Below are positions 1 through 64,000 of a stretch of DNA of 64,000 nucleotides, piece after piece (positions within the stretch are counted from its first letter, which is position 1; each line of letters opens with the position of its first letter). The stretch is from sequence record OL631482.1. One strand, written 5' to 3'. The notes beneath the pieces were generated by a model. That model was not told the origin of the DNA and did not search any database. It saw nothing but the letters and a program-made list of their open reading frames with translations. Made by a program: the position numbers and the translations under genes. This DNA is from Escherichia phage ECML-359.

Positions 1-744
1 TCGTAGTTAATAGTTTCGTTTGGATAAAAAATCTTCCGATGCCAGGTGGTTTCATTCGGAATAAATTTCATCTCTTCGGTTTCTGTATCAAATTCCCAGA
101 ATCCGCGCGGGTCATTCTCATCACCTGCTGTTAATGTCCATGGCGTTCCTATGTACTTAACGTTCGCAGCTTCTGAAATGGTATGGAAGTGCCCAGACCA
201 AACTTGCTTGTACTTCTTAAGGAAATCAGGCTCAAGCCCGTGGGATTTCAATCCTTTATAGAAATAAAACCCGGTTAATTCCCAGTGACCGATGCAATAT
301 TCGGCACCAGAAGTTTTGATGTGTTGATGAATGTCAGTCGCGTTCTCGTCACACATCCATGGAATCATATCAATCTGACAACCGTCAAAATCAACAGTCG
401 TTGGCTTGTCGTAGATTTTAACATGGTCATACTTATTCAGGAGTTCGGTGATAGCATTAGGATGAATCTTATTCTTCAGATTCATGTCATGGTTCCCGAC
501 TATCGTGTGCATAGTAATTCCTGCTTCACGAAGGAGTTCCATAATCTCGCGGCTGAATTCCATTGTCTTATGCGTTACGGCCTTACGGACGTCAAAAATA
601 TCACCATATTGAATCCAAACTTTAATTCCATTCGCTTTGGAATATGCAATCGCCTGTAAAATACCATCACGTTGAATGTTTTGAGCCCATGGGTCGTCAG
701 CTTTGACACCCAAGTGCCAATCACCTAAATTTAAAATTTTCATA
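1..744 (-). CDS. 47: recombination endonuclease subunit gp47 (Mre11-like phosphoesterase), 3-prime end cut by window edge
   Basis: Not in ORF track (no stop in window). Reverse translation from ATG at 744 gives MKILNLGDWHLGVKADD...GNHD...GHFH, matching T4 gp47 as recalled. Confidence 0.85.
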
Positions 745-940
745 AGCCAAGCGCCGTTATCGCAGTGCAAAATAAAATTATTGAAATGAACCCGTCAGGA
801 GTAGAAAAGAATCCTATCCAACAAGCTCGTGTGAATGTGTAGAATGCCATGAATAACACAACATATCCTAAAAATAATTCCATATAATCTCCTCAGTTGG
901 TTCATTTTATCATCCCGAATATAAAGCAAAAAAGGAAGCA

Positions 941-1114
941 CTAGGCTTCCTTTCCAATTAATACACCATACAGAGGTTCATGAGAAGACCTGAACTTGAT
1001 AGGCTTATAGGTAATAGTACCTTCATTTTCTGCTTTAATACGAGCGGCTTCAAATTGAAGTATCATCTCATTTTTATCAGATTTAATCTTATCAAAATCC
1101 GTCGAATTCGTCAT
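941..1114 (-). CDS. hypothetical small protein (57 aa)
   Basis: ATG at 1114 with AAGAGG 8 nt upstream; below ORF-track size cutoff; own translation. Confidence 0.3.
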   Translation of the reverse strand: MTNSTDFDKIKSDKNEMILQFEAARIKAENEGTITYKPIKFRSSHEPLYGVLIGKEA

Positions 1115-1269
1115 TCATATGACCTCTTAAAAATCAGGATGTTCGTCTTGAAATATATTACCCAATCGTTTTAATTCGTCGGAAGTAAGAATATCTACAT
1201 CATCAATAGTCATAATACACCTCTTAAACTTTTTCGTATTCGTCATTCATTAACCAGCAGTCCATGTTA

Positions 1270-1470
1270 TCATCGTTGCCACCACTTCTTAAGTTGATGT
1301 GAATCCACCCAAACCTTGGCTACAGGCTCAATCCGAAAAATTTCATCGGAATACTGCCCAACCATTTTATATTCGGTTTCAGTCTGCTTGATACAGATAT
1401 TACCATATGAGCGAAGTCTGAAAGCGGCTCCGACAAGAAGCCGCTTAAAAGGTTTATTTACTAATGCCAT
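1270..1470 (-). CDS. hypothetical protein (66 aa)
   Basis: ORF track; co-oriented with early genes. Confidence 0.4.
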   Translation of the reverse strand: MALVNKPFKRLLVGAAFRLRSYGNICIKQTETEYKMVGQYSDEIFRIEPVAKVWVDSHQLKKWWQR

Positions 1471-1765
1471 TTACGATTTCCCAAATTTGTTTGCGAGTAG
1501 TTTCCCACATCAACTTAATCAGGTCTTCCGTAACTGGTTGGCGGTAAATTCCACGCAGTTTAACTAAAGCATATTTGTATGCTTCAAAATTGTTTTCCAG
1601 CACTGCCCCTTGAGCATGCTTATTCAGTCGTGCAATTTCACGAGCATTCTTTTTCAGAATCTTTGCCGCTTGACTCTGTGCTTCGAGTGCGTTCGCTTCT
1701 TCGAGACGTTCCTGTGCTTCTTCAATCTGCTTATCGGTCAGTTGAGAAATATCTGGAGCTTGCAT
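1454..1765 (-). CDS. hypothetical protein (103 aa)
   Basis: ORF track; co-oriented, helical/charged composition. Confidence 0.5.
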   Translation of the reverse strand: MQAPDISQLTDKQIEEAQERLEEANALEAQSQAAKILKKNAREIARLNKHAQGAVLENNFEAYKYALVKLRGIYRQPVTEDLIKLMWETTRKQIWEIVNGISK

Positions 1766-1766
1766 A

Positions 1767-2018
1767 TTAATCCTTGGGAGTTAACTCAATTGTAAAATAT
1801 AGATTAGCATTATCCACATGATAACGGTAATCAACGTTATTATCCGGCGAAGTAAATTCCAGATTCCGGACGTTTAAAGGGTCGATATCAATTGGAAGAC
1901 CTTTTATGTCTCGCAGATAAAGTTTAATGAAATATGGGAGCGCAGTAAAGTCTTCCTCGATTTTATCTAAAAAATCGGTAATATCAAATTGATGTTCCAT
2001 ATAAAAAATCCAAATCAC
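1767..2018 (-). CDS. hypothetical protein (83 aa; start may be the internal Met at 2000)
   Basis: ORF track; overlaps gp55 3-prime end. Confidence 0.45.
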
Positions 2019-2541
2019 CTTCTTTATCTTTGGCGCTCTTATCAGACCCTGGCGCTTTAACTAAAGAGGATTCGTACTGTGTCATTTTGTCATAGATGTC
2101 CTGGATAAATGTTTCATCAGCCAGAGCCACCATATCGTCGTCACGTGAATCATACACGTTATGAACGAAGTAGCTATATTTCTTTGCCATTTCTTTACGT
2201 TCTTTTTTGATACGCTGAACGAAAGCATTGAAGCAAGCCATTGTTATGTAAGCATGTGGATTATCGTATTTTGTTTCGTCGAAGTTATGAAGACCTTTTA
2301 TTGCGGCCTCAATTCCGTCTGCAATCATTTCTTGCTTCCAGGATTGGGTATATCCGGAGAAGTTGAAACGTTTGCTAAGACCTTCGGCTATAAGCATAAT
2401 TGCCAGACCAATAACATCGTTCTGGCGAATAATTTTATTCGGGTCGGTGTTCGCATTCAGCTTCTGTTTCCACTCCGAAATAGCTTTCAGAAGCTCTTTA
2501 TTATTTACATAGTTATTCTTGGTTAATTTAATTTCGTTCAT
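1984..2541 (-). CDS. 55: late-transcription sigma factor gp55
   Basis: 185 aa; near-identical blocks to T4 gp55 as recalled ([41 protein letters not shown]). Confidence 0.9.
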
Positions 2542-2589
2542 ATCGCCTCGCTTAGTATATGAATATTATATCATCCTTAATACAAAGCA

Positions 2590-2856
2590 TTAGCGAAGTA
2601 AACAGTAAGCCTGAAAGACCTTCTCCATAATTGCCTTAAATTCATGAATGTCAATATAAGGAATAACCTCGGCATCACTAATGAATTCCATCAAACGGTC
2701 ATGCTCGTTGTGGTATTGTCCTTCATTCAGCATACTGATATGGGACTCCCAAGAGCCATACCCTTCTGCGTGCGGAAAGAATGTTATTTTCATGAATTCA
2801 TCCACCCAAAACGTTCCCAGGCCCTGGACGGATATCATTGTATGATTGATGTGCAT
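2590..2856 (-). CDS. hypothetical protein (88 aa)
   Basis: ORF track; tight packing with neighbours. Confidence 0.5.
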   Translation of the reverse strand: MHINHTMISVQGLGTFWVDEFMKITFFPHAEGYGSWESHISMLNEGQYHNEHDRLMEFISDAEVIPYIDIHEFKAIMEKVFQAYCLLR

Positions 2857-3122
2857 CAGTACACCATCTGAGCAGCTTCTAAAACATCGTCAAGCTTATC
2901 AAACTGGTCAACATAATCAATCCCACCTACTTCATCTTTGGCATACAACCAATACTGATGGAATTCATATTCAATAATAAAGTGGTCACCTTCAATCTGG
3001 AGGACACCAACATCATTAAATTGAACTGCATAACCCGCCAGACGTACATCATTCAGGAGTTCTTCTTTCATAGTAATCATTTCCAGGTTTTTCTCATAAT
3101 GAGAGAGTTTAATTTTAATCAT
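2856..3122 (-). CDS. hypothetical protein (88 aa)
   Basis: ORF track; start/stop junction with neighbours. Confidence 0.5.
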   Translation of the reverse strand: MIKIKLSHYEKNLEMITMKEELLNDVRLAGYAVQFNDVGVLQIEGDHFIIEYEFHQYWLYAKDEVGGIDYVDQFDKLDDVLEAAQMVY

Positions 3123-3363
3123 TTAAGTAGTCCAGGAATTCGTCTAATGTCATGCCTTCCGCCCAAGCTATTTTAGGGTCAAGCATTTTCATATAAGTGG
3201 TCTTAGAGCTTATAGGAAGTATCCTGAAATCATAATGACTTCCACGTAGCCTCTTAGCCTCTTTTATAATAGTTTCACTATTAACCATCATAGATGTACG
3301 TTGGAAACCAGATAAAGCTTTAAGGACGATTATGGCTGATACACCTTCTGGTAAATTATTCAT
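3115..3363 (-). CDS. hypothetical protein (82 aa)
   Basis: ORF track; start overlaps upstream stop. Confidence 0.5.
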   Translation of the reverse strand: MNNLPEGVSAIIVLKALSGFQRTSMMVNSETIIKEAKRLRGSHYDFRILPISSKTTYMKMLDPKIAWAEGMTLDEFLDYLND

Positions 3364-3686
3364 TTCGCACCCTTAACAATTTTCAGGTCAACAAAACCTT
3401 TCTTGCGCTGGGACTTCATACGCTTGATAGCTTTATCAGAAACTTCTTTGTTTTCGCGCAGAAGCGGCAGACCAAACGCTACTACATCAAATTCATTCAG
3501 GATATACTGGACAAGGCTTTCACGAATACGCGCTTTACCCATTGTCTGACCTTCTGCAATAATCAGTTTCTGTACATCGCCTTCCCACTGGTCCAGAATC
3601 TCAGGGGTAACAAAACCAGATTTCATCAGAGTGTTAACTTTAGCAAATGCGAAATTAGCGATGATGTTAGTGATAGATGCAGTCAT
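3360..3686 (-). CDS. hypothetical protein (108 aa)
   Basis: ORF track; promoter-like element upstream. Confidence 0.55.
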   Translation of the reverse strand: MTASITNIIANFAFAKVNTLMKSGFVTPEILDQWEGDVQKLIIAEGQTMGKARIRESLVQYILNEFDVVAFGLPLLRENKEVSDKAIKRMKSQRKKGFVDLKIVKGAK

Positions 3687-3734
3687 GATATATTCCTCAG
3701 TCTCATTAAATTAAAATTTTATTATCCTGGGGCC

Positions 3735-3763
3735 ATTATACCATGACCCCGTTGGTTTTTATT
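3735..3763 (-). promoter_or_regulatory. sigma70-type early promoter candidate with extended -10 (TGgTATAAT), weak -35
   Basis: Minus-strand reading catggTATAAT at 3735-3745, about 45 nt upstream of ATG 3686. Confidence 0.4.
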
Positions 3764-3956
3764 GCGCTTTAGCCGCTTTCCAGCCTTCATACATCATTGC
3801 GGCTGATATTAATATCGCTCCTGAGCAACTTGAATATTTGTGATTCCAAAACCAGTTCAGAAAAACTTCGTCATCAATGCCTTGAGCTATCATATTTTCA
3901 AAGAACTGGCGACGAGATTCAGCAATTCGTTGCGATAATTTAGATTCAGGATTCAT
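3759..3956 (-). CDS. hypothetical protein (65 aa)
   Basis: ORF track. Confidence 0.45.
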   Translation of the reverse strand: MNPESKLSQRIAESRRQFFENMIAQGIDDEVFLNWFWNHKYSSCSGAILISAAMMYEGWKAAKAQ

Positions 3957-4181
3957 TTAAATTTTCCAGTTACCGTTTTCATCAATAAATTCAATCCAGT
4001 CATTTACTGACCACTTAGTTGTATCGCCTTTTGGAGCAGAATTTAAAGCGTATAATCCTTGTTTAAAAAGCATTCGTTTGATATTCATGTTTTCCTCAGC
4101 TGTAACGATAGCACTCGTTTGATTTACGTTTTGCAACAAGATGAGAAGTATTATAATCCAAATCATCCTCAACGTATACAT
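3957..4181 (-). CDS. hypothetical small protein (start uncertain; overlaps 4096..4389)
   Basis: ORF track; hydrophobic N-terminus may be an out-of-frame artefact; internal Met near 4088 possible. Confidence 0.35.
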   Translation of the reverse strand: MYTLRMIWIIILLILLQNVNQTSAIVTAEENMNIKRMLFKQGLYALNSAPKGDTTKWSVNDWIEFIDENGNWKI

Positions 4182-4389
4182 CTTTTTTCAACTGACGAAC
4201 TTCTTTACGCAGTTGACGATTCATCTCATTCTTGACTTCTGAATCAACGCCACGCATACGCTTCCATTTGTCTGAACGAAAGATATTTTCTTCAACTTGT
4301 TCCTGACTTACACCATCAGGCGCCTGACGACGCCCTGAATAATAAAAATCTTTTACAGACAATTCTTTACGACGGATAGTTTTACCCAT
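4096..4389 (-). CDS. hypothetical basic protein (97 aa)
   Basis: ORF track; Lys/Arg-rich. Confidence 0.45.
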   Translation of the reverse strand: MGKTIRRKELSVKDFYYSGRRQAPDGVSQEQVEENIFRSDKWKRMRGVDSEVKNEMNRQLRKEVRQLKKDVYVEDDLDYNTSHLVAKRKSNECYRYS

Positions 4390-4391
4390 AG

Positions 4392-4646
4392 TTACCTCAA
4401 CAGTTTGTATCCAATAAGATTTTTAATGTACTGGATATCTTTGACATCCAAATCCAACTTAAGGTCTTTCAGACGGTCGCACAGGGTCAAAAAGGTTACA
4501 TGCTTCCAATTCTTCACTGGGCAGCAATAAGTCTTAGGACCATTTGCAATTTCAATATTCTTATCAGTGACGGTGAGAAAAATTAGGCGCTCATCATCCA
4601 GATTAAGGGTAATGATATTTTTCATTGAGTGTAATTTCAGACTCAT
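4392..4646 (-). CDS. hypothetical protein (84 aa)
   Basis: ORF track. Confidence 0.5.
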   Translation of the reverse strand: MSLKLHSMKNIITLNLDDERLIFLTVTDKNIEIANGPKTYCCPVKNWKHVTFLTLCDRLKDLKLDLDVKDIQYIKNLIGYKLLR

Positions 4647-4819
4647 AATTTAATTTCCTTAGCTATCGAACAAAACACTCCACGGTCACAAATCATTTTA
4701 ATACCAAGGTCAATTATGGTATACCACACATCCAGGCTAGATATTTCAGTTACTAAAACAGCTTTGCCGTTGATTGAATAATACTGGTTGACTTTAATTT
4801 CTTTATCTTCAATAACCAT
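4643..4819 (-). CDS. hypothetical small protein (58 aa)
   Basis: ATG at 4819 directly after promoter cassette with GAGGAAAAC SD; stop overlaps next ATG (ATGA); not in track. Confidence 0.35.
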   Translation of the reverse strand: MVIEDKEIKVNQYYSINGKAVLVTEISSLDVWYTIIDLGIKMICDRGVFCSIAKEIKL

Positions 4820-4887
4820 TTTGTTTTCCTCATCAGTAGTTGATGGGATAATGATACACCGTTCAAAGGGGCTTGTACACCCCTTTT

Positions 4888-5205
4888 TTAATCTTCAATT
4901 AAGTCCTGGTCGTACCCCAGGGATATCAGTTTTGTTTTAAAGGCAGGAATATTTGTCATTTTTTCATCATTGACAAAAATCACTGGGTAACGAATGTTAA
5001 GGGTAGGATATCCAGCACGCTTAGCCAAAGACACGATTAAAGGCCTGTCATAAGCGATTTCAGAGCCTTGTTTGTTAAGGACTGAATAGAATGTATAAGG
5101 AAGGTTTAAGGAGCCCAGAAGGCTCCTGACGTGCATACAACCAGGGCATCGACCGACTTCTTCGGGGATACCATAGATTTCAATCTTAGTCGAGTTTTGG
5201 CCCAC
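4888..5205 (-). CDS. glutaredoxin/NrdH-like redoxin
   Basis: CPGC dithiol motif near N-terminus; sits next to nrdG/nrdD as T4 nrdH does. Confidence 0.55.
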   Translation of the reverse strand: MGQNSTKIEIYGIPEEVGRCPGCMHVRSLLGSLNLPYTFYSVLNKQGSEIAYDRPLIVSLAKRAGYPTLNIRYPVIFVNDEKMTNIPAFKTKLISLGYDQDLIED

Positions 5206-5485
5206 AGGAAATCACTCCTTGGTAGTTCCAGGTTTTAATAACTTCTTCATCGCTGGCGGTTGCATACGGGACATAAATCTGAATAAGGAAACCTGTGTCA
5301 TCGAAAGAGAAATAAACCGTCGGTTTGATTCCATGAATCTCAGATAGAGCATAGATATCTTTAAGGTCTTCTTCTTTATCAGCAAAGAATTTCGGGTCCA
5401 GGTCACAGTCGTGGAAGTACCATTCATCACCGAACTTGTCCCACGCGGTCCAATTAGTAGCTACATATTCTTCAAAACGTTTCAT
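5186..5485 (-). CDS. hypothetical protein (99 aa)
   Basis: ORF track. Confidence 0.5.
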   Translation of the reverse strand: MKRFEEYVATNWTAWDKFGDEWYFHDCDLDPKFFADKEEDLKDIYALSEIHGIKPTVYFSFDDTGFLIQIYVPYATASDEEVIKTWNYQGVISCGPKLD

Positions 5486-5721
5486 TCTTTCACCTTCATC
5501 ATTTTAGCAATAACACTATGCACAGCCTGGATTCGTTTGTCGAACTCAGACCCTTCGAGGCCCTTTTCAGTACTCAGGGCACCAATCATCACAAACAGCA
5601 ATCCAAATGGGATAACCAGGATTAAAAGGCACACAATAAACAGGACAAATGTAATATTGGCCAGGATATCAGAAACAGCATTACGAAATTTATTCATATT
5701 TACCCTTAATTGATTAACCAA
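5482..5721 (-). CDS. hypothetical membrane protein (79 aa)
   Basis: Long hydrophobic segment ILANITFVLFIVCLLILVIPFGLLFVMIGAL. Confidence 0.5.
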   Translation of the reverse strand: MVNQLRVNMNKFRNAVSDILANITFVLFIVCLLILVIPFGLLFVMIGALSTEKGLEGSEFDKRIQAVHSVIAKMMKVKE

Positions 5722-5811
5722 GCATTGATAAGCACTAAACTATACTGCGAATAAAATTCTGGACCAAAATGAAAAATCATATCATTTATAGTATCCATAA
5801 TATAATTAAAT

Positions 5812-6282
5812 TTAATCATGTTTCCACACCCCATTGGTATTTGACCAAAGTCGCTGATTATCTGACCCTCGCCACAGTTTTTTGGTCGGAAGATTTTTCT
5901 CATACTTCCCATCAATAATAACATCAACATATTTAAGCATTTCTAGTTGTTTAATATCTTCAAACTTATATCCTGTCCACATCCAAATGCTTTTATTTGG
6001 ATAAAGATTTTTAACAGTTTGAACCACAGAGTGAATAACATCTCGGTTATCAGGATAGAGAGGGTCTCCTCCAGTTATAGTTAATCCTTCTATATAATCA
6101 TTATTCAAACATTCAATTAATTGTTCTAGTGTTTCACCAGTGAATGGAATACCATTTCTAGCGTTCCATGTTGATTTATTATAACACCCTTCACATTTAT
6201 GCAAACAACCTGTAACGAAAAGAACGACCCTGCAACCAGGGCCATTAATAAAATCACAAGGATAAATTCTATCATAATTCAT
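5812..6282 (-). CDS. nrdG: anaerobic ribonucleotide reductase activating protein (radical SAM)
   Basis: 156 aa; CLHKCEGC radical-SAM cysteine cluster; adjacent to nrdD. Confidence 0.9.
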   Translation of the reverse strand: MNYDRIYPCDFINGPGCRVVLFVTGCLHKCEGCYNKSTWNARNGIPFTGETLEQLIECLNNDYIEGLTITGGDPLYPDNRDVIHSVVQTVKNLYPNKSIWMWTGYKFEDIKQLEMLKYVDVIIDGKYEKNLPTKKLWRGSDNQRLWSNTNGVWKHD

Positions 6283-8096
6283 TGGTGTTTAACCCTATGC
6301 ATGATTTCTTTATTTTTGCCGAGATTAAATCCGCGTTCGTTCGGATTTCCCAAATAACCGCAAGTTCTTCTTATTGTGTTCATCTTTTTAGGGTCAGTTT
6401 CTCCACAAATAGAACAAACAAATCCGTTTTCAGTAGGAGTCATTTCATGGGTACTTCCACACGTAAAACATTTATCTACTGGCATGTTAACACCAAAATA
6501 ATCTAAATGTTGCGCGGCATAATCCCATACAGCCTCAAGACCTTTTAGGTTATTTTTCATATCAGGAAGTTCAACATAAGAAATGTGACCACCTGTCGCA
6601 ATGAAATGATATGGTGCTTCACGAGAAATCTTTTCAAACGGAGTGATATTTTCTTCTACTGAAACATGGAAACTGTTAGTGTACCATCCTTTATCGGTAA
6701 CATCTTTTACACTTCCATATTTTTCAGTATCAAGTTTACAGAAGCGATAACAAAGGTTTTCAGCAGGAGTAGAATACAAGCTAAAAGCAAAACCGGTTCT
6801 TTCAGTCCACTGCTTAAGACGAGCATTCATTTTAGTCAAAATTTCTTGTCCAATATCACGACCGACAAGAATATTCAATTCGTGAATACCAATGTATCCC
6901 AAAGACACTGAACTTCTACCGTTTTTAAATAACTCAATTATATCATCATCGGGTTTAAGACGAACCCCGAATGCACCTTCTTGGTAAAGAATAGGAGCAA
7001 CAGTCGCTTTAACTCCTTTTAAGGAATTAATTCTACACATCAAAGCTTCAAAACACAAATCCATTCGCTCATTGAACAATTCGATAAATTTCTGTTCATT
7101 GAACTGTGTTCCAATATAAGAATCTAACGCAATGCGAGGAAGATTCAGTGTTACAACGCCAAGATTATTACGTCCATCAAGAATTTCATTGCCAGTCGAA
7201 TCTTTCCATAAGCTCAAGAAACTACGGCAACCCATTGGAGAAACAGGAATAGATGAACCGGTGATAGCTTTGTTATTCTTAACTGAAATAATATCAGGAT
7301 ACATCCTTTTGCTTGCACACTCTAGAGCAAGCTGCTTAATATCATAGTTCGGGTCGTCTTTATAAAGATTAACACCTTCTTCAACGAACATAACAAGTTT
7401 AGGGAAAATAGGAGTTATCCCATCGCGACCAAGGCCTTTAATACGATTTTTCAGAATTGCTTTCTGAATCATTCGTTCAGTCCAGTCAGTTCCCGTGCCA
7501 AACGTAATTGTCACAAAAGGCGTTTGCCCATTTGAACTAAAGAGCGTATTTACTTCATATTCATAAGCTTGGAATGCATCGTATACGTCTTTTTCTGTTT
7601 TAGATTGGGCATAATTCAATGCATCAGTGATTTGCCATTTTTCTGCATCTTCAATATGTTTTGCGTATGTACGTTTAACATAAGGAGAAAATACTTTGTC
7701 TACATTAGCAAAAGTCGTTCCGCCATATTGGTGAGAAGCAACCTGTGCAGTAATTTGTGCCATAATTGCAGTAGCAACACCGATTGATTTAGGAGTTTCA
7801 ATCTGTGCATTACCAAGCTTAAATCCGTTCTCAAGCATTCCTTTTAAATCTACTAAACAGCAATTAGTAAATGGAAGAGCAGGGGAATAATCAATATCAT
7901 GGAAATGAATAATTCCACTTTCATGTGCTTTCATAATAAAAGACGCGACCATATTTTTGGCAATGTGTTTAGATACAATACCAGCCATAAGGTCCCGTTG
8001 AGTTGGAAAAACACGAGAATCTTTATTAGCATTCTCGTTTAAAAGGTCTTTATTAGTTTTATGAATCAATCCTTCAATTTCGTTTTCAATTGTCAT
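6279..8096 (-). CDS. nrdD: anaerobic ribonucleoside-triphosphate reductase (class III)
   Basis: 605 aa; C-terminal glycyl-radical motif RRTCGYLG and CxxC zinc ribbon; continuous ORF with no intron. Confidence 0.95.
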   Translation of the reverse strand: MTIENEIEGLIHKTNKDLLNENANKDSRVFPTQRDLMAGIVSKHIAKNMVASFIMKAHESGIIHFHDIDYSPALPFTNCCLVDLKGMLENGFKLGNAQIETPKSIGVATAIMAQITAQVASHQYGGTTFANVDKVFSPYVKRTYAKHIEDAEKWQITDALNYAQSKTEKDVYDAFQAYEYEVNTLFSSNGQTPFVTITFGTGTDWTERMIQKAILKNRIKGLGRDGITPIFPKLVMFVEEGVNLYKDDPNYDIKQLALECASKRMYPDIISVKNNKAITGSSIPVSPMGCRSFLSLWKDSTGNEILDGRNNLGVVTLNLPRIALDSYIGTQFNEQKFIELFNERMDLCFEALMCRINSLKGVKATVAPILYQEGAFGVRLKPDDDIIELFKNGRSSVSLGYIGIHELNILVGRDIGQEILTKMNARLKQWTERTGFAFSLYSTPAENLCYRFCKLDTEKYGSVKDVTDKGWYTNSFHVSVEENITPFEKISREAPYHFIATGGHISYVELPDMKNNLKGLEAVWDYAAQHLDYFGVNMPVDKCFTCGSTHEMTPTENGFVCSICGETDPKKMNTIRRTCGYLGNPNERGFNLGKNKEIMHRVKHQ

Positions 8097-8566
8097 TTTA
8101 AACTCTTTCTAAGCTGCTTCTTAAATGAAGCCATTAATTGTGTTTTGGTGTCAGATTCATTATAAGTCATACCATTCAAAAGCATTTCCCGAATCATTTC
8201 TTCTTTCCCCAGACGACCGAACTCTTTGGCTTTGTCTGTTACAAAATTGGGGTGAATATTGTTTTCGGTATAATCAGATTTCAGATAGACAAGCAAACTC
8301 TCTAACCATTCCAGGTAGTCAACATCGCGACTTTTTAGACCTGAACGGCTGAACTTATGCTTCATTTGTCCTTCTGTTCCATTGCACAGATTGCATAGTA
8401 ACCCGCGAACCTTACCAGCTTTTGGCCCGTTCAATTCGTGGTCATGGTCAAGATGGTTGGCCTGAACATCGGTGTCCAAATCACGGTGGCAAATTGGACA
8501 CTTACCAGCTTGTGCATCATAAAGTTTTTGTTTTTCTTCTTTGTATAATTTGCCAGTCAACAACAT
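8093..8566 (-). CDS. 49: endonuclease VII (Holliday junction resolvase)
   Basis: 157 aa; CPICHRDL...ANHLDHDHELNGPKAGKVRGLLCNLCN matches T4 gp49 as recalled. Confidence 0.9.
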   Translation of the reverse strand: MLLTGKLYKEEKQKLYDAQAGKCPICHRDLDTDVQANHLDHDHELNGPKAGKVRGLLCNLCNGTEGQMKHKFSRSGLKSRDVDYLEWLESLLVYLKSDYTENNIHPNFVTDKAKEFGRLGKEEMIREMLLNGMTYNESDTKTQLMASFKKQLRKSLK

Positions 8567-8777
8567 AATAAACCCTTACCATTATTAGATAAGGGTATTT
8601 ATTAAATCTTATAAAACGCGCGGTGTAACCGTTTAAATTGACGAATCATCTTTTTAGTAGGACGAGTATACAATCCCACACAGGTGGCCATAAACTGGTC
8701 AGTAGGGCTTCCTTTGATAAGAAGTTTCCAGACCTTGTCACCGTTTAACTTTTCGGTATAGACTAATGCAGTTTTCA

Positions 8778-9050
8778 TTAAACAATCCTAAAACAAGGAT
8801 AATGGCATTCAACGTTACCATTATCAATTATCATATACTCAGTGATACAGGTCCATGACCCTTCAATTTCTATGGTATCAAAAAGGTATTCATCTGTTTC
8901 AACAACGTCCCAAACATTACATTCAACGTCAGGGTCAAAACGTTGTCTTAACGCATGGATAACATCACCATTTTTAAATCCTGCGTCTTGAAGCTCTTTC
9001 ATAAAACCTGATTGAGCAGCCGCATGAATATTAACAATTTCTAAAAACAT
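8778..9050 (-). CDS. hypothetical protein (90 aa)
   Basis: ORF track. Confidence 0.5.
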   Translation of the reverse strand: MFLEIVNIHAAAQSGFMKELQDAGFKNGDVIHALRQRFDPDVECNVWDVVETDEYLFDTIEIEGSWTCITEYMIIDNGNVECHYPCFRIV

Positions 9051-9224
9051 TAAAAGGCCTCATCAGCAAAGCGAAGTTGAGCTTCAAGCCAATGGATATA
9101 ATCCGCCGCGGCAAAAATTAAAGCAGATTCTTCATCAGGTAACTTACGGGAATCCGACAGTTCATAAAGTGATTTTTCAATCAGGCGGCCTTTATGACGG
9201 CCAATTTCAATTTTGGTACTCATA
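9051..9224 (-). CDS. hypothetical small protein (57 aa)
   Basis: Own translation from ATG 9224; stop abuts next ATG; not in track. Confidence 0.3.
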
Positions 9225-9340
9225 TCCAAACTCCATATCGATTAAATCATTGTTTGAAGGTTCATTATAATCTATTTCGGAATCGTTGTAAACAGGTTCC
9301 TCTGGCTCGACAGTTTCCCATCGAGCGGTGTACCATGGTT

Positions 9341-9661
9341 TTATAGCGTAATCCATTCTCTGATAGTTTGGGTTACGACACGTTCTTGGAGCTTAACCAG
9401 TTCAACAGTCGGGACCATATGGTCCCAGTCGGTATGATAAGAACCGGTACGAGTTTCGTTTACAGCCACATGCACATTATGTTTTTTGCTGAAATAAATT
9501 GCCTGGCGATATTGGTATTTGCCGGTTTGTGTCCATTCGCCTAATTCAACCGGAACCAGGTAGTCCGAAAATTCAAACTCGTATGATTCAGTAAACGCAT
9601 CATGGTCTTCAATGATTTCGCTTAAAACAGCATCAACATCTAATTCATTTTCAATAGTCAT
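9341..9661 (-). CDS. hypothetical protein (106 aa)
   Basis: ORF track; start overlaps upstream stop. Confidence 0.5.
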   Translation of the reverse strand: MTIENELDVDAVLSEIIEDHDAFTESYEFEFSDYLVPVELGEWTQTGKYQYRQAIYFSKKHNVHVAVNETRTGSYHTDWDHMVPTVELVKLQERVVTQTIREWITL

Positions 9662-9966
9662 TGGTCACTCCAATAGCTTGATACTTCAAAATCAGGCTCG
9701 CCGTCGTCCCAGTACCAGGGACCCACCGGATGCCAATCGCCATGCTTATCTTCTTCATATTCTATAGATTCAAGCCCAACGTATTGCCATTGGACTTCAT
9801 AAGCAGTGCCACCAATTACAACAGTGTTCTCGCCATACGGGTTAGCCACAGCAAAGTCAATACCTTCTTCCTTTGCCAGGGCGACCATGTATTCGTATAG
9901 TTTATATTCCAGGTCGTCTTCGTTGCCATCGCCCAGATAAATTGTTTGTCCTTCTAATTCAATCAT
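9658..9966 (-). CDS. hypothetical acidic protein (102 aa)
   Basis: ORF track; Asp/Glu/Trp/Tyr-rich. Confidence 0.5.
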   Translation of the reverse strand: MIELEGQTIYLGDGNEDDLEYKLYEYMVALAKEEGIDFAVANPYGENTVVIGGTAYEVQWQYVGLESIEYEEDKHGDWHPVGPWYWDDGEPDFEVSSYWSDQ

Positions 9967-10151
9967 AATTCCACCATAAATTCAAATAACTGGTCGCGTA
10001 CACAAGTATCAGTCCAACCCCATTCGTTGGCTTCTTCTTTTAACCAATCCGGGAGATTTGCCAATACGGTTTCTTTACTAGGCGCAGGAGTATCAAACTC
10101 TCTTGCAAACTCTCTTGCGCAGGTTTTATAGGCCATATCAAATTCGGTCAT
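9963..10151 (-). CDS. hypothetical protein (62 aa)
   Basis: ORF track. Confidence 0.45.
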   Translation of the reverse strand: MTEFDMAYKTCAREFAREFDTPAPSKETVLANLPDWLKEEANEWGWTDTCVRDQLFEFMVEL

Positions 10152-10315
10152 TTAAAGTTCCAGAATGAAGCACCAACCAGAAATAAAGGCCAACAAATCA
10201 TAGACGTCAGCCACCAACAAAAGTCACCTGCACCGAAATCATCTAATTTAGCTAGGGTCTTAGCATAACCAATACCGATGATAAGATACAAAATACCCAA
10301 CAATAATTCAATCAT
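10148..10315 (-). CDS. hypothetical small membrane protein (55 aa)
   Basis: Own translation MIELLLGILYLIIGIGYAKTL...; ATG overlaps nrdC stop and stop overlaps next ATG; not in track. Confidence 0.35.
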   Translation of the reverse strand: MIELLLGILYLIIGIGYAKTLAKLDDFGAGDFCWWLTSMICWPLFLVGASFWNFK

Positions 10316-10575
10316 TTAAAATATTCTCGCAGTTCAGTGAATCCGCCAATATGACTTCCGTCAGGAGCAAATACTTGCGGCATGGTCAAACCAATTTGAG
10401 ATTCGCGACCAAGTGCAGCCAGGAGTTGGGCAATCTTCTCATCATCAAACACACCTTTTTCTGGCATAACGTTGATGAACTCGTAAGGTTGTTTTTTAAC
10501 ATCCAAAAAACGTTTTGCATTATCGCAGAATACACAGCGATGAATAGATGAATCATAACCATATACTTTAAACAT
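10312..10575 (-). CDS. nrdC: phage thioredoxin/glutaredoxin
   Basis: 87 aa; MFKVYGYDSSIHRCVFCDNAKR...TMPQVFAPDGSHIGGF matches T4 NrdC as recalled. Confidence 0.85.
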   Translation of the reverse strand: MFKVYGYDSSIHRCVFCDNAKRFLDVKKQPYEFINVMPEKGVFDDEKIAQLLAALGRESQIGLTMPQVFAPDGSHIGGFTELREYFK

Positions 10576-10576
10576 A

Positions 10577-10834
10577 TTATTCCTTAATTCCTAATACTTG
10601 TTTGAAGGTCTCAGTATAATCGGGGTATTGACCGGTTTGTTCTTTATGTTTGACCATAATACCATAAACTTCTGAACGCATATTATTATATGAACGAGTT
10701 AAAGCAGATTTCAATACTGAATAACTATCCGGAAGTTTACCGTGTTCTTTATAATAGGCCAGAGTTAATTCACGGACCGCCTTATCAGCAGCCTCAAGAT
10801 ATTCTTTACGCTTTGCCATTTTCGTCTCGCTCAA
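10577..10834 (-). CDS. hypothetical protein (85 aa)
   Basis: ORF track. Confidence 0.5.
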
Positions 10835-11150
10835 ATTTGTGTTTACAATGTCTGCATTTGTAACGAAGAGTACTAGTCTGCCAATGGACTAACTGGACCT
10901 GTTCAGTTCCGCATTCTGGACAGTTTGGAACACGTTTAGAAGCACGTTCACGCCGACGAACCATAGCCATTACCATATCCCAATCAGGAACCTGACTATA
11001 ATCACCACAGCCATGAATCTTTCCTAACTGCACAAGGTCAGCACCCTCAGCGTTTTCAATAAATTTTAAAAGACCTTTATTAACCCCCGCTGCGGGGGTC
11101 CATTCTGGAAATGCAGTTTCTGCAATATCTTCAGCTAAACGTTGTTTCAT
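10806..11150 (-). CDS. hypothetical protein with C-terminal zinc ribbon
   Basis: CPECG...(x20)...CRHCKH four-cysteine motif. Confidence 0.5.
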
Positions 11151-12136
11151 TTAAGCAGCTCCAGAGCTTGTTCCAGTTTATCCAGACGATTAGTTGATTC
11201 TTCCCAAAGTCGCTTGGCTTTGGTATAGTCTTCAGTTGCCTTTTTATTAACAGCAAGAGCTTTATTATACGCCATTTCCAGAGCAACAATTTCAGGCGCT
11301 TTTTGTTCCACTGGCTCATTATTCAGATTATCAATCAGGTCTTCAAGGGTGGTTTCTTGCGGAGCATTCATAATTTCCTCACTTTTCTTTTTATAAATTT
11401 CTGCAACAGTTGGTTGTTTTGCACATTTAACTTCACGCAATGTCGCCACAATTTTCCAACCTTTCCAACCATGAGTACTGGTGATAGGGTCTACTTTAAT
11501 TTTTTCAACAGTGCGCATATAGTTAAGGGCACACTGCAGCTGTGAAGTAAGCGTGCTCGCGGCATCAAGATACTTTTTGACATTTTCTGGAGTAGCTACC
11601 GGCGTAAAGAATTCATACTTAACTGTAATAATTACCTGGTTTTCACCAGACTCTTTAACCTTTATCATGTGCTCAGCCAAATGGGAGATAGTGCGATAAT
11701 CGCTACCCATCAATTTTGTCGCTGATTTGATGATAGACATTTTGTTATCTCTGAATTCACGAGCCCAGCAATTTGCGAATTCAGAAACAGTATAGCCTTG
11801 TTTATCAAGGTAGTATTTTTCAACATCACCAAACCAATGATATCCAATTGTACCTTTACCATGTCTGGATTCAACGCCAAACTTATTAAGAAGGTCTTTA
11901 TTAACTAGGTATGCCAGGACTCGGGAACCTTTAAAAGTTTTCTTGATATCATCTTTACCCGCACGACTCGCAATAGTCGCGATGTCTTTCTTGAAGCGAC
12001 CAGATGCAACAATCGTCGAGTCAATCTGATTTAACCAGTAATTGATAATTAAAAGGATAGCCGATTCACCTATTAATGGTTTTACTTTTGTATCAATAGT
12101 GGTGTTAAAGGCCTGGATATATTCGTTGCGCGTCAT
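11147..12136 (-). CDS. hypothetical protein (329 aa) with C-terminal coiled-coil tail
   Basis: ORF track; heptad-like C-terminus ending LEQALELLK. Confidence 0.6.
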   Translation of the reverse strand: MTRNEYIQAFNTTIDTKVKPLIGESAILLIINYWLNQIDSTIVASGRFKKDIATIASRAGKDDIKKTFKGSRVLAYLVNKDLLNKFGVESRHGKGTIGYHWFGDVEKYYLDKQGYTVSEFANCWAREFRDNKMSIIKSATKLMGSDYRTISHLAEHMIKVKESGENQVIITVKYEFFTPVATPENVKKYLDAASTLTSQLQCALNYMRTVEKIKVDPITSTHGWKGWKIVATLREVKCAKQPTVAEIYKKKSEEIMNAPQETTLEDLIDNLNNEPVEQKAPEIVALEMAYNKALAVNKKATEDYTKAKRLWEESTNRLDKLEQALELLK

Positions 12137-12194
12137 AGTGTTCTCCTCATAAAGTAGGAATTCATTATACTCCCTCCATCCTTGGAAGTAAACA

Positions 12195-13127
12195 TTATTT
12201 TAATGCTAAAATCGCCGCCTGCAATTTATTGCGTTGTGTTTCCATATTCTTGATGCGATTCATAACATCCTGAATACTCTTTTTCTCATCTTCAATCAGA
12301 CCGTTTAAGCGGTTGACTGATTCCTGGATAGCATCAGCATGATAGCTCTCAATAGGCTTCATTGGTGGGTTAAAGATTTCAAGAGAGCTGTTTGGCTGGA
12401 TTTTCCATTGATACATATTTTTAACTTCCAGTGGTGAAATTTTAGCCTGGTCGTAAGATTTAAACTGACCTGTAACTGCTGGGTTATATGTCGCAGTAGG
12501 GATATGTTCTGCCATTTCTGGTTCCTTTTTCTCTTGATAAGGTGCATAAGACAAAAGATATTCTTTAGTTAATTTAATATCAATGACTATAGTTTTAAGG
12601 AATTTTTCCGTTTGGTGGATATAATTTGTATCTTCTTCAAACGTGTATGCTTCAACAGCATGGCGCATATAAAACAGCGCGATACCCATAACCTCTTTAA
12701 AGGTATCACAAAGAGCAACGTCGCCCTTGGTGGTTGGTTTGAACTTAATCTGTATACCATCATTCTTGATATTGATAATCAAGTTACTGGAGTTAAAATT
12801 ATAGTTCTTGATGTTAACCGGAGCCTTGCGAATACGAAGCCCGCCAGCCAGGATTTCCTTAATGCTCTTACGAACTGTGGCACCAAACAAAAACGCAGGG
12901 CGGCGACAGTAATCATTCAGAGAGTTAATTCTTACAATACGTTGTCCATACCCCTGGGTGGCAGAACCTGATTTGATTTTACCAAAGTTAACCAGAGAAT
13001 TCATCGCGATAAGACGGGTTGCACGACCTTCACGCTGTTCAAATCGAGAATATTCTTTACGTGTTTTAATGTTCATATCATAATCCAAATAATTTTTTAT
13101 AGAGTTTAGCAAAAGGCCAGGCCACAC
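12195..13127 (-). CDS. hypothetical protein (about 300 aa) with C-terminal coiled-coil tail
   Basis: ORF track; likely true start at internal MNIKTRKEY; C-terminus ending LQAAILALK. Confidence 0.55.
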   Translation of the reverse strand: MWPGLLLNSIKNYLDYDMNIKTRKEYSRFEQREGRATRLIAMNSLVNFGKIKSGSATQGYGQRIVRINSLNDYCRRPAFLFGATVRKSIKEILAGGLRIRKAPVNIKNYNFNSSNLIINIKNDGIQIKFKPTTKGDVALCDTFKEVMGIALFYMRHAVEAYTFEEDTNYIHQTEKFLKTIVIDIKLTKEYLLSYAPYQEKKEPEMAEHIPTATYNPAVTGQFKSYDQAKISPLEVKNMYQWKIQPNSSLEIFNPPMKPIESYHADAIQESVNRLNGLIEDEKKSIQDVMNRIKNMETQRNKLQAAILALK

Positions 13128-13314
13128 ACATTATAACAGCGACTACCCAGAATATAGGCCAGCAAAATGTTGTGAACACCGCATCATACTCGTCCCCACT
13201 TTCGTAGGGACTATCAAACTTGTGGAGCAACAGGGTAGTAATAAAACCTATCACAAGATAACCAAAAATAATGCTGATAATCAAAATAGTCATATTAATC
13301 CTTAAGCAATTCAA
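13078..13314 (-). CDS. hypothetical membrane protein (78 aa)
   Basis: Two hydrophobic segments; overlaps neighbour, start uncertain. Confidence 0.4.
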   Translation of the reverse strand: MNCLRINMTILIISIIFGYLVIGFITTLLLHKFDSPYESGDEYDAVFTTFCWPIFWVVAVIMCVAWPFAKLYKKLFGL

Positions 13315-14140
13315 TAACGTTCATCAGTTTCTGACGTTCGGCTTTCGCCGCGTTATTCAGTCCCGACAGACGGAAAATTTCATCATCTTGCTGCTGGATG
13401 GTGATGTTAAGCTCTTCAATCTGTTTAGTGAAAAGCTCAATTTGCTCTGAATATTTTTCATTGCTTCGCACTGGAACAGGTTCCATTTTAGGAGCTTGTT
13501 CTGAAGGGCTGACTTCAAATTGGTCTTTAATTTGGCATAATTTAATACGCTGGACGCCTCCAGTTTTAACATCATAAAAGGTAAGAATACCGTGACATTC
13601 CAGTACAGACAATGCCAAACGAAGATGGAATTTCCAATTATCATATTGACATCCACTAAAAGAAGAAATACTGTATTCACCTTCTTTTTGACCTTTAATA
13701 ACATTAAATAGTTTATAATCTAAAGAATTATTGGTTTTAAAGGTCATTTGTTTATCTTGACCGCTTGCTAAACGAGCGCCTAATGCCAATAAACGGCGCT
13801 GGTTTTTCCAAAGGTCTTTAACCACTTCATCAAACGTCATGGTGTTAATCGCACGACCATAAAGGTCATAACCTTTATTATAATTTTTAAGTAAAATTTT
13901 GGCATTAGCACGAGACAACATACCTGAACGATGAAGAGATTTCATGACTCGGTCTTCTAATGTAAGAAGACCAGTGGTCTTTTCAAAGATTTTAGTGAAT
14001 TCAGCGGAATTAGTACAAACATTGAACTTATTCCACATCATATATAGAACATTTAAAACCACATCTTTGGTGCTTGGTATACGACCAAATTTAACAACTT
14101 TTTTAACTTCAGAACGAATTTCATTAATTGCTTGCGACAT
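13295..14140 (-). CDS. hypothetical protein (281 aa) with C-terminal coiled-coil tail
   Basis: ORF track; C-terminus ending RQKLMNVIELLKD. Confidence 0.6.
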   Translation of the reverse strand: MSQAINEIRSEVKKVVKFGRIPSTKDVVLNVLYMMWNKFNVCTNSAEFTKIFEKTTGLLTLEDRVMKSLHRSGMLSRANAKILLKNYNKGYDLYGRAINTMTFDEVVKDLWKNQRRLLALGARLASGQDKQMTFKTNNSLDYKLFNVIKGQKEGEYSISSFSGCQYDNWKFHLRLALSVLECHGILTFYDVKTGGVQRIKLCQIKDQFEVSPSEQAPKMEPVPVRSNEKYSEQIELFTKQIEELNITIQQQDDEIFRLSGLNNAAKAERQKLMNVIELLKD

Positions 14141-14203
14141 AATAATTTCCTCAATAGATTAATCAAAGGTCAGAACCATTATACCATCCTTGGTATAAAG
14201 CGT

Positions 14204-14728
14204 TTATGCGAGAACCGTCTTTAAACGCTCTTCAAACTTCCGAAGGAGTACCTGGCGCTCTGCTCTTTGTTTGGTATAGGTTTCAATACGCTCTGAAGTG
14301 AGATTGTATTGTTCATTAACTGATTCCCTCATGAATTCAGGAATCTCTTTACATGCTTTGATTTCATTGAACTTATCAAGCACCGCTTGTTGTTCAGCAA
14401 TCAGACCATCATAATATTGGATATCTGATTTGATGTTTTGTACATCAGATTCAGTAGGCATATTTTTCTTCGCTCTTGTCGCCTGATACTCTGCATTAGT
14501 CTCTCTTGACCAGAACAAAGAGCGGTTTTTGTTGGTGTTTTTATACACATCAACAATACCTACTGAATCAACAGTCACAATCCAGTTCCAGGCGTTTTTA
14601 TAAGTTTGACCACCTGATACTGTAATCTCACCCGCACAAGCAACATCATTAAAGAACTTGCTTTGTGCTTCTGATTTAAAATTACCATTATTGTAATTAA
14701 TCAGATTAAAGATTGATTTAGCTTCCAT
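14204..14728 (-). CDS. hypothetical protein (174 aa)
   Basis: ORF track; promoter cassette immediately upstream. Confidence 0.55.
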   Translation of the reverse strand: MEAKSIFNLINYNNGNFKSEAQSKFFNDVACAGEITVSGGQTYKNAWNWIVTVDSVGIVDVYKNTNKNRSLFWSRETNAEYQATRAKKNMPTESDVQNIKSDIQYYDGLIAEQQAVLDKFNEIKACKEIPEFMRESVNEQYNLTSERIETYTKQRAERQVLLRKFEERLKTVLA

Positions 14729-14764
14729 TTTATTCTCCAGTATTTGGTAACTCAGTATGGGAAC

Positions 14765-14793
14765 ATTATACGTCTATCCCCATACCATGTACA
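14765..14793 (-). promoter_or_regulatory. early promoter candidate (-35 TGTACA, 17 bp, -10 TATAAT)
   Basis: Minus-strand reading TGTACAtggtatggggatagacgTATAAT; conserved leader to ATG 14728. Confidence 0.45.
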
Positions 14794-14796
14794 CAT

Positions 14797-15099
14797 TTAA
14801 TTAAAAGTTCTTTCAGTCTTTTCACCACTGAACCAGACGCTCTTAACGGCTTGCTGGGCGCGATGAAGCTGCTCTGCCATATAAACACCAAGGGCCTCAG
14901 CTTTACGTGCCCTGTGAGCTTCTGCGGCGACTATTTGCAACTTATCCATCATGATAAGAGCTTTACATTTCTCCTTCAGAGCATATCGCTTCTTCTCTTC
15001 TGGGGTTTTGACCATTCCTCTTAACTTGTGCATTTTCAACTTAAAATGGTCAGCAGATTTCAGACATGCCTCAATCATGCCAAGTTCATACTTTTTCAT
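14797..15099 (-). CDS. hypothetical basic protein (100 aa)
   Basis: ORF track. Confidence 0.5.
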   Translation of the reverse strand: MKKYELGMIEACLKSADHFKLKMHKLRGMVKTPEEKKRYALKEKCKALIMMDKLQIVAAEAHRARKAEALGVYMAEQLHRAQQAVKSVWFSGEKTERTFN

Positions 15100-15105
15100 A
15101 ATTCC

Positions 15106-15312
15106 TCACTTGCGACGACGTTTTGGTAATGGTTTAGGGAAGAACATTGCTTTACCTGCAGGGGTCAAAGTCACGCGCAAAGCATTACCAATACCAAGGG
15201 ATGCTTTAACCAGACCTTTGGCTTTTAACTCACCAAATGCTTGACGTTGTTCAGGGTCACGAGTGTTAACCATCAGACCTTTTTCACCAGCAGCTTTGAT
15301 TAATTCTAACAT
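15106..15312 (-). CDS. hypothetical basic protein (68 aa)
   Basis: ORF track; C-terminal KPLPKRRRK; promoter cassette upstream. Confidence 0.45.
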   Translation of the reverse strand: MLELIKAAGEKGLMVNTRDPEQRQAFGELKAKGLVKASLGIGNALRVTLTPAGKAMFFPKPLPKRRRK

Positions 15313-15429
15313 TTTATTCTCCGTTTGTTTATTTGGTAACTCAGTATGGAATCATTATGCATCATGACCATCTGGTTGTACACATATACTAAATAAAAAT
15401 ACTTAATAAAACCATAAAGGAGAAAGTTT

Positions 15430-16176
15430 ATGATTTTATCCGGAAGAACTGTTGATGAACTCAATGAAAAAGTCCAGGCTGCCTTGGCTAATAATTGGTA
15501 TTTGTTTGGTTCTACTATGGTGTTGCCGAATACCCCTACAGATAGCAAAGAGCGTTTTTTCCAAACTATGTCCAGCTCGGAAACTCAGATACCGGGCCCG
15601 CCTGGGCCAAAAGGAGACCCGGGTGTACCAGGACCAAAAGGAGACCCAGGCGGGGATGGAAAGTCTTCTTATCAGATATGGCTTGACTTGGGAAATACAG
15701 GAACTGTTGATGATTTTTTAACTGATACAGCAGGAAAGAGGGAAAAATCCGAGGTGTTTTGGAGTGGTATAAACGTTCTATTAACTAATGGTGTGACGTC
15801 AAACATAATTAGTGTTTTAAAGGGGATTCCGCCGACTGCAGGGACTCTATCTCCGTTTTTTAGAACCACTGATGATAAGTTGTGGCCATATAACCAAGAC
15901 AGAAGCCTAATGTTTAAACTCAACCTTATTGGTAATTTTACAGGAGCCTCGCAAGCTCGAAGTATAACATTAAATTTCGTTGGAACCAACGGAAACACTT
16001 ATATACAGAATCGTCCGGAAAATGCTACAGATATTTTGTCTTTTACAACGTTCTTTAGCATTGATAAAGATGGGGCAATGGCTACCAATGGTACAGCTAT
16101 AACTGTTATGCCAAATGGCGGCAACTTTACAATAACATCTGCATTGTTAGTAGCCGAACAAACAGTGACTTCATAA
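15430..16176 (+). CDS. collagen-repeat protein (248 aa), opposite orientation to surrounding genes
   Basis: Eight Gly-X-Y triplets GPPGPKGDPGVPGPKGDPGGDGKS at residues about 56-79; AAAGGAG SD before ATG 15430; hairpin terminator follows stop. Confidence 0.65.
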   Translation: MILSGRTVDELNEKVQAALANNWYLFGSTMVLPNTPTDSKERFFQTMSSSETQIPGPPGPKGDPGVPGPKGDPGGDGKSSYQIWLDLGNTGTVDDFLTDTAGKREKSEVFWSGINVLLTNGVTSNIISVLKGIPPTAGTLSPFFRTTDDKLWPYNQDRSLMFKLNLIGNFTGASQARSITLNFVGTNGNTYIQNRPENATDILSFTTFFSIDKDGAMATNGTAITVMPNGGNFTITSALLVAEQTVTS

Positions 16177-16183
16177 ACAAAAA

Positions 16184-16199
16184 AGGGCCGTATGGCCCT
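16184..16199. terminator. bidirectional hairpin terminator between convergent genes
   Basis: GGGCCgtatGGCCC with A-run upstream on plus (T-run on minus). Confidence 0.5.
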
Positions 16200-16394
16200 T
16201 AGATTGCACTCCAAAAATTATGGAATCTTATAGTATTGATAGCCCAGTTAACAAACATGCGAGTTTGCTTGGGAGTTGGTTTGCATATGTACTTATTGTT
16301 GATTCGTCTGCCAGTTTCCCGACAGACTGCTTCGAGATACCAGCGCCGACCTTTATTAGGTCTTCCATACGATAAGAAGACCTTGATTTCCTGG

Positions 16395-17435
16395 TTATCG
16401 ATAATAGGAATTGTGGTTGTCAAGATATACCTCCTCAACAAACTTGTCCCAGAACTTCATGTCCACCTTCGCAGGCATACCATTCTTAGCAGCCTGGATG
16501 GCCAGGACTTCAACTTCATCAACAGTATTTTCCAACAGGCCTTGAACTACTTTGAAAGGCATATCACCAGCTTTTATTGCTTTAATAATAGAAGCATTTT
16601 TAAGTGGATAAACCAGGTCACCAGTTTGATAGATTTCCTTCAGCTGATATCCAGCTCGGTAAGCATGACTCAATGCTTTCCAGTCAATACCTTCATTGGC
16701 TTCAGCCTTACGAGCACGTTCACCATATTCGGCATCAAGTTTATTCAGAGATTGCTTGAGCTCGATTAAAGACAGGGTGGTTTGGTACTTACGTCCAAGA
16801 ACAGTATAGAACGTTTGAGGACCTGTTTTCTCATGGTTATGAAATACCCATTCACAGAACTCGTTTTCAGGGAGCCGGTGCTTAATATCTTCTACTTTAG
16901 TTCGACGTTGTTTAATAGAACCATCTTCTTGATAATCGACCCACTGTTCAGGAATCTGGTTAACAATTGTCAGTACACCACGCAGTGCAGCCAATCGAGA
17001 ACCTTTAACACCATATTTGGAAGCTTGCTTACGGACGTACCCCAAATAGGCTTTCATGTTAGTTGTATAGAACCGCGAACGGTTGTCTTGAATAAACTTC
17101 CATACATCTGGTAAATCGGATTTGACTACCAGGTCAGCCGGGGTGTGAATCATATCCAGGGCAACGGTTTCGCCTTCGGCAGCCAGTTTAAAGAAATATT
17201 TCAGACTGAATAATTCATGGTCGATATCGTCTTTTGTGTTTTTGGTAGCCGTGTTATTCGTGTTCAGGTTTGTATGATTCATCGCGGTTCCGAGCAGGAT
17301 ATCTCGCGGATGAGGAACAAAGATTTCTTTAAAATCAACATCAGATTCTGGGGTGCTTGTTCCATAAAGGTGGCTACCGAAGTAGCCTTTCATAATAGTT
17401 TTCATTCTTTGTCCTCGAAGTGGATTACTGGGCAC
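16395..17435 (-). CDS. Pol-beta superfamily nucleotidyltransferase-like protein (346 aa; alternative start near 17405)
   Basis: N-terminal GSHLYGTSTPESDVDF fits hG[GS]x9-13Dh[DE]h, with a further DDIDHE acidic cluster about 45 aa downstream. Confidence 0.6.
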   Translation of the reverse strand: MPSNPLRGQRMKTIMKGYFGSHLYGTSTPESDVDFKEIFVPHPRDILLGTAMNHTNLNTNNTATKNTKDDIDHELFSLKYFFKLAAEGETVALDMIHTPADLVVKSDLPDVWKFIQDNRSRFYTTNMKAYLGYVRKQASKYGVKGSRLAALRGVLTIVNQIPEQWVDYQEDGSIKQRRTKVEDIKHRLPENEFCEWVFHNHEKTGPQTFYTVLGRKYQTTLSLIELKQSLNKLDAEYGERARKAEANEGIDWKALSHAYRAGYQLKEIYQTGDLVYPLKNASIIKAIKAGDMPFKVVQGLLENTVDEVEVLAIQAAKNGMPAKVDMKFWDKFVEEVYLDNHNSYYR

Positions 17436-17854
17436 ATCTTAGATTTACGAGCTTTGATATATTGAATGAAAACATTTTCTTTAATTTCCTTTCCTTCACG
17501 TTTAGCTTTAATGCGTTCCCATTCTTTTTCTTCTTTACGTAAATCGTACCAGGCCCATAAATTCATTAGACCATACATTAGACCAAATGCTACCGTCAGA
17601 ATAAGAGCCAGTGTAGCTAGTCCTAAAATAAACCCTAAGCCTAAACCGACCGGGGTGCTTAATACAAAGAAATGCTCTAATACACCTGCACCCGCGACAG
17701 TTAATCCAAAAACCATACTACCGATAAAAACGGCACAAACAAAACAAGCCCAAACCATTTTCCAGAAATAAGCACACAAAGAGTGTGGACGAGAATGACG
17801 GTCATAAAAACGGTCGTGGAAACGAGCGTGCCATGAGTTTGTATTGATAATCAT
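17402..17854 (-). CDS. hypothetical polytopic membrane protein (150 aa)
   Basis: Three or more hydrophobic helices (VWACFVCAVFIGSMVFGLTVAGAGVL, GLGLGFILGLATLALILTVAFGLMYGLM). Confidence 0.5.
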   Translation of the reverse strand: MIINTNSWHARFHDRFYDRHSRPHSLCAYFWKMVWACFVCAVFIGSMVFGLTVAGAGVLEHFFVLSTPVGLGLGFILGLATLALILTVAFGLMYGLMNLWAWYDLRKEEKEWERIKAKREGKEIKENVFIQYIKARKSKMCPVIHFEDKE

Positions 17855-17865
17855 AATAATTTTCC

Positions 17866-18426
17866 TTAAGAGTTCATAGTTGGGATAACAGAGTTCAGAT
17901 AAGAGACTAAAACTTTTAGCTCGTCCTTAGTAAATACCACTTCACTTTCGCCGTCATGTCTTTGGACAATAGATAACAGGTCACGGCCGTTATGTTGATG
18001 CACAGTTAATTCAGTATTATAATCTAGTTCCTCTTCATCGCCTTCAAACGTTTCACTAGAGCGAATCAGTGCATCTTGTCCCGGAACTTTCCATTCAACT
18101 TCCGGTTTACATTCTTCCTGGAAGAGTTTGAAAATACAATCAAAGAATTTATCAGAATCGCTAATGCTCAGGCATTCTATACCATTTTCCAGATTAAACC
18201 CATTTTCATTTTTATAGATATAAGCGTATAGCTCATCGTTAATATCGACAGGAGCACTATTACGTCCATTGAGATAGTCAGCTCTATCCAAAACCATTAA
18301 ATTATAAAGTGGTTTAATATCTTGGATAGTCAGTACGATTTTATCGTCTTCTTGACAAAGCTCGATTGCGTTATTAACCACTTCAGCAGTCAGTTCGCCA
18401 AACAATTCAGTTGTTTCAATAATCAT
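17866..18426 (-). CDS. hypothetical acidic protein (186 aa)
   Basis: ORF track. Confidence 0.55.
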   Translation of the reverse strand: MIIETTELFGELTAEVVNNAIELCQEDDKIVLTIQDIKPLYNLMVLDRADYLNGRNSAPVDINDELYAYIYKNENGFNLENGIECLSISDSDKFFDCIFKLFQEECKPEVEWKVPGQDALIRSSETFEGDEEELDYNTELTVHQHNGRDLLSIVQRHDGESEVVFTKDELKVLVSYLNSVIPTMNS

Positions 18427-18436
18427 TTTCTGTTCC

Positions 18437-18721
18437 TCAACGGTTATGTTTTAAAATACTATAAAGCGCTTCTACTTGGCTTGCATCCAGGTAAATAACA
18501 TCATCATCTTGCTCAATGGAAATCCCACCAGTATTACCTGCAACAAAATTACATTCGCATACTTCAACTGGGCGGTATACGTCACCAACTGGATGCTCAG
18601 GCTCCAGAACAATCACACCATTTTCAGAATTGCCGCTTGGGTCATATAACATTACATTTTCCTCACTAACCACGAAAAGAATAAACCGATTAAAATAGGA
18701 CCTATAATCATTGTTGACCAA
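18437..18721 (-). CDS. hypothetical protein (94 aa)
   Basis: ORF track. Confidence 0.5.
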   Translation of the reverse strand: MVNNDYRSYFNRFILFVVSEENVMLYDPSGNSENGVIVLEPEHPVGDVYRPVEVCECNFVAGNTGGISIEQDDDVIYLDASQVEALYSILKHNR

Positions 18722-18743
18722 GCCCAGGGTTCTAAGTAATAAA

Positions 18744-19001
18744 TCATCTCATGCTCCTGTGCCAACAATTTCTTGGTTCACGTTTAAAAATTTCATCATG
18801 CATTGATTGACAACCAACACAATATATCACACCTTTAATCGCTTGTCTCCGCGCTTCAGGAATTTTTTCGTCGCAGTCAAAACAGAATTCAGCAGACTCC
18901 CTTTCAACTGCAACTTGTGCTCGTGCGTGAACGATAGCGGCTTGGACAACCGCTTCCATCTCTAACTGTTCAGCACCATCTTTTGCAAATCCAACAGCCA
19001 T
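18744..19001 (-). CDS. DksA/TraR-type C4 zinc-finger protein
   Basis: CFDCDEKIPEARRQAIKGVIYCVGCQ: CxxC-x17-CxxC spacing typical of the TraR/DksA family. Confidence 0.5.
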   Translation of the reverse strand: MAVGFAKDGAEQLEMEAVVQAAIVHARAQVAVERESAEFCFDCDEKIPEARRQAIKGVIYCVGCQSMHDEIFKREPRNCWHRSMR

Positions 19002-19183
19002 TATTCTTTCAACTCATTCAGATAAGCAATTAATTCTTCTTTAGAACTATTCAAATCACGCTTGCACTGTTCTATTCCAGAATATGAATAACCTTCACAA
19101 TATTCAACAGCCAGGTCATTGGATGCATTTTCAATGTGCCAGGCGAGTTTGATAATTTTTTCAATCTGTTCAGTAGTTAACAT
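19001..19183 (-). CDS. hypothetical protein (60 aa)
   Basis: ORF track. Confidence 0.4.
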   Translation of the reverse strand: MLTTEQIEKIIKLAWHIENASNDLAVEYCEGYSYSGIEQCKRDLNSSKEELIAYLNELKE

Positions 19184-19187
19184 AATA

Positions 19188-19424
19188 TCACCAGTATTTT
19201 TTGATGGTAGAAATTAATTCTTGGACTTGAGTGGTCTTCAGCTTACACCCACAACCTTTTAAGGTGTCTTTAAGGAGCCATGGCTCCTTGAGCTCATCCT
19301 TTTCCAGGCGGATTCTATATCCGCGGTAATCAGCAAATATGCTTCCGTCATCAAATATCTTAATTTCAAGAATATGATTATTGGTTTCATATTCCAATGA
19401 AACCATGGTATTTGTAAGTTTCAT
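19188..19424 (-). CDS. hypothetical protein (about 78 aa; start at internal MKLTN)
   Basis: ORF track trimmed to the Met abutting the upstream stop. Confidence 0.4.
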   Translation of the reverse strand: MKLTNTMVSLEYETNNHILEIKIFDDGSIFADYRGYRIRLEKDELKEPWLLKDTLKGCGCKLKTTQVQELISTIKKYW

Positions 19425-19627
19425 TATTCCACCACATATGATAATGAGAAAATTGCTGATGAAAGATGAGTAGCATCTTCTTCGCACAGTTCAAATGGAG
19501 CTTTCTGCAAGAGTTCAACCACTTCTTCATCAGTGGCACTGTCCATAAAGATTGCATAATCATTAAGATAGATAACAACCTCATCACCAGTATTAACTGC
19601 ATCAATCTTGATATTTTTAATTCTCAT
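19424..19627 (-). CDS. hypothetical acidic protein (67 aa)
   Basis: ATG 19627 sits directly after promoter cassette leader GGAGAATACA. Confidence 0.5.
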   Translation of the reverse strand: MRIKNIKIDAVNTGDEVVIYLNDYAIFMDSATDEEVVELLQKAPFELCEEDATHLSSAIFSLSYVVE

Positions 19628-19655
19628 TGTATTCTCCTCAGTAGTTGATGGGATA

Positions 19656-19685
19656 ATAGTACACCCTTTTTATGAGGATGTAAAC
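19656..19685 (-). promoter_or_regulatory. early promoter candidate (-35 GTTTAC, 18 bp, -10 TACTAT)
   Basis: Minus-strand reading GTTTACatcctcataaaaagggtgTACTAT, then conserved leader tatcccatcaactactgaggagaa. Confidence 0.5.
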
Positions 19686-19694
19686 CCCCTAAAT

Positions 19695-19722
19695 GAAAAA
19701 AGGTCCACCCGAAGGCAGACCT
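19695..19722 (-). terminator. rho-independent terminator (8-bp stem, UUCG loop, U-run)
   Basis: Minus-strand GGTCTGCCttcgGGTGGACC followed by TTTTTT. Confidence 0.6.
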
Positions 19723-19728
19723 TTTGAA

Positions 19729-20112
19729 TTACTCTAGTGTTAACAGATACTTAGTCTGAAAGAAAACTCCAACGATATCGTCCAGAGTCGATTGAATAGC
19801 CTTAGGTACAACTTTATAGACTCTTTCCGAGCTTTTAATCATTTCATCTAAAAACAAAATTGTATCTTTCGGCAAGTCCGAGGCGGACGGTAATGCAGCT
19901 TTGTATTGTTTCCCGCTGTAACCTAACCATTGCTCACTGAACTGGTCGAGTGGACCTTGGATTTCTGTGAAGTAGAAATCATAAGCTTTATGGCGGGCGT
20001 AACTTTTGGTTTCAAGATGGGCGGATTTAAAATAAGCCAAAGAGACTAACAACCACCCAATATATGAATCCACCTCAGACCCACGACCCGTTACGAAATC
20101 ATCAAATTTCAT
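19729..20112 (-). CDS. hypothetical protein (127 aa)
   Basis: ORF track. Confidence 0.55.
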   Translation of the reverse strand: MKFDDFVTGRGSEVDSYIGWLLVSLAYFKSAHLETKSYARHKAYDFYFTEIQGPLDQFSEQWLGYSGKQYKAALPSASDLPKDTILFLDEMIKSSERVYKVVPKAIQSTLDDIVGVFFQTKYLLTLE

Positions 20113-20443
20113 CTTCCAATTTTACCTTCATTAATTTAGCGTATTCGACTGCAGCCGCACGGCCATCAATTTGACATGTGATTTCATTTACACATTGACT
20201 CTTATTGTTCCATTCAGTTTTAATAAAAGCCCAAAATTGTTCGGACTGCTCGACGCTGGGTTCTTTGAATTGCGAATAGATTTGCATCGCACTATCTGCA
20301 TACTGGGTAAATTTACCATCTGTAGCAGAGGACATATTTGGGCCTAAACAGCCCATTAGTAATAGACTTAGAGAAAGTCCTCGAATAAGGTCCATAAAGG
20401 ACTCCTTATTGTTGGTCATGATTACGCTTTGCAGCCTTAACAT
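20102..20443 (-). CDS. hypothetical secreted protein or lipoprotein (113 aa)
   Basis: N-terminal hydrophobic stretch LSLSLLLMGC with Cys, signal-peptide/lipobox-like. Confidence 0.5.
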   Translation of the reverse strand: MLRLQSVIMTNNKESFMDLIRGLSLSLLLMGCLGPNMSSATDGKFTQYADSAMQIYSQFKEPSVEQSEQFWAFIKTEWNNKSQCVNEITCQIDGRAAAVEYAKLMKVKLEDEI

Positions 20444-20469
20444 AGCGGAATACTAGTTAGTAACTGTAT

Positions 20470-20745
20470 TTATAATCTTTTAAATTTGAAACAATACATT
20501 GCAAATAAATCAGAAAAATGTCTATCAACCCATATTCTTTGCACTGGACTAGTAACAGTCAGCATATAATGTGATTTTTGTAAATTTATTCCATTTTTAT
20601 TCGGGCATTCTTTATTAACAGAATGGTACGTGCTTGCTACTATTTCAATTTCCCTTTCATATCTCTCGCTATCTGTTTGTGTGGGAATAAATGCAATTCC
20701 AGCAATAACAAAAATAGAGATATACGTCCAAACCTTGTATACCAT
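20470..20745 (-). CDS. hypothetical membrane-anchored protein (91 aa)
   Basis: N-terminal TM segment VWTYISIFVIAGIAFIP. Confidence 0.45.
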   Translation of the reverse strand: MVYKVWTYISIFVIAGIAFIPTQTDSERYEREIEIVASTYHSVNKECPNKNGINLQKSHYMLTVTSPVQRIWVDRHFSDLFAMYCFKFKRL

Positions 20746-20752
20746 GCGAACC

Positions 20753-21325
20753 TCAGCTTGTTAATTCGAGCCAATGTTTTCTGCATAAAGATACGTACGA
20801 TTCATTCCCACCGACTAACACTTGCTCGCCGTCCTTTACAGCAGCACCGTCGATTACTCTCGCGGTCATGGTTGCTTTCCGGCCGCAATGACAGACGCCC
20901 TTTAATTCAACCAGTTTATCCGAAATAGCCAGAAGTCTGGCTGAACCGGGAAATAATTGACCCCGAAAATCTGTTCTTAACCCGTAACACATAACGGGGA
21001 TATTGTAATTATCAACCACTTGAGCTAACTGGTCAATTTGCTCTGGTAACAAAAATTGAGCTTCATCGACCAGGACACAATGGATATCCTTTTGAGACTC
21101 GGCCCATTTATAGAATTCAAACAGGTTCATGTCGGCCGTTACCAGGTTTGCTTCCTGGCTAATACCAATACGTGATTTGATTTCAGATTCCGAGTCCCTA
21201 TTATCAATAACAGGTTTTAGCAAAAGCACACTCATTCCACGCTCTTTATAGGAATAAGCTGCAGTCAGCAATGAAGCTGTTTTGCCTGCATTCATTGCTG
21301 CGTAATGATAAATTAAACTCGCCAT
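20753..21325 (-). CDS. tk: thymidine kinase
   Basis: 190 aa; Walker A MNAGKT, hhhVDEAQF, and CxxC...CxxH zinc site CHCGRKA...SLCRKH. Confidence 0.9.
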   Translation of the reverse strand: MASLIYHYAAMNAGKTASLLTAAYSYKERGMSVLLLKPVIDNRDSESEIKSRIGISQEANLVTADMNLFEFYKWAESQKDIHCVLVDEAQFLLPEQIDQLAQVVDNYNIPVMCYGLRTDFRGQLFPGSARLLAISDKLVELKGVCHCGRKATMTARVIDGAAVKDGEQVLVGGNESYVSLCRKHWLELTS

Positions 21326-21334
21326 ATCACCTTC

Positions 21335-21520
21335 TTAAAGCGTATTCACATAAGCTATTAATTCGTTTTCTTTCGCATCAAATCGATTAGCAAATTCTTC
21401 CTGATGGTCGGCATCTATCGGGCCATATTCATCGTAAAAAGCGTTTGCTTCTGTATGCTCATCCAAAAGCTCATGGATAAGCTCAAACAATCTACTTTTC
21501 TGACTAATACTTAAACTCAT
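21335..21520 (-). CDS. hypothetical acidic protein (61 aa)
   Basis: ORF track. Confidence 0.45.
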   Translation of the reverse strand: MSLSISQKSRLFELIHELLDEHTEANAFYDEYGPIDADHQEEFANRFDAKENELIAYVNTL

Positions 21521-21723
21521 TTCGGTTCACCATATCGCACAAATTTAGGATGTTCGCAATAACCAGAATGAAAACCTTCACCCTTATGATTAGAACATCC
21601 TTTATTAGAACAGTACCACCAGTAATCAAATTCACATTCCATTTCGTCGTTGCATAAAGCTGCGATTACTGGCCATTCGCATTTTTCACATTTGGCCGTT
21701 TTAAGAATTCGGGCTTGACTCAT
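21517..21723 (-). CDS. hypothetical Cys/His-rich protein (68 aa), probable metal binding
   Basis: About 10 Cys and several His/Trp in 68 aa (CEKCEW...CNDEMEC...CSNKGCSNH...CEH). Confidence 0.5.
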   Translation of the reverse strand: MSQARILKTAKCEKCEWPVIAALCNDEMECEFDYWWYCSNKGCSNHKGEGFHSGYCEHPKFVRYGEPK

Positions 21724-21897
21724 AATTCAATTCCATCCATAGCCAAAATTCTTTTTCGTTGGGTCTTGAGAGCTTCGTTAGCCCGGTCATAATCTTCTTG
21801 ACTACCGCTAGGCTGTAAAGCCGCTACCTTTTTGGCCAAGTGAATAAGCTTATCCAAGTTTTCAACAATACGTTCTTGTTCTTCATTCAGGCTCATA
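21720..21897 (-). CDS. hypothetical small protein (58 aa)
   Basis: Own translation MSLNEEQERIVENL...; stop overlaps next ATG; not in track. Confidence 0.3.
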
Positions 21898-22347
21898 ATC
21901 CACCACTATTAAATCAATATCAGGAGTAAACATGTCGATTAATTTAGAAACCTTTTCCCAATCTCCACCTGCAATACCACAACCAATGCGAGGAATGTAA
22001 ATTACCGGTTTAAACAAAAGGGTTTCTGCTTGTAGATTTAATTCTATCATACAGTTTACTAAAGCACCATAATCAAGATTAGGACCTGGTTCATATTGAG
22101 TATACAAATTATAACACATACCAAACCCAGTAGGTTTATGTTTAAAAACAATAGACATATCGCCTAATTTATCACGAGAACCATATTCAGTAGTGGTTTT
22201 ATCTATTTCTAAAACTTTTGGATAAGCCTTCGCCAACTGTCCAGCTACACCAGAACCCATTGTGTGGAAGCAGTTGCAACCATGAGCAATAATATTGCCT
22301 TGAAGAAAGAGGGCGACGATATCGCCCTTAATATACTGGGTAATCAT
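21883..22347 (-). CDS. macro-domain-like protein (ADP-ribose binding/processing fold)
   Basis: Two glycine-rich motifs typical of macro domains: NIIAHGCNCFHTMGSGVAGQL and IPRIGCGIAGGDW. Confidence 0.5.
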   Translation of the reverse strand: MITQYIKGDIVALFLQGNIIAHGCNCFHTMGSGVAGQLAKAYPKVLEIDKTTTEYGSRDKLGDMSIVFKHKPTGFGMCYNLYTQYEPGPNLDYGALVNCMIELNLQAETLLFKPVIYIPRIGCGIAGGDWEKVSKLIDMFTPDIDLIVVDYEPE

Positions 22348-22703
22348 TTAGAGTTCAATCCTCTATTATATGAATCCACTAACCTGTCAACCATACTGGT
22401 GCAGGCCGCCTTATATTTTGCACTTGAAAGAATGCAATCCATTTCAAATAATTTCTTTTCATATTTGTTGGATAATACATTCTTTTTCAAAAGTGTATGT
22501 TCAACATCATTTTGGCCATCTTTATATGCCGCGGTGAGCTTGGCACTGAACTGGATTATACAATCCACATTGCTTGCTGCGCAATAATCTTTAGCCGTCC
22601 TCGTTGCATATTCTATGATGCTGTTGTTGTCGTCGCTCTGTACTGAAGCTATTCCTCCCATGCTGAATACTAACCCTATGGCTAAAGTGATAACTCTTAC
22701 CAT
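22344..22703 (-). CDS. hypothetical secreted protein (119 aa)
   Basis: N-terminal signal-peptide-like LAIGLVFSMGGIASVQS. Confidence 0.5.
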   Translation of the reverse strand: MVRVITLAIGLVFSMGGIASVQSDDNNSIIEYATRTAKDYCAASNVDCIIQFSAKLTAAYKDGQNDVEHTLLKKNVLSNKYEKKLFEMDCILSSAKYKAACTSMVDRLVDSYNRGLNSK

Positions 22704-22705
22704 TT

Positions 22706-23248
22706 TTAATCCACCGTTTTTAATAGGCCTCGTGATTTTAAGTAGTTAGCTTTTTCTAGGACCTGTGAAGCATACGTATTACCAGCTTTCACATTCCATC
22801 CTGCGTTATATGATGATAGTGTTTTCCTTATATCCCCCTTATGAATATTCAACCAATATGAAAGCTCAATGTAAGCCCAGCGTGCACTGTTCTCTCTCTT
22901 GCTTATCATCTTGATTATTTCTTTATCTGTCATTGTCCACCCAACCTGTTTCACGCGTTCGCGCACGGTTGGAAGATAATTTTGGAATATACCATATGCG
23001 TGATGCTTATCTTTATTTAATCCAGTATTAATCCCAGCAGAACTCTCCTGCCAGGTTAAACCAGCCATGATATATCCCAAACCATTATGTTGGTGCGGAT
23101 TTTCTTTGTACTTACCATTTTTCTGGAACTGTTCTCCAAACGCATAAGCATATTGGAGGTTTTCCATTTGTTCATTACTGAAAGTAGGCTCTACGCTATG
23201 GGCAGACATACTAACTGTCAATAGTAAGGTGGCGATTACTTTTTTCAT
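22706..23248 (-). CDS. secreted lytic-transglycosylase-like (SLT-domain) protein
   Basis: Signal peptide MKKVIATLLLTVSMSAHS; ES (TWQESSAG), GIFQ and YNAG motifs in SLT-like order. Confidence 0.5.
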   Translation of the reverse strand: MKKVIATLLLTVSMSAHSVEPTFSNEQMENLQYAYAFGEQFQKNGKYKENPHQHNGLGYIMAGLTWQESSAGINTGLNKDKHHAYGIFQNYLPTVRERVKQVGWTMTDKEIIKMISKRENSARWAYIELSYWLNIHKGDIRKTLSSYNAGWNVKAGNTYASQVLEKANYLKSRGLLKTVD

Positions 23249-23258
23249 GAATTCCCCA

Positions 23259-23717
23259 TTAGATATAAATCACTTTTGTGCTAATTTTTCCTTCCAGACG
23301 ATTAGAGTTAACAAACGCCATACGACAACACATGGTCGGAGACTTCCCAGGAATAGCGGGGTTAACTGTCATTCCTAACCACAGGTTCTTGTCTGTAATT
23401 TCCAGACGAAGTGGACGGTAGTTCACATTCGGGTCAATTTGTGCTTCAACTTCCGGGAGTGGTTTCATCTCCAAGAATTCAACGATTTCTTTTACATGTG
23501 GTGTGATTTTTCCAAACAAGTCAAAAACATATTGTTCATCAATTTCACGTTGGATTGCACGGTCCAACAGGTGCGGACTGTACTTAATGAAGAATGCTTC
23601 AAGGCCTGCTTCTTTACAAGCCTTGTTGATAGCATTATTAATTTTGAGGAACTCCGTTTCAAAAATGCGACGAAGTTTATTGCGGCGAATGTAAACACTT
23701 GAATCGATAGTAGTCAT
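23259..23717 (-). CDS. regB: site-specific RNA endonuclease RegB
   Basis: From internal Met: MTTIDSSVYIRRNKLRR...HLLDRAIQREIDE...RPLRLEITDKNLWLG matches T4 RegB as recalled. Confidence 0.85.
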   Translation of the reverse strand: MTTIDSSVYIRRNKLRRIFETEFLKINNAINKACKEAGLEAFFIKYSPHLLDRAIQREIDEQYVFDLFGKITPHVKEIVEFLEMKPLPEVEAQIDPNVNYRPLRLEITDKNLWLGMTVNPAIPGKSPTMCCRMAFVNSNRLEGKISTKVIYI

Positions 23718-23773
23718 GATTATCTCCTTTTGTTTGATGGGATAATCATAACTCATTTCAATCTGCTTGTACA

Positions 23774-24353
<580 letters not shown>

Positions 24354-24357
<4 letters not shown>

Positions 24358-24587
24358 TTCACTTCCTCATCAGATGCATTATCATATTCTACCAAACGGA
24401 GGCCATCATATCCGCCACGAACAGAGATATATGTACTCGGATAAACAATTTCTTTACCATTCCATTGGCCACCGTCCCAACATTCCATAAAGCCTTGTTC
24501 GCCCTGTTCGTGGAACCAGTCAACAAACATCTTCAGAGCTTCTTCAGAACCTTCAATAGTCAATTTAGACATATTTTTTCCAGTCAC
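24354..24587 (-). CDS. hypothetical protein (77 aa)
   Basis: ORF track. Confidence 0.5.
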
Positions 24588-24864
24588 TAATTAATCGCAC
24601 ATCCTGGTCATAGGTCAGGAGGCTACGAGTTATAATACCCTTACACGGTCCAGAAATAAATTCCAGAGTAAAGTAAGGAACCAACTTCATCAAGCGAATA
24701 CTCGGAGCAGTGCAACGAAATCTGGACCCAATAAAAGGTCCAGACAAAAACACATACTCAAAGAAATTAGCTTTATTAAAGATTTCATAATTCTTTACAA
24801 AATCCTCAGACCGAACCTTTGGAATAAAATAGAGTTGGTCAAAAAGCTCTTCATGGGTCATCAT
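24565..24864 (-). CDS. hypothetical protein (99 aa)
   Basis: ORF track. Confidence 0.45.
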   Translation of the reverse strand: MMTHEELFDQLYFIPKVRSEDFVKNYEIFNKANFFEYVFLSGPFIGSRFRCTAPSIRLMKLVPYFTLEFISGPCKGIITRSLLTYDQDVRLISDWKKYV

Positions 24865-25388
24865 TGCATTCCTATCACAAAGAACAGGGGCAGGGGTTTA
24901 GAACCCTGGCACATAAATTTATTCATCATTGTCTGATAAGCTTCATAGAACTTATCCATCGCTGGAAGACGCATTGGCTCTTCAATAATAATCAATAATC
25001 GGGTAACAGACAGCCCACGATACTTGTGAAAATGATCTTCATCTAAAAATGAACGAACAGTATCATATACAACAAAACCAGGTCGTTCAACATTAAGATG
25101 TGGCTGTGCTTTAGAAACCCGCTTTATTATATCACAGATTTCTCGTGAGCGATGCGAAGAACTCGACATAACAATTACATCATTACCCTTAGAAACCCAA
25201 TCCGCAGCGAACTGTGCAATGGCACTTGTTTTACCTGTTTGCCTTCCGCCGTCAAGTCTAAGAGTACCAAACTCTTGCATTCTTGAAGCGGGTTCATACC
25301 AGGTGTATTGGTCTGAATCTAAGCGTTCAATGGCGCGTTCAGCGAAGGCGTGCATTAAGGTTAGATAAATGGGAGTTAAAAATTTCAT
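24861..25388 (-). CDS. small P-loop NTPase-like protein (175 aa)
   Basis: Walker A GGRQTGKTS and Walker-B-like LLIIIEEP. Confidence 0.5.
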   Translation of the reverse strand: MKFLTPIYLTLMHAFAERAIERLDSDQYTWYEPASRMQEFGTLRLDGGRQTGKTSAIAQFAADWVSKGNDVIVMSSSSHRSREICDIIKRVSKAQPHLNVERPGFVVYDTVRSFLDEDHFHKYRGLSVTRLLIIIEEPMRLPAMDKFYEAYQTMMNKFMCQGSKPLPLFFVIGMQ

Positions 25389-25552
25389 AATTGTCTCTTT
25401 TTAAGTTGTGGGGCCGTTCCTTGGCACATAATTCATCCGTGTATCCGTATGTAAACCCCTTACCGCACTTGGGCTCGACCTTATTACAGGTAGGGAAAGG
25501 TCCATCACTCAGAGGACGCGACGTTCATGAGGAGAGGGCCGGCTTGCCTTTA

Positions 25553-25852
25553 TTAGAAAGAACCAGAACCTTTAATTGTGTTCTGGCGACCTTTATTTTC
25601 TAATTCAGAATGGTCGATTTCGTATGCTTGTGCTACACCAAAGGCCTTTTTAACTTTAGCTAAAGAACCTTTAGATGTAACAATATTAAAAGTATTGCCT
25701 TTAGTAAAATCAACCAAATCCACTTGTACACCCTGTTTACCGAGGCTTGCTACAATAGCATCAACATATTGTTGGTCTAAAGTACCTTGGACTCCAATTT
25801 GGAATGCTTTAGGGGCTTTGGCTTCTGTGATAAATTCTTGATAAGTTTTCAT
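25553..25852 (-). CDS. internal-protein-like virion protein with capsid-targeting N-terminus
   Basis: Starts MKTYQEFITEA, the T4 IP capsid-targeting sequence; early promoter cassette upstream. Confidence 0.65.
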   Translation of the reverse strand: MKTYQEFITEAKAPKAFQIGVQGTLDQQYVDAIVASLGKQGVQVDLVDFTKGNTFNIVTSKGSLAKVKKAFGVAQAYEIDHSELENKGRQNTIKGSGSF

Positions 25853-25877
25853 TTATTCTCTCCAAGTTGATGGGATA

Positions 25878-25906
25878 ATTATACACTATCCCATCATAAA
25901 GTAAAC
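25878..25906 (-). promoter_or_regulatory. early promoter (-35 GTTTAC, 17 bp, -10 TATAAT) inside palindrome
   Basis: Minus-strand reading GTTTACtttatgatgggatagtgTATAAT; -10 lies in loop of GATGGGATA/TATCCCATC inverted repeat. Confidence 0.55.
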
Positions 25907-25908
25907 AG

Positions 25909-26172
25909 TTATGCTTTACCGCCAGAAACAATACCAAAGGTCTCAAAGTCCCATTCAATATCATCAACATCAACTTTCTTACCAGCAACAACAAATGCGA
26001 TTTCACGGCGTTTTGCATAGGTGACAATTTCTTTACCATCACCGCCAAAGAAAGAATACCCATTACGCTTCATGGTGCCAAAGTCTTCAGCATCGCCAGC
26101 AAAGGCGCGAACTTTAAAAGCACCAGTAGGAGCTTTGGCAGATTCAGTAATAAATTCTTGATAAGTTTTCAT
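25909..26172 (-). CDS. internal-protein-like virion protein with capsid-targeting N-terminus
   Basis: From internal Met: MKTYQEFITES...; mature part shares GDAEDF..(K/R)NGY motif with 39408..39707. Confidence 0.65.
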   Translation of the reverse strand: MKTYQEFITESAKAPTGAFKVRAFAGDAEDFGTMKRNGYSFFGGDGKEIVTYAKRREIAFVVAGKKVDVDDIEWDFETFGIVSGGKA

Positions 26173-26220
26173 TTTATATTCCATTGTTTGGTTGATAAAA
26201 TCATTATACAACCTTTTTAG

Positions 26221-26637
26221 TTAAGCGTACACAGCTTTCCCATAGTATTTGTACCAGGTAGGCTTTTGAGAAATTTTCTCATTCAGTCTGGCTTGACTGA
26301 TTTCAATTGACCAGATTGATGGTTGATAATCATTCTTCCATTCATCAGGAATATCATTTAAATCTTGTGTAGAAATATCTTTTATGTTAAACCCTCGCTT
26401 TAAACATTCCGCAATAAGTTCTTGATGCCGGTTTTTAAGGAACAAAAGCTTATCATAAAAGAAGGTGACATGACCAGTCCCTAAAAGAAAAGATGATGGG
26501 ATTTTAAAGTCAGACACCTTTTTACCATTTTGCACATGCTTACGAACAGCGCCAAAAACGCGAGGAAGTTCACGATATTCAGCCATAAGATGTTGGTCAG
26601 CGAGTTCAGATACCAGGGTTAAATTAATGCGAGTCAT
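26221..26637 (-). CDS. denV: endonuclease V (pyrimidine-dimer DNA glycosylase)
   Basis: 138 aa; [35 protein letters not shown]...[10 protein letters not shown] matches T4 DenV as recalled. Confidence 0.9.
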
Positions 26638-26663
26638 GTTTGTTCTCCGTAGTTGATAGGGTC

Positions 26664-26692
26664 ATTATAACCCTATCATTTGGAGATGTACA
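26664..26692 (-). promoter_or_regulatory. early promoter (-35 TGTACA, 17 bp, -10 TATAAT) inside palindrome
   Basis: Minus-strand reading TGTACAtctccaaatgatagggtTATAAT upstream of denV. Confidence 0.5.
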
Positions 26693-27181
26693 CTAATATG
26701 CGTCAAAAGTTCCGGTACGGAACGTTTCTATAACTCGTTTGGCTCGGTTCGGAGTCTGGACTTTATACCATCTTGAGTCCGCCAGTTCCTTGGCAGCCGC
26801 TTCCCATGATTTAGCCTTCAGTAATCGCATACCCTTAGGAAAACCAGCAACACCAGCAACACCCATCTGGAATACCATATTAATGAGTGCACAACGACGA
26901 ACTTCATCCAGTACATCATAAACAGGTTTTAAGACAGGATGCCTCAAGATTCCGGCTTTAGCCTTTTCGACCGAACGGTTAAACAGTGTTTCGGCTTCGT
27001 GCTGGGTTATACGACCATTACAAACGCGACCCATGAGCTTATCGAGCTCGGCGCGAGCAACATCTTTAGATGGGTTCTTAGTTATCAGTTGCCCGATGCC
27101 AATGGTCCAATAGCCTTCAGTATCTTTATACAAATCCAACTTACAACCTTCATCTATACGTAACATTTCGAATATATTCAT
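26693..27181 (-). CDS. e: lysozyme (endolysin)
   Basis: 162 aa; [12 protein letters not shown]...[13 protein letters not shown]...[14 protein letters not shown] matches T4 lysozyme as recalled. Confidence 0.95.
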
Positions 27182-27182
27182 A

Positions 27183-27204
27183 ATACCCCCTTATATAGGG
27201 GTAT
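27183..27204 (-). promoter_or_regulatory. leader hairpin occluding the lysozyme SD, with overlapping late-promoter-like AATAAATA
   Basis: 7-bp stem ATACCCC/GGGGTAT ending 1 nt before the e start codon; AAGGGGG SD lies in the loop/3-prime arm. Confidence 0.5.
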
Positions 27205-27207
27205 TTA

Positions 27208-27666
27208 TTATCCGAAAATTTGAGTCATTACCTTGTACATCGATTTGCCCATCACATACTGCCATTGACTCGGTTTAATCAGAGCAAATGCATCGAACTC
27301 TGGAACCGAACTACCATCCGGGAAGGTATGATAGGCAGAGCATTTACTATGTCTGAACTGCTCATGCTCGACCGGAACCGTGTACAGAAACAGGTGAAGA
27401 TTTTTGTTATCTGAATAACGGAATTCACCCAGGTCCTTTAAGAATGCTGGGTCATATTGGGTAAACCCGGTTTCTTCTTCGGTTTCACGGATAGCAGCTT
27501 CAATCGGGGATTCACCAGCTTCAACATGACCCTTAGGGATGTCCCATTTGTGTGCAGGCATACCTGGTTTACGAGAACCAGTCACACGACCCATGAATAA
27601 CTCTTTATCTTCAGTCATGAAAATAATGCCGGCGGATAATTCTTTCACCTTGTTTTTCTTACTCAT
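27208..27666 (-). CDS. nudE: Nudix hydrolase
   Basis: Nudix box GHVEAGESPIEAAIRETEEETGF; start at MSKKNKV after trimming track ORF. Confidence 0.8.
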   Translation of the reverse strand: MSKKNKVKELSAGIIFMTEDKELFMGRVTGSRKPGMPAHKWDIPKGHVEAGESPIEAAIRETEEETGFTQYDPAFLKDLGEFRYSDNKNLHLFLYTVPVEHEQFRHSKCSAYHTFPDGSSVPEFDAFALIKPSQWQYVMGKSMYKVMTQIFG

Positions 27667-27895
27667 CGTCACGTTTCCATGATTGGTTAAAAATATCACT
27701 CATTAAAAATTCAAGTCTATTTTCCAATGAAGGAGATTCACTATCAGAAGTTTGAATTCTGTATTCAGAAATCGGGCGGAACATATCTAAGTCAGTTTCT
27801 AAATCATCTTTGATTTTCTCTTCTGATGTACCAGTATCATAGGAATACAGATAAGAATCACATGACTCGGATTTAATATAAATTGCAATACTCAT
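27659..27895 (-). CDS. hypothetical acidic protein (78 aa)
   Basis: ORF track; ATG overlaps upstream stop. Confidence 0.45.
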   Translation of the reverse strand: MSIAIYIKSESCDSYLYSYDTGTSEEKIKDDLETDLDMFRPISEYRIQTSDSESPSLENRLEFLMSDIFNQSWKRDDE

Positions 27896-28479
27896 TTACG
27901 GCATTCCTCAATAAAGGAGTTCAATGTATTTTTCTTAGTGATATCGTCATATACCTTTTTAACTTTAGAAATACGAAAAGGTACTTCAATAACCATAGTC
28001 CATAAAAATGATGCAATAAGCCCAGCGAGAGCAGTAGAAAAGCACGCACCCATTACAGCTACGGGTGCTTCATTTTTGCCTGTCAAGAAAAACCACAGAA
28101 ACGGTAAAAATAAGATTCCAGCCCAGGCATAAAACCTGGAACAAATTAACTTATCAAATTCATCACTCCAGGTACGAAATCCATATTTCTTGCTATAAGA
28201 AATTAATGGGTCTGGTGTCTGTTCTTTGAGCGGTTCTGGTTGATGCCCATTAATAATGTATCCCATTTTATATTCCTTAATTAAAAGCTCTTTCACATGA
28301 CGATTGCATCGCGACCAATCAACATTTTCCACCTTGATTCCTTCATCACCATCATCAAGGTTCGCCCAATATTTTTTGGTAATCATAAATTCATCTCTTG
28401 ATACAATTATACCTGCATTTTCTGCCCGGCGGATGAAGTTTACATCAACACCCATGCACCCGGGCTCATAAAGGGCCAT
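27892..28479 (-). CDS. hypothetical membrane protein (195 aa) with C-terminal FIEECRK
   Basis: Two C-terminal TM helices (FYAWAGILFLPFLWFFL, VAVMGACFSTALAGLIASFLWTMVI). Confidence 0.5.
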   Translation of the reverse strand: MALYEPGCMGVDVNFIRRAENAGIIVSRDEFMITKKYWANLDDGDEGIKVENVDWSRCNRHVKELLIKEYKMGYIINGHQPEPLKEQTPDPLISYSKKYGFRTWSDEFDKLICSRFYAWAGILFLPFLWFFLTGKNEAPVAVMGACFSTALAGLIASFLWTMVIEVPFRISKVKKVYDDITKKNTLNSFIEECRK

Positions 28480-29171
28480 TACCAGCCCTCCATAGGGAAT
28501 TCCAGATATACTTGAGCATTAACGCGGATTTCATTTGTAATCTTTTTAACACGGTCAGTATTACGAGACACACGACCAAACCAGCGCCACCCGTTACTTA
28601 CTGCGCGAGAACCTGTATGCCATGTCTGCCAATCAAACTGGAGCAATGTGCGGTCAGGAGCATCCCACTTGGTTAATTCATTGGACTCAATTTTTTCCAG
28701 AACTTCTTTATGCCACTGACGATAGATAAGTTCGCCTTCAGGAATCTGACTAAATTGTGCAGTTCCGGTTGCAAAATAAGTAGGACACACATCAGCGTTA
28801 ACAAGACCAAGAATATGTTCAGAATGGTAACGAGGATTATCATAATCAGGTTGCCCTGCGGTAATAAAGTGTTGACCCACCGGAATATCCGGACGTGGTA
28901 CATCGTCATGGTGATAACCTGGGATAGCAGGATACCAACCAGGCATCAGCATATGAACCCGAGAATCAAACACCAAATTATCGGGGCCATCAGTCCATTC
29001 TTTTGGTAGGTTATCAAGAAAACTGCGCGTGATTGGACCACCATGCTCATACGCAAATTCTGGATAGCAGTTAAAGAACATTGGTTCATTTTTGATTTGG
29101 TCATTTTGTACGTTATGTGCAAAACCACCAACTGCACGAGCTTGACTATTAAAAGTTTTCGGACCGTTCAT
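28479..29171 (-). CDS. hypothetical protein with 2OG-Fe(II)-oxygenase-like motif arrangement
   Basis: YHHDD (HxD), downstream His (WHTGS) and RxS (GRVS) in the order seen in 2OG oxygenases; motif-level only. Confidence 0.5.
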   Translation of the reverse strand: MNGPKTFNSQARAVGGFAHNVQNDQIKNEPMFFNCYPEFAYEHGGPITRSFLDNLPKEWTDGPDNLVFDSRVHMLMPGWYPAIPGYHHDDVPRPDIPVGQHFITAGQPDYDNPRYHSEHILGLVNADVCPTYFATGTAQFSQIPEGELIYRQWHKEVLEKIESNELTKWDAPDRTLLQFDWQTWHTGSRAVSNGWRWFGRVSRNTDRVKKITNEIRVNAQVYLEFPMEGW

Positions 29172-29230
29172 AATATTTTCCTCATTGATTGTGGGACCAT
29201 TGTGTCATAGTCCCACTTGGATGTACACAA

Positions 29231-30190
29231 TTATTTTTCGAAAGGACGAATTAAATGCTGGTTAGCTTTGAAACGTTTAACATAGTCTTCATGACCCAGG
29301 GTGTTGTACATATTAACCACTTCCTGGTAATGTTCCCAGGCATACTCGCGGAACCATCCAGAAGTAATGGAGGTGCAGACTTTTTCCAGCGCAATATTGA
29401 AGCTCACGGATGGAGAGATATTGAACTCATTGGGAACCTGCGAACGCTCCAGAGCGAGTACACATGCTTCTTCATAAACCCCTGCCAGTTTAATAATCTC
29501 AGGGAGTGCTTCAAATTTTTCACGCGAGGTCATAACTTCTGAATCATCCTTCATATAGAACTTATATGCAGGCTTATCAGCAAGCGCCACGGCCTCGTGG
29601 ATGGAGTCATGGTCAAGGGTATAGATTGTATCATTAAAGAAAGTTTTCTTGCCCACGTCTAGTTTAGGGTGACTATATGACAATGTTTCTGCCTGGCGCT
29701 GCAGCATGATTTTATGCAGTTCGTCATTAAGAACAACACCCTTATTGCGAAGGTAATTAATATGACTCATTGTCTTCAGGAAGAATGGATTGTTCTTCAG
29801 GTAACGATGAGACAGTTTAATTGCCAGACAAATATCAGGAGTCGCCCAATAGAAACCTGTAAGACGGTCTTTCTTAATATGATTTTCAGCGTATTTCAAG
29901 AGACGATAACTTGAGGTGAAATCTTCATCTTGAAGCTCACCAGTAATTTCTCGTACGTTAGTCAGGGCACGGACAATATAAGCTTCAAAATAGGTTTCTT
30001 TTCCATTGTACATACATTTAAAAGCTTGGACATCAGGGTTATCCACAGGAACATGAGCACCGAACATACGTGCTTTAAAGTGGTTCCAGGAGCCCTGGTC
30101 AGCGATAAAGTCCCAATCAGAGTTTTCAATTTTCTGACTTTCAATCAGACCAGCGTTATGTAATGCACGAGAACCAATAACTAACATCAT
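29231..30190 (-). CDS. hypothetical protein (319 aa)
   Basis: ORF track; no motif recognised. Confidence 0.55.
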   Translation of the reverse strand: MMLVIGSRALHNAGLIESQKIENSDWDFIADQGSWNHFKARMFGAHVPVDNPDVQAFKCMYNGKETYFEAYIVRALTNVREITGELQDEDFTSSYRLLKYAENHIKKDRLTGFYWATPDICLAIKLSHRYLKNNPFFLKTMSHINYLRNKGVVLNDELHKIMLQRQAETLSYSHPKLDVGKKTFFNDTIYTLDHDSIHEAVALADKPAYKFYMKDDSEVMTSREKFEALPEIIKLAGVYEEACVLALERSQVPNEFNISPSVSFNIALEKVCTSITSGWFREYAWEHYQEVVNMYNTLGHEDYVKRFKANQHLIRPFEK

Positions 30191-30206
30191 AATATTTTCC
30201 TCATTA

Positions 30207-30374
30207 GTAAAGACGAGTTACTTCATATTTTCCAAGTGCCGATTTTTTCGCTTCAATTCGTGAGGCAGCAAGATTGGCGGCCTCTAGTGAAGAAAATTGA
30301 ACCACTTGAGAAGTATTCTGTCTTACTCCACCTTGCGGGTGAGTGACAAAAACAATAAGAACATTATACATAAT
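30207..30374 (-). CDS. hypothetical small protein (55 aa)
   Basis: Own translation MYNVLIVFVTHPQGG...; not in track. Confidence 0.3.
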
Positions 30375-30381
30375 ATTTTCC

Positions 30382-30582
30382 TCAAATAATACCGTATGCG
30401 TAAATATCTCTTTTAATGCAGGAAACTACTTCTTCCAAAGAATCACAAACACGTTCTGTGGCGCCTGCGTAATCACCACTGATGGTTACTTTAATACCAT
30501 CAGAAACTTCCTGGAGATTAACCTCCAGTTGGTTGACTTTGGCTTCGTTCAGAACTTTGATTAATTCGTTTGCGATAGACAT
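30382..30582 (-). CDS. hypothetical protein (66 aa)
   Basis: ORF track. Confidence 0.45.
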   Translation of the reverse strand: MSIANELIKVLNEAKVNQLEVNLQEVSDGIKVTISGDYAGATERVCDSLEEVVSCIKRDIYAYGII

Positions 30583-30646
30583 TTTTATTCTCCTGTTCTG
30601 ATAACGCGATTGTCATCAGTTGATAGGAGTATAGTAACACAGTTTT

Positions 30647-30991
30647 TTAGACTTGTATACTGCTTCTACAATATTCTAAAAATAATTTATCGTTGTCTAC
30701 CTTATCCCAACGACGCCAAGATGGATTCCAGACCAGAGCGTTGTCACCGCAATCATTGAGCTTAAAGTGGTCGTAGTACATAGCTATATGTCTGGTTTCG
30801 TCACCAGAGAACCCCAGTATATGCTCACCGTGGGTATGATACATATGATGATGCATTGAGAGGTCGCATTTGTAAAACATCTCACGTTTACCACGAACGA
30901 ACAAGAAGGCTTGCCCATTCATATAGAATTCTTTATCTGTTTTCAAAAGATATTTGAATACCGAATCTTTATGCATAATTCCTCCTACCAC
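30647..30991 (-). CDS. hypothetical His-rich protein
   Basis: HHHMYHTHGEH cluster; start probably at MHKDSVF. Confidence 0.5.
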   Translation of the reverse strand: MVGGIMHKDSVFKYLLKTDKEFYMNGQAFLFVRGKREMFYKCDLSMHHHMYHTHGEHILGFSGDETRHIAMYYDHFKLNDCGDNALVWNPSWRRWDKVDNDKLFLEYCRSSIQV

Positions 30992-31006
30992 ATCCTTGTG
31001 ATTAAA

Positions 31007-31234
31007 TTATTTTCCTAACGAAATACGAGTAGGTTTTTTACCGAAATATTCTTCATAGGAACCATCTAAACGACCCGCTTTAGACCGACAATACGAATCA
31101 TACTTTTTGTAATAAGTCAACTCGTTATTATAACGTGGATGTCTATCAGCCATAATAATACTTAATGGCCAACCTTTGGCATAATCACGAAGACCATTTA
31201 TTTTACGAATATATCTTTTCTTTAATTTTAGCAT
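31007..31234 (-). CDS. hypothetical basic protein (75 aa)
   Basis: ORF track. Confidence 0.45.
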   Translation of the reverse strand: MLKLKKRYIRKINGLRDYAKGWPLSIIMADRHPRYNNELTYYKKYDSYCRSKAGRLDGSYEEYFGKKPTRISLGK

Positions 31235-31452
31235 GAGCTCGGGTGCCAGATTTTACCGTCAGGTTGAGCAACGAAGGTACGACCAGCTTCTTCACCATAA
31301 CAAGAGCTGTTCAGCCAGTCTTCAAGACGAACCTCACCATCATATTCGTCAAGCTCAATACCGAAATCTTGAGCGTTAGCCATATCTTTTACTTTCTTAT
31401 ACAATGCAGCCAGTTCAAGTGCTGCTTTTTCTAATTCATTAATATCAGACAT
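31228..31452 (-). CDS. small protein, member of C-terminal-Cys paralog family (ends WHPSSC)
   Basis: Fourth of four tandem small ORFs ending in SS..C-stop. Confidence 0.5.
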   Translation of the reverse strand: MSDINELEKAALELAALYKKVKDMANAQDFGIELDEYDGEVRLEDWLNSSCYGEEAGRTFVAQPDGKIWHPSSC

Positions 31453-31461
31453 TTTTATTCC

Positions 31462-31659
31462 TTAGCATTCGTAAGAGGATGATACCCAAGAGGTACCACT
31501 AATAGTAATACAACCGTTATAAAGCGTGATATGTCGTTCTAAGTCACGAACACCATCAATGTAGATATCAGCTTCTTCGCGTTCTTCTTTACAAATCTGG
31601 ATAACGTTTTCAATAGCTGCCGCGGCAGTACGGATTGCACAATCTAATTCACGAGACAT
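31462..31659 (-). CDS. small protein, C-terminal-Cys paralog family (ends WVSSSYEC)
   Basis: Start moved to MSRELD with TAAGGA SD from upstream stop junction. Confidence 0.5.
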   Translation of the reverse strand: MSRELDCAIRTAAAAIENVIQICKEEREEADIYIDGVRDLERHITLYNGCITISGTSWVSSSYEC

Positions 31660-31667
31660 ATAATTCC

Positions 31668-31949
31668 TTAACATTCAGAAGAGGAGGACACCCAACCGCC
31701 ATTTTCCAGGTCAGTTGTATAGTCATGAGTGTTAACAATAGCCCATTCAGGATGACCATGTTCTTCCCAATGAGCAAGGTCAGCTTTCAAGGCGCCAGGA
31801 GAATAATAGTCACCGCCCATACCGCGAGCAGGGTATATATTAAAATGAGTCTCATATTTGTTTGCGATTTCCTCGGCACGACGAATAGCTTTATGGATAT
31901 CATTTACTGCGTTAGCCAGTTCTTTATTTTTACGGTAATCATTCATCAT
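31668..31949 (-). CDS. small protein, C-terminal-Cys paralog family (ends GGWVSSSSEC)
   Basis: Shares helix AIxx(A/S)EEIA..Y and G(G/A)WVSSS with neighbours. Confidence 0.5.
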   Translation of the reverse strand: MMNDYRKNKELANAVNDIHKAIRRAEEIANKYETHFNIYPARGMGGDYYSPGALKADLAHWEEHGHPEWAIVNTHDYTTDLENGGWVSSSSEC

Positions 31950-31958
31950 AGCGTTTCC

Positions 31959-32249
31959 TTAGCACATTGCCGAAGAGGAGACCCAAGCACCAACTGTAAC
32001 GACACCGTTTTCAACTTCGCCGCCGTTGTTTTCAATTTCATCTTTAAACCACTGGGAGCACTCATAACCGACAGGATAATATGTACGGCCTGAACCATAA
32101 TCACCGGTACCGAATTGGATACCATATTCATCTGCGATTTCTTCACAGTGTTTTTCAATTTCAGAGGTCTTATTTAGAAGAGAATAGATAGCTTTTTCTG
32201 CAGATTTCTCATCATAATACTTGGGGATAGCAATTTCAATTTTATTCAT
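31959..32249 (-). CDS. small protein, C-terminal-Cys paralog family (ends GAWVSSSAMC)
   Basis: First of the tandem array; ATG overlaps upstream stop. Confidence 0.5.
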   Translation of the reverse strand: MNKIEIAIPKYYDEKSAEKAIYSLLNKTSEIEKHCEEIADEYGIQFGTGDYGSGRTYYPVGYECSQWFKDEIENNGGEVENGVVTVGAWVSSSAMC

Positions 32250-32599
32250 GATTTACATTCCTTAATAAAGGTTTCAAGGTCATTACGTTTTGTTTTGTCT
32301 AGGAACTTATTATACTCAGCCATTGCTGAAGCGTATCTCTTCCGACTAGGAGCATTCAAGGCATTTGTGTGACAGATATCATACACAACAGGGATAAAAT
32401 AAGCCACAACAGCCGGAGCGATTATCATAAAGAAGCCCATCTCAATAGGCATGACTCCCTCGATTGCAGCCATAACCGTGGTCATTACCAGACCAACCAA
32501 ACCACCAAGCATACCGGTAGCAATCCCTAATAATAAATTGGCACCAATATCATATTCAGCCAATTGATAAACATGTGATGCAAGACTAGGCCGTTCCAT
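32246..32599 (-). CDS. hypothetical membrane protein with C-terminal FIKECKS
   Basis: Start trimmed to MERPSLAS; two TM helices. Confidence 0.45.
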   Translation of the reverse strand: MERPSLASHVYQLAEYDIGANLLLGIATGMLGGLVGLVMTTVMAAIEGVMPIEMGFFMIIAPAVVAYFIPVVYDICHTNALNAPSRKRYASAMAEYNKFLDKTKRNDLETFIKECKS

Positions 32600-32981
32600 T
32601 ACGAACCTCCTTAATAAATTCTTCGGCACATTTAATTTTGTGCTCTTCTTGTAGGGAAACACATTTTTGTTCCCACTCTTTAACTCGTCCACGATATCCT
32701 TTATTCATATGATTTTGATGCCACACATTTATCAAAATCATACTCAGGACTGTAATAAAAGGAGCTGCAATTATTAGTGCCCAGGCGACTCCAACACTAA
32801 TGATACCCATATCTCCACAAACAACCATCATTATAACCCCAACGATGCACATGGACAGCGCCCCAAATGGAGGCATAAGGTCTTTATCAATCTTGTCTGC
32901 ATATACAAATTTTTCTGGTTTACTTGGCAGATATAGCGTTCGCATTTTGAACCCCTTTAGCATATTCACGACATTCAGCAA
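32586..32981 (-). CDS. hypothetical membrane protein with C-terminal FIKEV
   Basis: ORF track; TM helices; start may be internal MRTLYL. Confidence 0.45.
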   Translation of the reverse strand: MLNVVNMLKGFKMRTLYLPSKPEKFVYADKIDKDLMPPFGALSMCIVGVIMMVVCGDMGIISVGVAWALIIAAPFITVLSMILINVWHQNHMNKGYRGRVKEWEQKCVSLQEEHKIKCAEEFIKEVRNGTA

Positions 32982-33492
32982 TAAAACGATTAAGTTTACG
33001 TTTCCGTTTACGACTTTCTAATGTGTACTCAGCCGCCAAATCAAGAAGCTCATCTTTATCATAATTTTTAATATCCGTATAAGCGGGACGACGGTCAACC
33101 ATTCCAAAGTGGTCACCATTTTCTAACATCAAATAACACACCAAATGGTCATCATCGTCCGCATTAGTAAGCTGTTTATAATCACTTGGTTCGTTTAAAG
33201 CATATACTGAATAACGTAGTCCAGCGAATTCCACTCGTTGAATACCCAGATTTACATCAATAATTTCCAAGGCATCTGCGAAAGAAAGGTCTTCAGCTAA
33301 AGCAAAAATAAAAGGCAATTTGGTAGTATCGCCGCGACTTGTTGTTCTTCTTAAGAAATCATTGGAATAGCCCAAGTCGCGGCGGATTCTATAAAGAACT
33401 GTGTTAGTTTCAGTGGCAAGACCACTACCGCCAAACCATTCCACATTTGATAAAAGATTATCATATAAAGTCATAATTTTCTCCTCTCCCAA
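32920..33492 (-). CDS. hypothetical protein (190 aa) with C-terminal FIAECRE
   Basis: ORF track; promoter/terminator hairpin upstream. Confidence 0.5.
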   Translation of the reverse strand: MGEEKIMTLYDNLLSNVEWFGGSGLATETNTVLYRIRRDLGYSNDFLRRTTSRGDTTKLPFIFALAEDLSFADALEIIDVNLGIQRVEFAGLRYSVYALNEPSDYKQLTNADDDDHLVCYLMLENGDHFGMVDRRPAYTDIKNYDKDELLDLAAEYTLESRKRKRKLNRFIAECREYAKGVQNANAISAK

Positions 33493-33496
33493 TTAA

Positions 33497-33511
33497 GGGG
33501 GCTTTGCCCCC
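33497..33511. terminator. GC-rich hairpin GGGGGctttGCCCCC, possible bidirectional terminator
   Basis: Perfect 5-bp GC stem with T-rich flank on plus. Confidence 0.45.
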
Positions 33512-33517
33512 TTTATC

Positions 33518-34111
33518 TTACTTAAGTGAATTGATGTATTCTTCAATGTCAGCGGACGTGGTATCCACACCAACCTGTGGACCTTTGAAGGTTTCAACAC
33601 GCATCAAGGTGTCTTCAATATCAATCTTAGTCAATGCAGCGATTTCAACAACATCATCTGCAGTCGCAATACCCAGGGCAGATACCTTACGGGTTTCGCG
33701 GATGTATTCCAGTTTAACAGCTAGTTCCTGACGAGAATCATCCAGCTCTTTAACTTTCAATTTAATTTCATTACGCATTTCAACATAATCGTCTGCCTTC
33801 TTACGAAGTTGTTTAGCAGTGCGACGATACAGGAGACCCAGTTTAGCATGGACCTGGACATCCGCGCCATCAGCAATCAGTTTGCGGATTTCACGCTCTT
33901 TTGAAGCGGCGAGTTGGTCTTTTTCATTCGCTAACTCGCGGATGCGTTTTTCTTCATTAACAGACTTAACGTGGGCGGTCTGGAGCTCAGTAATCTTGTC
34001 AATCAGGGTAGACGCCGCTTGAGTATATTGGTCTTCAATAGACAGGTTTTTTGCCATTGCAGTACCCAGTTTGGAGCGGATGAATTCAACAAGTTTCTTT
34101 AAAGTATTCAT
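33518..34111 (-). CDS. hypothetical coiled-coil protein (197 aa)
   Basis: Long charged heptad-like stretches ([26 protein letters not shown]). Confidence 0.55.
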
Positions 34112-34183
34112 GGTATTTCCTTCAGTTGGTTAATGTTTTATTATCCAGGGAACATACTATCATGTTCCCATTAAAGCACTAAT

Positions 34184-34489
34184 TTAGATTTTGTTTTCCT
34201 GCACACCATAGTAAAGTTCATCAGACACAATATCCAGGATGCGGCGAACATATTCATCATGGTATTGGCAGTCAAAATCAAATGCAACAGTAGTTTCCGC
34301 TTCACGAGTGAATTTAACTTGCACATTCAGGTGATTAACAACGTTAGTTAATTTATCAGTAAAGAACTCTTTTGCTACCGCCTGTTGGACTTGCACTTTA
34401 AACTTGGTGTTACGAATCATATTTTCAGCAGATGCGAAATTACCAGTTTTATCAAAGTCAACAAGCGCCAGGTTGATGATGAATTTCAT
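34184..34489 (-). CDS. hypothetical protein (101 aa)
   Basis: ORF track; promoter cassette upstream. Confidence 0.5.
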   Translation of the reverse strand: MKFIINLALVDFDKTGNFASAENMIRNTKFKVQVQQAVAKEFFTDKLTNVVNHLNVQVKFTREAETTVAFDFDCQYHDEYVRRILDIVSDELYYGVQENKI

Positions 34490-34572
34490 TTTATTCTCCA
34501 GTGTTTTATTTGGTAACTCAGTATGGAATCATTATGCCTTAAAGCAGGGGGCTTGTATACCCCCTTTTTGAA

Positions 34573-35004
34573 TTAAATTTCAAATTCTTTGCGGAAGTTG
34601 GAAGCATAAGACTGAACTGATGCTTTGTTGAATCCAAACTCACGCACAATCATATCAATAACAGCTCTGCGAGCAGCACCATTAGACATATTAACAGTTT
34701 TGAACATATCATAGCATAAATCTTTGTTGCTCATACCGGAGCGTTTAGGTGCCTTACGTTCAGCTTTAGGAGTAGGTTTAACTTCTGGTTTAACCTGTCC
34801 ATCATTCAGACCTTTAAAAATTTTACCTGCCAGAGTTGCCAGTTTAGCAGCTTCGCCACGAGTGATACCAAATACTGCCGGGTTAAATGAAATACCTTCA
34901 GCTGCCAGACGTTTGAAGAACATACGTGCTGCGGATTGTGCTTCAGCTTCAGAAGAGTTGTTTAATGCCAGCTTAACGTACTTAACCAGTTTTGAAGTTT
35001 TCAT
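34573..35004 (-). CDS. hypothetical protein, paralog of 35087..35512
   Basis: Shared C-terminal module NGAARRAVIDMIV...VQSYASNFRK. Confidence 0.55.
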   Translation of the reverse strand: MKTSKLVKYVKLALNNSSEAEAQSAARMFFKRLAAEGISFNPAVFGITRGEAAKLATLAGKIFKGLNDGQVKPEVKPTPKAERKAPKRSGMSNKDLCYDMFKTVNMSNGAARRAVIDMIVREFGFNKASVQSYASNFRKEFEI

Positions 35005-35045
35005 TTTATTCTCCAGTGTTTTATTTGGTAACTCAGTATGGGATA

Positions 35046-35074
35046 ATTATACACTATCCCACTTGGAAGTAAAA
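35046..35074 (-). promoter_or_regulatory. early promoter (-35 TTTTAC, 17 bp, -10 TATAAT) inside palindrome
   Basis: Minus-strand reading TTTTACttccaagtgggatagtgTATAAT, then conserved leader ...actgagttaccaaataaaacactggagaataaa. Confidence 0.5.
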
Positions 35075-35086
35075 CACTTTTCTCAA

Positions 35087-35512
35087 TTATTTTTGAGCTT
35101 TGCGGAAGTTGGAAGCATATGACTGAACAACAGTCTTTTTGATATCATGGGTGTTAACCAGAACATCAATCAGGGCGCGGCGAGCTGCACCATCTGCCAT
35201 ATCAATTTCTGCAAATGCCTGGAAGCAAATGTCACGAGCATTACCAGATTTGGACTGGATTTTTTCTTCTTTAACTTCTTCAATTGGGAATTCAATCATT
35301 TCAGCTTGGATTAATTCAATGATAGATTCTTTTGACTGTTTGGTGTTTACCTTCAGTTCAGAATTAAGGGACTTAGCGATGGCAACAATCTGGGTTGAAG
35401 TCAGATGAATAAGTGCATCTTCACGAATGCAGATTTCACATACTTCGTCGGCAACCATTTTGTTAGTGATGCGGGTAACAGAGAATGCAGAAGTCAGGGT
35501 CAGGAAGTTCAT
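35087..35512 (-). CDS. hypothetical protein, paralog of 34573..35004
   Basis: Start at MNFLTLT after cassette leader; C-terminal DGAARRALIDVLV...VQSYASNFRK. Confidence 0.55.
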   Translation of the reverse strand: MNFLTLTSAFSVTRITNKMVADEVCEICIREDALIHLTSTQIVAIAKSLNSELKVNTKQSKESIIELIQAEMIEFPIEEVKEEKIQSKSGNARDICFQAFAEIDMADGAARRALIDVLVNTHDIKKTVVQSYASNFRKAQK

Positions 35513-35618
35513 TTTATTTCTCCAAAGTTTTGTTTGATTCAGTGTGTAACTCAGTATGGAATCATTATGCATCCAGTCAATTCGGATGTACACTACTTTT
35601 TGAAGAAATATTAAAAAT

Positions 35619-35638
35619 AAACCCGCCGAAGCGGGTTT
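35619..35638 (-). terminator. rho-independent terminator
   Basis: Minus-strand AAACCCGCttcgGCGGGTTT followed by ATTTTTAATATTT. Confidence 0.55.
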
Positions 35639-35640
35639 GA

Positions 35641-36195
35641 TTAGTTCTTATAAAAGCGGAACGGATTTATATGAAAGGCGAGCATAGCCTTAGGGATTGG
35701 TCGGGACAGAAGACTCTTGAGCTTCCAGCCACAATAAACGCGCAGATAAAAGGTGATTCCACCGACCTTGAGATAAGGAACAGAAGCAAAAACACCCCAG
35801 GCATTATCCGTCCACATCCAGAGCCATCCGTGATGAGCTTTATCCGGGGAGCCGGATTCAACATCAGGATTACCTTTATAATGGAATTCTGAATTGCAAT
35901 CACGACCGAGCTTGTGGTAAGCAAAATTGTATGCTTTGTTTCGCCAGAGCCAGGCTACTCGTTGGAAGTAAACACCTAATGGCCATTTTCGGATTTTTGA
36001 CCAACGCTCGACATGACCCCGGTCACCATCAATCGGATTATCATAAGTCATCATCCAATCAAACCCGAACGGAAGTTTACCAGTCTTTTTATTATGGAAT
36101 GGAACTACAAATGGAGCCAGGATAACGGCCAGAATCATGGAGATAAAATCCAGTGGAACTAACAGAATCCAACTCAAATATTTTAACAGTTTCAT
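35641..36195 (-). CDS. hypothetical membrane-anchored protein (about 185 aa)
   Basis: Start at MKLLKYLSWILLVPLDFISMILAVILAPFVV (TM); Trp-rich. Confidence 0.5.
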   Translation of the reverse strand: MKLLKYLSWILLVPLDFISMILAVILAPFVVPFHNKKTGKLPFGFDWMMTYDNPIDGDRGHVERWSKIRKWPLGVYFQRVAWLWRNKAYNFAYHKLGRDCNSEFHYKGNPDVESGSPDKAHHGWLWMWTDNAWGVFASVPYLKVGGITFYLRVYCGWKLKSLLSRPIPKAMLAFHINPFRFYKN

Positions 36196-36284
36196 ACGTT
36201 TCTCTTTAGTTGATTTATAAAAAAGCCCCAACCTTTCGGAAGGGGCTATACCTTGTCGGGGTTCCACCTGCAAGGCAAGTGTTC

Positions 36285-36668
36285 TTATCCGCGAGCGAAT
36301 GCCATTGCGGCGCGTTCGTTGGCACGGTCGGTGATGTTCAAGAATTTATCACGAGCGATTTCGATTGGAGCGCCAACCCAGTCAGCAGCACCATTACCTG
36401 GAGACTGTTTAGGGCGAACCATATAAGTTGAAACTTTAGAACCGGCCAGTTTGGCACCTGGTGCCGCGGCATTTTTAACGTCTTTAGCTTTGATGCCAAA
36501 CCCAGTTACGATACCCCAAGAAACACCATTAACTGGTTTCTTGAACATAACACGGTCACCAATTGAAACACCGGCTTTTTCTGGAGCCACTAAAGAAAAT
36601 TTACCAGCTTCAGTCAGTACGGATTCGGTGATGGTATTGCGATTTAAAAATTCTGCATATGTAAGCAT
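36285..36668 (-). CDS. putative virion internal protein with capsid-targeting-like N-terminus
   Basis: Starts MLTYAEFLNRNTITE, resembling MKTYQEFIxE; consensus late promoter 32 nt upstream. Confidence 0.55.
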   Translation of the reverse strand: MLTYAEFLNRNTITESVLTEAGKFSLVAPEKAGVSIGDRVMFKKPVNGVSWGIVTGFGIKAKDVKNAAAPGAKLAGSKVSTYMVRPKQSPGNGAADWVGAPIEIARDKFLNITDRANERAAMAFARG

Positions 36669-36699
36669 TTTGTTTTTCCATTATTAGGGTTGTTGTTAA

Positions 36700-36707
36700 T
36701 ATTTATA
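36700..36707 (-). promoter_or_regulatory. T4-type late promoter TATAAATA
   Basis: Exact TATAAATA on minus strand 32 nt upstream of ATG 36668. Confidence 0.5.
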
Positions 36708-36901
36708 TTCCATAGTACCGGATGCACCATCCGCTCGGATTTCTCATACTACCGGACGCACCGTCCGCTCTGGAAAAACTCCGTTAAAAGGGTGCGCCGT
36801 TTCAGCTGTGGTAGTAAAGAACCAGAACACAGTAAAACTGTGGGAGGAACTATACTTCAGGGAACGTCAGTCCGACGACTTACCGGTAGCGACCCGGTTT
36901 C

Positions 36902-37141
36902 TCATTCAATTGTAATAGCTAATTTGACTTTAACAACCTTATAATTGGAATCAAGGTCATTGAATTCCATAAAATTTGTTGCTAATCTGCGAGTCGGGAA
37001 ACTTAGATATTTATTATGCTCAGGTGGAGCAGTTAATGCAAACCATGGGACTTGTTTATCATTTTCATCAAACTCATCAAAGCTATAAACCAGCTCGTTG
37101 TTGGTTATATCCATAACTGCATATGATTCACTAATAACCAT
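36902..37141 (-). CDS. hypothetical acidic protein (about 80 aa)
   Basis: Start at internal Met (37141) with GAGGAT SD so it does not overlap tRNA-Arg. Confidence 0.45.
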   Translation of the reverse strand: MVISESYAVMDITNNELVYSFDEFDENDKQVPWFALTAPPEHNKYLSFPTRRLATNFMEFNDLDSNYKVVKVKLAITIE

Positions 37142-37156
37142 AATATCCTCGGTAAT

Positions 37157-37233
37157 TGGTCGGGGTGGTGGGATTCTAACCCACAACCTACGGTTTAGAA
37201 GACCGTTGCTCTATACAATTGAGCTACACCCCG
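37157..37233 (-). tRNA. tRNA-Arg (anticodon UCU), CCA encoded
   Basis: Hand-folded cloverleaf: acceptor CGGGGTG/CACCCCG, D stem GCTC/GAGC, anticodon stem ACGGT/ACCGT, loop CTTCTAA, T stem GTGGG/CCCAC. Confidence 0.8.
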
Positions 37234-37235
37234 GG

Positions 37236-37309
37236 TGGCCCCATCCGGACTTGAACCGGAAACCTGCCAGTTATGAGCCGGATGCTCTAACCAATTGAGC
37301 TACAGGGCC
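37236..37309 (-). tRNA. tRNA with CAU anticodon (Met or Ile2)
   Basis: Hand-folded cloverleaf: D stem GCTC/GAGC, T stem TCCGG/CCGGA with TTCAAGT loop, anticodon loop CTCATAA; one anticodon-stem mismatch. Confidence 0.65.
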
Positions 37310-37314
37310 TAAAA

Positions 37315-37584
37315 TTAAATTACAAATCCAGCGGGAGCATTATCATCTTTAACCATATGCTGAATTGTATGATAAGTCATTTCTTCTGGTGCAACCAGAT
37401 AAGCCGCCGTATTAACCAACGGGATTAATTTGACTTTATTGAATGTTGAACAACCAATTGACATAAAGGTTTCACCTGTTGGATGCTGAATTTCACCAAA
37501 TTGGCACTCATACGAAATAGAGCAACGTTTGGTAGTGGTTGTCTTTGTTTTAGGGTCGTAAAAAGCTAATTTTAATACTAACAT
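37315..37584 (-). CDS. hypothetical protein (89 aa)
   Basis: ORF track. Confidence 0.45.
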   Translation of the reverse strand: MLVLKLAFYDPKTKTTTTKRCSISYECQFGEIQHPTGETFMSIGCSTFNKVKLIPLVNTAAYLVAPEEMTYHTIQHMVKDDNAPAGFVI

Positions 37585-37704
37585 AACACCTCAAGTAAAA
37601 TTAAGTAAAGTAAGTTTGATTAATAGCACATGCTATTATGAAAGGTTCTTTGAGGGAAGAACCTTTGGTAATAGAGGGTACTTATTAATAATAACGCGTT
37701 TTTG

Positions 37705-38187
37705 TTAAAGCATATCAAGCGCTTTAACAGATGGGATTTGGATTTCTTCTTCGATTATATATAGCTTAACATAAGAAATTACACGCATGAAATCGCCAGC
37801 ATATTCGCAAGCCATACCAAGGAGCTCAGTAAGGGCTTCATTCAGGTAGTATTCTTCATCATCGCCATTTAGCAATGCATCTAAATCTTCTACACCCAAA
37901 ACCTTACTTAAAAATTCATGGGTTAACTGACCAGATTTTACGCCAGATTCAATGTGGGCGATAACCAAGTGTTTAACCACATCCCATTTTGAATTACCAC
38001 ATTTGTTGTGGTTGTTGCAATGCGAACCATGGAAAAGTTCCAGGATATATTTGTACTGTTGGATTTCTTGTTCTTCTACGCCAAATACCGTTTGGGTTTT
38101 ATAATTATCACCATCATTTTCCCAGGTTTCAATTTCAATCACATAACCTTTAGGGATGGTCTGACCAAATTTGATATTCATAATCAA
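37705..38187 (-). CDS. hypothetical protein (160 aa)
   Basis: ORF track; HGSHCNNHNKCGNSKWD His/Cys cluster. Confidence 0.55.
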   Translation of the reverse strand: MIMNIKFGQTIPKGYVIEIETWENDGDNYKTQTVFGVEEQEIQQYKYILELFHGSHCNNHNKCGNSKWDVVKHLVIAHIESGVKSGQLTHEFLSKVLGVEDLDALLNGDDEEYYLNEALTELLGMACEYAGDFMRVISYVKLYIIEEEIQIPSVKALDML

Positions 38188-38612
38188 CCTTCATCAACAA
38201 TAGTATGTGTATTAGCATTAACAATCTGCCACCAGTCAAAACGGTTGGAACCATAACAAGGCTTCTTCTCGTTTTCTTTAATGATATCACGCAGTTCATC
38301 TTCAGTCGCAGCTTTTGCAATTAAGTCAGCATAACCGCCACGAGGATAATAGCTATCACCTGCAAAGAGCAAAAAGTTTGTTTTGATATTCTTGAATTCT
38401 TCAAGTGTAATAACTGTTCCATTGGGTTGAACAATATCCACATAACTATACCCTAATTCCTGGGCTTTATCTACCGCCTCAAGCAGGGTGTCGTGTGCCC
38501 ACCCAATTTGACAATCTGGTTTTTCAGATGGGTTTGCCTGATAATCCGCATACACTTTATACATTTTACTCACCTTTGGAGATTTTATCCATAACGAAAG
38601 AGATTGAACCAA
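38184..38612 (-). CDS. hypothetical protein (142 aa)
   Basis: ORF track. Confidence 0.5.
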   Translation of the reverse strand: MVQSLSLWIKSPKVSKMYKVYADYQANPSEKPDCQIGWAHDTLLEAVDKAQELGYSYVDIVQPNGTVITLEEFKNIKTNFLLFAGDSYYPRGGYADLIAKAATEDELRDIIKENEKKPCYGSNRFDWWQIVNANTHTIVDEG

Positions 38613-38751
38613 TTAAAAATGCAACTACTAAAGAGATTATATTCTCAGAAGTTGAAAGCATATTCAACATAAAGCCAGCAAACATGCTAAAACCAAAAGC
38701 GGTAACAGCAACAAGGGCAGTAACATTTCTAATTAATTCGCAACGTTTCAT
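38566..38751 (-). CDS. hypothetical small membrane protein (61 aa)
   Basis: Two hydrophobic segments; directly downstream of promoter cassette. Confidence 0.4.
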   Translation of the reverse strand: MKRCELIRNVTALVAVTAFGFSMFAGFMLNMLSTSENIISLVVAFLIGSISFVMDKISKGE

Positions 38752-38779
38752 TTTATTCTCCTCAGTAGTTGATGGGATA

Positions 38780-38808
38780 ATTATACGCTATCCCATTCAA
38801 AAGTACAC
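38780..38808 (-). promoter_or_regulatory. early promoter candidate (-35 GTGTAC, 17 bp, -10 TATAAT) inside palindrome
   Basis: Minus-strand reading GTGTACttttgaatgggatagcgTATAAT, then leader tatcccatcaactactgaggagaataaa. Confidence 0.45.
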
Positions 38809-39063
38809 TTATTTTTTAGGGATACGATAGTAACGCATCTCAACATCTTTCTGCTTGTGCCACTTTTTGATAAGGTCTTCAGAACCTTTAATGGTAACGA
38901 TGTCATAGCGACCATCATGCGATACTTCAGCACTTAACTGCATGAAGTTGTCTAGTGAACGGCGCAATTCCTCATTAGAAAAACTACCACGCGGGGAACC
39001 AACATAAGCAAACTCAACTTTTGCATCTGCGGCTTCGTTAATAAATTCTTGATAAGTTTTCAT
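38809..39063 (-). CDS. internal-protein-like virion protein with capsid-targeting N-terminus
   Basis: Starts MKTYQEFINEAA. Confidence 0.65.
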   Translation of the reverse strand: MKTYQEFINEAADAKVEFAYVGSPRGSFSNEELRRSLDNFMQLSAEVSHDGRYDIVTIKGSEDLIKKWHKQKDVEMRYYRIPKK

Positions 39064-39088
39064 GTTGTCTCCAGTAGTTGATGAGATA

Positions 39089-39118
39089 ATTATACTGCAG
39101 TTATCCCATCGCGTATAC
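39089..39118 (-). promoter_or_regulatory. early promoter candidate (-35 GTATAC, 18 bp, -10 TATAAT)
   Basis: Minus-strand reading GTATACgcgatgggataactgcagTATAAT, then leader tatctcatcaactactggagacaac. Confidence 0.45.
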
Positions 39119-39119
39119 T

Positions 39120-39362
39120 TTATTTTAAGTCTTCCAGACGTTTTTTCATCTTGGTGCCGTTCTTAGCAATCTCGCCTGCATCAGAACAAAGAGCAAGGAG
39201 AGCTTTAACTTTACCCTGGTCGCCTTTAAAAGATGATGCATCTACTGAATCAGCAAGTTCTTTGATACGTGCAAACAGGCGCTCTGCTTCAGCAAGGGCT
39301 TGACCAAGTTTAACTTCCATACCATGGGAAGATTCTGTTATAAATGTTTGATAAGTTTTCAT
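39120..39362 (-). CDS. internal-protein-like virion protein with capsid-targeting N-terminus
   Basis: Starts MKTYQTFITESS. Confidence 0.65.
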   Translation of the reverse strand: MKTYQTFITESSHGMEVKLGQALAEAERLFARIKELADSVDASSFKGDQGKVKALLALCSDAGEIAKNGTKMKKRLEDLK

Positions 39363-39384
39363 GTTGTCTCCAAGCCATAAAAAG

Positions 39385-39400
39385 GGGATAATTATCCCCT
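39385..39400. terminator. perfect 16-bp palindrome GGGGATAATTATCCCC flanked by A4/T4, terminator-like
   Basis: Looks like a collapsed copy of the promoter-cassette palindrome lacking a separate -10. Confidence 0.45.
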
Positions 39401-39407
39401 TTTGTTA

Positions 39408-39707
39408 TTACATCTTACTACCACGAATTACGCCATAAGCAGCGAAGTCGTCAGTGATATTTTTAGGAGTGTTTTTACCCGTTTCAATGAAAGCGATGCT
39501 TGATTTCTGACTAAAAGAGGTAATTTTGTTATAGTTAGAGTCAAGGAAGGTATAACCATTTTTACGCAGCTGGTCAAAGTCTTCAGCGTCGCCTTTACCT
39601 TTGAAGTCAACCCATTTGTAGGTGTTTTTCTTCTGAAGGCCCAGAGGCCAGGTTTTTGCTTCTGCCAGGTAATTGTTTTCTACCAAAAATTCATGAAAAG
39701 TTTGCAT
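39408..39707 (-). CDS. internal-protein-like virion protein with capsid-targeting N-terminus
   Basis: Starts MQTFHEFLVEN; mature part paralogous to 25909..26172. Confidence 0.65.
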   Translation of the reverse strand: MQTFHEFLVENNYLAEAKTWPLGLQKKNTYKWVDFKGKGDAEDFDQLRKNGYTFLDSNYNKITSFSQKSSIAFIETGKNTPKNITDDFAAYGVIRGSKM

Positions 39708-39715
39708 TTGAAATC

Positions 39716-39988
39716 CTATTTAAGATAAATTGCGTATTTTTTATAACCAGCCGTCTCATGGCGAAGACCCTTGTCATTGGCAAAACGCTCAATGTTATTA
39801 ATTTGGTTCTGGTCAAGTTCTGAAATGCCAAACGCGAAAAAGTTGCGTTTGTTGCCAATTGTTATATGGTCAGTTAAGTCAATGCTATACAGGTGATTGA
39901 TATTGTCAATCATAGCTTTGACTGCTTTACTAATTTTTACTTCTTCATTTAGTTGTGACTCGTTGAAAAATTCATTGAAAGTTTTCAT
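39716..39988 (-). CDS. internal-protein-like virion protein with capsid-targeting N-terminus
   Basis: Starts MKTFNEFFNES. Confidence 0.6.
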   Translation of the reverse strand: MKTFNEFFNESQLNEEVKISKAVKAMIDNINHLYSIDLTDHITIGNKRNFFAFGISELDQNQINNIERFANDKGLRHETAGYKKYAIYLK

Positions 39989-39996
39989 AAGAAACC

Positions 39997-40329
39997 TTAT
40001 TTATAAAGTTTTGCTAGTTCTTTACGTCCGCGAGCAGACATAATAAATTGTTCATCGCCAATTTTAAAATAAGCCATACCGCCGTCAACAGCGATACCAA
40101 TTTCTTTAGTACCTTCTTTGCCTTTCCACTTGCCACCAGATTTCAGGACAGCTTCAACTGCAGCTTTGGAATATTTGGACGTTTGAAAACGTTCATTACC
40201 AATCTGAAAGAAAACACCATCTGCATTTTTGGTTAAACCAAATTTCAGGGAGCCTTCACTATCATCAATTGATTTGGTCTCATTGATGGCGGATTCGGCT
40301 AAAAACTCGTTGTAAGTTTTGATGTTCAT
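39997..40329 (-). CDS. internal-protein-like virion protein with capsid-targeting-like N-terminus
   Basis: Starts MNIKTYNEFLAES; Gly/Lys-rich mature part. Confidence 0.55.
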   Translation of the reverse strand: MNIKTYNEFLAESAINETKSIDDSEGSLKFGLTKNADGVFFQIGNERFQTSKYSKAAVEAVLKSGGKWKGKEGTKEIGIAVDGGMAYFKIGDEQFIMSARGRKELAKLYK

Positions 40330-40364
40330 ATTAACTCCGTTTGTTCATTCGTTGGTGTAGGAAC

Positions 40365-40393
40365 ATAATACTGCACCTACACTTATTTGTACA
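40365..40393 (-). promoter_or_regulatory. early promoter (-35 TGTACA, 17 bp, -10 TATTAT) inside palindrome
   Basis: Minus-strand reading TGTACAaataagtgtaggtgcagTATTAT; arms GTGTAGG/CCTACAC flank the -10. Confidence 0.5.
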
Positions 40394-41084
<691 letters not shown>

Positions 41085-41085
<1 letters not shown>

Positions 41086-41762
41086 TATATTACCTTATTA
41101 ATTTTATCAAAAAGTTCTTCGAGTGTGCCATCGTTTTTAATAACAATGTCACTAGCTAGTGGTGGAAGTCCAGCTTCCGTAATGTGTGTATCGGTAGAAT
41201 GATTTGCTTCATCGCGTTCTACAAAGATTATTGTAGCACCCATCGCCCGAAGCGAATCAAGTTCGTTCTTTTGACGAACATCTGGGACAACGTAATATTT
41301 ATATCCAGAATAGAGGTTGTCAAGATAATCGCACGCAAAAGTTTTAATCCAAAACATGCTGTCGAACTCTGTACAAACGATGTCAGTTCCAAGGGTCTGC
41401 ATGAAACGTCTAACTGTCCAGGGCTCAACATTATTTAGTGTGTGAAATTCAATGATTTTACGAACCATATCTGGATTCGGAAGGTCAAGATTGTATTGTT
41501 GTTTCAACCATTCAAGAGCATCAACCAGAAGAATATAAGCTTCGGTGTTGTTCATTATCAAGGTTTTTTCACGGTCATAACCTTGTCCATCAAAATTTTC
41601 CAGGGTCAAATTGTGTGGCAGGTCTTGACGAATCCACGCTTTATAAAGCGCTTCTTTAATCGGACCTGCAAGCTGCCACTTTGTTCCGTTTTGACTAATA
41701 ACATAATCAGCAGTCGTATCTTTACCACTGCGTTTTTTACCCACAATCGCAATTAATTTCAT
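41085..41762 (-). CDS. 1: deoxynucleoside monophosphate kinase gp1
   Basis: MKLIAIVGKKRSGKDTTADYV...YQLAGPIKEAL matches T4 gp1 as recalled; P-loop. Confidence 0.9.
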
Positions 41763-42358
41763 ACGTTTCTCATAGATGGATGCATTGACTTAGACCTGAT
41801 TTCCTGTTGCATTGCTGCATTACTATCAATCTGTGGTCTACCTTCTATTATTATACCATCAATTTCTACAGCAAAAGACTTAAAGTTAAAAGTTGCTGTT
41901 GCATTGATAGCCGGGTCAGAATCTTCTTTATATGAGTACTGAATCTCTGACAGGTCGGACGGCCATGCTCCATAGTAATGGATTGACATGACAATTTTGT
42001 CCTTGTTGTTATCTAAGATATGAAGCGTGACCGCTTCGGGGCGACCCTTCGGATGCCATGCCTTCGATTCGTGTGTGATGTAGTTGTTGAGCGAGAGCAT
42101 CCATTTATAAATGTCAAGCCATGCTCTTAGGTCTTTGTCACACAGAAAGTTAACAATCAGTGGGTCGAATTCTATTGTACTACCAGGAAGACTGGAGCGA
42201 TTTATACCTTGTGTTCCCCCAGGAACATCTGTCACAGGGATGTGAACACCAGGGAGGGTAACGTCTTGAACGTTGAGTTTAAAGGTCTGTGTGAGGTTTG
42301 AATCGCTTACCTCTAATATAAAGTTAGTCGTGTTAGTTTGATTATATAAACCTGACAT
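41759..42358 (-). CDS. 3: tail tube terminator / sheath stabiliser gp3
   Basis: Start at MSGLYNQTNTTNF (track ORF extends upstream without SD); between gp1 and gp2 as in T4. Confidence 0.8.
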   Translation of the reverse strand: MSGLYNQTNTTNFILEVSDSNLTQTFKLNVQDVTLPGVHIPVTDVPGGTQGINRSSLPGSTIEFDPLIVNFLCDKDLRAWLDIYKWMLSLNNYITHESKAWHPKGRPEAVTLHILDNNKDKIVMSIHYYGAWPSDLSEIQYSYKEDSDPAINATATFNFKSFAVEIDGIIIEGRPQIDSNAAMQQEIRSKSMHPSMRNV

Positions 42359-42443
42359 AATGCACCTTGTTTGCTTTAAAACAATCAGTGTTATAATGGT
42401 TCTAGACCTTTTGTCCTTACCAATAACACTGACCGATAATAGA

Positions 42444-43277
42444 TTATGAATTTCTCCATACTTTCTGGGAAGAGAATCTTTTGCCTTTCGACATAAATTG
42501 TTGCAACGGAAGCATAACAACGTTTGCCCAGTCGCTGGGCTTGATTTCAGTGATAGTACCTTTTATATTGCCAGGTATATATGCTTTAATCATCTGGTCA
42601 GCCCCTTTAAATCCCTTCACCTTTGACCAATCAATCTTCAGATGAGTCTTGTTCGTAATCGTAGGAGTATTAGCATATTGCTTAAGAAGTTCCTCAAGGA
42701 ACTCTTGACGTGCCTTCGGTGGAATATAGTGCAAGTTCAAACCGTACATCAAATTATGCTTACCTAGACCAAGATAAATGATTAACGGATATTTGTCCCA
42801 GTACGGAAGAGTATCCTTATGCTTTGCATCATAGATATAAGCATAAAGTTTGCCTGGTTGAGGTTTAGCCGTTACGTGACCGCGAACTGATTTCTTAATT
42901 GTCTCTGCGAACCATCTGGCGGATTTGGTGTTGCTTGCAGCGCCTTCGTTAGCAATCTTATCTCTTATGCTCTTCCTAAAGCTATTCACCATTATCAGCT
43001 GGCGTTCAGCCTTCGTAAGTTTACCAGCAGGTTTCTTTTTGAGCTTGGATACTTTATAAGCAGTCTGAATTCTTGAATGATACCTCGACATGCTTTTGGT
43101 AAAGGTCGAATAATTGATTCCTTTCTCTTCAGCAAACTTCTTCGAGGTCATTCCCTTTTCTTTTGCTGTATAAAATTCAACCCCTATCTCAACCCATTGT
43201 TGTTCGGATTTACTGGGTTTCGGACCTGGTTTATCTGCAGATTCATTGATAAATGTAAAAATACTCATCCTTTCCAT
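42444..43277 (-). CDS. 2: DNA end-protector protein gp2
   Basis: Basic protein in T4 gp2 position; alternative start ATG 43268 (MSIFTF). Confidence 0.85.
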
Positions 43278-43714
43278 CCTAATTTTTTCAGTGAGTTTTC
43301 AGTGATTATCCTGAACGTTATACCCATTTTATCTGCGGTAGCTTGCGCAGCTTTCCATTTGTCAGAGTTAACACTCCAGGTGTACATCTCGTTAATAAAT
43401 CTCTTTTTACTCGCGGCTGTATTATTAACCGGTTTGGTTGGAGGTCTTGTTTCTTTTAATGGCTTAACTTCAAAAAAGAACTGTTGTCCTGTATCAAACT
43501 TAACCCAGAAATCCATATAATATCTGCGCTTTTTCCCTTCAGCATTGCAGAAGTATGGAATAATCACAGTCTCAGAACCCCATTGAACAACGTTCGGATG
43601 GTTGTCGAGCCATCTCATCAACCACGCCTCCCAGCTTGACCGGTATTGTATTTTCTTCCAGTCGCCCTTATATTTTTCTATATTAGTGGGCTTAAATTTC
43701 CCGGAGTATGCCAT
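43265..43714 (-). CDS. 4: head completion protein gp4
   Basis: 149 aa; [31 protein letters not shown]...[10 protein letters not shown] matches T4 gp4 as recalled. Confidence 0.9.
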
Positions 43715-43762
43715 ATAGCCTCCTAATAAATATTGATATACTTATTTATAAATGGAGGCTTT

Positions 43763-44365
43763 ATGCTTTTTTCATTTTTTAACCCAATTGATTATGATGC
43801 TAAAACAATCAGAAAAAACTCGGCATCATTAACGAAAGAAGATGTCTTAAGCATCCCAATGACTGACATCTTCAGAAACTATCGTGCATATTTTGATAAG
43901 GTCGCGGTTAATTATACACCGAAAACATATTACATCGCCGGAGCTCCGAGACCTGAAGAACTTGCATATCAGCTCTATGGTAATACTCAACTCTATTGGG
44001 TTCTCCTTATGCTTAATAATATCTATGACCCGTATTATGGTTGGATATGTTCACAAGAATCATCATATCAGGCATCAATTCAACGCTATTCGAATATAGG
44101 TGGTAATCAGGTCCTTTATCATGTAAATGAAGACGGTGAAAAATTCTGGAATCTTGTTTCTTATCCTGATAATCCATACACATGGTATGATAAAGGTGAT
44201 AAGAACAAATTATACCCACAGTATGAAGGCCCATTAGCTGCAGTGGATATCTACGAAGATGCTATTCGCAAAAATGAATATAAACGAGAAATAAAGATAA
44301 TCGACCCTAATGATATCGAATCATTTATTTCGGCATTAATCCGCGAGATGGAGAAGGCGCTATGA
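43763..44365 (+). CDS. 53: baseplate wedge protein gp53
   Basis: Start at MLFSFFNPIDYDAKT with GGAGG SD (track start is an upstream TTG); PMTDIFRNY...YWVLLM...DPYYGW matches T4 gp53 as recalled. Confidence 0.85.
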   Translation: MLFSFFNPIDYDAKTIRKNSASLTKEDVLSIPMTDIFRNYRAYFDKVAVNYTPKTYYIAGAPRPEELAYQLYGNTQLYWVLLMLNNIYDPYYGWICSQESSYQASIQRYSNIGGNQVLYHVNEDGEKFWNLVSYPDNPYTWYDKGDKNKLYPQYEGPLAAVDIYEDAIRKNEYKREIKIIDPNDIESFISALIREMEKAL

Positions 44366-46104
44366 TTAATATGTCAGATAGTGTAAGTTGGTTCGTCGGT
44401 GTTGTCGAAGACCGAATGGACCCACTTCAACAAGGTCGTGTTCGGGTTCGGGTATGGGGTATGCATCCATATGAGAAATCACAAGGGCCTGTAAAAGGTA
44501 TCAGAACTGAAGACCTACCATGGATGTCCGTACTGATGCCAACATCATCTGCATCGGTTTCCGGTATTCAAACTGCCATGACTGGTATGGTACCAGGGAC
44601 TCAGGTATATGGTCACTTTTTGGACAAGTGGAAGCTCAATGGATTAGTCCTTGGTACATATGGCTCAGCATCAAGACAGAAGGCAAACACAACAGAAGGT
44701 TTTAGTGACCCCACAGGGCAATATCCACTTTATGTGGGCAATGATGCTGCTGCGCTTAACCGAGGCGGTGAGGTCGGTTATGATGACACTTCAAACGTAA
44801 TACAAGATGCAAACACTGATGTAGGTATTAATCCAGACGGGTTAGATTTAAGCCAAGTTAAGCCTGATGATAATCCTAATTTCACAATAGAAAACATGCT
44901 TCACCGCGATGAAGGTCTTCGTCTGAAAGTATATTGGGACACTGAAGGTTATCCTACTATAGGTATAGGACACTTAATTACACCACAACCTATTAGAGAT
45001 ATGAATCAGATAAACAAAATATTATCTAATCAAATAGGCCGTGAAGTTAAAGGTAACCCTGGTGCAATATCAATGGACGAGGCTTCTAAGTTATTCCAAG
45101 AAGACCTTAAAAAAGTCCAAAATGATATAGGTAGACATAGTGTTGTAGGTCCGGTTTACAATAAAGAAAACCGTTCAAGACAAATGGCTCTTGAAAACAT
45201 GGCTTTCCAAATGGGATTAGGTGGACTTGCTAAATTCCGTGGAATGCTTAGTGCAATGTTAATAGGCGATTATAAAAAGGCATTTGAAGAAGCTCGCAAT
45301 TCAGTATGGTTTAACCAAACTAAAGGACGTGCATCAAGGGTATCAATGATTATCCTCACCGGTAATATGGAATCATACGGTATTATGGCCCCAAAAGAAA
45401 TGGAATTTAATGGGCGTTCTTATAGGATGATTCAAACCTTTGCAGCCCCTACAAATTCCGACCCGGCCGACCCGTGGACTCCAGAAGATACGAGGATTCT
45501 GTTTAAAGAGCCAGAATCAAGTTACAAGGGCGAATATCCTTATGTGCAGACAATGCAAACTGAAGGCGGTCATATTCAGGAATTCGATAATACTCCAGGA
45601 CAAGAACGTTATCGATTGATTCATCCGACTGGTTCCTATGAGGAAGTTGCACCAGATGGTCGTAAGACTTCGAAGACGGTAGCCGATGGCTATTATATGA
45701 CCCAGGGCGATTCAAGCACTTATGTTGGCGGGAATAATAAAGTCAACGTTGGCGGTGATGAAACCTATTACAATATGGCTAACGTTCGTCGTCAGACCGA
45801 TGGAAACGAAACCATCCATATTCGTGGTAACGAAGAGAAAACTGTAGAAGGTAATGGAACACTCAGAGTTAAAGGCAACGTTACTGTTATTGTTGAAGGA
45901 AATGCTGATGTTACTGTTAAGGGTGATGCGACTACCTTAGTAGAAGGTAATGAAACTCGCACGACTAATGGTAATTTAAACTGGACTGTAAATGGTACCG
46001 TATCTTGGACTTGTGCAGGTGCTTGGTCCGAGACTATGGCTTCAATGAGTTCTATTGCATCTGGTCAATATACTATTGATGGTTCGAGGATTGACATTGG
46101 CTAA
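44362..46104 (+). CDS. 5: baseplate hub/cell-puncturing protein gp5 with lysozyme domain
   Basis: 580 aa; WFVGVVED..DP.QQGRVRVR N-terminus, lysozyme core YWDTEGYPTIGIGHLIT, C-terminal beta-helix repeats. Confidence 0.9.
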   Translation: MINMSDSVSWFVGVVEDRMDPLQQGRVRVRVWGMHPYEKSQGPVKGIRTEDLPWMSVLMPTSSASVSGIQTAMTGMVPGTQVYGHFLDKWKLNGLVLGTYGSASRQKANTTEGFSDPTGQYPLYVGNDAAALNRGGEVGYDDTSNVIQDANTDVGINPDGLDLSQVKPDDNPNFTIENMLHRDEGLRLKVYWDTEGYPTIGIGHLITPQPIRDMNQINKILSNQIGREVKGNPGAISMDEASKLFQEDLKKVQNDIGRHSVVGPVYNKENRSRQMALENMAFQMGLGGLAKFRGMLSAMLIGDYKKAFEEARNSVWFNQTKGRASRVSMIILTGNMESYGIMAPKEMEFNGRSYRMIQTFAAPTNSDPADPWTPEDTRILFKEPESSYKGEYPYVQTMQTEGGHIQEFDNTPGQERYRLIHPTGSYEEVAPDGRKTSKTVADGYYMTQGDSSTYVGGNNKVNVGGDETYYNMANVRRQTDGNETIHIRGNEEKTVEGNGTLRVKGNVTVIVEGNADVTVKGDATTLVEGNETRTTNGNLNWTVNGTVSWTCAGAWSETMASMSSIASGQYTIDGSRIDIG

Positions 46105-46138
46105 TATACTTCCAATGAGCACTGACCTAGGAGACTCC

Positions 46139-46636
46139 ATGGAAGGAGCCTCAATCGATGTTACGTTTACAGCTCAATTAGAAACAAACGAAACATTAGT
46201 CGAAATAAATATAACTGAATATGAGGCCACCCCTGGCGTTAATGTTGAGGGTAATCATCTTTATGGTGTTTATGAATCCGTGTTCGGATTTGCGGATGAT
46301 GCACTTAAATATCGGCTTAATGACGAATTTAAAACTGCTGGTTCATGGGAAGACCTTCCTACCGATAAGAGTACTCAATTGTATCTCTGGAGGGCCCCAT
46401 CGAGCCTCCAGAAGGTCTTTTCATACACGGTAACCCTAACCTATGACTTTCAAGAAGAGAGCTCTGGCGGAGACACAGGGAACTCTGGTGGCAGTAATAG
46501 CCGTGCAGTTAATGAGACCGACCCACCTCCTGTGCCAGTAAGAAAGACAATGACAAAAGTTTACACAAAAACTATCGTTGGCAACTGGTCAAGATGGGCA
46601 GATAAATTGCGTTCATACGTATACGCGAGGGATTAA
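46139..46636 (+). CDS. hypothetical protein in gene 5.1 position
   Basis: Start chosen at ATG with GGAG SD just after gp5 stop; track ORF begins inside gp5. Confidence 0.45.
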
Positions 46637-46929
46637 TGGCTGGATTAAGTTTTAATCAATGTGTTACAGCAGGCCACGAAGCATGGCCGCCGACTGTAAT
46701 TAATGCAACTCAAGGTAAAGTATTCACCGGGGGAATTCCAGTATTAGTTGCCGGAGACCCTATTACCGAGCATACCGAAATTAAAAAACCATATGAAACC
46801 CACGGCGGAGTAACACAACCGCGTACATCAAAGGTATTTGTTACTGGTAAGAAAGCTGTTCAAATGGCAGACCCGATTTCATGTGGTGATACTGTGGCTC
46901 AAGCCTCATCAAAAGTCTTTATAAAATAG
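46636..46929 (+). CDS. 5.4: PAAR-like spike-tip protein gp5.4
   Basis: 97 aa as in T4 gp5.4; directly after gene 5 region. Confidence 0.8.
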
Positions 46930-46937
46930 GAAATAAA

Positions 46938-48884
46938 ATGGCTACTCCTACGAATTACCAATTAACAAGAACCGTTAACGCTATCCCAAAAGTATTTGTG
47001 GGAGCTACGTTTGAAGAAATTAAAAAGAATATCATCGACTGGTTATCAAGCCAGGATGAATTTAAGGATTATGATTTCGTAGGTTCGCGAATGAATATCC
47101 TGATTGACATGCTTGCATATAATACATTGTATATGCAGCAGTTTGCTAATACAGCGGTTTATGAATCATTTATCGGAACTGCAAACTTAAGGTCTTCAGT
47201 TGTTCAGGCTGCGCAGGATAATGGATATCTTCCATCTTCTCGCTCGGCTGCAAAGACTTCGGTTATGTTGACATGTTCTCATGCTCTGCAACCATCGAAT
47301 ATTGAAATCCCACGAGGAACTAAATTCCTGGCTTATGCTCGTGATACATCAGCTGACCCTTATGTTTTTGTTACCACGGAAAACGTTATCGCGGTTAAAG
47401 ATATTAACAACCAATACCTTCCGATTGTATCTCTGGCACAGGGTCGTATTATTCGTACGGAACTTTTATATGACCCGAAACAACCTATTCTTATCCGCGA
47501 CCCGGATATTGACCGCAAAGAAGTTAAGTTATATGTGAATGGTGTTGAGTGGGATGACTGGACGAACAAATCAATGGTTCACGCTGGTTCGACTTCCACC
47601 ATATTTTATATGCGTGAAACAATCGATGGCTATACCGAATTTTTCTTCGGTGAAGGCGAATCCACCAAATCTGTGGCCGGTGGCGTTATGGAAGCCAACT
47701 ATATTGGCGGTCTTAAACCTGTGCAAGATTCAACAATTGTTATTGAGTATCTTCGTACTTCCGGGGCAGATGCAAACGGCGCTGTTGATTTCAGTTATGC
47801 TGATACGTTGTCTTATATCACAGTGGATAAGATTACTGAAAACTACAATAATGACCCCGATTATGTCGGTGCTGATGGTGGTGGTGACCCAGAAGATATC
47901 GAACGTATCCGTGAACTGGCTGTTGTTAAACGTGAAGCGCAGATGCGTGCTGTCACCGGAACAGATTATGATACCTTCGTATCCGAAAGATTTGGGTCAA
48001 TTGTACAAGCCGTGCAGACGTTTACAGACGCTAATAAACCTGGATATGCGTTTATATCAGTTAAGCCTAAATCGGGCTTGTATCTCACTGCAGTGCAGCG
48101 CGAGGACATCCAGAACTACCTTAGCGAGTTCAACGTATCAACAATTACACCATCGGTAATTTCTCCGGATTATTTGTTCCTTAAACATAATATCAAAGTG
48201 TCTTATGCGCTGAACAAATTGCAAGAATCTGAACAATGGTTGCAAGCACAAATCATTAATCAGATTGACCGTTATTATATTGATGAAGTTGAAATCTTTA
48301 ACAGAAGTTTTGCTAAGTCAAAAATGCTTACATACGTGGATAATACCGACCATAGTATTCTTGGTTCGTCTGCAACCATTTCGATGGTGCGTGAGGTCCT
48401 GAACTTCTTTAAGACTCCAGAATCCGGCATTAAATACTATAACCAGTATGGCAACCGTTCAGTCGAATCAAGCGAATTTGAATTTGTTCCGACTACAGGT
48501 GAAGCCTATAACGTTCGCATTGTTGCAACTGATAAAGATTCTCGTGGTGATGGCAAAATGGTAATTGGTCCATTCCGTCCGGGTGATGTTATCGAAAACG
48601 TAAACATCCAGCCTTACCTACAAGATGACTTTAATAAAATGGAAGCTCCGACTGACCAAACAGTTTATTACGCAATTGGCGAAATTGACTATTACTCTGA
48701 CTATATTTTTTGGGATATCGCCGCGATTGGATTGACATCCGAGCGCTTTGAAGTTCAATCAATCGAACTTTATGCAAGTCCCAACCAAGATAATATATAC
48801 ACGCAAGATGGTTCACTGATTGTATTTGAGAATGACCTTCGTCCGCAATATACAAAGATTGACCTTGAACCGATTACACTATAA
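46938..48884 (+). CDS. 6: baseplate wedge protein gp6
   Basis: 648 aa; position and size as T4 gp6. Confidence 0.9.
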   Translation: MATPTNYQLTRTVNAIPKVFVGATFEEIKKNIIDWLSSQDEFKDYDFVGSRMNILIDMLAYNTLYMQQFANTAVYESFIGTANLRSSVVQAAQDNGYLPSSRSAAKTSVMLTCSHALQPSNIEIPRGTKFLAYARDTSADPYVFVTTENVIAVKDINNQYLPIVSLAQGRIIRTELLYDPKQPILIRDPDIDRKEVKLYVNGVEWDDWTNKSMVHAGSTSTIFYMRETIDGYTEFFFGEGESTKSVAGGVMEANYIGGLKPVQDSTIVIEYLRTSGADANGAVDFSYADTLSYITVDKITENYNNDPDYVGADGGGDPEDIERIRELAVVKREAQMRAVTGTDYDTFVSERFGSIVQAVQTFTDANKPGYAFISVKPKSGLYLTAVQREDIQNYLSEFNVSTITPSVISPDYLFLKHNIKVSYALNKLQESEQWLQAQIINQIDRYYIDEVEIFNRSFAKSKMLTYVDNTDHSILGSSATISMVREVLNFFKTPESGIKYYNQYGNRSVESSEFEFVPTTGEAYNVRIVATDKDSRGDGKMVIGPFRPGDVIENVNIQPYLQDDFNKMEAPTDQTVYYAIGEIDYYSDYIFWDIAAIGLTSERFEVQSIELYASPNQDNIYTQDGSLIVFENDLRPQYTKIDLEPITL

Positions 48885-48903
48885 GCCTCTTCGGAGGCTT
48901 TTT
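48884..48903 (+). terminator. hairpin terminator/attenuator between genes 6 and 7
   Basis: AGCCTCttcgGAGGCT followed by TTTTT, starting at the gp6 stop. Confidence 0.55.
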
Positions 48904-48912
48904 AAGGAAACC

Positions 48913-51900
48913 ATGATGAGTGTTAAAGCCCCTTATGTAACCAGCTTACGGATTGATAAACTATCTGCTAACCAGGTTAGCATAAAATGGGATAATGTTG
49001 GCGCCAACTTTTATTATTTTGTTGAGATTGCTACGACAAAAGAAAATGGTGTTGCTATTCCAGAAGAAAATCTGTTATGGAGGAATTTAGGTTATACTCC
49101 AGACAATGAATGGTTCGAACAAGATTTTATTCGTCCAGTATCATTTTACAAAATGCGTGTTGCTGTTGCAGCAATGGGTTTTGAACAATCTGATTGGGTT
49201 TATACCGAAGAATTTGAAACCTTTGCAACTAACGCATACACATTTGAGCACATGCGTGAATTTACATTAACAAATAAATTCATCGAAGAAAAATTTACAA
49301 ACAATAACCAAGCTTATATCAACTTTAATAATGATGCAATTATGGCATCGCTGATGTCTGAAGATTTTAGCTTTACTCCTGCGTATTCTCATTTGTCTTC
49401 AATTTCAAACTATGTATTAAAAGAAGACCAATACCACGAAATCCAGGGTAGCATTCAGCCGGTATGTAACGATGTTAATCGTACGATGATTGCTGAACTC
49501 GGTGGCGTACTGTATTTGTTTGAACGATTCCAGACAACTGTCAAAGTCTCCAATGATAAAGGGCAGAACTGGTATTATGTAAAATTGTTTAATGACCGTA
49601 TCGGTAACCCAGTATCGCGCACAATTTATTATCAATCAGATACAACAACTTATGTACTCGGGTATGACCGAATTTTTTACGGTCGCAAATCAAGTGACAT
49701 AAGATGGTCTGCTGATGATGTTCGATTCAGTTCTCAGGACATAACATTTGCAAAAATTGGTTCGGATATCAATCTTGGATTTGATATTGAAATATTTGGC
49801 ACATACGCAAGACTTCCTGCTTATATCTCGACAATTGCCGAAGCAATCACTACGACCGATTCCATGATTTACGTTGCTGGGCGCGACCGCGTGTACAAAG
49901 CTAAATCTTCTGATGCTCCAATTGATAACGACCCCAACTCCCCAACATTCGGTGAAAAATTATTTGAAGCTGGATATAGCACAATAAGTGGTAACCCAAA
50001 AGCTGTTTGTTATAAGATGGATGCAATTGATGGTGAAGTATTTGCATTAATCACGGGGGAAGTAAAAGAAGAGCGACAAGACCCGACTAAACCTGAAAAC
50101 GTTGTCGATTCGTTATCTAAGGGCGTTTATAAATTAAATGCTGACACCGATACATGGACACGAGTTTTTGGTAACACAGAGGATGAACGTCGACGTATTG
50201 AACATGGTTACACAAGCATGTCAACCGACGGAATTGAACTTTTTATCAGTTCAAGTAATTTCCGTTATTCCGTTGAACCAGATACCGAACTCCCTGCTAA
50301 GTATCCTGAAGAAGTTAACGAAGCAGTCAAATATGTGTATGATGAACAATGGATACACGACAAGCATTATTTGATGATGAGTTTTAGGTCGAATAAAGAT
50401 TCAGGTTGGGAAGAGTTTAAACCTGGTCGTATGTCATATTACGCTGAACCGTTCTTTAACTGGTCTCGTCGTGATGATACTCGTTGTTGGATTACCACAT
50501 CAGACAGAGCTCTGGTTGTATATAATGACATGCTATATCAAAAGATTATCGATACCTTTGGTGGTTCATCGCCTGAACGTATTGTACACGAATACTGGAA
50601 TAAAGGCCAAGTAAAAGTTACTTCTCCTAACATCGAATTCAATGGCTTTAAAAAATACGCCTCGGGTATTATGTTACACAAAAATACTGGAGAGCTTATT
50701 GGCTATTTTGAATTTGACTATCGTAGACGTGATGAAGTTAGATTAATCTGGAAACCGAAAGAAGTTATGTTCACTGCAGAATTACAGAACCAGGAACATG
50801 ATATTCCATGGACACCAGATAATGACGAACAAGAGAAAGACCCAGACTTGCGTCCTCTTTTAACAAAGATGGTTCCAGATAGTTATTTGCTCCAGGATAG
50901 CAACTTTGAAAAATTCTGTGAATATTATTTGCAGTTTATCAGTGATGGCTCTGGTACATATTATAACAACCTTTTGAACTTAATTCGCAACCAGTACCCG
51001 CGCGAGGAAGATGCATGGGAATACCTTTGGAGCGAAATGTACAAAAGAAATATATATTTGTCAAAGACCAAGCGTGACGAAGTAGTTCGTTTCTTTGAAG
51101 CAAGACAGTCTGATTTTTGGGCAACTAAGGGGACTGAAGCATCCTATAAATTTTTGTTCAAATTGTTATATAATGAAGACGTTGAAATTGATATTGAATC
51201 CAAGAACGGAACCGAGTATGACATAATCATCGAATCTGATAACATCAGCGAAGATATTGTTGGACAAACAATTTACACACCAACTGGTCGCAGTAACGTT
51301 ACTTATATGGAACGTGACTACAAACAGGGTAAATTGAGATGGCGTATCACGATTCATAACTTACTTGGTCGCTTTATTGTTGGGCAAGAAATTAAATCCG
51401 AAAGGACTTCCTTTGAAGGTATGATTGTTCAGGGTGTTCGTGGGAAAGAATTACTTAGCAACAACATCGATTATATCAACCGAAATCGTTCTTACTATGT
51501 AATGACCATTAAATCAAGTCTCCCAACATCTCGTTATCGTAATGACGTATTGCGATTTGTTCATCCGGTTGGATTTGGATTCGTTGGAATTACATTATTG
51601 ACAATGTTTGTTAATGCTGGTCTGTCATTAAAACATACAGAAACTATTATCAATAAACTGAACAACTATCGTTGGTCGTCTGGTATTCCGTCAGAATGGT
51701 GCGACCGTATCGCAGTTATTGGGGCCGATGGAAACATTGAGCATAGTCCTGTTACAGGTGAAGCAGTATATAATATTGCTCCTAATGCAGGTTTACCATT
51801 CCCATTACCAGCAGATTATGATGCCGAAAACGATTTTTCGGATTTTCATGGAACTCTCCCGTCTGAACGTCGTAAAAAATACAGTCCATTGTTTGACCAG

Positions 51901-52011
51901 TCTGCCGTGACTTTTGCTAACTGGCGCAATTTGGTTAATCAACGTCTTAAGGATGATATTGGTAATCCACGCGACCCGAAAGAACCCACACAGGTAAAGG
52001 TAAATGAATAA
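48913..52011 (+). CDS. 7: baseplate wedge protein gp7
   Basis: 1032 aa from ATG 48913 (same length as T4 gp7); track start lies inside the terminator. Confidence 0.9.
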   Translation: MMSVKAPYVTSLRIDKLSANQVSIKWDNVGANFYYFVEIATTKENGVAIPEENLLWRNLGYTPDNEWFEQDFIRPVSFYKMRVAVAAMGFEQSDWVYTEEFETFATNAYTFEHMREFTLTNKFIEEKFTNNNQAYINFNNDAIMASLMSEDFSFTPAYSHLSSISNYVLKEDQYHEIQGSIQPVCNDVNRTMIAELGGVLYLFERFQTTVKVSNDKGQNWYYVKLFNDRIGNPVSRTIYYQSDTTTYVLGYDRIFYGRKSSDIRWSADDVRFSSQDITFAKIGSDINLGFDIEIFGTYARLPAYISTIAEAITTTDSMIYVAGRDRVYKAKSSDAPIDNDPNSPTFGEKLFEAGYSTISGNPKAVCYKMDAIDGEVFALITGEVKEERQDPTKPENVVDSLSKGVYKLNADTDTWTRVFGNTEDERRRIEHGYTSMSTDGIELFISSSNFRYSVEPDTELPAKYPEEVNEAVKYVYDEQWIHDKHYLMMSFRSNKDSGWEEFKPGRMSYYAEPFFNWSRRDDTRCWITTSDRALVVYNDMLYQKIIDTFGGSSPERIVHEYWNKGQVKVTSPNIEFNGFKKYASGIMLHKNTGELIGYFEFDYRRRDEVRLIWKPKEVMFTAELQNQEHDIPWTPDNDEQEKDPDLRPLLTKMVPDSYLLQDSNFEKFCEYYLQFISDGSGTYYNNLLNLIRNQYPREEDAWEYLWSEMYKRNIYLSKTKRDEVVRFFEARQSDFWATKGTEASYKFLFKLLYNEDVEIDIESKNGTEYDIIIESDNISEDIVGQTIYTPTGRSNVTYMERDYKQGKLRWRITIHNLLGRFIVGQEIKSERTSFEGMIVQGVRGKELLSNNIDYINRNRSYYVMTIKSSLPTSRYRNDVLRFVHPVGFGFVGITLLTMFVNAGLSLKHTETIINKLNNYRWSSGIPSEWCDRIAVIGADGNIEHSPVTGEAVYNIAPNAGLPFPLPADYDAENDFSDFHGTLPSERRKKYSPLFDQSAVTFANWRNLVNQRLKDDIGNPRDPKEPTQVKVNE

Positions 52012-53008
52012 TTCATCTGTAGTTTATCGTTCGATAATTACCTCGAAATTTCGAACTGAAAAAATGTATAACTTTTATAAAATGATTGGTAACGAGCCCG
52101 ACCAGAATACGATGTATGTAACATTCGGTCGTGCTGAACCCTGGGCTTCGAATGAGAATGACCCGGGGTTCGCCCCTCCTTATCCGGTTGATACAGCACA
52201 AGGTGTTGAAGATACTTGGACCAATATGATGGGGGCAGTCAAAGTTTATAAATCAATGCTTGATTGTGTTGTCCCACGTAAAGACTGGGGCGATATCAGA
52301 TATCCTAATCCGCTTAACTTCCAGGTAGGGGAAATTGTTGTAGCTAACAGTGCTCCATATAACCGAACTGATGTTGGTAAAGGTTGGATGGTTTATCGTT
52401 GTGTAGATGTTCCTGATGTTGGGACTTGCTCCATTTATTCCATTATCAATAAAGAAGAGTGCTTAAAACTCGGTGGTAAATGGACGGCGGAATATAACTC
52501 GACGAGAGCTCCAGCAGGGACTGGCGACACTGAAGGACGAGTTGATATGGGCGATGGTTATCTCTGGGAATATTTGTATGAGATTCCGCCTGATGTATCC
52601 ATCAACCGTTGTACTAACGAATATATTGTTGTTCCATGGCCTGAAGAAATCGAAGAAGACCCGTCACGCTGGGGTTACAAAGACAATATCAGCTGGCAAC
52701 AAGATGATTTTGGTTTAATATATAGAATCAAAGGATATACAATAAGATTTAAAGCATTTATGGATTCCATTTACTTCCCAGAATTCAGTCTCCCGGGAAA
52801 CAAAGGCTTCCGACAGCTGTCAATTATATCCAACCCGCTTGAAGTTAAAGTACATCCTAATGACCCAAATATCAAAGCAATCAAAGAATACTATGATGCA
52901 ATTGATTTGGACCGTCATTCTGGGGAAATGATTTATATGGAAAACCGCCCGCCAATTATTCGTGCAATGGACCAGACAGAAGAAGTTAACATTATTTTTG
53001 AATTCTAA
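52004..53008 (+). CDS. 8: baseplate wedge protein gp8
   Basis: 334 aa as T4 gp8; overlaps gp7 stop. Confidence 0.9.
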   Translation: MNNSSVVYRSIITSKFRTEKMYNFYKMIGNEPDQNTMYVTFGRAEPWASNENDPGFAPPYPVDTAQGVEDTWTNMMGAVKVYKSMLDCVVPRKDWGDIRYPNPLNFQVGEIVVANSAPYNRTDVGKGWMVYRCVDVPDVGTCSIYSIINKEECLKLGGKWTAEYNSTRAPAGTGDTEGRVDMGDGYLWEYLYEIPPDVSINRCTNEYIVVPWPEEIEEDPSRWGYKDNISWQQDDFGLIYRIKGYTIRFKAFMDSIYFPEFSLPGNKGFRQLSIISNPLEVKVHPNDPNIKAIKEYYDAIDLDRHSGEMIYMENRPPIIRAMDQTEEVNIIFEF

Positions 53009-53011
53009 CTA

Positions 53012-53033
53012 GGGGCCTTCGGGTCCCTTTTTT
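53012..53033 (+). terminator. rho-independent terminator after gene 8
   Basis: GGGGCCttcgGGTCCC followed by TTTTTT. Confidence 0.55.
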
Positions 53034-53037
53034 ATTC

Positions 53038-53045
53038 TATAAATA
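53038..53045 (+). promoter_or_regulatory. T4-type late promoter TATAAATA for gene 9
   Basis: Exact TATAAATA 27 nt upstream of gp9 ATG. Confidence 0.6.
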
Positions 53046-53072
53046 TAGCTATATCAATAACGAGGCTTACCT

Positions 53073-53942
53073 ATGATTAATCAAACCCCAAAATTATTAG
53101 TAGACATCGGCGAGATTGGTAACGCCAGCACCGGTGATATTCTATATGAAGGCGGTCGTAAACTGAACGTAGATTTAGACAGTTTGTATAATACATTTGG
53201 CGACCAGCGTCTATACTCCGTGAACAATGGAGAAAACACCCAGGTTCTTCACGCGACTGGGTACTATCAAAAAGCTACAAATATCATCGAATGGAACTCA
53301 ACTGTTGCTCTCGGTTCTATGCGTGATGTCAATACTGCCGAAGGTGTTATCACTGCAAGAATTGCAAAAGGTAAAGCAGGCGAAGGTGTTATCTTTATTA
53401 ACTCCAATGGTTCATTATCCACCTCGATGCCTCTGGAAGTTGAACTACAAGGCACGGATTCATTCCTGACCGCTGCAACGAACAAAATGAAATTTACTCA
53501 GCCTTATACAAAAATTACATTGTGGTGTATTGACGATGCTAACGGCGTAGGGACCTGGGACTACAAAATTGAAAGTATGTTTGGTAACCAATCTGTATTG
53601 CTCGACAAAACATACAATATGAGCTCGGTTGTTCGTGATATTCCAATCGCTTACCGCGCAGATTATAAAACTATCAAATTGATGCTTACGGCTATTTCAA
53701 CAGACGAAACTAAATACAAAGCATCAGAAATGTTACTTTACATCGACCTTAAGGACCGCAAGGTATATAGCACAGAATACGCTGTAATCAGACGTGGACA
53801 AGCTAACGACGATGATGAGATATATGCTATCGATTTTAGAATTGATAACCAGGACATCATACAGGCGGCTATAAGCTCACCCACTGCCATGAAGCTCGCT
53901 ATTAAAGTAATTTCCGCCCAAACAATCGGAGTACCGGTATAA
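53073..53942 (+). CDS. 9: baseplate protein gp9 (long-tail-fibre socket)
   Basis: 289 aa; position and size as T4 gp9. Confidence 0.85.
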   Translation: MINQTPKLLVDIGEIGNASTGDILYEGGRKLNVDLDSLYNTFGDQRLYSVNNGENTQVLHATGYYQKATNIIEWNSTVALGSMRDVNTAEGVITARIAKGKAGEGVIFINSNGSLSTSMPLEVELQGTDSFLTAATNKMKFTQPYTKITLWCIDDANGVGTWDYKIESMFGNQSVLLDKTYNMSSVVRDIPIAYRADYKTIKLMLTAISTDETKYKASEMLLYIDLKDRKVYSTEYAVIRRGQANDDDEIYAIDFRIDNQDIIQAAISSPTAMKLAIKVISAQTIGVPV

Positions 53943-55753
53943 TGAAACAGAATTTAAAAATTGGCAATATGGTTGATGATGGTACTGGTGATTACCTTCG
54001 TCTCGGCGGTCAAAAAATAAATAATAACTTTGATGACCTTTATTATCAGCTAGGGGACGGTGAAAATCCCCATGCAGCTGGTGCATGGAAAACTTGGACT
54101 ACGCAAGAAGGCACCGAGTTGTCCGCTGTTATGGGTCGAAGCTATACCATCGATACATCAGCCGGTGCAGTTCGAGTTATCCTTCCAAAAGGAACAACTC
54201 AAGAATACAATTATGTAATTCGCTTGCGTGATGTGTTTGCTACCTGGCAAATCAACCCGGTGACAATTGTTCCTGCAGTTGGGGATACGATTAAAGGCTC
54301 ACCGAATCCAGTAGAAATTAAACGCAACTTAGCTGACCTTGAACTTGTATATTGTTCACCAGGTCGTTGGGAATATATCGATAATAAACAAGTCGATAAA
54401 ATTTCAAATAACGACGTTGCTACAGTTGCATCCCAACAGTTTATTGCCACCGAAGGACAAACTGACTTTATCAATGTGTTTGGTGCTATTCCATATAGCA
54501 TATCGAACTTAGAAGTCAAACATCGTGGTAACGACCTGTTTTATGGTAAAGATGATATTTTCGACCCGGTGAATGCTGAATTTGGTTCCCCTGGTGCAAA
54601 CCCTGGTGAAATCGTTGCGCTTGATGGTAAAAGCATCCGTCTGAAAATGCCATGTGCTGAAGGTGATACTGTTATCATCCGAACATTTAATGATGGTATT
54701 GCTCAATGGCGTAGTTCGTATAATCGTCGTGATATACTTGTTCGTAGTCAAGACAGGACCAAAGAAACAACAATTAATGGTTCTTTGATTGTTACAGATT
54801 TGACAACCAAACACACCTTTACAATTGAAGAACTTGGTATTTCTCCGGGTAGCCCAATTAACCCAAACGCATGTCAGGTATTCATTAACAGTATTTTGCA
54901 ACATCAAGCTGGTACTGCGGGAACTCCAGTATTTTATTGTGAAGGTGCACAAGGTTCTACTGCTGCAGAATGTAGTGCAAATGGTGGTAGCTGGTCTGAA
55001 TCAAACCAGGATTATTTGCTGCAATTTGATGATGATAACCGTATCGAAGGCATTAGCATTTACCGTGAATTTGAAGACGGTGATATTCTGTCGGTCATTT
55101 GGTACAATAACGATATCGGCACAACTATGACCATGGATGAAATCCGTGATGAGACTGATACTCTTTATGTTTCTCAGGGAAATACGTTGAGCCTAACCGG
55201 TCGTGTGCGTATTACAGATTTTGATAATCCGTTTGCACCAAACGTTGAACCAGTCGGTCTTCAGGAAGTTGTTCCATCTTCTGTTGGCGCTATCTTTGAA
55301 TTATTCTATCCGGTCGGTACAATTTACGAAAATACGGTTAACCCAAATAACCCGGTTACTTATATGGGATTTGGTTCATGGAAACGTTTGAAAGAACGTG
55401 TAATTGTTGCCTGGTCAGACGACCCTGCCTCAAACTTCCATACAAACAATAATGACCTGGATTCTGGTGGTAACCCACAAGCGACAGCAGGTGGTACAGG
55501 TGGTAGCGTTGAAGTTCATATTAAAGATATAAACGTACCTAAACTTGAAACTGATGAGAAGGTTTTAGTTGTTGATGATAATGGCCCGATTGTTGTCGGT
55601 GGTTGTCAGGTAGACCCGGATGCACAAGGTCCAGCCTATACCAAATACAGAGAAGACAAAGCCACCATTAACCAGGCGCAAGACCCTCAAGCTCAACCGG
55701 TTTATACAATGCCTCCATATTTGATTGCTCATCGCTGGGTAAGGATTGCTTAA
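53942..55753 (+). CDS. 10: baseplate protein gp10
   Basis: 603 aa; position and size as T4 gp10. Confidence 0.9.
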   Translation: MKQNLKIGNMVDDGTGDYLRLGGQKINNNFDDLYYQLGDGENPHAAGAWKTWTTQEGTELSAVMGRSYTIDTSAGAVRVILPKGTTQEYNYVIRLRDVFATWQINPVTIVPAVGDTIKGSPNPVEIKRNLADLELVYCSPGRWEYIDNKQVDKISNNDVATVASQQFIATEGQTDFINVFGAIPYSISNLEVKHRGNDLFYGKDDIFDPVNAEFGSPGANPGEIVALDGKSIRLKMPCAEGDTVIIRTFNDGIAQWRSSYNRRDILVRSQDRTKETTINGSLIVTDLTTKHTFTIEELGISPGSPINPNACQVFINSILQHQAGTAGTPVFYCEGAQGSTAAECSANGGSWSESNQDYLLQFDDDNRIEGISIYREFEDGDILSVIWYNNDIGTTMTMDEIRDETDTLYVSQGNTLSLTGRVRITDFDNPFAPNVEPVGLQEVVPSSVGAIFELFYPVGTIYENTVNPNNPVTYMGFGSWKRLKERVIVAWSDDPASNFHTNNNDLDSGGNPQATAGGTGGSVEVHIKDINVPKLETDEKVLVVDDNGPIVVGGCQVDPDAQGPAYTKYREDKATINQAQDPQAQPVYTMPPYLIAHRWVRIA

Positions 55754-56418
55754 TGAAAACATTAACGAATAAAAAGGCTGGAGTAATTTCCCGCCTTGCT
55801 AGTTGCTTAGAATTTCAAAATACATCAAAAAATATTACGGCTGTCATGGGTCAACGAGCAATCGGCGGCCCATCTGCAACACAAACAACCGAGGGTATTT
55901 TTTATCCAACAGTTCAGAGCGCAATAGATGATATTGCGTTTCGATATGAGCTTCCGGTTGGCAGTGTAATTACTAATACGAATAACCTTTCTCCTGCGGC
56001 AATCAGTCAGTCGGATAAAATTAAATTTACCGGGTCTATTTCTGGTGCTGGAGTTGGTGATACTGTTTTATTTTTCATTTTTGGTATTCCAGTTGAGGTT
56101 ATTGTCGGGGATTCGGCTGTATTAGTTGCTTCCAAGGTTAACGATGCTTTGTTAGCGGCTGTTGCTGATAGTTTAATTGTGTCAAGCTCTGCAATTGATA
56201 GTGTAGACCAGTCTATATTAAATATTACATATAACGATTATCAAAACCATAATTTTGCACCTTTTGCTCAATATGGTTGTACGCTTAGCCAGACTATTAT
56301 ACAACAACCGCGCGGTGGTTATGGTTCCTGGGAATATCTTGGAACTTCAACCCAGACATTATCAGGTGGCACAGCAGATGGCGCAATTTCACTTTACCAT
56401 TATAAGCGAGTATCGTAA
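55753..56418 (+). CDS. 11: baseplate protein gp11 (short-tail-fibre attachment)
   Basis: 221 aa; position and size as T4 gp11. Confidence 0.85.
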   Translation: MKTLTNKKAGVISRLASCLEFQNTSKNITAVMGQRAIGGPSATQTTEGIFYPTVQSAIDDIAFRYELPVGSVITNTNNLSPAAISQSDKIKFTGSISGAGVGDTVLFFIFGIPVEVIVGDSAVLVASKVNDALLAAVADSLIVSSSAIDSVDQSILNITYNDYQNHNFAPFAQYGCTLSQTIIQQPRGGYGSWEYLGTSTQTLSGGTADGAISLYHYKRVS

Positions 56419-57968
56419 TGACAACGACTAACACGCTAAAACACATTAGCGATAAATCCGAATATAAAACATTCGACCCGACGGGAACAGCTTTCCCGTC
56501 GACTGTTACCAACGTGCAAGAGGCTTTAGGGTCTCTTAATAAAATTGCGTTAGATGGATATATCCCAGCCTCATCCGAAACGACCGCAGGACTCATCAGG
56601 CTAGCCACCACACAAGAAGTTATTGATGGTATTAGTCCAGACTCTGCTGTCACCCCAGCGACCTTAAAAGCTCGTTTAGACATTCCTACGCAAGCTACAG
56701 AAACTTATGTAGGTATTACCCGTTATGCAACCAATGCCGAAGCAATTGCCGGGACAGTAACCGATGCAGCTATTGTTCCATCTTCATTAAAAGCAACAAT
56801 TGATAATGTTTTTACTGTTCGTGTTGGTACTGAAAATAACCTGGGTGTTCTTCGTATTAGTACCGAGGATGCAGCTTTAGCTGGCACAGATGACACAACC
56901 GCTATGTCTCCGTTGAAAGTTGCTCTGGCAATTGGCAAAGCAACAGCGGCGCTTCCAACTTATTCAACTGCCACACAAACTGTTTCTGGTTTAGTACGAA
57001 TTGCTACAAATGCTGAAGTGCAAGCAGGAACCCTGGGTGACGGTGTAGCAATTTCTCCAGCAGGTTTAAATGCTCGTACAGCAACACAAGACCGCGCTGG
57101 GATTATTCGTCTTGGTAATCAGTCAGAGATTAATAACAGTGCTGATGGTGTTGCGGTAACTGGCGCAACTCTTAATGGTCGTGGAGCCACAACCGATAAT
57201 CGCGGCGTCGTTAGATTAACTACTCAGGCTGGGGTTGCTCCTGGTGGTGATGGTGCCGGTGCACTGGCTTGGAATGCTGATGTAATCAACACTCGCGGTG
57301 GTCAACGAATTAATGGAAGTCTTTCTTTAGATTATATTTCCACCGGCAATTTTGATTCCAATACAGCTCATATGGGCGGTCAATTACTTTCTACACAGCG
57401 TTATGCTTCTGAACGGGTTCCAGTTGGAACGGTGATGATGTTCGCAGGTGATAGTGCTCCTCCTGGCTGGATTATGTGTCACGGCGGCACCGTTAATGGT
57501 GACCAATTCCCTGACTATCGAAATACTGTTGGAACTCGTTTCGGTGGCGATTGGACCAACGTCGGTATTCCTGATATGCGTGGTTTGTTTGTTCGTGGTG
57601 CTGGTACCGGTGGACATATTCTGAATAACCGCGGTCAAGATGGTTATGGCAAAGACCGTTTGGGTGTTGGTTGTGATGGTTCATGGGTCGGTGGTGTACA
57701 AGCTCAGCAAATGTCATATCATAAACACGCGGGTGGTTGGGGTGAATACCAACGTAACGAAGCTCCATTTGGTGCATCAGTTTATCAAGGTTATCTGGGT
57801 ACAAGAAAATATGCAGACTGGGATAACGCTTCATATTTTACTAACGATGGATTTGAACTCGGTGGCGGCAGAGATGCTTTAGGTACGTTAAACCGTGAAG
57901 GTCTTATTGGTTATGAAACTCGCCCATGGAATATGTCTTTAAACTATATTATCAAAATTCATTACTAA
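56418..57968 (+). CDS. 12: short tail fibre gp12
   Basis: 516 aa; repetitive Thr/Ala/Gly-rich shaft (IRLATTQEVIDG, TRYATNAEAIAG, VRIATNAEVQAG repeats). Confidence 0.85.
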   Translation: MTTTNTLKHISDKSEYKTFDPTGTAFPSTVTNVQEALGSLNKIALDGYIPASSETTAGLIRLATTQEVIDGISPDSAVTPATLKARLDIPTQATETYVGITRYATNAEAIAGTVTDAAIVPSSLKATIDNVFTVRVGTENNLGVLRISTEDAALAGTDDTTAMSPLKVALAIGKATAALPTYSTATQTVSGLVRIATNAEVQAGTLGDGVAISPAGLNARTATQDRAGIIRLGNQSEINNSADGVAVTGATLNGRGATTDNRGVVRLTTQAGVAPGGDGAGALAWNADVINTRGGQRINGSLSLDYISTGNFDSNTAHMGGQLLSTQRYASERVPVGTVMMFAGDSAPPGWIMCHGGTVNGDQFPDYRNTVGTRFGGDWTNVGIPDMRGLFVRGAGTGGHILNNRGQDGYGKDRLGVGCDGSWVGGVQAQQMSYHKHAGGWGEYQRNEAPFGASVYQGYLGTRKYADWDNASYFTNDGFELGGGRDALGTLNREGLIGYETRPWNMSLNYIIKIHY

Positions 57969-57976
57969 GGACCAAA

Positions 57977-59602
57977 ATGATTAATAAACTCAGTCTCAAA
58001 GAACTGCCGTATAGCATCGGTATTCCAGACGAAGGTCAACAGAGAATTCGTTGGATACAAAACGGCGATTGTATGACTGCGGCCAGTACCAAATATGGTC
58101 ATGATGGTAATTTGAACGCCGCTGCAGTTGGCGTTCAAACAAACGTAGATACACTCGACGACAACTCAAATGCATCTAAAGAAAAAATAAACGAAATTAT
58201 TGATAACGTCAATAATATTCAGGAAGCTTTGAATATAACAACTAACACGGAAGTTGTTAAACAAATTGAAAAAAACCGTACAGATATTCTTGACCTTGAT
58301 GAACGTCAATTTAATACCGAATTGTTATCAAGCGAAACATCTGAAGACCTTAAAAAGTTAAAAGAAGATGTTGGTGTTTATGACCCGTTAACCGATTCAT
58401 ATTATCGCACAGTTCGTAATGACCTCGTATGGATTAAAAATGAATTAGGCCAGTATGTTGACCAAGATATAAATGGTCTCCAGGTTATCGGCAATCCGTC
58501 AAAAGGCATGAAACGCCGCATCATCGATAACAGTTCGGCTATTGTTGCTCATGGAGTTCGTATTAAGACTCTTGAAGATAACTATCATGATTCTGATGTT
58601 GGTTCTCTTAACGTAAAAGTAATTAAAATTCGTGAAGAATTAGGTGAGTCTACTTTAGCAACAGGTAAACCGGCTGTATTTGTTCGACTGAATATTCTTG
58701 ACGACAAAGTAGTCGAAATTGACGAAGATATTGTCAACATTCAAGAAGCTATTGGTTTTGGTAACGGACTTGCAATTACAACTCGCGTTGAAAATCTTGG
58801 TGGACGTGTTTCGGTCAATGAAACAGATATTGCGGATATCAAACCAAGACTTGTTAAGGTTGAAGCTGATATCGGCACCGCTCTGGAACCATTAACAATT
58901 AATGGTCGAATCAGTGCTTTGCGCTCGGATGTTAATGGCTTACAGGTTGTTGTTGGCCAGGATTCAAGCTCTGGTTTACGTGGTACCACTGCATGGCTTT
59001 CTCAGAGAATCGGTACAGAGCAATCTCCGGAGCCAAACACTATCACGTATAAGTTGAATGCGACCACTACACTGGCTAACGAAACTGCATCAGGCCTTCA
59101 GGATGTACAGGCCGAAATCGGTACAAATAGCACTGGTATGAAAGGCTCTATTTTGACTTTAACTAGCCAGATGAATGGTACAAACCCTAACGGTGCTACC
59201 GTGGCTGAACGTGGTGTTCTTCCGGTTGTAATTAACTTGGATATGCTGATGGCGTCCAAGCTGAACGACGCACCATTGGACAATAAGTTATATGGTCGCA
59301 AGCAAGGAAACTGGACTGAAATTATCGATACCAGAACCGAGATTGATGCAATTAAACTCGATACTGCAAAAATTGCACCATTAACCACTCGCGTGACAAC
59401 CCTTGAAGGTACAGTAACTCCGCTCCCTGGTCGCCTGGATGCGGCCGAGGCGAAGATAACTACTTTAGAAGGTAAAGTATCAGCCTTAGAAACAGAGCTC
59501 GCCAAAAGGCCTCCTGTCGCTCCTGCAGCTGATGGTCTCCCTTATGTGCTCGTTGATAATGCATGGGTTCTTTTGTCTACATTCGTGACTGTTGGACCAT
59601 AA
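57977..59602 (+). CDS. wac: fibritin (whisker antigen control, neck whiskers)
   Basis: Start at MINKLSLKELPY with TAAGGA SD; long coiled-coil repeats; C-terminal foldon-like GLPYVLVDNAWVLLSTFV. Confidence 0.85.
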   Translation: MINKLSLKELPYSIGIPDEGQQRIRWIQNGDCMTAASTKYGHDGNLNAAAVGVQTNVDTLDDNSNASKEKINEIIDNVNNIQEALNITTNTEVVKQIEKNRTDILDLDERQFNTELLSSETSEDLKKLKEDVGVYDPLTDSYYRTVRNDLVWIKNELGQYVDQDINGLQVIGNPSKGMKRRIIDNSSAIVAHGVRIKTLEDNYHDSDVGSLNVKVIKIREELGESTLATGKPAVFVRLNILDDKVVEIDEDIVNIQEAIGFGNGLAITTRVENLGGRVSVNETDIADIKPRLVKVEADIGTALEPLTINGRISALRSDVNGLQVVVGQDSSSGLRGTTAWLSQRIGTEQSPEPNTITYKLNATTTLANETASGLQDVQAEIGTNSTGMKGSILTLTSQMNGTNPNGATVAERGVLPVVINLDMLMASKLNDAPLDNKLYGRKQGNWTEIIDTRTEIDAIKLDTAKIAPLTTRVTTLEGTVTPLPGRLDAAEAKITTLEGKVSALETELAKRPPVAPAADGLPYVLVDNAWVLLSTFVTVGP

Positions 59603-59605
59603 CAA

Positions 59606-59625
59606 AAGGGCTTCGGCCCTTTTTT
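59606..59625 (+). terminator. rho-independent terminator after wac
   Basis: AAGGGCttcgGCCCTT followed by TTTTT. Confidence 0.6.
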
Positions 59626-59627
59626 CG

Positions 59628-59635
59628 TATAAATA
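59628..59635 (+). promoter_or_regulatory. T4-type late promoter TATAAATA for gene 13
   Basis: Exact TATAAATA 18 nt upstream of gp13 ATG with AAGAGGAAAA SD between. Confidence 0.65.
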
Positions 59636-59653
59636 CAGTAAAGAGGAAAACAT

Positions 59654-60592
59654 ATGGCAACTGAATCATACAACCCGAAACAATTAAAAGATGCAATCCT
59701 TCGACGTCTTGGTGCTCCAATTACGAATATCGAAGTTACGACCGAACAGGTCTATGATTGCATCCAGCGTGCATTAGAATTATATGGCGAATATCATTAT
59801 AATGGTTATAACAAAGGTTATCAGGCTTTTTATATCGGTCATGATGACGTTTCACAACAGAAATTTCGCGATGGTGTTTTCGATTTAAAAGGCCGTAATA
59901 TTTTTGCAGTAACGCAGATTATTCGTACTAACGTCGGTTCATTAACTTCGATGGATGGTCAAGCTACATATCCATGGTTCACAGATTTTGTTCTGGGACT
60001 GGCCGGGATTAACGGTGGAATGGGTAGCTCATGTAACAGCTTTGGTCCAAATGCTTTTGGCGCGGACCTTGGTTATTTTACACAGCTTATGCAATACCGT
60101 TCAATGATGCAAGACCTGATGGTTCCGCTGCCAGATTACTGGTATAATGACGATACCGAACAACTTAAAATTATGGGTAACTTCCGCCAGGGAGATGTGA
60201 TTGTAATTGAAGTTTATACAAAATCGTATAACGGCGTGGATTCAATGGTAGGTAATACAGCTGGATATGGTTTTGCTTCGGCCGATTGTGATAATCCGTG
60301 GAATGCTGGCGCACAGTGGGATAACCCGGCGCGCAGAATAAGCGGCATGAGAGCAGGTGAGGACCTTGGACTTCAAGATGGCGCATACAACAACCGTTGG
60401 GTGAAAGACTATGCCACGGCGCTCGTTAAGGAAGTTAACGGCAACGTATTGGCTAAACACCAGGGGATGATGATGCCAGGTGGTACCACGGTTGATGGTG
60501 TTCGTTTAATTGAAGAAGCTCGTATGGAAAAAGAACGTCTCCGCGAAGAACTTGACCTGCTGGATGCACCGACTCCTATATTGGTGGGCTAA
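59654..60592 (+). CDS. 13: neck protein gp13
   Basis: 312 aa; position and size as T4 gp13. Confidence 0.85.
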
Positions 60593-61377
60593 TGGCTACT
60601 TATGACGCAAGATTATTCGCCCGGCTCGAAGACGGGACCGGGTATGACAATATCAATGCTACAGAGATATTGAACCCTTATGTAAACTTTATGCATCATG
60701 AAAATACCCAGACTTTAGCCGATGCTATTGTTGCTGAAAGTATTCAGATGCGCGGAATGTCTCTTTATTATATCCCAAGGCAATTCGTTAAACCGGATTT
60801 GTTATTTGGTGAAGACCTCCAGAGTAAATTTGATAAAGCATGGAAATTTGCTGGATATCTGGATACGTTCGATGCATATCAGGGTGACGGTTCTATCTTT
60901 AGTAAATTCGGTATGACTGTGAACGATGAAATTACAATATCGATTAACCCTAACCTGTTTAAACACCAATGTAACGGAACCGAACCTATTGCCGGGGATT
61001 TGATTTATTTCCCTCTCGATAACAGTCTGTTCGAAATTACGTGGGTGCAGCCTTATGACCCATTCTATCAGGTAGGTCAAAACGCCATTCGTAAAATCAC
61101 CGCGAGCAAATACATTTACTCCGGAGAAGAGCTTAAACCTGAATTGCAACGAAATGAAGGTATTAATATTCCAGAATTCAGTGAGCTCGATTTACAACCA
61201 ATCCACAATATCGATGGTCTTACAGATATCAGCGATATCCCTTATGCTGAATCCAATGAGATTAACGCAGAAGCAGCTGAATATGTTAAACCATATTTTG
61301 TGCAGAATGGTCGTGGACTTGAGGCTCCACCTAAGGCAAAACAGGATAGCTTTGACGATAGTTTCTTTGATGAATAA
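60592..61377 (+). CDS. 14: neck protein gp14
   Basis: 261 aa; position and size as T4 gp14. Confidence 0.85.
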
Positions 61378-61420
61378 ATACATTTATTAATGCGCCCGAA
61401 CTGGGCGCCTGGAGGTTACT

Positions 61421-62292
61421 TTGTTTGGGCATTTTTATAATTCGTCTCTGCGTCGCTATATCGTTTTAATGGGCGATTTATTTTCCCATGTACAAGTGGC
61501 CAGAACCAGAGAAGACACTGGACTTAAATATATTAAGGTCCCTATTTCTTATGCTTCAAAAGAAAAATTCATGATGCAGCTTGGAAAATGGACCGCTATT
61601 CAGAATACACCGACTCCTGACATGTCACCACAAGAACGTGCTGCTCAGAAGGCTAAAATCGAGACCGTATTGCCCCGTATGAACCTACATATGGTTGACT
61701 TGATGTATAACGGGCAATATAAAACGGCTCTCCAGAATCACACACAGGCGCGATTTGCTAATAACGACCCTCGCAAGCAGATATCTCAATATTCTCCTGT
61801 GCCGGTCAAAATGATTTTCGAGCTTGGAATATATACAAGGCATCAAGATGATATGTTCCAGATTATCGAACAAATCATGCCTTACTTCCAACCACATTTT
61901 AATACAACTATCACCGAACTTTACACGAATGAAATTACATTCGAACGTGATATAAGAATCGTATTGCAGTCCATAGCAATGGATGAGCAAATTGAAGGTG
62001 ATGCAATGACTCGTCGTAGACTCGAATGGTCCATTATGTTCGAAGTTAACGGTTGGTTATATCCACCGGTCAAGGAAGTAGCCGGGGAAATCCGTACTAT
62101 CTATCTTGACTTCTTTGCAAATTCCAGAGAGCTTGCACCGGAGGGCAATTTCGAATCTGTTGACTCGGAAGCTGTTCCACGAGACGTCGACCAAGAAGAC
62201 TGGCAAGGTGAATCTGTTCAAACATATTCGCAGGATATTCCTGTACCGGTTGACCCAGCGCCGCCAGCCCCAAGAAAAAATAGGGTACCACT

Positions 62293-62296
<4 letters not shown>
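61421..62296 (+). CDS. 15: tail sheath stabiliser/tail completion protein gp15 (apparent TTG start)
   Basis: (M)[12 protein letters not shown] matches T4 gp15 N-terminus MFGYFYNSSFRRY as recalled; GGAGG SD 6 nt upstream; no in-frame ATG upstream. Confidence 0.8.

Positions 62297-64000
<1,704 letters not shown>

Follow-up and report, generated by a model that had tools for sequence, protein, structure and literature searches.

A repeated family of probable early promoter-leader cassettes in a Gaprivervirus phage resembles the promoter-early stem-loops of T4-type phages

Results

The window analysed here, a stretch of 64,000 nucleotides from Escherichia phage ECML-359 (OL631482.1), comes from a T4-type phage of the genus Gaprivervirus (VR7/SP18-like). 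In its early region there are 18 discrete copies of a module of 55-85 bp, all of them on the minus (transcribed) strand and each at a gene start. A preliminary description had pointed to a repeated promoter-leader module before small minus-strand genes and had suggested a profile scan; every copy that it located was present, and further copies came to light at 9264, 12164 and 26203. When a sequence-only profile built from the 18 copies was scanned across the window, they scored 26.8-42.1 bits and stood clear of the noise (next-best match 6.5 bits), with one extra, intragenic match at 4145-4187 (17.2 bits). Neither the plus strand nor the late region (43.8-64 kb) gave a profile match above noise. 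A generic sigma-70 scan did no better than chance (64 vs 62.2 and 61 vs 58.1); the signal is a specific extended module and not general promoter-likeness. The window and ten loci from nine relatives together gave 183 matches. Two further junctions (M3735 and M34154) have only the hairpin in common with the cassettes and carry a leader of a third type.

The module runs from an A/T-rich upstream segment through a -35 of the form G(T/G/A)TAC(A), a 17-nt spacer, a TATAAT-like -10, a predicted +1 A and a short leader to a GGAG Shine-Dalgarno sequence and the ATG. Each copy takes up the whole interval of 55-85 nt from the stop codon of a small gene to the ATG that follows, and the A/T-rich, UP-like stretch often coincides with the last Lys codons of the preceding gene. 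Within the 22 nt upstream, A+T reaches 71% (background 61%), a value exceeding all 2000 random sets. The -35 occurs as GTGTAC(A) or GTTTAC(A), and the predicted start, about 7 nt downstream of the -10, is an A at 19 of 23 sites. We infer promoter activity from this consensus and from orthology to T4.

Both leader types named in the preliminary description were found. Type 1, a 24-mer, has three matches with at most two mismatches (0 expected) and looser variants at 23745, 25878 and 39089; type 2, a 20-mer, has four exact matches (0.01 expected) and a variant at 35564. At its 3' end the leader is conserved as GGAGAATAAAA, which exactly matches GG*AGRAYARAA, the consensus for strong RegB/S1 cleavage in early mRNAs of T4 (Uzan and Miller 2010, PMC3014915). 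Exact GGAGRAYARAA is found at six sites, all of them in cassette leaders directly before the ATG, where 0.2 are expected; the other 12 of the 18 leaders match the consensus only partly, some having GGAG with A-rich surroundings. The preliminary description had not considered the functional explanation that the RegB/S1 consensus provides for part of the leader conservation. It had, correctly, noted near-identical leaders on unrelated genes. Indeed, since unrelated genes are preceded by identical leaders of 40-52 nt, and since leader type 2 is found only in Gaprivervirus genomes, at 9-13 places per genome, the pattern requires copying, not convergence.

The individual features, all on the minus strand, begin with the related junction M3735 (3687..3758; z -2.9) upstream of a 55.2 orthologue. 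It has no recognisable -35; its -10, TATAAT, lies within GGGGTCAT/ATGGCCCC, which includes one U·G, and its leader is of the third type, (A/T)GGATAATAAAA. Cassette P4851 (4820..4887; 41.5 bits), upstream of a 55.6 orthologue, combines leader type 1 with a GTGTAC -35, a TATCAT -10 ending at 4851, and AAAGGGG/CCCCTTT around the -35 (4865-4886). GTTTAC-N17-TATAAT is present both in P9264 (9224..9340; 28.4 bits), where it occupies 9264-9293 and is accompanied by a divergent leader and no hairpin, and in P12164 (12137..12194; 28.6 bits), which precedes an nrdC.4 orthologue and has only weak hairpins. P14765 (14729..14796) precedes an nrdC.8 orthologue; its leader, of type 2, has the exact RegB consensus adjoining the ATG, and the hairpin GTATGGGGA/TTCCCATAC surrounds the -10 (-15.7 kcal/mol, z -3.25). 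P15354 (15313..15392; 42.1 bits) likewise has leader type 2 and the exact consensus; its hairpin is weak and bulged, and the left end of a present/absent indel falls exactly at the edge of its -35 (15383). Upstream of a mobD.5 orthologue, P19656 (19629..19728) consists of a canonical terminator (19698-19725), then GTTTAC-N17-TACTAT and leader type 1. The regB gene, identified by annotation of relatives, occupies 23259..23717 and is preceded by P23745 (23718..23776), where a TAG stop is followed by GTGTAC, a TATGAT -10 and a variant of leader type 1 with the Shine-Dalgarno sequence GGAG, with no hairpin.

Three cassettes lie upstream of internal-protein genes: P25878 (25853..25908), with a 10-bp stem, TGATGGGATA/TATCCCATCA, around the -10 (-17.2 kcal/mol, z -5.9); P26203 (26185..26232; 33.2 bits), which has its -35 within the end of denV and no hairpin; and P39089 (39064..39119), with GATGGGATAA/TTATCTCATC around the -10 (one G·U, z -3.9). 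The denV gene is itself preceded by P26664 (26638..26693; leader CAACTACGGAG), in which TGATAGGGT/ACCCTATCA surrounds the -10 (z -5.1). P29199 (29172..29230) has a weak -10, CACAAT, inside the stem GTGGGAC(T)AT/AT(G)GTCCCAC (z -4.2); at one pair of this stem the present phage has a U·G wobble where two relatives have C-G and a third has U-A, the orthologues passing from C-G to U-A by way of U·G. P30631 (30583..30660; 26.8 bits) has GTATAC-N18-TACTAT, a long leader with a small hairpin of its own and the exact RegB consensus, and homology to one relative breaks at its -10.

The second related junction, M34154 (34112..34183; z -2.8), has a MotA-box middle-type promoter, TGCTTTA-N12-TAGTAT, with the -10 within GGGAACAT/ATGTTCCC and a leader of the third type. 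P34531 (34490..34572) and P35046 (35005..35086) both have leader type 2 and the exact RegB consensus. The former carries GGGGG/CCCCC around the -35 (34546-34565), and only a 57-bp block (34484-34541) aligns to VR7, with replacement on both flanks. The latter carries TGGGATA/TATCCCA around the -10 (z -3.5), and homology to four relatives stops within it, at 35050; these relatives keep the leader and differ in the promoter half and the upstream gene. In P35564 (35513..35640; 41.6 bits), a canonical terminator (35619-35638) is followed by GTGTAC-N17-CATAAT and the leader type 2 variant. P38780 (38752..38808), upstream of a trna.4 orthologue, has leader type 1, the exact RegB consensus and the stem ATGGGATA/TATCCCAT around the -10 (z -4.4). 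A degenerate cassette (39363..39407) consists of the hairpin AAAAGGGGATAATTATCCCCTTTT, with arms of the GGGATA/TATCCC family, then the leader GGAGACAACATG; its -10 loop and -35 are lost, and its borders are indel positions in relatives. Finally, P40365 (40330..40393) has a TAG stop followed by GTGTAC and a TATTAT -10 within GTGTAGG/CCTACAC (z -4.0).

The preliminary description had proposed that the cassettes cluster at the borders of variable genes and take part in gene shuffling, such that breakpoints between relatives should coincide with them. Mapping against 12 relatives gave 120 breakpoint clusters, 15 of them within cassettes, which is about three times the random expectation. To this extent the coincidence was upheld; at the level of junctions, however, there was no excess, breakpoints occurring at 13 of 21 cassette junctions and 40 of 75 other gene junctions (Fisher p=0.62), or at 13/21 versus 13/16 when the other junctions were limited to those with a real spacer. 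Gene-swap borders are therefore no commoner at cassettes than at other gene junctions, and a clustering specific to cassettes is not supported. Within the cassette core there were seven clusters against 2.9 expected (p=0.026), including the break at 35050 and the VR7 block. Some homology breaks thus do lie inside cassettes, which occasionally serve as crossover points, the cassettes not being the main determinant of changes in gene content.

These counts, with 105 of the 120 clusters outside cassettes, would suit an explanation by function only, in which the similarity reflects an optimised early promoter joined to an optimal RegB/S1 and ribosome-binding leader and has no role in shuffling. 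For most of the conserved blocks a function is indeed known (UP-like stretch, -35, -10, +1 and RegB consensus). We regard this as possible but rather doubtful, and judge similarly its corollary that gene content changes at gene boundaries, cassette or no cassette: the identity before unrelated genes extends to positions with no assigned function, leader type 2 is confined to a single genus, and the excess of breakpoints in the core also stands against it.

Hairpins take one of three positions, never two in one cassette. An inverted repeat brackets the -10 in 8 of the 18 copies (z = -3.3 to -5.9; 0/200 shuffles) and the -35 in two (P4851 and P34531), and a canonical terminator lies upstream in two (P19656 and P35564). 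The order given in the preliminary description, hairpin then -35, is therefore that of a minority, the repeat around the -10 being at odds with it. Since the other six copies are without a strong hairpin, the hairpin is not essential to the cassette. Sites with at least six perfect pairs around the -10 number eight, against 1.4 expected from shuffles, and such hairpins account for roughly one in three of the strong hairpins found between genes of the region. Like Rho-independent terminators, of which canonical examples occur at four junctions (929-955, 16183-16200 and the two mentioned above), a G+C-containing hairpin directly follows the stop codon. In contrast, the sequence after the -10 hairpins reads CAACUAC... 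or ACUGAG... and contains no U tract, and a terminator scan called none of these hairpins terminator-like; a terminator role is therefore not canonical. Predicted Shine-Dalgarno accessibility showed no consistent difference between the cassettes' own and read-through transcripts.

The arms belong to at least seven families and reach at least 6 bp in 50 of 88 distinct cassette sequences. Pairing is retained through compensatory changes, both between copies and between orthologues, T4-like phages included: the arms of the trna.4 promoter are GATAGGGTA/TACCCTATC in T4-like phages and, in the present phage, GATGGGATA/TATCCCATC, L016 showing an intermediate with G·U. Sense-strand stem mismatches are G·T in 11 cases and A·C in one (roughly 8 vs 1 independent events), a bias that, with few such events behind it, points to a structure probably formed by the sense strand, that is, by RNA.

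On the opposite strand the same G·T would be A·C and would weaken a cruciform. We consider it very unlikely that the hairpins act as DNA cruciforms or single-strand hairpins attracting nucleases and thereby create recombination hot spots, even though the window includes gene 49, for endonuclease VII, and a few breaks fall at the -10; a -10 hairpin does not make a cassette visibly more broken, and there is no junction-level enrichment. We give still less credence to the -10 repeat being an operator at which a dimeric protein of phage or host binds DNA, such as an early-promoter repressor. It does overlap the place where a repressor would act, and how T4 early promoters are shut off is reportedly not understood (PMC2988021, PMC3014915). 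However, the arms differ in sequence from copy to copy and stay complementary, whereas a protein site would conserve sequence and not pairing; the 5' arm floats in its distance from the -10, the G·T mismatches are on one strand only, and the repeat is absent from more than half of the promoters. That the many dispersed, near-identical copies are autonomous MITE-like elements inserting themselves is hardly credible, since they have one orientation, run exactly from stop codon to ATG in register with the downstream gene, showed no terminal repeats or target duplications in a repeat search, and have no associated transposase.

Discussion

These repeats are probably cassettes that regulate the early genes of the phage and belong with the published promoter-early stem-loops (PeSLs). 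PeSLs are known in RB49/phi1, T4/PST and KVP40/nt-1 (Arbiol et al. 2010, PMC2839356; Comeau et al. 2014, PMC4122927); the kind of element is thus already described in T4-type phages, and the Gaprivervirus copies add to it. The match, proposed in the preliminary description, holds feature by feature: an A/T-rich stretch, a sigma-70-type -35 and -10, a variably placed stem-loop, often over the -10, and a 3' Shine-Dalgarno sequence and ATG. Both are intergenic and present in many copies in early and hyperplastic regions, some indels or replacements end in cassettes, and middle-promoter versions (PmSLs) exist in both families. The present copies differ in genus, in their -35 (mostly GTGTAC(A), whereas RB49 PeSLs have TTGACA and those of T4/PST TTTAC(A/T)), in their arms (GGGATA/TATCCC type as opposed to polyG/polyC), in having two or three discrete leader families, and in that breakpoints are not enriched over other gene junctions.

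Each such cassette comprises a predicted strong host sigma-70 promoter, at most one hairpin, an unstructured leader of 14-45 nt and a GGAG Shine-Dalgarno sequence inside GGAGAATAAAA, an optimal RegB/S1 cleavage site. The hairpin arms are usually formed by part of the spacer and by the stretch between -6 and about +4, which places the -10 in the loop. We propose that RNA polymerase would start within the 3' arm, so that the cassette's own transcript would lack the hairpin, which would form only in transcripts reading through from upstream. There it may serve as an attenuator, 3'-end protector or decay barrier, insulating neighbouring cistrons. The endoribonuclease encoded by regB would then cut the GGAG of the cassette leaders and so shut off translation of early messages. 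Copies probably spread through copying and recombination.

T4 early promoters have an extended UP/-35/TGn/-10 consensus (Hinton 2010, PMC2988021). The promoters predicted here resemble them in a consensus reaching well past the two hexamers, in A-rich upstream sequence and in GTTTAC-type -35 elements, and they occupy orthologous positions at regB, denV, the IP genes and trna.4; in most, unlike in T4, the third position of the -35 is G (GTGTAC), and TGn is usually absent, with GTG or GCG before the -10. Repeats bracket the -10 of the T4 ipII, ipIII and denV promoters likewise. As at T4 RegB/S1 sites, the exact 11-mer stands immediately before the ATG in six cassette leaders, a likeness of sequence. 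The regB gene of T4 reportedly has an early promoter of the typical kind (PMC3014915), and here too a cassette with a GGAG Shine-Dalgarno sequence precedes regB.

A discrete, strand-specific family of PeSL-like cassettes

Over long stretches the DNA shares 97% identity with Escherichia phage EAWsc9, and it shares 90-97% with VR7, SP18, DK-13, CJ20 and the TH series, all of which are classed as Straboviridae, Tevenvirinae, Gaprivervirus. Its early/middle region lies on the minus strand from 1 to about 43,700, with the gene order 47, 55, nrdG/D, 49, nrdC, tk, regB, denV, e, two tRNAs, internal-protein genes, 57B, 1, 3, 2, 4, and is followed by plus-strand baseplate genes. We listed all gaps between minus-strand genes and aligned candidate sites on the -10 box. 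This alignment contained 18 copies of a cassette with a -35 of the form G(T/G/A)TAC(A), a 17-nt spacer (rarely 16 or 18) and a TATAAT-like -10 (TATAAT, CATAAT, TACTAT or TATTAT); the sigma-70-like box typical of promoter-early stem-loop (PeSL) cassettes is thus present in all 18. In most copies the stop codon of the upstream gene abuts or overlaps the -35 (TAA-GTGTAC, TAG-TGTACA), and the 22 nt upstream, often the last Lys codons of the preceding gene, are 71% A+T against a background of 61%, a value exceeding all 2000 random sets. Base 7 after the -10, the predicted start, is A at 19 of 23 sites. The -10 is followed by the consensus (T/G)AT(C/T)CCAT and then by CAACTACTGAGGAG (leader type 1) or ACTGAGTTACCAAATA...GGAG (type 2). 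Leaders are 14-45 nt long and, as in PeSLs, the Shine-Dalgarno (SD) sequence and start codon of the downstream gene close the intergenic cassette at its 3' end.

A profile built from the sequences of these copies (A1, R1) scored them at 26.8-42.1 bits. The same scan found one additional weak, intragenic copy at 4145-4187 (17.2 bits), the next best match scored 6.5 bits, and the plus strand and late region gave only noise-level scores. Since the scores separate cleanly, and on the minus strand only, the cassettes constitute a discrete and strand-specific family. A generic sigma-70 scan, by comparison, returned sites at shuffle level (64 vs 62.2; 61 vs 58.1); support for the cassettes comes from the extended module, and promoter-likeness alone is insufficient. 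The two leader families proposed in the preliminary description were borne out: the type 1 24-mer has three matches at up to 2 mismatches (shuffles, 0) and the type 2 20-mer four exact matches (shuffles, 0.01), and an unbiased repeat search recovered the same families (repeat families D1-D8). Its coordinates were likewise all correct. To its list of copies, which otherwise stands, must be added those at 9264, 12164 and 26203, and the site at 3735 shares with that at 34154 only the -10, the hairpin and a third leader type (D17). This third leader, (A/T)GGATAATAAAA..., follows a hairpin bracketing the -10 at 3687-3758 and 34112-34183 (minus strand).

These features are those of a known class of element. 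PeSLs were defined in RB49/phi1 by Arbiol et al. 2010 (PMC2839356). In that work the elements carried an SD and start codon at their 3' end, were enriched in hyperplastic regions and were associated with indels; they were reported to act as promoters and terminators in reporter assays and to form mini-circles. Comeau et al. 2014 (PMC4122927) extended them to T4/PST and KVP40/nt-1, including middle-promoter versions. Every sequence-level feature of PeSLs is also found in the present cassettes, as the preliminary description had supposed; by sequence they are members of this established kind in another genus. Our literature search found no paper on VR7 early promoters or on PeSLs in the VR7 group, and an Rfam scan of the whole window, in which only the two tRNAs reached the gathering score, revealed no family covering the cassettes. 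Three points apparently go beyond the PeSL papers: the evidence that an RNA-level stem enclosing the -10 is selected, the presence of the RegB consensus in leaders, and a junction-controlled breakpoint test. The analysis also provides a complete, coordinate-level map of early transcription units, with predicted promoters, for one Gaprivervirus genome.

Early-promoter status, meaning activity right after infection with unmodified host sigma-70 polymerase, is predicted by orthology only, through the cassette ahead of regB: the T4 regB promoter has been described as a typical early promoter (PMC3014915). Elsewhere the -35 is replaced by a MotA box, (T/C)GCTT(T/C)A, 11-13 nt upstream of the -10 (at 34154, 2565, 14178 and 904); no such box was found at 3735. 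Site 34154 combines TGCTTTA-N12-TAGTAT with a -10 hairpin, resembling a PmSL variant, and -10 hairpins are therefore not restricted to early promoters. At 2565, 14178 and 904, MotA-box junctions in the regions of genes 55, nrdC.6 and a-gt.2, and at the cassette whose -10 ends at 12164 (P12164), AAGGATG(A/G) or GGGATGA lies directly upstream of the -10 (minus strand).

The hairpin usually encloses the -10 box

PeSLs contain a stable stem-loop that varies in place and often lies between the -35 and -10 or over the -10. Here a stem-loop is present in 12 of the 18 copies and lacking in six. The preliminary description had placed it before the -35, which is right for the two canonical terminators (19698-19725 and 35619-35638); in two further copies a G/C hairpin carries the -35 in its loop (4865-4886 and 34546-34565), and in eight, as well as at 3735 and 34154, an inverted repeat encloses the -10. 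The three placements never occur together in one cassette, suggesting that all serve the same job.

In the -10 hairpins the spacer holds the 5' arm, the 3' arm extends from about -6 to +4, and the folding energy is between -9.9 and -17.3 kcal/mol. Among the eight copies z ranged from -3.25 to -5.9, and none of 200 shuffles folded equally well. At least 6 perfect pairs are formed at 8 sites, where shuffles average 1.4 with a maximum of 6 (n=200). In a census of the early region, perfect stems of at least 7 bp numbered 65 against 36 expected, and about one-third of the intergenic ones enclose a -10. These hairpins were rejected as Rho-independent terminators: the terminator scan reported none of them, and they are followed by CAACUAC or ACUGAG in place of a U tract. 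Readings of the cassettes or inverted repeats as protein operators, cruciforms or MITEs were also rejected.

One degenerate cassette was noted at 39363-39407 (minus strand), where a perfect hairpin, AAAAGGGGATAATTATCCCCTTTT, with arms of the GGGATA/TATCCC family is followed by the usual leader GGAGACAACATG, the -10 loop and -35 having been lost. It resembles a copy that has decayed or recombined and now serves as a terminator.

The stem around the -10 appears to be selected for pairing

Scanning relatives with the profile, as the preliminary description had proposed, raised the family to 183 copies (the window plus ten loci from nine relatives). At least 6 bp form around the -10 in 50 of the 88 distinct cassette sequences, with at least seven arm families: GATGGGATA/TATCCCATC, GATAGGGT/ACCCTATC, GTGGGAC/GTCCCAC, GTGTAGG/CCTACAC, GTATGGG/CCCATAC, TGGAAT/ATTCCA and CAGTAT/ATACTG. 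The stem at one orthologous site has the arms ...ACCAT/ATGGT... in two relatives and ...ACTAT/ATAGT... in a third; the window has ...ACTAT/ATGGT..., with a U·G pair. Similarly, at the trna.4 orthologue the promoter carries ATGGGATA/TATCCCAT in the window and GATAGGGTA/TACCCTATC in T4-like phages, and a G·U intermediate, GATGGGGTA/TACCCTATC, was found in an IMG/VR contig. The IMG/VR scan with the trna.4 leader gave 4 loci, too few for a formal pair count, which served as orthologues. The distance of the 3' arm from the -10 hardly varies and that of the 5' arm floats, as if the spacer evolved toward complementing the start region. Because the 5' arm floats, an alignment anchored on the -10 lacks common pairing columns; hence covariation was counted with our own scripts and not with a structure-aware covariance model.

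Among distinct stems, transition-type mismatches comprised 11 sense-strand G·T and 1 A·C (about 8 vs 1 independent events). Given this excess of G·T on the sense strand, the hairpin most likely forms in that strand. Taken together, the compensatory changes across genera and the sense-strand wobbles are evidence for selection on pairing in the -10 stem. T4 (NC_000866 60500-66500) also has inverted repeats bracketing the -10, upstream of ipII, ipIII and denV: a 14-bp stem, TCCTAGAATTGTGA/TCACAATTCTAGGA, at ipII, GAATTGTGA/TCACAATT at ipIII, and at denV an outer arm, CTCCTGTAG, that pairs with CTACAGGAG, which is the SD.

Since the predicted start falls within the 3' arm, the hairpin could form only in RNA reading through from upstream. 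A more far-reaching reading, to which we attach little probability, is that the inverted repeat is a selected RNA element of read-through transcripts only, through which the phage could handle read-through copies of a message differently from those started at the cassette promoter. Such a hairpin might act by attenuation without a U tract, by masking the SD as in T4 denV, or by shielding against 5'-to-3' decay after cuts by RegB, the phage endoribonuclease, or RNase G, and it may add to the unexplained rapid shut-off of early expression. SD accessibility showed no consistent difference between own and read-through transcripts. The evidence of pairing selection makes a role of the hairpin in RNA directly testable.

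RegB sites and copying of the leaders

The consensus for strong cleavage by RegB/S1 is GG*AGRAYARAA (PMC3014915); a strong target is unpaired and lies in a translation initiation region. Six exact matches occur in the window where 0.2 are expected, all on the minus strand (14738, 15322, 30593, 34499, 35014 and 38761), and each of these predicted sites is the final 11 nt ahead of a cassette ATG; other leaders have GGAG within an A-rich context. The regB gene (23259-23717) has its own cassette in front, as in T4. The conserved leader end would thus be an optimal RegB site, a function that probably accounts for part of the conservation of the leaders.

RegB function would explain part, not all, of the leader identity. 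Cassettes P34531 and P35046 (named by the position where the -10 ends) share 96% identity over the 52 nt that extend from the -10 to the end of the second downstream codon, and are completely different upstream of the -10. The genes behind the five type 2 leaders are unrelated except for one paralogous pair, and this leader is almost confined to Gaprivervirus genomes, where it occupies 9-13 places each. The type 1 cassette of trna.4 is found at 81-84% identity in hundreds of Tequatrovirus genomes, beside internal-protein genes. Lineage-restricted, identical sequence before unrelated genes requires copying.

Cassettes appear not to be preferred borders of gene-content change in this window

The preliminary description had also held that cassettes cluster at the borders of variable genes, and had proposed checking whether recombination breakpoints coincide with them. 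We aligned bases 1-44,500 to 12 relatives and chained the matches, an event being a gap of at least 40 nt in either genome, which gave 120 distinct breakpoint clusters. Fifteen of these fall in the 81-nt cassette intervals (4.3% of the sequence; p=2e-4), about three times as many as for random positions, and 7 in the cassette core (2.4%; p=0.026); the other 105 lie outside cassettes. Breakpoints are generally found at gene junctions, so the association is mostly that of any gene boundary. Indeed, a breakpoint is present at 13 of 21 cassette junctions and 40 of 75 others (p=0.62), at 11 of 16 and 34 of 80 when only early-type copies and events of at least 200 nt are counted (p=0.10), and at 13 of 16 other junctions with a spacer of at least 30 nt (p=0.28 against the 13 of 21). 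With junctions as the null, cassettes appear not to be preferred borders of gene-content change here, a result that tempers the idea that they drive modular shuffling.

Single events do implicate cassettes in breaks; of the proposed cassette-mediated exchange, copying stands, and breaks inside cassettes hold for individual events only. In four relatives homology ends at 35050, within the P35046 -10: the type 2 leader and downstream gene are kept, and the promoter half and upstream gene differ. In VR7 the genes on both sides are replaced, and the sole aligned sequence between them is a 57-bp block, 34484-34541. At the internal-protein loci, breaks lie in shared leader and MKTYQEFI sequence (26140, 39017, 39034, 39362 and 39407). 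The plus-strand gene at 15430-16176 has one indel end exactly at the edge of the P15354 -35, at 15383.

This gene, within the minus-strand early region, codes for a collagen-like repeat followed by a tail needle knob domain of the Sf6 type (PF16532, E = 4e-32). The window shares it with EAWsc9, TH40, TH54 and DK-13, and the stretch is missing or replaced in TH41, TH44, TH55, TH22, TH57, TH15 and VR7. MKTYQEFI, the capsid-targeting leader of T4-type internal proteins, begins four small minus-strand genes (25553-25852, 25909-26184, 38809-39063 and 39120-39362), and which of them are present varies among relatives. Adjacent tRNA genes, Arg(TCT) and Met/Ile2(CAT), occupy 37157-37309 (minus strand); the surrounding 36.2-37.7 kb is among the most variable stretches between relatives, yet has no cassette. 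Two non-coding stretches are unusually G+C-rich, 25389-25552 (between vs.8 and an IP gene) and 36669-36901 (beside the tRNA genes), both on the minus strand, with no Rfam match and ordinary folding energy (z about -0.5); in the second, two GAGCGGA(C/T)GGTGC(G/A)TCCGGTA hairpins stand in tandem.

Follow-up and report, generated by a model that had tools for sequence, protein, structure and literature searches.

Just past nrdC, Escherichia phage ECML-359 (sequence record OL631482.1) carries three large ORFs in series on the minus strand, whose products all combine a globular body, a Pro/Glu-rich linker and a C-terminal coiled coil. The question that this locus raises is whether such a shared architecture comes from a common tail placed on different effector domains, as was suggested in a preliminary description, or from the common descent of the whole proteins, and what the proteins might do for the phage. 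The analysis covers a window of 64,000 nucleotides, that is, the whole stretch of DNA that was analysed. The reading that we prefer, with a probability of roughly 0.6, is that an accessory superfamily specific to T4-like phages is represented here by three full-length paralogues in tandem, and that they act as early, oligomeric inhibitors of host defence systems.

Identity and organization of the locus

With 98.9% identity to a Gaprivervirus genome, the window belongs to this genus, as a VR7-like relative of T4. The three ORFs are the orthologues of T4 NrdC.4, NrdC.5 and NrdC.6 (Table 1), and the corresponding ORFs of VR7 are annotated as nrdC.4,.5 and.6. The preliminary description placed them correctly in the interval that holds the nrdC.x genes in T4, and did not recognize that they are themselves members of this series. 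The first ORF shows full-length homology to the NrdC.4/NrdC.3 family and keeps its position beside nrdC.2, while the last one is homologous over its full length to the NrdC.6 family and lies downstream of nrdC.8, both placements being supported by synteny in VR7 and T4. The middle ORF matches DUF7235 with 396.5 bits over profile positions 2-307 of 307 (the gathering score of PF23882 is 30 bits); T4 NrdC.5 matches the same family with 420.6 bits (E=5e-126), and the two proteins are 27.5% identical over their full length (E=8e-26), while NrdC.11 of the window is 81.5% identical to that of T4. Precomputed Pfam assignments of homologues give PF26897 for the NrdC.4 family and PF26899 for the NrdC.6 family, and the databases that were checked list NrdC.4, NrdC.5 and NrdC.6 as separate families, with distinct Pfam accessions and distinct PHROGs. 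One annotation pipeline labels NrdC.4 "replication protein."

The limits first given to the two outer ORFs hold, and those of the middle ORF (12195..13127) have to be shortened: its start is most likely the ATG at 13076, which follows the stop codon of the membrane ORF by 2 nt, and not the GTG at 13127, given that all homologues begin with MNIKTRKEY. The three ORFs had also been described as separated by short membrane and small ORFs, which is true only between NrdC.6 and NrdC.5, where there is a single small membrane ORF (annotated "TMhelix containing protein" in EAWsc9) that probably lies outside the paralogue family. Between NrdC.5 and NrdC.4 there is just a gap of 58 nt, which holds a promoter-like site. 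ECML-359 has no copy of NrdC.3, and NrdC.4 directly abuts an NrdC.2-like gene. A second promoter-like site lies upstream of NrdC.6; its 10-mer is kept at the equivalent sites of related phages, and its GCTTTA element resembles the MotA box of T4 middle promoters.

Table 1. Features of the NrdC.4–NrdC.6 locus, with positions in the window
Feature	Positions (nt)	Strand	Residues	Details
nrdC	10312-10575			
NrdC.4 homologue	11147..12136	-	329 aa	phrog_1435, E=2.8e-137 over 1-329; 50% identity to T4 NrdC.4 over the full length
NrdC.4 coiled-coil tail	11150-11296		281-329	
NrdC.4 linker	11297-11431		236-280	
NrdC.4 alpha/beta domain	11432-11701		146-235	beta-beta-alpha-beta-beta
NrdC.4 N-terminal helical domain	11702-12136		1-145	with small beta-wing
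Promoter-like site upstream of NrdC.4	12164..12192	-		TTTACT, 17 nt, TATAAT; then RBS GAGGAG
CCAAGGATGG inside NrdC.4 promoter-like site	12176-12185	-		
NrdC.5 homologue	12195..13076	-	293 aa	DUF7235 (PF23882), E=1.2e-118
NrdC.5 coiled-coil tail	12198-12347		244-293	
NrdC.5 Pro-rich linker	12348-12506		191-243	
NrdC.5 body	12507-13076		1-190	
Small membrane ORF between NrdC.6 and NrdC.5	13078..13293	-	71 aa	from ATG; phrog_7899, E=2e-28
NrdC.6 homologue	13295..14140	-	281 aa	phrog_2257, E=2.3e-119; 49% identity to T4 NrdC.6
NrdC.6 coiled-coil tail	13298-13450		231-281	
NrdC.6 linker	13451-13531		204-230	
NrdC.6 alpha/beta domain	13532-13744		133-203	
NrdC.6 N-terminal helical domain	13745-14140		1-132	
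Promoter-like site upstream of NrdC.6	14178..14201	-		GCTTTA 14196-14201, CCAAGGATGG 14184-14193, TATAAT 14178-14183; then RBS GAGGAA

Domain layout and the coiled-coil tail

The AF2 monomer models of NrdC.4 and NrdC.6 (pLDDT of 82 and 80, respectively) present an identical order of secondary-structure elements: an N-terminal helical domain, in which a small beta-wing follows two helices, and then an alpha/beta domain, the linker and the tail. Judging from its sequence, NrdC.5 probably belongs to the same fold, and the protein of the window lacks the first helical sub-domain (N-terminal ~50 residues) that is present in other members. The linkers contain 7–15% Pro and 6–16% Glu, compared with 0–3% Pro in the bodies, and are modeled with low confidence (pLDDT below 50–60 in NrdC.4 and NrdC.6), which agrees with the Pro/Glu-rich linker previously described before the tail.

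The tails are coiled coils. In each of the three ORFs a tail of about 49–50 residues, equivalent to seven heptads, is conserved, longer than the roughly 30 residues of the preliminary description, which was right about the nature of this region. Hydrophobic residues occupy 11–12 of the 14 a/d positions in each tail, a heptad periodicity as strong as the observed one is reached by at most 0.5% of 200 shuffles (p<=0.005), and AF2 models the tail of NrdC.4 as one helix (281-328) and that of NrdC.6 as two (231-260 and 263-280), so that 48–50 residues are helical in each. Conservation within the tail decreases from a/d to e/g and then to b/c/f positions. The tail is the best-conserved region inside each family, and across the superfamily near-invariance is limited, besides the start Met, to two leucines of the C-terminal motif KLxxAxxLLK. 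When the superfamily profile is compared with the PDB, it finds coiled-coil proteins only, and these are matched only via the tail. A role of the tail in oligomerization is plausible. Many of the weak PDB matches correspond to trimeric GCN4-type constructs, which is no evidence of the oligomeric state of the tails.

Homology of the bodies

The idea of one coiled-coil docking or oligomerization module, joined by domain shuffling to three unrelated effector domains, has in its favour that the three proteins end in tails of one kind, whose terminal motifs are similar, and that their N-terminal domains are not obviously alike. By pairwise BLASTP the latter remains true, with nothing significant among the three proteins (best E=0.19–0.5) and no similarity of the bodies. 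Profile and structure comparisons contradict it. NrdC.4 aligns with NrdC.3 in hhalign with 98.1% probability (E=1e-13) and with NrdC.5 over 232 columns that extend to both C-termini (E=2e-4), and an iterative search that starts from NrdC.5 collects NrdC.3 and NrdC.4 with 0 decoys among 918 ORFs, while searches seeded with NrdC.8 or NrdC.10 stay closed. NrdC.6 against the single families gives E values of 0.02–0.09, the same level as the controls; against the merged NrdC.3/4/5 profile, with no bridging sequences, it aligns with 98.4% probability (E=1e-14), and when linker and tail are removed the body by itself aligns with 99.1% probability (E=1.8e-18), the controls (NrdC.8,.10,.11 and reversed NrdC.6) staying at E values of 0.066–0.57. 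The relationship of NrdC.6 is visible only with this merged profile.

Other comparisons point in the same direction. T4 NrdC.3 and NrdC.4 are found in one PHROG (phrog_1435), and PM2_092 of Pectobacterium phage PM2, one of the single-copy homologues from distant T4-like phages that bridge the families, is matched by the HMMs and PHROGs of both NrdC.6 and NrdC.5. The models of NrdC.4 and NrdC.6, alike in fold, have BFVD matches in common (fHyAci03, PM2, and Acj61), and the NrdC.4 model also matches a member of the NrdC.6 family there (E=7e-4).

The tails, considered on their own, do not behave as a shared module. Tail-only hhalign gives E=0.008, no better than a control with an unrelated helix of NrdC.8 (E=0.006), and tail-only HMMs run against all 703 ORF segments of the window recover their own family only, without any cross-match. 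For this reason, the notion that the tails are demonstrably homologous by themselves was dropped. NrdC.3, NrdC.4, NrdC.5 and NrdC.6 constitute one paralogous superfamily whose bodies are homologous independently of the tail, so the architecture that they share goes back to the paralogy of the whole proteins, and not to the grafting of one module onto different domains. The one observation that speaks directly for exchangeable tails is a natural in-frame hybrid in phage Manna, in which an NrdC.6 body is followed by the linker and tail of NrdC.4; set against the homology of the bodies, the merging of the families in iterative search and the behavior of the isolated tails, it leaves domain shuffling extremely improbable as the origin of the three proteins.

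Comparison with the nrdC.10/nrdC.11 region of T4, which had been recommended, adds no relatives, given that NrdC.10 and NrdC.11 fall outside the superfamily by hhalign and, from NrdC.10, by iterative search. NrdC.8, which has a helical C-terminus, was also considered as an extra member and was ruled out by the same two methods. The bodies match no characterized enzymes: scans of Pfam, NCBIfam and PADLOC return DUF7235 only, the remaining matches being scattered and below threshold, and sequence and profile searches of the PDB return only designed helical repeats and coiled coils. An exhaustive profile search with NrdC.5 finds its family in 7 clusters among 1.84 billion representatives, with no link beyond the T4-like phages.

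Gene content and rates of evolution

Gene gain, loss, hybridization (the Manna protein) and region-specific rates are all shown in this superfamily. A single copy is found in PM2, LC53, KP17, and Stupor, and two copies in AV114. Distant T4-like phages have one such gene at this place, and the three or four copies of Tequatrovirus, Gaprivervirus, and Dhakavirus are the product of expansion. Pinarejo and T4 have lost NrdC.6 or carry it with a frameshift; the NrdC.6 annotated in the T4 reference lacks the coiled-coil tail through a frameshift, and most relatives keep it. The ratio dN/dS is 0.10–0.15 in the tails and 0.23–0.29 in most body regions, with 0.15 in the alpha/beta domain of NrdC.6, and the bodies evolve 2–3 times faster than the tails; with ratios below 1 everywhere and dS near saturation, these values are not proof of positive selection.

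These data bear on the proposal that the paralogues assemble through their tails into one hetero-oligomeric complex and work as a single machine, rather than as independent inhibitors. The genes are adjacent and co-oriented, and all the tails have seven heptads in the same register from the C-terminus and a common terminal motif, as would be expected of partners. Gene content, on the other hand, varies freely between phages (one copy, two copies, or lost copies), tail conservation is family-specific with no cross-match between tails, and T4 NrdC.5 by itself complements the Dsr1 phenotype. We therefore regard a single joint complex as very unlikely.

Proposed role of the paralogues

The nrdC.5 gene of T4 restores infection of cells that carry Dsr1 (Srikant et al., eLife 2022, PMC9391042), nrdC.1-6 are deletable in T4 (PMC9825161), and the nearby gp49.2 is an inhibitor of the OLD defence (PMC13096335). 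The T4 NrdC.5 protein is the only member of the superfamily with a known phenotype. The window NrdC.5 has in common with it the genome position, the linker and the coiled-coil tail, and differs in its low identity and in the missing N-terminal sub-domain, and the Dsr1 activity is established for the T4 protein alone. NrdC.4 and NrdC.3 of T4 are uncharacterized, as is T4 NrdC.6, whose counterpart in the window occupies the same place after NrdC.8 and has an intact tail. For NrdC.4 and NrdC.6, and also for NrdC.5 of the Gaprivervirus type, we infer that they act against host defences. The turnover of the locus, the narrowness of the NrdC.5 family and the promoter-like sites before NrdC.4 and NrdC.6 also speak for such a function.

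According to our main proposal, the proteins would be made early in infection and would oligomerize via the coiled-coil tail; the faster-evolving bodies, formed by the helical and alpha/beta domains and joined to the tail by the flexible linker, would then attach to defence proteins of the host and inhibit them in a stoichiometric manner. Every paralogue would be tuned to its own target, and T4 NrdC.5 against the NADase Dsr1 would be the sole documented case. Direct binding is an assumption here, given that searches of the literature on DUF7235, on follow-up of NrdC.5 and Dsr1 and on other nrdC.x genes found no mechanistic work. A functional analogy is offered by DSAD1 of phage SPbeta, which is reported to inhibit the NADase DSR2, whose sensor recognizes a virion protein (PMC10973363, PMC10981675). 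The likeness of DSAD1 and T4 NrdC.5 is one of function only, in that both counteract a SIR2-domain, NAD-depleting defence; the target of DSAD1 is DSR2 and not Dsr1, and it comes from another phage lineage.

With the paralogy shown, four orphan genes (NrdC.3–.6) become one testable system, in which the Dsr1 phenotype of NrdC.5 suggests for its siblings a different defence each, the conserved tail is the predicted scaffold and the faster-evolving body the predicted specificity surface. It is also a reason to screen the four genes with libraries of defence systems. The value of the result is moderate: it brings order to an accessory locus that was already known in the phage studied best, and does not describe a new kind of system.

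A different role has to be considered, in which the paralogues would not inhibit defences but would bind nucleic acids or serve in host takeover, for example as dimeric winged-helix regulators or as accessories of replication or recombination, and in which the effect of T4 NrdC.5 on Dsr1 would be indirect. The helical N-terminal domain, with its small beta-wing after two helices, is compatible with it, as are the location of the genes among early and nucleotide-metabolism genes and the name "replication protein" in one genome annotation of NrdC.4. Coiled-coil dimerization tails are, moreover, frequent in DNA-binding proteins. We consider this role rather unlikely.

The alpha/beta domain may resemble in fold the tail terminator and completion proteins of phages (lambda gpU, SPP1 gp17-like, DUF3168/PF11367, and T5 p142). 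Similarity in sequence is not significant: the only match to Pfam PF11367 is that of KP17_b, a distant member, which at E=0.019 and 15.5 bits stays below the cutoff of 24.5, and the window proteins give none. Unlike in tail terminators, the domain is here embedded in a larger coiled-coil protein, and the genes are located in the early, T4-deletable nrdC-mobD accessory block and not in a late tail module. Such a resemblance would suggest a special case of the inhibitor proposal, virion mimicry, which we consider distinctly unlikely: early in infection an exapted terminator domain, displayed on a coiled-coil oligomer, would mislead sensors of the Avs or Dsr type, either as a decoy or by competing as a ligand. 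Under mimicry, diversification of the tandem paralogues would have produced a panel in which different copies address different sensors of conserved phage structural proteins, and the copying of structural proteins would amount to a general anti-immunity strategy, so far undescribed for T4.

Identity of the genes

The phage, a T4-like coliphage, belongs to the genus Gaprivervirus, and the 3.8-kb region under study shares 98.9% identity with Escherichia phage pEC-M719-6WT.2 and 92% with VR7, in which the counterparts of the three ORFs are annotated nrdC.4, nrdC.5 and nrdC.6 and are flanked by nrdC.2 and nrdC.8. The three genes are orthologues of already known, poorly characterised T4 genes (see the table), and nrdC.3 is absent from the window. 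Among the comparison genes, NrdC.8 is 68% identical to its T4 orthologue.

Features of the nrdC.2–nrdC.11 interval in the window
Feature	Position	Strand	Remarks
NrdC.2-like ORF	10806-11150	-	start overlaps NrdC.4 stop by 4 nt
NrdC.4 homologue	11147-12136	-	phrog_1435; 50% identity to T4
Promoter-like site upstream of NrdC.4	12164-12192	-	TTTACT, 17 nt, TATAAT
10-mer CCAAGGATGG, first copy	12176-12185	-	
NrdC.5 homologue	12195-13127 as first called; most likely 12195-13076	-	Pfam DUF7235 (E=1e-118); phrog_2351; 27.5% identity to T4
NrdC.6 homologue	13295-14140	-	phrog_2257; 49% identity to T4
Promoter-like site upstream of NrdC.6	TATAAT 14178-14183	-	GCTTTA before; sequence reading
10-mer CCAAGGATGG, second copy	14184-14193	-	
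248-aa ORF	15430-16176	+	strand opposite to surrounding early genes
NrdC.11 nucleotidyltransferase	16395-17435	-	81.5% identity to T4

The start of NrdC.5 is most likely the ATG at 13076, which gives 293 aa; a 71-aa membrane ORF stops two bases before this ATG, and MNIKTRKEY is the N-terminus of the aligned homologues. NrdC.5 of the Gaprivervirus/Dhakavirus type starts directly at a conserved [KR]S[GR]xLS-like motif and is without the first helical sub-domain, of about 50-100 residues, that T4 NrdC.5 and the other members of the superfamily have.

Homology of the bodies

The preliminary description had placed a common tail on three different effector domains. The impression that the N-terminal domains are not obviously alike arises because pairwise BLASTP among NrdC.4, NrdC.5 and NrdC.6 gives nothing significant; profile alignment and structural models tell otherwise, and several independent lines establish that NrdC.3, NrdC.4, NrdC.5 and NrdC.6 are full-length paralogues. 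T4 NrdC.3, product of the fourth such gene in that phage and bearing a tail of like kind (...GLRNAIEVLK), shares one PHROG with NrdC.4 (hhalign probability 98.1%, E=1e-13), and the alignment of the NrdC.4 family profile with that of NrdC.5 spans 232 columns and reaches both C-termini (E=2e-4).

Distant T4-like phages (Pectobacterium PM2, Serratia LC53, Klebsiella KP17 and Acinetobacter Stupor) carry a single gene of 309-346 aa at the equivalent position and, as judged by profile matches, these genes bridge the families. In a ten-sequence set, the PM2 protein PM2_092 is matched by the NrdC.6 (E=6e-9) and NrdC.5 (E=4e-4) HMMs, and the LC53 protein LC53_b by those of NrdC.5 (E=9e-8) and NrdC.4 (E=2e-4); the PHROG library gives the same cross-links at these bridges. 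Among 918 ORF segments (the window and 19 loci), an iterative profile search seeded with NrdC.5 recruits the bridges, then all NrdC.3 and then all NrdC.4 sequences with no decoys, while searches seeded with NrdC.8 or NrdC.10 stay closed.

The notion of different effector domains is refuted by the comparison of an NrdC.6 profile (built without the Manna hybrid, the frameshifted T4 copy and PM2) with a merged NrdC.3/4/5 profile built without the bridges. At full length the probability is 98.4% (E=1e-14), and with linkers and tails removed it is 99.1% (E=1.8e-18), against E values of 0.066-0.57 for the controls (NrdC.8, NrdC.10, NrdC.11 and reversed NrdC.6). The AF2 models of NrdC.4 (pLDDT 82) and NrdC.6 (pLDDT 80) have the same order of secondary structures and share BFVD matches at E<=1e-5, namely Acinetobacter phage fHyAci03 A0A345AUV5, PM2 A0A0A0PZG4 and Acj61 E5E4A2; the NrdC.4 model also finds an NrdC.6-family member (Sf25, E=7e-4) and an NrdC.3 (E=5e-8). 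In a 22-sequence alignment, the body motifs common to the superfamily are [KR]S[GR]xLSxxxAxxxLxNF, FRxNxxxxLAxxxRLxxGDxR and LxxALxxMxxV. The grouping of NrdC.3,.4,.5 and.6 in a single superfamily, and the definition of its domain plan, are new.

The coiled-coil tail

The common architecture with a C-terminal coiled coil, as first described, is real. The tails of NrdC.4, NrdC.5 and NrdC.6 all comprise seven heptads with 11-12 of 14 a/d positions hydrophobic, the heptad score exceeds that of 200 shuffles (p<=0.005), and conservation is graded in the canonical way, a/d > e/g > b/c/f. Long C-terminal helices are modelled at residues 281-328 of NrdC.4 and at 231-260 and 263-280 of NrdC.6, in both cases preceded by stretches of very low confidence; in the linkers, Pro makes up 7-15% and Glu 6-16% of the residues. 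In the PDB, the profile of the whole superfamily matches coiled-coil proteins alone, and does so only via tail positions. Taken together, the heptads, the a/d pattern, the helices and the PDB matches establish a coiled coil some 49 residues long, rather than the roughly 30 first proposed.

At the sequence level, the tails by themselves are not demonstrably related. Tail HMMs show no mutual retrieval between families among the window's 703 ORF segments, and tail-only hhalign gives E=0.008, a level that the unrelated NrdC.8 helix also reaches (E=0.006). Tail homology follows instead from position within homologous proteins, given the equal length, the identical register counted from the C-terminus and the terminal KLxxAxxLLK, whose two leucines are, with the start Met, the only near-invariant residues of the superfamily. 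Since the bodies are homologous and the tails alone are insignificant, the statistics invert the shared-tail model.

Evolution and rearrangements

At the BLAST level the families are confined to enterobacterial Tevenvirinae, and a search of 1.84 billion representative proteins with the NrdC.5 profile yields just 7 clusters. NrdC.11, by contrast, far surpasses its neighbours in conservation and spread, with 1518 phage records matched, including Vibrio, Aeromonas, Caulobacter and Ruegeria phages.

Conservation within each family is highest in the tail. Across eleven Gaprivervirus and Dhakavirus genomes, in which dS is partly saturated, dN/dS is 0.10-0.15 in the tails, 0.23-0.29 in most body regions and 0.15 in the NrdC.6 alpha/beta domain (NrdC.8, 0.15; NrdC.11, 0.08), and exceeds 1 in no region.

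Distant genera have one copy, Mosigvirus AV114 and Acj61 two, the window three and T4 four. Salmonella phage Manna (4203-5240) carries a natural in-frame hybrid, NrdC.6(1-259)/NrdC.4(251-333), joined at a 'DEI' common to both parents, with NrdC.5 and the NrdC.4 body deleted; its parts are 93% (NrdC.6, to T4) and 96% (NrdC.4) identical. Escherichia phage Pinarejo (~4950-5135) has lost the NrdC.6 body and retains, unannotated, the first ~20 codons and an out-of-frame tail copy. T4 reference NrdC.6 (NC_000866 ~8990-9110, minus strand) deviates past ...KQIEEL, just before the tail, and ends early, while in other Tequatroviruses the match runs through to the end; the expected tail (SIQQYDDEIFRLSGLSSKAKSEREKLIKIVDLLKS*) is intact in another frame, and therefore a frameshift or sequencing error removes it from the reference.

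Proposed function

Experimental data on the superfamily concern T4 nrdC.5 only: expressed from a plasmid, it allows a T4 deletion mutant to plate again on cells that carry the Dsr1 of ECOR17, a SIR2-domain defence protein (PMC9391042). T4 nrdC.1-6 are deletable (PMC9825161), and the neighbouring gp49.2 inhibits OLD defence (PMC13096335). The most likely reading for all three window genes is that the paralogues are inhibitors of host defence proteins; they would be made early in infection, oligomerise through the coiled coil and act stoichiometrically, each on its own target. The architecture, dispensability, turnover and pattern of conserved scaffold and variable body all fit this reading, although window NrdC.5 shares only 27.5% identity with the protein that was tested and is missing the latter's N-terminal sub-domain. 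Less probable alternatives are that the paralogues are nucleic-acid-binding or host-takeover proteins, or that their coiled coils build one hetero-oligomeric complex. For the siblings of NrdC.5, the inhibitor reading is a new hypothesis of anti-defence action that can be tested.

Mimicry of virion proteins, which would decoy immune sensors, is a bolder special form of the inhibitor reading. The Dsr1 sensor detects the major capsid proteins of phages; tail terminators and tail tubes are detected by related Avs sensors (PMC13581612). The alpha/beta domain is likely to resemble tail completion/terminator proteins in fold, as suggested by Foldseek matches of one AF2 model; Tail_completion_gp17 (Pfam) gives a sub-threshold match (E=0.019) in this domain of one distant member. 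For the N-terminal helical domain, the fold enquiry turned up nothing informative.

Intergenic elements and neighbouring ORFs

The gaps ahead of NrdC.4 and NrdC.6 each hold a promoter-like site followed 3' by a strong ribosome-binding site. Between the -35 and -10 positions of both lies the exact 10-mer CCAAGGATGG. The 64-kb window has just these two copies, and 15 of 19 related loci conserve the 10-mer at corresponding positions between genes, among them those ahead of T4 nrdC.3 and nrdC.7; it could be a duplicated promoter or regulatory element.

Of the neighbouring ORFs, the NrdC.2-like one ends in a zinc ribbon (CPECG...CRHCKH) with weak Pfam zinc-ribbon matches. The 248-aa ORF contains a collagen-like stretch, GPPGPKGDPGVPGPKGDPGG, and its counterpart in phage EAWsc9 is annotated 'tail-NK domain-containing protein'.

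Follow-up and report, generated by a model that had tools for sequence, protein, structure and literature searches.

Why does a single plus-strand gene sit within a long run of minus-strand early genes in a T4-like phage, and what might its product do? We addressed this question in Escherichia phage ECML-359, a Gaprivervirus, using a 64,000-nt stretch of its genome (OL631482.1; hereafter the window). The coding sequence at 15430..16176 on the plus strand starts with ATG, encodes 248 aa and has an RB69-ORF102c-like gene on one side and nrdC.11 on the other. It is a real gene, far beyond chance: the protein matches Pfam PF16532 (E 4e-32) and PHROG 1030 (E 2e-67), and full-length homologs are present in 41 phage records. 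The first-pass annotation had described it as having a good Shine-Dalgarno sequence and as the only convincing plus-strand gene within 43 kb of minus-strand genes. The Shine-Dalgarno sequence is indeed present (AAGGAG, 15417..15422, plus strand, with the GGAG core ending 7 nt before the ATG). The second claim holds for ORFs of at least 110 aa before 43.7 kb, since no other plus-strand ORF of that size in that interval has a PHROG match, and the sole long one located where large minus-strand ORFs leave a gap (31635..32093) is antisense to tiled small minus-strand ORFs. Nor does T4 have a counterpart at this position, its nrdC.10–nrdC.11 interval being free of plus-strand genes, in agreement with the first-pass annotation. 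We do not propose a recent foreign origin, as base composition shows nothing foreign: the GC content of the gene is 41.4%, versus 39.8% for the window (73rd percentile), and the gene is GC-rich only in its Gly/Pro-rich stretch. An Rfam scan of the window returned two tRNAs only.

The coarse layout given by the first-pass annotation was accurate. An N-terminal part of 55 aa precedes a short, uninterrupted collagen-like run of eight Gly-X-Y triplets (GPPGPKGDPGVPGPKGDPGGDGKS, aa 56–79), and the C-terminal 165 aa are rich in Thr (14.5%), Asn (9.1%) and Gly (9.1%). Neither globular domain had been given a name; the N-terminal one can now be assigned to DUF1737 and the C-terminal one to the Sf6-type knobs, so that the full order reads DUF1737, collagen, SAYQxW module, knob.

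The knob (aa 99–244; 15724..16161, plus strand) is TNF-like. Its PF16532 match scores 111.6 bits (cut-off 27) and spans profile positions 30–175 of 175, and it gives whole-domain matches to PDB 3RWN (E 3e-40; query 100–244 on chain residues 17–161) and 4K6B (E 5e-40). Because the full-length AF2 monomer model has a pLDDT of 60, too low for a fold search, identification of the knob rests on its sequence homology to 3RWN, and the N-terminal domain was modelled apart. The main L-glutamate contacts of the Sf6 knob (E146, K200, S248 and D250) are kept as E108, K163, S210 and D212; in the family alignment the first three are invariant and D212 nearly so. Secondary contacts differ, with Sf6 L255 replaced by M217 and K277 by L239. 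Across genera, the ligand-pocket residues are conserved at 47–68% overall identity. The knobs of C6 and AnYang are 95% and 68% identical to that of the window protein, and these two phages have an identical N-terminal domain. Judging from these alignments, the N-terminal domain tracks phage genus and the knob is swapped between genera, which is what an anchor-plus-payload design predicts. One further homolog, P0011, combines the knob with a different N-terminus and lies on a contig with a T7-type RNA polymerase; its context is uninformative. Homology of the knob in T4-like phages has been known since 2013, when homologs including that of RB43 were listed as 'function unknown' (PMC3741392); no earlier description of the link between these proteins and DUF1737 was found in the literature.

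Residues 1–50 (15430..15579, plus strand) form, by sequence and predicted structure, a divergent DUF1737 domain and a putative virion (capsid) anchor. Pfam DUF1737 (PF08410) matches 10 of 11 family members. Its gathering score of 24 is passed by the RB43-type homolog (27.6 bits) and by P0034 (26.2 bits); the isolated domain of the window protein scores below it (17.6 bits, E 0.0034). When run against 1.84 billion proteins, a profile of the N-terminal domain retrieved proteins that themselves exceed the DUF1737 gathering score. In hhalign the domain aligned over 49 columns (99.1%, E 4e-19) with an alignment headed by 933W NanS-p, a comparison that is partly circular because the six other proteins in that alignment, all of which pass the gathering score, came from the same N-terminal profile search. 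The AF2 model of the domain (pLDDT 80) has a strand at residues 2–5, a helix at 8–20 and strands at about 24–32 and at 42–48. This fits the DUF1737 fold, about 50 aa with one helix on a three-stranded antiparallel sheet, and Foldseek against BFVD found DUF1737-named entries at TM 0.73–0.84. Searches of the PDB copy for a solved DUF1737 structure, with the N-terminal profile, with the 933W NanS-p N-terminus and with Foldseek, gave nothing significant, and no further DUF1737 copies were found within the window.

What is known of DUF1737 function comes from phi24B. In a cryo-EM preprint the DUF1737 domain of phi24B gp84 is bound to capsid hexon pores, which is the only experimentally assigned role of the domain; the payload is proteolytically released and the DUF1737 domain alone stays on the capsid, and most DUF1737 proteins are small, stand-alone and without a payload (bioRxiv 10.64898/2026.04.10.717836). 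The domain occurs in giant viruses too, and it may be a general adaptor, not a capsid-specific one. In the window protein, the Tyr42 'tooth' of gp84 is not conserved and the loop is 2–3 residues longer. A Ser-rich linker, MSSSETQIP, follows the domain; the SISSP/SSP motifs proposed as gp84 cleavage sites are absent from the protein.

Between linker and knob lie two further elements. The collagen-like stalk (15595..15666, plus strand) contains two GPKGDP units and scores 17.6 bits against the Pfam Collagen (PF01391) cut-off of 27.2, since its run of eight perfect triplets is short; homologs with longer runs pass (best E 2.9e-15). Triplet number among homologs ranges from 0 (RB43, VLCpiS10a) to about 22 (P0009). 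A tandem-repeat search of the collagen DNA reported no array, so we do not claim slippage as the cause of this variation in stalk length. The stalk is followed by the SYQIWLDLGNTGTVDDFL (SAYQxW) module at aa 80–102 (15667..15735, plus strand), a two-helix unit, with helices at 80–86 and 93–101 in the full-length AF2 model. Many phage fibre proteins have this unit downstream of their collagen runs, and it is repeated in P0012, P0013, P0014, P0032 and P0034.

Expression signals point to late transcription. T4 late genes have a TATAAATA box at about −10 relative to the transcript start, close upstream of the coding sequence. The T4-type late-promoter-like box TAAAAATA (15394..15401, plus strand), at −36 relative to the ATG, matches TATAAATA at 7/8 positions; a box with at most one mismatch occurs by chance in 2.6% of 40-nt windows. 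Exact TATAAATA is present upstream of homologs at −30 (C6, AnYang), −33 (PEi20) and −65 (L019), and the RB43 homolog has CATAAATA about 30 nt upstream. Late-promoter boxes are conserved in this way across five lineages whose upstream DNA shows no similarity to one another. Early or middle transcription was rejected, as no plus-strand sigma-70-like promoter was found upstream of the gene and the preceding 130 nt, inspected by eye, showed no TGCTT MotA-type box. On the minus strand, a candidate sigma-70-like promoter (TGTACA-17-CATAAT, 15354..15382) abuts the left breakpoint described below and would serve the minus-strand early genes that lie downstream of it; it is identified by consensus only, and the region contains just as many such matches as expected by chance.

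The other flank is marked by a GC-rich hairpin at 16183..16200 (AAGGGCC-GTAT-GGCCCTT; −15.3 kcal/mol on the plus strand, −18 on the minus strand), which had been taken for a bidirectional terminator. Its U-tract is on the minus strand only, where it would terminate transcription from the nrdC.11 side; the plus strand continues 3' of the hairpin as AGAUUGC. Since the same hairpin is found at the intergenic site of the gene-less relatives UPEC07, P896 and VR7, genome comparison identifies it as an early-transcript terminator that predates insertion of the gene, not as a canonical bidirectional terminator. Truly bidirectional terminators are found with the RB43 and L019 homologs.

The late-promoter box, the Shine-Dalgarno sequence and the whole gene form a cassette (15384..16176, plus strand) that is absent from VR7, UPEC07 and P896. 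By blastn, homology on the left stops at 15383 and on the right restarts at 16175–16195, giving clean breakpoints at 15383/15384 and about 16176, and alignment of the junction shows the cassette flanked by the early terminator on one side and by the next early promoter on the other. Of the 47 matching records, nearly all of them Gaprivervirus genomes, eight contain the complete gene; SP18 lacks it as well, as do most close relatives, which are viable isolates. On this comparison the gene is optional and dispensable. Among carriers the protein is 97–100% identical and the reading frame intact; in the RB43 group, truncated or internally deleted versions also occur (P0029, P0031, P0035). Close relatives of the window phage have been isolated on E. 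coli and on Yersinia. In five T4-like lineages, homologs occupy the same reverse-oriented slot next to nrdC.11. The earlier suggestion that the gene was acquired is correct for this phage, but the source pool is other T4-like phages with the gene at the same locus. Elsewhere, DUF1737-headed proteins with differing payloads occupy the slot between the terminase large subunit and portal genes of VLCpiS10a, a 60-kb phage, and of a metagenomic relative.

We consider there to be an even chance that the product is a non-essential, homotrimeric adhesion fibre, made late and anchored to the capsid. Late in infection, transcription by the T4-type late machinery would begin at the TAAAAATA box, and the monocistronic mRNA would run counter to the surrounding early-gene flow. 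The C-terminal knob would trimerise, with L-glutamate at the three subunit interfaces, and the trimerised knob would set the SAYQxW module and the eight-triplet collagen helix in register. Three N-terminal DUF1737 domains could then dock the fibre on the capsid shell, in a manner we liken to phi24B gp84 on hexon pores and SPP1 gp12 on hexamer centres. Held a few nanometres off the head, the knob might adhere, weakly and multivalently, to the host surface or to polymers in the surroundings. Such a fibre would act in a Hoc-like or phi29 head-fibre-like way and would not trigger infection.

Several lines of evidence converge on this head fibre. The N-terminal domain is assigned to DUF1737 by four routes (Pfam, profile search, hhalign and predicted fold), and DUF1737 of phi24B gp84 was seen on capsid hexons. 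The knob homology with its conserved L-glutamate contacts, the late-promoter boxes in five lineages, the terminase–portal slot, the exchange of the knob over a genus-specific N-terminal domain and the variation in stalk length are all supportive. A knob-only homolog of an Ackermannviridae myovirus was detected with 16 spectra in CsCl-purified virions; in the literature on the RB43 group, fHe-Yen9-01 and P8, proteomics of a full-length homolog was not found. SPP1 gp12 offers a precedent for a collagen-like trimer on a six-fold capsid site. The first-pass annotation had likewise suggested that the gene may encode an acquired fibre-like accessory, and this part gains from the Sf6-homologous distal knob of trimer-forming type, the stalk, the upstream late-promoter boxes in several lineages and the behaviour of the gene as an optional cassette. 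Its leaning towards a tail fibre or receptor-binding accessory fares less well, as DUF1737 points to the head. Against a head fibre, capsid binding by DUF1737 comes from one preprint on a podophage that differs from a T4-type head in its major capsid protein and in its T=9 capsid geometry. Tyr42 of gp84 is not conserved, and DUF1737 is mostly stand-alone and extends to giant viruses. Carriers, RZ among them, have a Hoc-like protein as well, and Hoc sits at hexon centres. The sub-threshold DUF1737 score of the window protein, its one-mismatch box and the full-length pLDDT weigh in the same direction.

The reading that we regard as its main competitor, and as unlikely, is an accessory fibre attached to the tail, baseplate or neck, with the knob as an auxiliary receptor-binding tip that widens or tunes host range. 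The knob family was discovered at the end of a tail organelle, both PHROG and RefSeq classify it as tail, and tail fibres often contain collagen runs and SAYQxW modules (PHROG tail-fibre matches; P0012–P0014). Exchange of the knob between genera resembles that of receptor-binding tips, and the isolation of close relatives on two host genera would suit a host-range factor. However, the only role assigned to the N-terminal domain is capsid binding, which is why we favour the head over the tail; the protein shows no similarity to a T4 fibre or baseplate attachment domain and has no other Pfam match. The gene lies outside the tail-fibre block, and in the non-T4 phages in the terminase–portal interval. 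Moreover, in P22 hybrids (P22/Sf6) a swap of the homologous knob left host specificity unchanged (PMC3741392).

Less probable again is that the protein, made late, is set free at lysis or by cleavage from its anchor and acts in solution, for example by coating receptors or debris or by binding a host or environmental ligand. The fate of the phi24B payload, proteolytically freed from a DUF1737 domain that stays on the capsid, provides the model for this, and both the Ser-rich linker and the prevalence of DUF1737 proteins without a payload are compatible with it. A collagen stalk of variable length, however, fits a surface spacer better than a soluble factor. The SISSP/SSP cleavage-type motifs are missing, and the Ackermannviridae knob-only homolog was recovered with purified virions.

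The database name 'tail needle knob' implies a genuine tail needle or the tip of a central spike, which is very improbable. Homology of the C-terminal domain speaks for it, and that is the one domain on which the pipeline name rests; on two defining points the protein departs from tail needles, which already contradicts this reading. A gp26-type N-terminal domain, which in needles plugs the portal or tail channel, and a long trimeric coiled-coil shaft are absent, residues 1–102 being an alpha/beta domain, collagen and two short helices, and the only Pfam matches with E <1 beside the knob are Collagen and DUF1737. P22-like needles are encoded in the tail gene block of a podovirus and are essential for sealing the virion. 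The present phage is a T4-type myovirus with its own baseplate and tail genes (43.7–64 kb in the window, 124–131 kb in RZ), and this gene lies among early genes by nrdC.11 and is missing from most close, viable relatives. The make-up of the protein, with a domain shown in phi24B to bind the capsid, a short collagen stalk and an Sf6-type knob, makes head decoration probably the better description. Finally, a decaying or non-functional remnant carried passively, as the patchy distribution and the truncated RB43-group versions could suggest, can be virtually dismissed given the intact frame, the 97–100% identity among carriers, the pocket residues kept across genera and the conserved promoter, Shine-Dalgarno and terminator signals.

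If the capsid-anchored fibre is correct, T4-like heads gain an optional adhesion fibre beyond Hoc and Soc. This would be relevant to phage attachment to hosts or mucus, and to differences in host range and adsorption among near-identical therapeutic phages distinguished only by the cassette. More tentatively, and with distinctly less confidence than we place in the fibre itself, DUF1737 could be a portable capsid anchor that works across very different shells, the T=9 podophage head and the prolate T4-type head included. It would then underlie, in some T4-like phages, a second and hitherto unrecognised class of head decoration beside Hoc, a collagen-stalked fibre with an L-glutamate-binding, TNF-like knob, in which stalk length and knob are exchanged between genera. 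Several myovirus 'tail needle knob' annotations would then denote head fibres. An anchor of 50 aa that accepts a knob, an esterase and other payloads would be useful for phage display, as a ready-made tag for presenting proteins on T4-like capsids. The Sf6-type knob and its long-unexplained bound L-glutamate would also gain a second, genetically dispensable context for study.

Among known systems, the closest relative of the C-terminal domain is the knob of the Sf6 gp9 and HS1 tail needles (PDB 3RWN, 4K6B), which shows homology to the C-terminal 146 aa along the full domain (E ~1e-40), with the same TNF-like jelly roll of trimer-forming type and the same four main L-glutamate contacts. The two differ in that Sf6 and HS1 place the knob on a gp26-type plug and coiled-coil shaft in a P22-like podovirus, and our protein on DUF1737 and collagen in a T4-type myovirus; Sf6 Lys277 corresponds to Leu239. 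The N-terminal domain finds its counterpart in phi24B gp84 and 933W NanS-p, which share a domain of about 50 aa from the same family and with the same predicted helix-plus-three-strand fold. In gp84, too, it lies at the extreme N-terminus, followed by a linker and payload, and the genes are late (putatively so here). The payload of gp84 is a SASA esterase with a lectin-like domain, in contrast to the collagen stalk and knob of the window protein; its Tyr42 anchor has no equivalent, the capsid in our case is of T4 type in carriers that also have a Hoc-like protein, and gp84 is hexameric on hexons, while trimers would be expected of a collagen/knob protein.

SPP1 gp12 is comparable as a short collagen-like trimer, and has no sequence relationship to the window protein. 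It is very small and has neither a globular anchor nor a knob. It binds reversibly at the centres of capsid hexamers, placing a three-fold collagen protein on a six-fold site (PMC7602432). PRD1, by contrast, is a tailless, membrane-containing phage whose P5 is found at five-fold vertices and has no significant sequence similarity to the protein described here. In architecture P5 is nonetheless alike: its N-terminus anchors it to the capsid (vertex), a short collagen-like stretch follows, and the C-terminus forms a TNF-like trimeric knob. Pfam PRD1_P5_C gives weak matches in two family members (E 0.06), and the folds of P5 and the Sf6-type knob have been compared (PMC3741392). T4 Hoc, T5 pb10 and phi29 gp8.5 have unrelated folds, built from Ig-like domains or from a helical coiled coil. 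Hoc is monomeric, and a Hoc-like protein is present in carriers alongside the knob protein. The likeness to them lies in the proposed role, that of dispensable proteins on the head surface whose suggested function is adhesion or dispersal and not capsid stability (PMC7602432).

Aligned over 15000–16600, the window shares 98.8% identity with Escherichia phage pEC-M719-6WT.2 and 96–97% with EAWsc9, vB_YenM_P8, DK-13 and vB_EcoM_RZ, the last of which RefSeq places in Straboviridae; Tevenvirinae; Gaprivervirus. Judged by sequence, the source belongs to Gaprivervirus and is a T4-like coliphage. The first-pass annotation described a plus-strand gene at 15430–16176, and its account of the ORF holds throughout: an ATG start, a good Shine-Dalgarno element (AAGGAG, 15417–15422) and 248 codons for a 55-residue N-terminal part, an uninterrupted run of eight Gly-X-Y triplets (residues 56–79) and 165 C-terminal residues rich in Thr (14.5%), Asn (9.1%) and Gly (9.1%). 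Among ORFs of at least 110 aa it is also the sole convincing plus-strand gene of the early region, as proposed: the other plus-strand ORFs of this size in the first 43.7 kb have no PHROG match, and the one that fills a gap left by large minus-strand ORFs runs antisense to tiled small minus-strand ORFs. T4 has no counterpart at this position, with nothing on the plus strand between nrdC.10 and nrdC.11. The gene is real, as its product matches PF16532 (E 4e-32) and PHROG 1030 (E 2e-67) and has full-length homologs in 41 phage records.

The C-terminal domain is a needle-type knob. Residues 99–244 are homologous over their full length to the crystallised needle knobs of Sf6 and HS1 (E 3e-40 and 5e-40), which are TNF-like jelly-roll homotrimers with three L-glutamate molecules at the interfaces (PMC3741392). 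The main L-glutamate contacts of Sf6 (E146, K200, S248 and D250) correspond to E108, K163, S210 and D212, the first three being invariant across the aligned family and D212 nearly so. Knob homologs in T4-like phages, including that of RB43 with its N-terminal extension, have been known since 2013, when they were listed as ‘function unknown’ (PMC3741392). We rejected the tail needle identity implied by the domain-level label ‘tail needle knob’: the protein has neither a plug domain nor a coiled-coil shaft, and the gene lies outside any P22-like tail module and is not essential. In Sajous1 (Ackermannviridae; hit H70), a knob-only homolog yielded 16 spectra from CsCl-purified virions, the same count as the neck and head completion protein (PMC10892097).

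Residues 80–102 (SYQIWLDLGNTGTVDDFL), ahead of the knob, make up a module shared by many fibre-like phage proteins, where it often stands in tandem and after collagen runs. The collagen run itself is evidently a spacer of variable length: eight triplets in the window protein, nine in C6 and AnYang, about 22 in the homolog P0009, an interrupted run in PEi20 and fHe-Yen9-01, and none in RB43 and VLCpiS10a. Two GPKGDP units in the run contain Lys-Gly-Asp, a motif that stabilises triple helices without hydroxyproline.

Profile comparisons and a predicted structure identify the N-terminal 50 residues as a divergent DUF1737 domain. Pfam DUF1737 matched 10 of 11 family members below threshold, scored above threshold on RB43-type N-termini and on that of the related protein P0034, and was the best-scoring Pfam family for every N-terminus scanned. 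Among 1.84 billion representative proteins, the N-terminal profile found, outside its own family, small proteins of 50–64 aa, all of which exceed the DUF1737 gathering score. An hhalign comparison with an alignment whose first sequence is the 933W NanS-p N-terminus gave 99.1% probability (E 4e-19), and is partly circular since six of the seven target sequences came from the query profile. The AF2 model (pLDDT 80, strand-helix-strand-strand) matched DUF1737-named entries of the viral structure library BFVD at TM 0.73–0.84. Matches with this fold come from giant viruses (Yasminevirus, Hyperionvirus, Harvfovirus, Terrestrivirus and Edafosvirus) as well as tailed phages, a wide spread given that its sole assigned role is HK97-type capsid binding. 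Most often DUF1737 stands alone as a small protein, and it may serve more generally as an adaptor.

The N-terminal domain tracks phage genus, being identical in the two Dhakaviruses C6 and AnYang, while their knobs are 95% and 68% identical, respectively, to the window knob; the knob has been exchanged between genera. The C6 gene (2764–3519 in the C6 sequence) is a mosaic, with an N-terminus, collagen run and SAYQ module of AnYang type followed by a knob and downstream DNA, up to nrdC.11, of Gaprivervirus type (84–89% DNA identity), which indicates that the two genera recombined at the knob boundary. In P0032, P0034 and P0033 this N-terminal domain is joined to other payloads. The last, a 520-aa protein, has two tandem DUF1737-like domains, then ~30-aa repeats with ‘IQWR’ and an unrelated C-terminus; its gene directly follows that for the terminase large subunit in a metagenomic contig (L016, ena:ERZ27235407:k119_556, 8001–9563). 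In a different, 60-kb phage type, the slot between terminase large subunit and portal holds either a knob version (Klebsiella phage VLCpiS10a) or P0033. The genus-tracking N-terminus, exchanged knob and varied payloads fit an ‘anchor plus payload’ design.

Comparing presence, absence and flanking breakpoints in related genomes, a check suggested with the initial description, we found the whole gene in 8 of 47 matching records, which are nearly all Gaprivervirus genomes. Homology to VR7, UPEC07 and P896 ends at 15383 and picks up again at 16175–16195 (16395 in P896). The insertion spans 15384 to about 16176 and consists of promoter box, Shine-Dalgarno element and gene, nothing else; it has the early terminator on one side and, on the other, the -35 region of a minus-strand promoter of sigma-70-like type. 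Within Gaprivervirus the slot is empty in P896, holds one small minus-strand gene in UPEC07 and two in VR7, and is occupied by the plus-strand gene in the window. Four other lineages have full-length homologs in the same reversed orientation, 0–2 small genes from nrdC.11: Dhakavirus (C6, AnYang), Kanagawavirus (PEi20), Pseudotevenvirus (RB43 ORF128w) and one further T4-like metagenomic contig. Truncated or internally deleted versions exist in the RB43 group. P0031 and P0029 are truncated, while P0035 (45 aa) joins residues 1–29 of the N-terminal domain to the final 16 of the knob, which indicates an in-frame internal deletion; all three are natural knock-outs. Given the patchy carriage, the slot shared by five lineages, a base composition ordinary for the window and these deleted forms, the gene is an optional cassette circulating among T4-like phages at one hot spot.

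Its constant neighbour in the five lineages is the nrdC.11 homolog (16395–17435, minus strand), which has an RlaP-type nucleotidyltransferase domain (PF10127, on the ortholog in contig L019) and no apparent functional link to the fibre gene. The intergenic stretches 14726–14769 and 15310–15358, each preceding one of two successive minus-strand genes, share about 80% similarity (blastn) and look like repeated early promoter or 5'-UTR units. The only gathering-level Rfam matches in the window are the adjacent minus-strand genes for tRNA-Arg(tct) and tRNA-Met(cat) at 37157–37309.

The bidirectional terminator proposed at the gene's end stands in part. A hairpin at 16183–16200 does fold on both strands (-15.3 and -18 kcal/mol), but its T-run is on the minus-strand side only; the plus-strand sequence after the stem is AGATTGC. 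UPEC07, P896 and VR7, which lack the gene, have a homologous hairpin at the same intergenic spot, directly adjoining the downstream minus-strand gene's promoter region. The hairpin therefore predates the gene: it is the terminator of the nrdC.11-side early transcript, against which the gene was placed. The homologs in RB43 and contig L019 have truly bidirectional terminators (A-run/hairpin/T-run). The hairpin overlaps the stop codon of a small minus-strand ORF (16199–16441) lying between it and nrdC.11, homologous to VR7ORF100c, annotated as a 62-aa protein (ORF110) in vB_YenM_P8 and unannotated in RZ.

Upstream of the gene we found no sigma-70-like plus-strand promoter. A T4 late-promoter-like box with one mismatch, TAAAAATA, lies at 15394–15401, 36 nt ahead of the ATG; a late box with at most one mismatch occurs in only 2.6% of 40-nt stretches of the window. 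Exact TATAAATA boxes precede the homologs at -30 (C6, AnYang), -33 (PEi20) and -65 (L019), and RB43 has CATAAATA about 30 nt upstream. Since no sigma-70-like promoter was found and late boxes recur across genera whose upstream DNA cannot be aligned, late expression is a well-supported prediction. The two exact plus-strand TATAAATA boxes of the window (53038, 59628) both precede late structural genes; the ‘early’ region has five more, all of them on the minus strand (20467, 36700, 39998, 41296 and 43743), and the total of 7 does not exceed chance expectation.

The initial suggestion of a fibre or receptor-binding accessory thus survives as to a fibre-like accessory, while the evidence favours the head over a receptor-binding tail fibre. 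To the full reading, a late, non-essential homotrimeric virion fibre, most probably on the head, we give roughly an even chance. Carriers, RZ for example, have a gene for a Hoc-like protein, and Hoc occupies hexon centres in T4, so a docking site on the head may be elsewhere or shared. In the literature searched we found neither the N-terminal extension described as DUF1737, nor the DUF1737-collagen-knob architecture, nor a head-fibre prediction from it, nor the fixed, late-promoter, reversed-orientation slot beside nrdC.11.

A close known system is that of Stx phage phi24B, solved by cryo-EM in a preprint of April 2026 (bioRxiv 10.64898/2026.04.10.717836). There the DUF1737 domain of the NanS-p esterase (gp84 residues 2–57), a helix with three antiparallel strands, forms a hexamer seated on the pore of each capsid face's central hexon and is termed a ‘capsid-binding domain’; the partners listed are esterase, beta-lactamase, isochorismatase and ‘other’, and neither knobs nor T4-like phages are mentioned (10.64898/2026.04.10.717836). 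The 933W N-terminal sequence agrees with all gp84 residues named in the preprint (Tyr42, Gly54, SISSP). The 248-aa protein, however, does not conserve the Tyr42 ‘tooth’ and has a longer loop, and the capsid role of DUF1737 is known from this one phage, with another capsid protein and geometry. By analogy, the protein would be a DUF1737-anchored decoration protein in which both the payload and the capsid type are new. To specialists the domain link should be useful and testable rather than astonishing. The PRD1 spike P5 has a parallel layout: an anchor for the capsid, then a short collagen-like run, then a TNF-like knob. PRD1_P5_C matches two family members weakly, and knob folds including that of P5 have been compared (PMC3741392). 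SPP1 gp12 provides a precedent for a collagen-like trimer that occupies a six-fold site of the capsid (PMC7602432).

What the first reader, a model, noticed from the sequence alone, without database searches (positions are those of the whole stretch)
21883..22347. Macro-domain-like protein beside tk
The 154-aa ORF has two glycine-rich motifs in the order and spacing typical of macro domains (NIIAHGCNCFHTMGSGVAGQL, then IPRIGCGIAGGDW). T4-type phages use ADP-ribosyltransferases (Alt, ModA, ModB) on host proteins, and bacteria use ADP-ribosylating toxins and NAD-derived signals in defence. A phage macro domain could reverse ADP-ribosylation or degrade an ADP-ribose-derived signal.
Basis: partly seen in the sequence, partly recalled or inferred. 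Interest (0 to 1): 0.5.

Follow-up and report, generated by a model that had tools for sequence, protein, structure and literature searches.

The report
Phage anti-DarT macrodomain (Tk.4/AdfM)
This gene is a T4-like phage's copy of tk.4 (recently renamed adfM), a small macro-domain enzyme that most likely strips ADP-ribose off phage DNA to defeat the bacterial DarTG2 defence system; it is real, but it has already been described.

Summary

It is the ortholog of T4 tk.4: 57% identical over its full length, with the same gene order regB-vs.1-vs-tk.4-tk.3-tk.2-tk.1-tk. It is 100% identical to a protein already annotated 'macro domain-containing protein' in Escherichia phage UPEC07 (Gaprivervirus).

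A 2025 preprint (HIDEN-SEQ) found T4 tk.4 as the only transposon hit against DarTG2. A clean knockout sensitised T4, and the gene was renamed adfM.

One nuance seems not to be discussed in the papers I read. The T4-type family has an invariant Gln (Q84; 121/121 phage-type and 80/80 cellular relatives) where DarG, TARG1 and the biochemically characterised PhiKZ 'AdfM' have the catalytic Lys. This matches SCO6735/BT1257, except that it lacks their long lysine-bearing loop. Its closest cellular relatives are stand-alone macrodomains, and no DarT partner was found near them in a limited check.

The parts
21883..22347 (-). tk.4 / adfM ortholog: 154-aa single-domain macro protein (ALC1-like class, Gln-type active site)
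22234..22296 (-). Motif 1 (residues 18-38, NIIAHGCNCFHTMGSGVAGQL). It holds H22-G23-C24-N25-C26 and the GxG ADP-ribose-binding loop. N25 (nt 22273-22275) aligns with DarG N22, PhiKZ AdfM N23 and SCO6735 N27.
   Evidence: H22, G23, N25 and C26 are present in 119/119 aligned family members. hhalign places N25 opposite PhiKZ N23. SCO6735 N27S is nearly dead and PhiKZ N23A was the mutant used in the de-ribosylation assay.
22096..22098 (-). Codon CAA for Gln84, at the position of the catalytic Lys of TARG1 (K84), DarG (K80) and PhiKZ AdfM (K78), and of Gln85 in SCO6735
   Evidence: Codon read directly from the sequence. The HMM alignment to TARG1 and BT1257 and hhalign to the PhiKZ family both place Q84 there. 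Q is invariant in 121/121 relatives and in 80/80 cellular relatives. SCO6735 Q85A is inactive.
21958..21996 (-). Motif 2 (residues 118-130, IPRIGCGIAGGDW): the second glycine-rich, phosphate-binding loop. A126 sits where TARG1 has catalytic D125.
   Evidence: HMM alignment to TARG1 PRIGCGLDRLQW. P119, G122, G124 and W130 are invariant.
22069..22095 (-). Loop after Q84 (residues 85-93, YEPGPNLDY). There are 8 residues between Q84 and Y93, none of them Lys or Arg. This is the short version of the 'mobile loop'.
   Evidence: The loop is 8 residues in 94/121 family members, 8 in TARG1 and 14 in BT1257. The long Lys-bearing loop defines the SCO6735/BT1257 subclass.
22344..22347 (-). ATGA overlap of the vs stop codon with the tk.4 start codon (context: co-directional, tightly packed gene string regB-vs.1-vs-tk.4-tk.3-tk.2-tk.1-tk, 20753-23774)
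   Evidence: ORF coordinates and sequence. Neighbour identities from Pfam and PHROGs. Same order as in T4.

Best explanation
The gene is the ortholog of T4 tk.4 (adfM, anti-DarT factor Macrodomain). During infection of a host carrying a DarTG2 toxin-antitoxin system, the freed DarT2 toxin ADP-ribosylates thymidines in single-stranded phage DNA and blocks replication. This small stand-alone macro domain binds the ADP-ribose moiety in its two glycine-rich loops and hydrolyses the thymine-ribose bond, releasing ADP-ribose and restoring the DNA. Catalysis most likely follows the SCO6735-type mechanism: Gln84, held in position by Asn25, orients the distal ribose for attack involving an activated water. 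It does not use the Lys-based chemistry of DarG or TARG1. Shown: the macro fold, membership of the ALC1-like class, orthology and synteny with T4 tk.4, and the Gln-type active site. Taken from the literature on the ortholog: the anti-DarTG2 phenotype. Inferred: enzymatic removal of ADP-ribose from DNA by this family, and the catalytic role of Q84.
Against: In the papers I found, no biochemical assay has been reported for T4 Tk.4 or any member of this family. The preprint itself says enzymatic removal only 'seems likely'. The functional evidence is from a preprint and from a protein 57% identical, not from this phage. The family lacks the catalytic Lys of DarG and PhiKZ AdfM. It also lacks the long Lys-rich DNA-clamping loop that SCO6735 uses. 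The DNA-binding mode and efficiency therefore cannot simply be transferred from either model enzyme.
Confidence: 0.8

Rival explanations
1. The protein neutralises DarT2 mainly by binding it (stoichiometric 'interaction-inhibition'), with hydrolysis dispensable.
For: Catalytically dead SCO6735 Q85A, DarG K80A and TARG1 K84A all inhibit DarT in vitro, SCO6735 most strongly. Other anti-DarT factors (AdfA, AdfB) are direct binders. No catalytic mutant of T4 Tk.4 has been reported.
Against: Every residue needed for the SCO6735-type reaction is invariant across 121 divergent relatives, which argues for selection on catalysis. The protein lacks the C-terminal DarT-binding domain of DarG (154 aa; one search matches only the first 148 of 338 profile positions). 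Close cellular relatives are stand-alone, and no DarT partner was found near them in a limited check.
Confidence: 0.08
2. Its main substrate is a soluble ADP-ribose derivative: ADP-ribose-1''-phosphate (the 'phosphatase' annotation, Poa1p-like), O-acetyl-ADP-ribose, or a TIR/Thoeris-type ADPR signal. The DarTG2 phenotype would then be secondary.
For: Poa1p is among the closest solved relatives. PHROG 335 and many GenBank records call it 'phosphatase'. A virus-wide survey argued that phage macro domains may prefer soluble ADPr derivatives (PMC9503650).
Against: The only functional data for the ortholog point to DarTG2, a DNA-modifying system. The Gln-type enzyme SCO6735 prefers DNA-ADPr over protein substrates. 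The 'phosphatase' label is inherited from the old A1pp domain name, not from an assay.
Confidence: 0.06
3. It is a broad ADP-ribose eraser. Its biologically important targets include RNA (uracil-ADPr) or proteins (Glu/Asp-ADPr, or the phage's own Alt/ModA/ModB marks), and DarT2-modified DNA is only one substrate among several.
For: SCO6735 also removes Glu/Asp-linked protein ADPr and uracil-linked ADPr from RNA (PMC13036486). The family is extremely widespread in myoviruses: 2,753 phage records, and 41% of myoviruses carry a macro domain. That is wider than might be expected for one defence system.
Against: T-even phages are strongly restricted by the mRNA ADP-ribosyltransferase CmdT (abstract listed), and CmdT's adenine modification is described as irreversible, so the gene is not a universal eraser. 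Alt, ModA and ModB modify arginine, and as I recall ALC1-like macro domains are not known to cleave that linkage. No data exist for this family.
Confidence: 0.06

Closest known systems
T4 Tk.4 = AdfM (anti-DarT factor Macrodomain; bioRxiv 10.1101/2025.11.20.689424)
   Same: Ortholog: 57% identity over 153 aa without gaps. Same position between vs and tk.3. Same H22/N25/Q84 active-site residues. Same size, 154 against 155 aa.
   Different: A different phage genus: Gaprivervirus against Tequatrovirus. The phosphate-binding loop reads GCGIAGGDW here, which is the family majority form, against GAGIGKGNW in T4. The anti-DarTG2 phenotype has been shown only for T4.
PhiKZ gp104 'AdfM' (chimallivirus DarG2-like macrodomain; Cell Rep 2026, PMC13309987)
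   Same: A stand-alone phage macro domain of similar size (162 aa). It lies in the same ALC1-like class, has the same proposed job (removing DarT2 ADP-ribose from DNA), shares the conserved Asn (N23/N25), and is similarly acidic.
   Different: Only a remote relative: BLASTP E about 1e-3 over short segments, 17% identity in the profile alignment. It has invariant Lys78 where this family has invariant Gln84. It is imported into the phage nucleus. The two families received the same name independently.
SCO6735 (Streptomyces coelicolor) and BT1257 (Bacteroides thetaiotaomicron) subclass of ALC1-like macrodomains
   Different: The phage family lacks the longer 'mobile loop' with its DNA-binding lysines: 8 residues against 14 in BT1257, usually with no Lys or Arg. 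SCO6735 K34 appears to correspond to Ser/Ala32 here, a mapping made by numbering offset and the BT1257 alignment, not by direct alignment to SCO6735. The protein is acidic rather than basic.
DarG2 antitoxin macro domain (T. aquaticus, M. tuberculosis)
   Different: DarG is about 340-350 aa with a C-terminal DarT-binding domain and is encoded next to darT. It uses Lys80. Here the score is 30.7 bits against a cut-off of 250, there is no second domain, no darT is nearby, and Gln replaces Lys.
Human TARG1 (OARD1/C6orf130)
   Same: Top Foldseek hit (E 4e-10, TM 0.75-0.82). The loop after the catalytic position has the same length. TARG1 also removes thymine-ADPr from DNA.
   Different: The TARG1 catalytic dyad K84/D125 corresponds to Q84/A126 here.
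AdfN (T4 30.3, NADAR domain; PMC11825919)
   Same: The same strategy in the same phages: an orphan antitoxin-like hydrolase that removes DarT-installed ADP-ribose from phage DNA.
   Different: An unrelated fold (NADAR). It acts on guanine-ADPr made by DarT1, not thymine-ADPr made by DarT2, and does not protect against DarTG2.

Membership tests
Macro domain superfamily (Pfam PF01661) | Profile score above the curated gathering threshold | tested here: met
   33.2 bits against 22, E 5.6e-8, profile positions 2-117 of 118.
Macro domain superfamily (Pfam PF01661) | Three-layer alpha/beta macro fold with two glycine-rich ADP-ribose-binding loops | tested here: met
ALC1-like (TARG1/DarG/Poa1p/SCO6735) class of macrodomains | Closest structural and sequence neighbours are members of this class and are clearly separated from MacroD, viral and PARG classes | tested here: met
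T4 Tk.4 / AdfM orthologous group | Full-length sequence similarity to T4 Tk.4 | tested here: met
   57% identity, 75% positives, no gaps, E 2e-69. PHROG 335 E 1.7e-70.
T4 Tk.4 / AdfM orthologous group | Conserved genomic position between vs and tk.3 in the regB-vs.1-vs-tk.4-tk.3-tk.2-tk.1-tk string | tested here: met
   Window ORFs and their Pfam and PHROG identities match the T4 annotation.
T4 Tk.4 / AdfM orthologous group | Protects the phage from DarTG2 | not testable with these tools
   Shown only for T4, by transposon screen and clean knockout. It needs a plaque assay with this phage.
DarG2 antitoxin (NCBIfam NF048014) | Equivalog score above cut-off; two-domain protein of about 340 aa with a C-terminal DarT-binding domain | tested here: not met
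   30.7 bits against a cut-off of 250. The match covers only profile positions 3-148 of 338. The protein is 154 aa.
DarG2 antitoxin (NCBIfam NF048014) | Catalytic lysine (TaqDarG K80) | tested here: not met
   Gln84 occupies the aligned position and is invariant.
DarG2 antitoxin (NCBIfam NF048014) | Encoded next to a darT toxin gene | tested here: not met
   The neighbours are vs and tk.3. A DarT2 tblastn against the whole window gave only E=4.6.
PhiKZ-type AdfM (chimallivirus DarG2-like macrodomain) | Sequence membership and the N23/K78 active site | tested here: not met
   BLASTP gives only E about 1e-3. hhalign gives 17% identity, with K78 opposite Q84. K78 is invariant in that family.
SCO6735/BT1257 subclass | Gln at the catalytic position, positioned by the conserved Asn; no Lys/Asp dyad | tested here: met
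   Q84, N25 and A126. Features as defined in PMC9411070.
SCO6735/BT1257 subclass | Mobile loop five residues longer than in DarG/TARG1, carrying DNA-binding lysines (K89, K93/94) | tested here: not met
   The loop is 8 residues (YEPGPNLD) with no Lys or Arg, the same length as in TARG1. BT1257 has 14 (definition).
TARG1 | Catalytic dyad Lys84/Asp125 | tested here: not met
   The aligned residues are Gln84 and Ala126.
Poa1p-type ADP-ribose-1''-phosphate phosphatase | Appr1p phosphatase activity and its catalytic residues | tested here: inconclusive
   Sequence and fold similarity are present and the HxxN motif is shared. I did not map the Poa1p catalytic residues individually, and activity cannot be tested here.

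The most novel reading that the evidence does not exclude
The T4-type Tk.4/AdfM family may be a third, undescribed active-site design within the TARG1/DarG class: SCO6735-like Gln chemistry on a TARG1-like short, uncharged loop. On this reading it was recruited by phages from stand-alone chromosomal macrodomains and not from the DarG2 antitoxin. It may also have a wider substrate range than DarT2-modified DNA (for example uracil-ADPr on RNA, or Glu/Asp-ADPr on proteins), so that one very widespread phage gene would counter several ADP-ribosylating defences.
Probability: 0.3. Interest if true: 0.45.

Novelty: already known. Interest (0 to 1): 0.2.

Why it matters
DarTG systems stop phages by ADP-ribosylating their DNA, and phage-encoded erasers explain why T-even phages resist them. 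This window carries an ordinary ortholog of the T4 factor, so it adds a member and not a concept. Two points may be useful to specialists. First, the T4-type family, present in about 2,750 sequenced phages, does not share the catalytic lysine of DarG or of the biochemically studied PhiKZ AdfM, so mechanistic conclusions and DarG-targeted inhibitors should not be transferred between them without testing. Second, the two unrelated-in-sequence families now carry the same name.

Tried and rejected
(1) Promoter and terminator scans over 20500-25500 gave counts at or below shuffled expectation (14 against 15.7; 3 against 3.6). I make no claim about transcription signals.

(2) I considered the acidic pI (4.97, net charge -6) as an argument against a DNA substrate. 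I dropped it because PhiKZ gp104, which is proven to act on DNA, is equally acidic.

(3) A small 7-sequence MAFFT alignment misplaced the catalytic region of TARG1 and PhiKZ gp104 by a few residues. I relied on the HMM and profile-profile alignments, which agree with each other and with published numbering.

(4) ICP1 AdfB looked like a possible relative because an ICP1-like phage appears among the tblastn hits. AdfB is a 77-aa non-macro protein that binds DarT, so it is unrelated.

(5) The 2026 Migulavirinae/Thoeris preprint mentions macro domains only for the host ThsA effector, not for a phage protein.

(6) I looked for a DarT partner next to the cellular relatives. tblastn with P. aeruginosa DarT2 found nothing significant in 80 loci (best E 0.68). 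Pfam on the neighbours of three loci found housekeeping or phage genes only. The tblastn test is insensitive because it uses a single divergent query, and the loci were selected with family-specific motifs.

(7) I did not run a search of the 1.84-billion-protein representative library. It carries no context and would not have changed the verdict.

Full report
**Observation.** The ORF exists exactly as described, on the minus strand: 21883..22347, ATG start, 154 aa. It sits in a tightly packed, co-directional string of genes. Its start codon overlaps the stop of the upstream gene (ATGA), and its 3' end overlaps the next ORF by 14 nt. Pfam's Macro model matches above its curated threshold (33.2 against 22 bits, E 5.6e-8) and covers almost the whole profile. 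PHROG 335 matches at 1.7e-70. Solved macro domains match by sequence alone: BT1257 8.8e-11, then Poa1p, SCO6735, M. tuberculosis DarG and TARG1. The gene is three small ORFs away from tk, and its direct neighbours are vs and the tk.3 equivalent.

**Identity of the window and the gene.** The surrounding 3.1 kb is 99% identical to Escherichia phages UPEC07 and TH55, and 92-98% identical to SP18/VR20-type phages. UPEC07 is classified in Tevenvirinae, genus Gaprivervirus. The neighbouring ORFs are thymidine kinase, three small conserved ORFs, the valyl-tRNA synthetase modifier Vs, an SLT-like Vs.1 and RegB. This is exactly the T4 order regB-vs.1-vs-tk.4-tk.3-tk.2-tk.1-tk. The protein is 57% identical to T4 Tk.4 over 153 residues without a gap. 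It is 100% identical to UPEC07 QUL77641.1, which is already annotated 'macro domain-containing protein'. Other records call the ortholog 'phosphatase' or 'hypothetical protein'. Homologs occur in 2,753 of 50,697 phage records, mostly large myoviruses of many hosts. This agrees with a published survey in which 41% of myoviruses encode a macro domain (PMC9503650).

**What is already known.**
- The A1pp/macro assignment of tk.4 orthologs was made in 2006 (PMC1524935).
- A 2025 preprint (HIDEN-SEQ, doi 10.1101/2025.11.20.689424) screened a T4 transposon library on a DarTG2-expressing host. It found tk.4 as the single significant hit. A clean knockout sensitised T4 to DarTG2. The authors noted the similarity to DarG and named the gene adfM. 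They stated only that enzymatic removal of ADP-ribose from DNA 'seems likely'.
- Independently, a 2026 Cell Reports paper gave the same name to PhiKZ gp104. That protein was shown in vitro to remove DarT2-installed ADP-ribose from an oligonucleotide, with N23A as the mutant control. The paper states that no macrodomain Adf had been reported, and I found no mention of T4 Tk.4 in it.
- T-even phages also carry AdfN, a NADAR enzyme that counters DarTG1 but not DarTG2 (PMC11825919).

**Active site.** Here the analysis adds something.
- In 121 family sequences, H22, G23, N25 and C26 are present in every sequence that covers them (119/119), and N80, Y82 and Q84 in all 121.
- A family HMM aligned to solved structures puts Q84 on TARG1 K84 and on the Gln of BT1257, and puts A126 on TARG1 D125.
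- I fetched PhiKZ gp104 (residues 23 and 78 are N and K, matching the paper's numbering) and built its family alignment, in which N23 and K78 are invariant. I then compared the two profiles. They are homologous (99.2% probability) but only 17% identical. N25 pairs with N23 and Q84 pairs with K78. Direct BLASTP between the two proteins barely detects them (E about 1e-3).

The two 'AdfM' families are therefore distant cousins with different residues at the key catalytic position.

**The Gln precedent.** SCO6735 of Streptomyces coelicolor has Gln85 in place of the catalytic Lys and lacks the TARG1 Asp. BT1257, its structural twin, has Gln at the same position. SCO6735 still removes thymidine-linked ADP-ribose from DNA faster than DarG or TARG1 and rescues cells from DarT. 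It is inactivated by Q85A and nearly so by N27S. A water-mediated mechanism has been proposed in which Gln positions the distal ribose (PMC9411070). The phage protein shares these features.

It does not share the other defining trait of that subclass. That trait is a 'mobile loop' five residues longer than in DarG/TARG1, carrying the DNA-binding lysines K89 and K93/94. The stretch between Q84 and Y93 is 8 residues here and in 94/121 relatives, usually without any Lys or Arg. It is 8 residues in TARG1 and 14 in BT1257. The family thus combines a SCO6735-type catalytic centre with a TARG1/DarG-type short loop. I found no discussion of this in the papers read.

**Origin.** A scan of one genome per prokaryotic species found at least 447 cellular relatives at 33-43% identity. 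In the 80 loci kept:
- all have Gln at the catalytic position;
- all are stand-alone ORFs (median about 155 aa, none DarG-sized);
- most have an 11-residue loop;
- none has a detectable DarT2 homolog within 4 kb.

The neighbours checked by Pfam in two isolate genomes are housekeeping genes: rpoC, an EamA transporter, an M23 peptidase and a tryptophan halogenase. This suggests, weakly, that the T4-type gene derives from stand-alone macrodomains and not from a DarG2 antitoxin. Two caveats apply. The loci were selected with family-specific motifs, and the DarT search used a single divergent query.

**Mechanism and rivals.** The best explanation (confidence about 0.8) is that the protein is an enzymatic counter-defence that removes DarT2's thymine-linked ADP-ribose from single-stranded phage DNA by Gln84/Asn25-dependent hydrolysis. 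Three rivals remain.
- Stoichiometric DarT2 inhibition: possible, because dead SCO6735 inhibits DarT, but the invariance of the catalytic residues argues against it as the main mode.
- A soluble-substrate role: this is the source of the 'phosphatase' label.
- A broader eraser role: SCO6735 also acts on Glu/Asp-ADPr proteins and uracil-ADPr RNA. However, T-even phages remain sensitive to the mRNA ADP-ribosyltransferase CmdT (abstract), whose adenine modification is described as irreversible.

**Verdict.** The feature is real, correctly read by the first stage, and already known: an ortholog of a named T4 gene, identically annotated in GenBank. Interest is low. The Gln-type, short-loop active site and the name collision with the PhiKZ family are the only points that go beyond the literature I could read.

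Noticed in passing
window 40394-40849 (-): A 151-aa ORF matches Pfam Acb1 (anti-CBASS cyclic-nucleotide phosphodiesterase, T4 57B) at E 1.2e-59. This is a second known anti-defence gene in the same window.
   Followed up: partly
window 27208-27699 (-): A NUDIX hydrolase ORF (Pfam E 3.1e-16) lies at the T4 nudE (e.1) position next to the endolysin. T4 NudE.1 is reported to hydrolyse ADP-ribose (reference listed), so it could consume the product released by the macro domain. This is speculative.
   Followed up: partly
L012 (NZ_JBHSCL010000010.1, 'Flagellimonas marina', 178,077-bp contig), locus 2301-7682: The macro gene here is flanked by an SLT-like (Vs.1-like) gene upstream and by thymidine kinase, DUF5856 and SPFH genes downstream. 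This is T4-like synteny on a contig of T4-like genome size. The contig is probably a T4-like phage genome inside a bacterial assembly.
   Followed up: partly
literature: T4 tk.4 against PhiKZ gp104 (L002:22518-23006): Two independent papers gave the name AdfM to two only remotely related macro families (17% identity in the profile alignment), one with catalytic Gln and one with Lys. This invites confusion in annotation transfer.
   Followed up: yes
L004-L083 (cellular relatives) against phage family: Cellular relatives mostly have an 11-residue loop after the catalytic Gln (65/80). Phage members mostly have 8 (94/121) and BT1257 has 14. The loop length is graded across the clade, which might track substrate handling.
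   Followed up: partly
window 21720-21896 (-), tk.3 equivalent: This 58-aa ORF has a weak, sub-threshold Pfam hit to SLATT_4 (18.2 against 27 bits, E 0.0022) over a helical segment. It is probably spurious. PHROG 3452 has unknown function.
   Followed up: no
window 22310-22328 (-), inside the 5' end of tk.4: A GC-rich 8-bp hairpin followed by a T-rich tract (terminator-like) lies within codons 7-13 of the gene. The number of such sites in the region is at chance level: 3 found against 3.6 expected.
   Followed up: no
L003 (MW250787.1, UPEC07 annotation): Many product names in this GenBank record look unreliable. Runs of small ORFs are all called 'thioredoxin', there are several 'endoribonuclease' and 'molybdopterin-guanine dinucleotide biosynthesis protein MobD' entries, and a second 'thymidine kinase' appears. 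Names from this record should not be propagated.
   Followed up: no
window 22344-22703 (-), vs: The gene immediately upstream (valyl-tRNA synthetase modifier) was the most strongly depleted T4 gene in minimal medium in the same HIDEN-SEQ preprint. Its stop codon overlaps the tk.4 start, so the two are probably co-translated.
   Followed up: no
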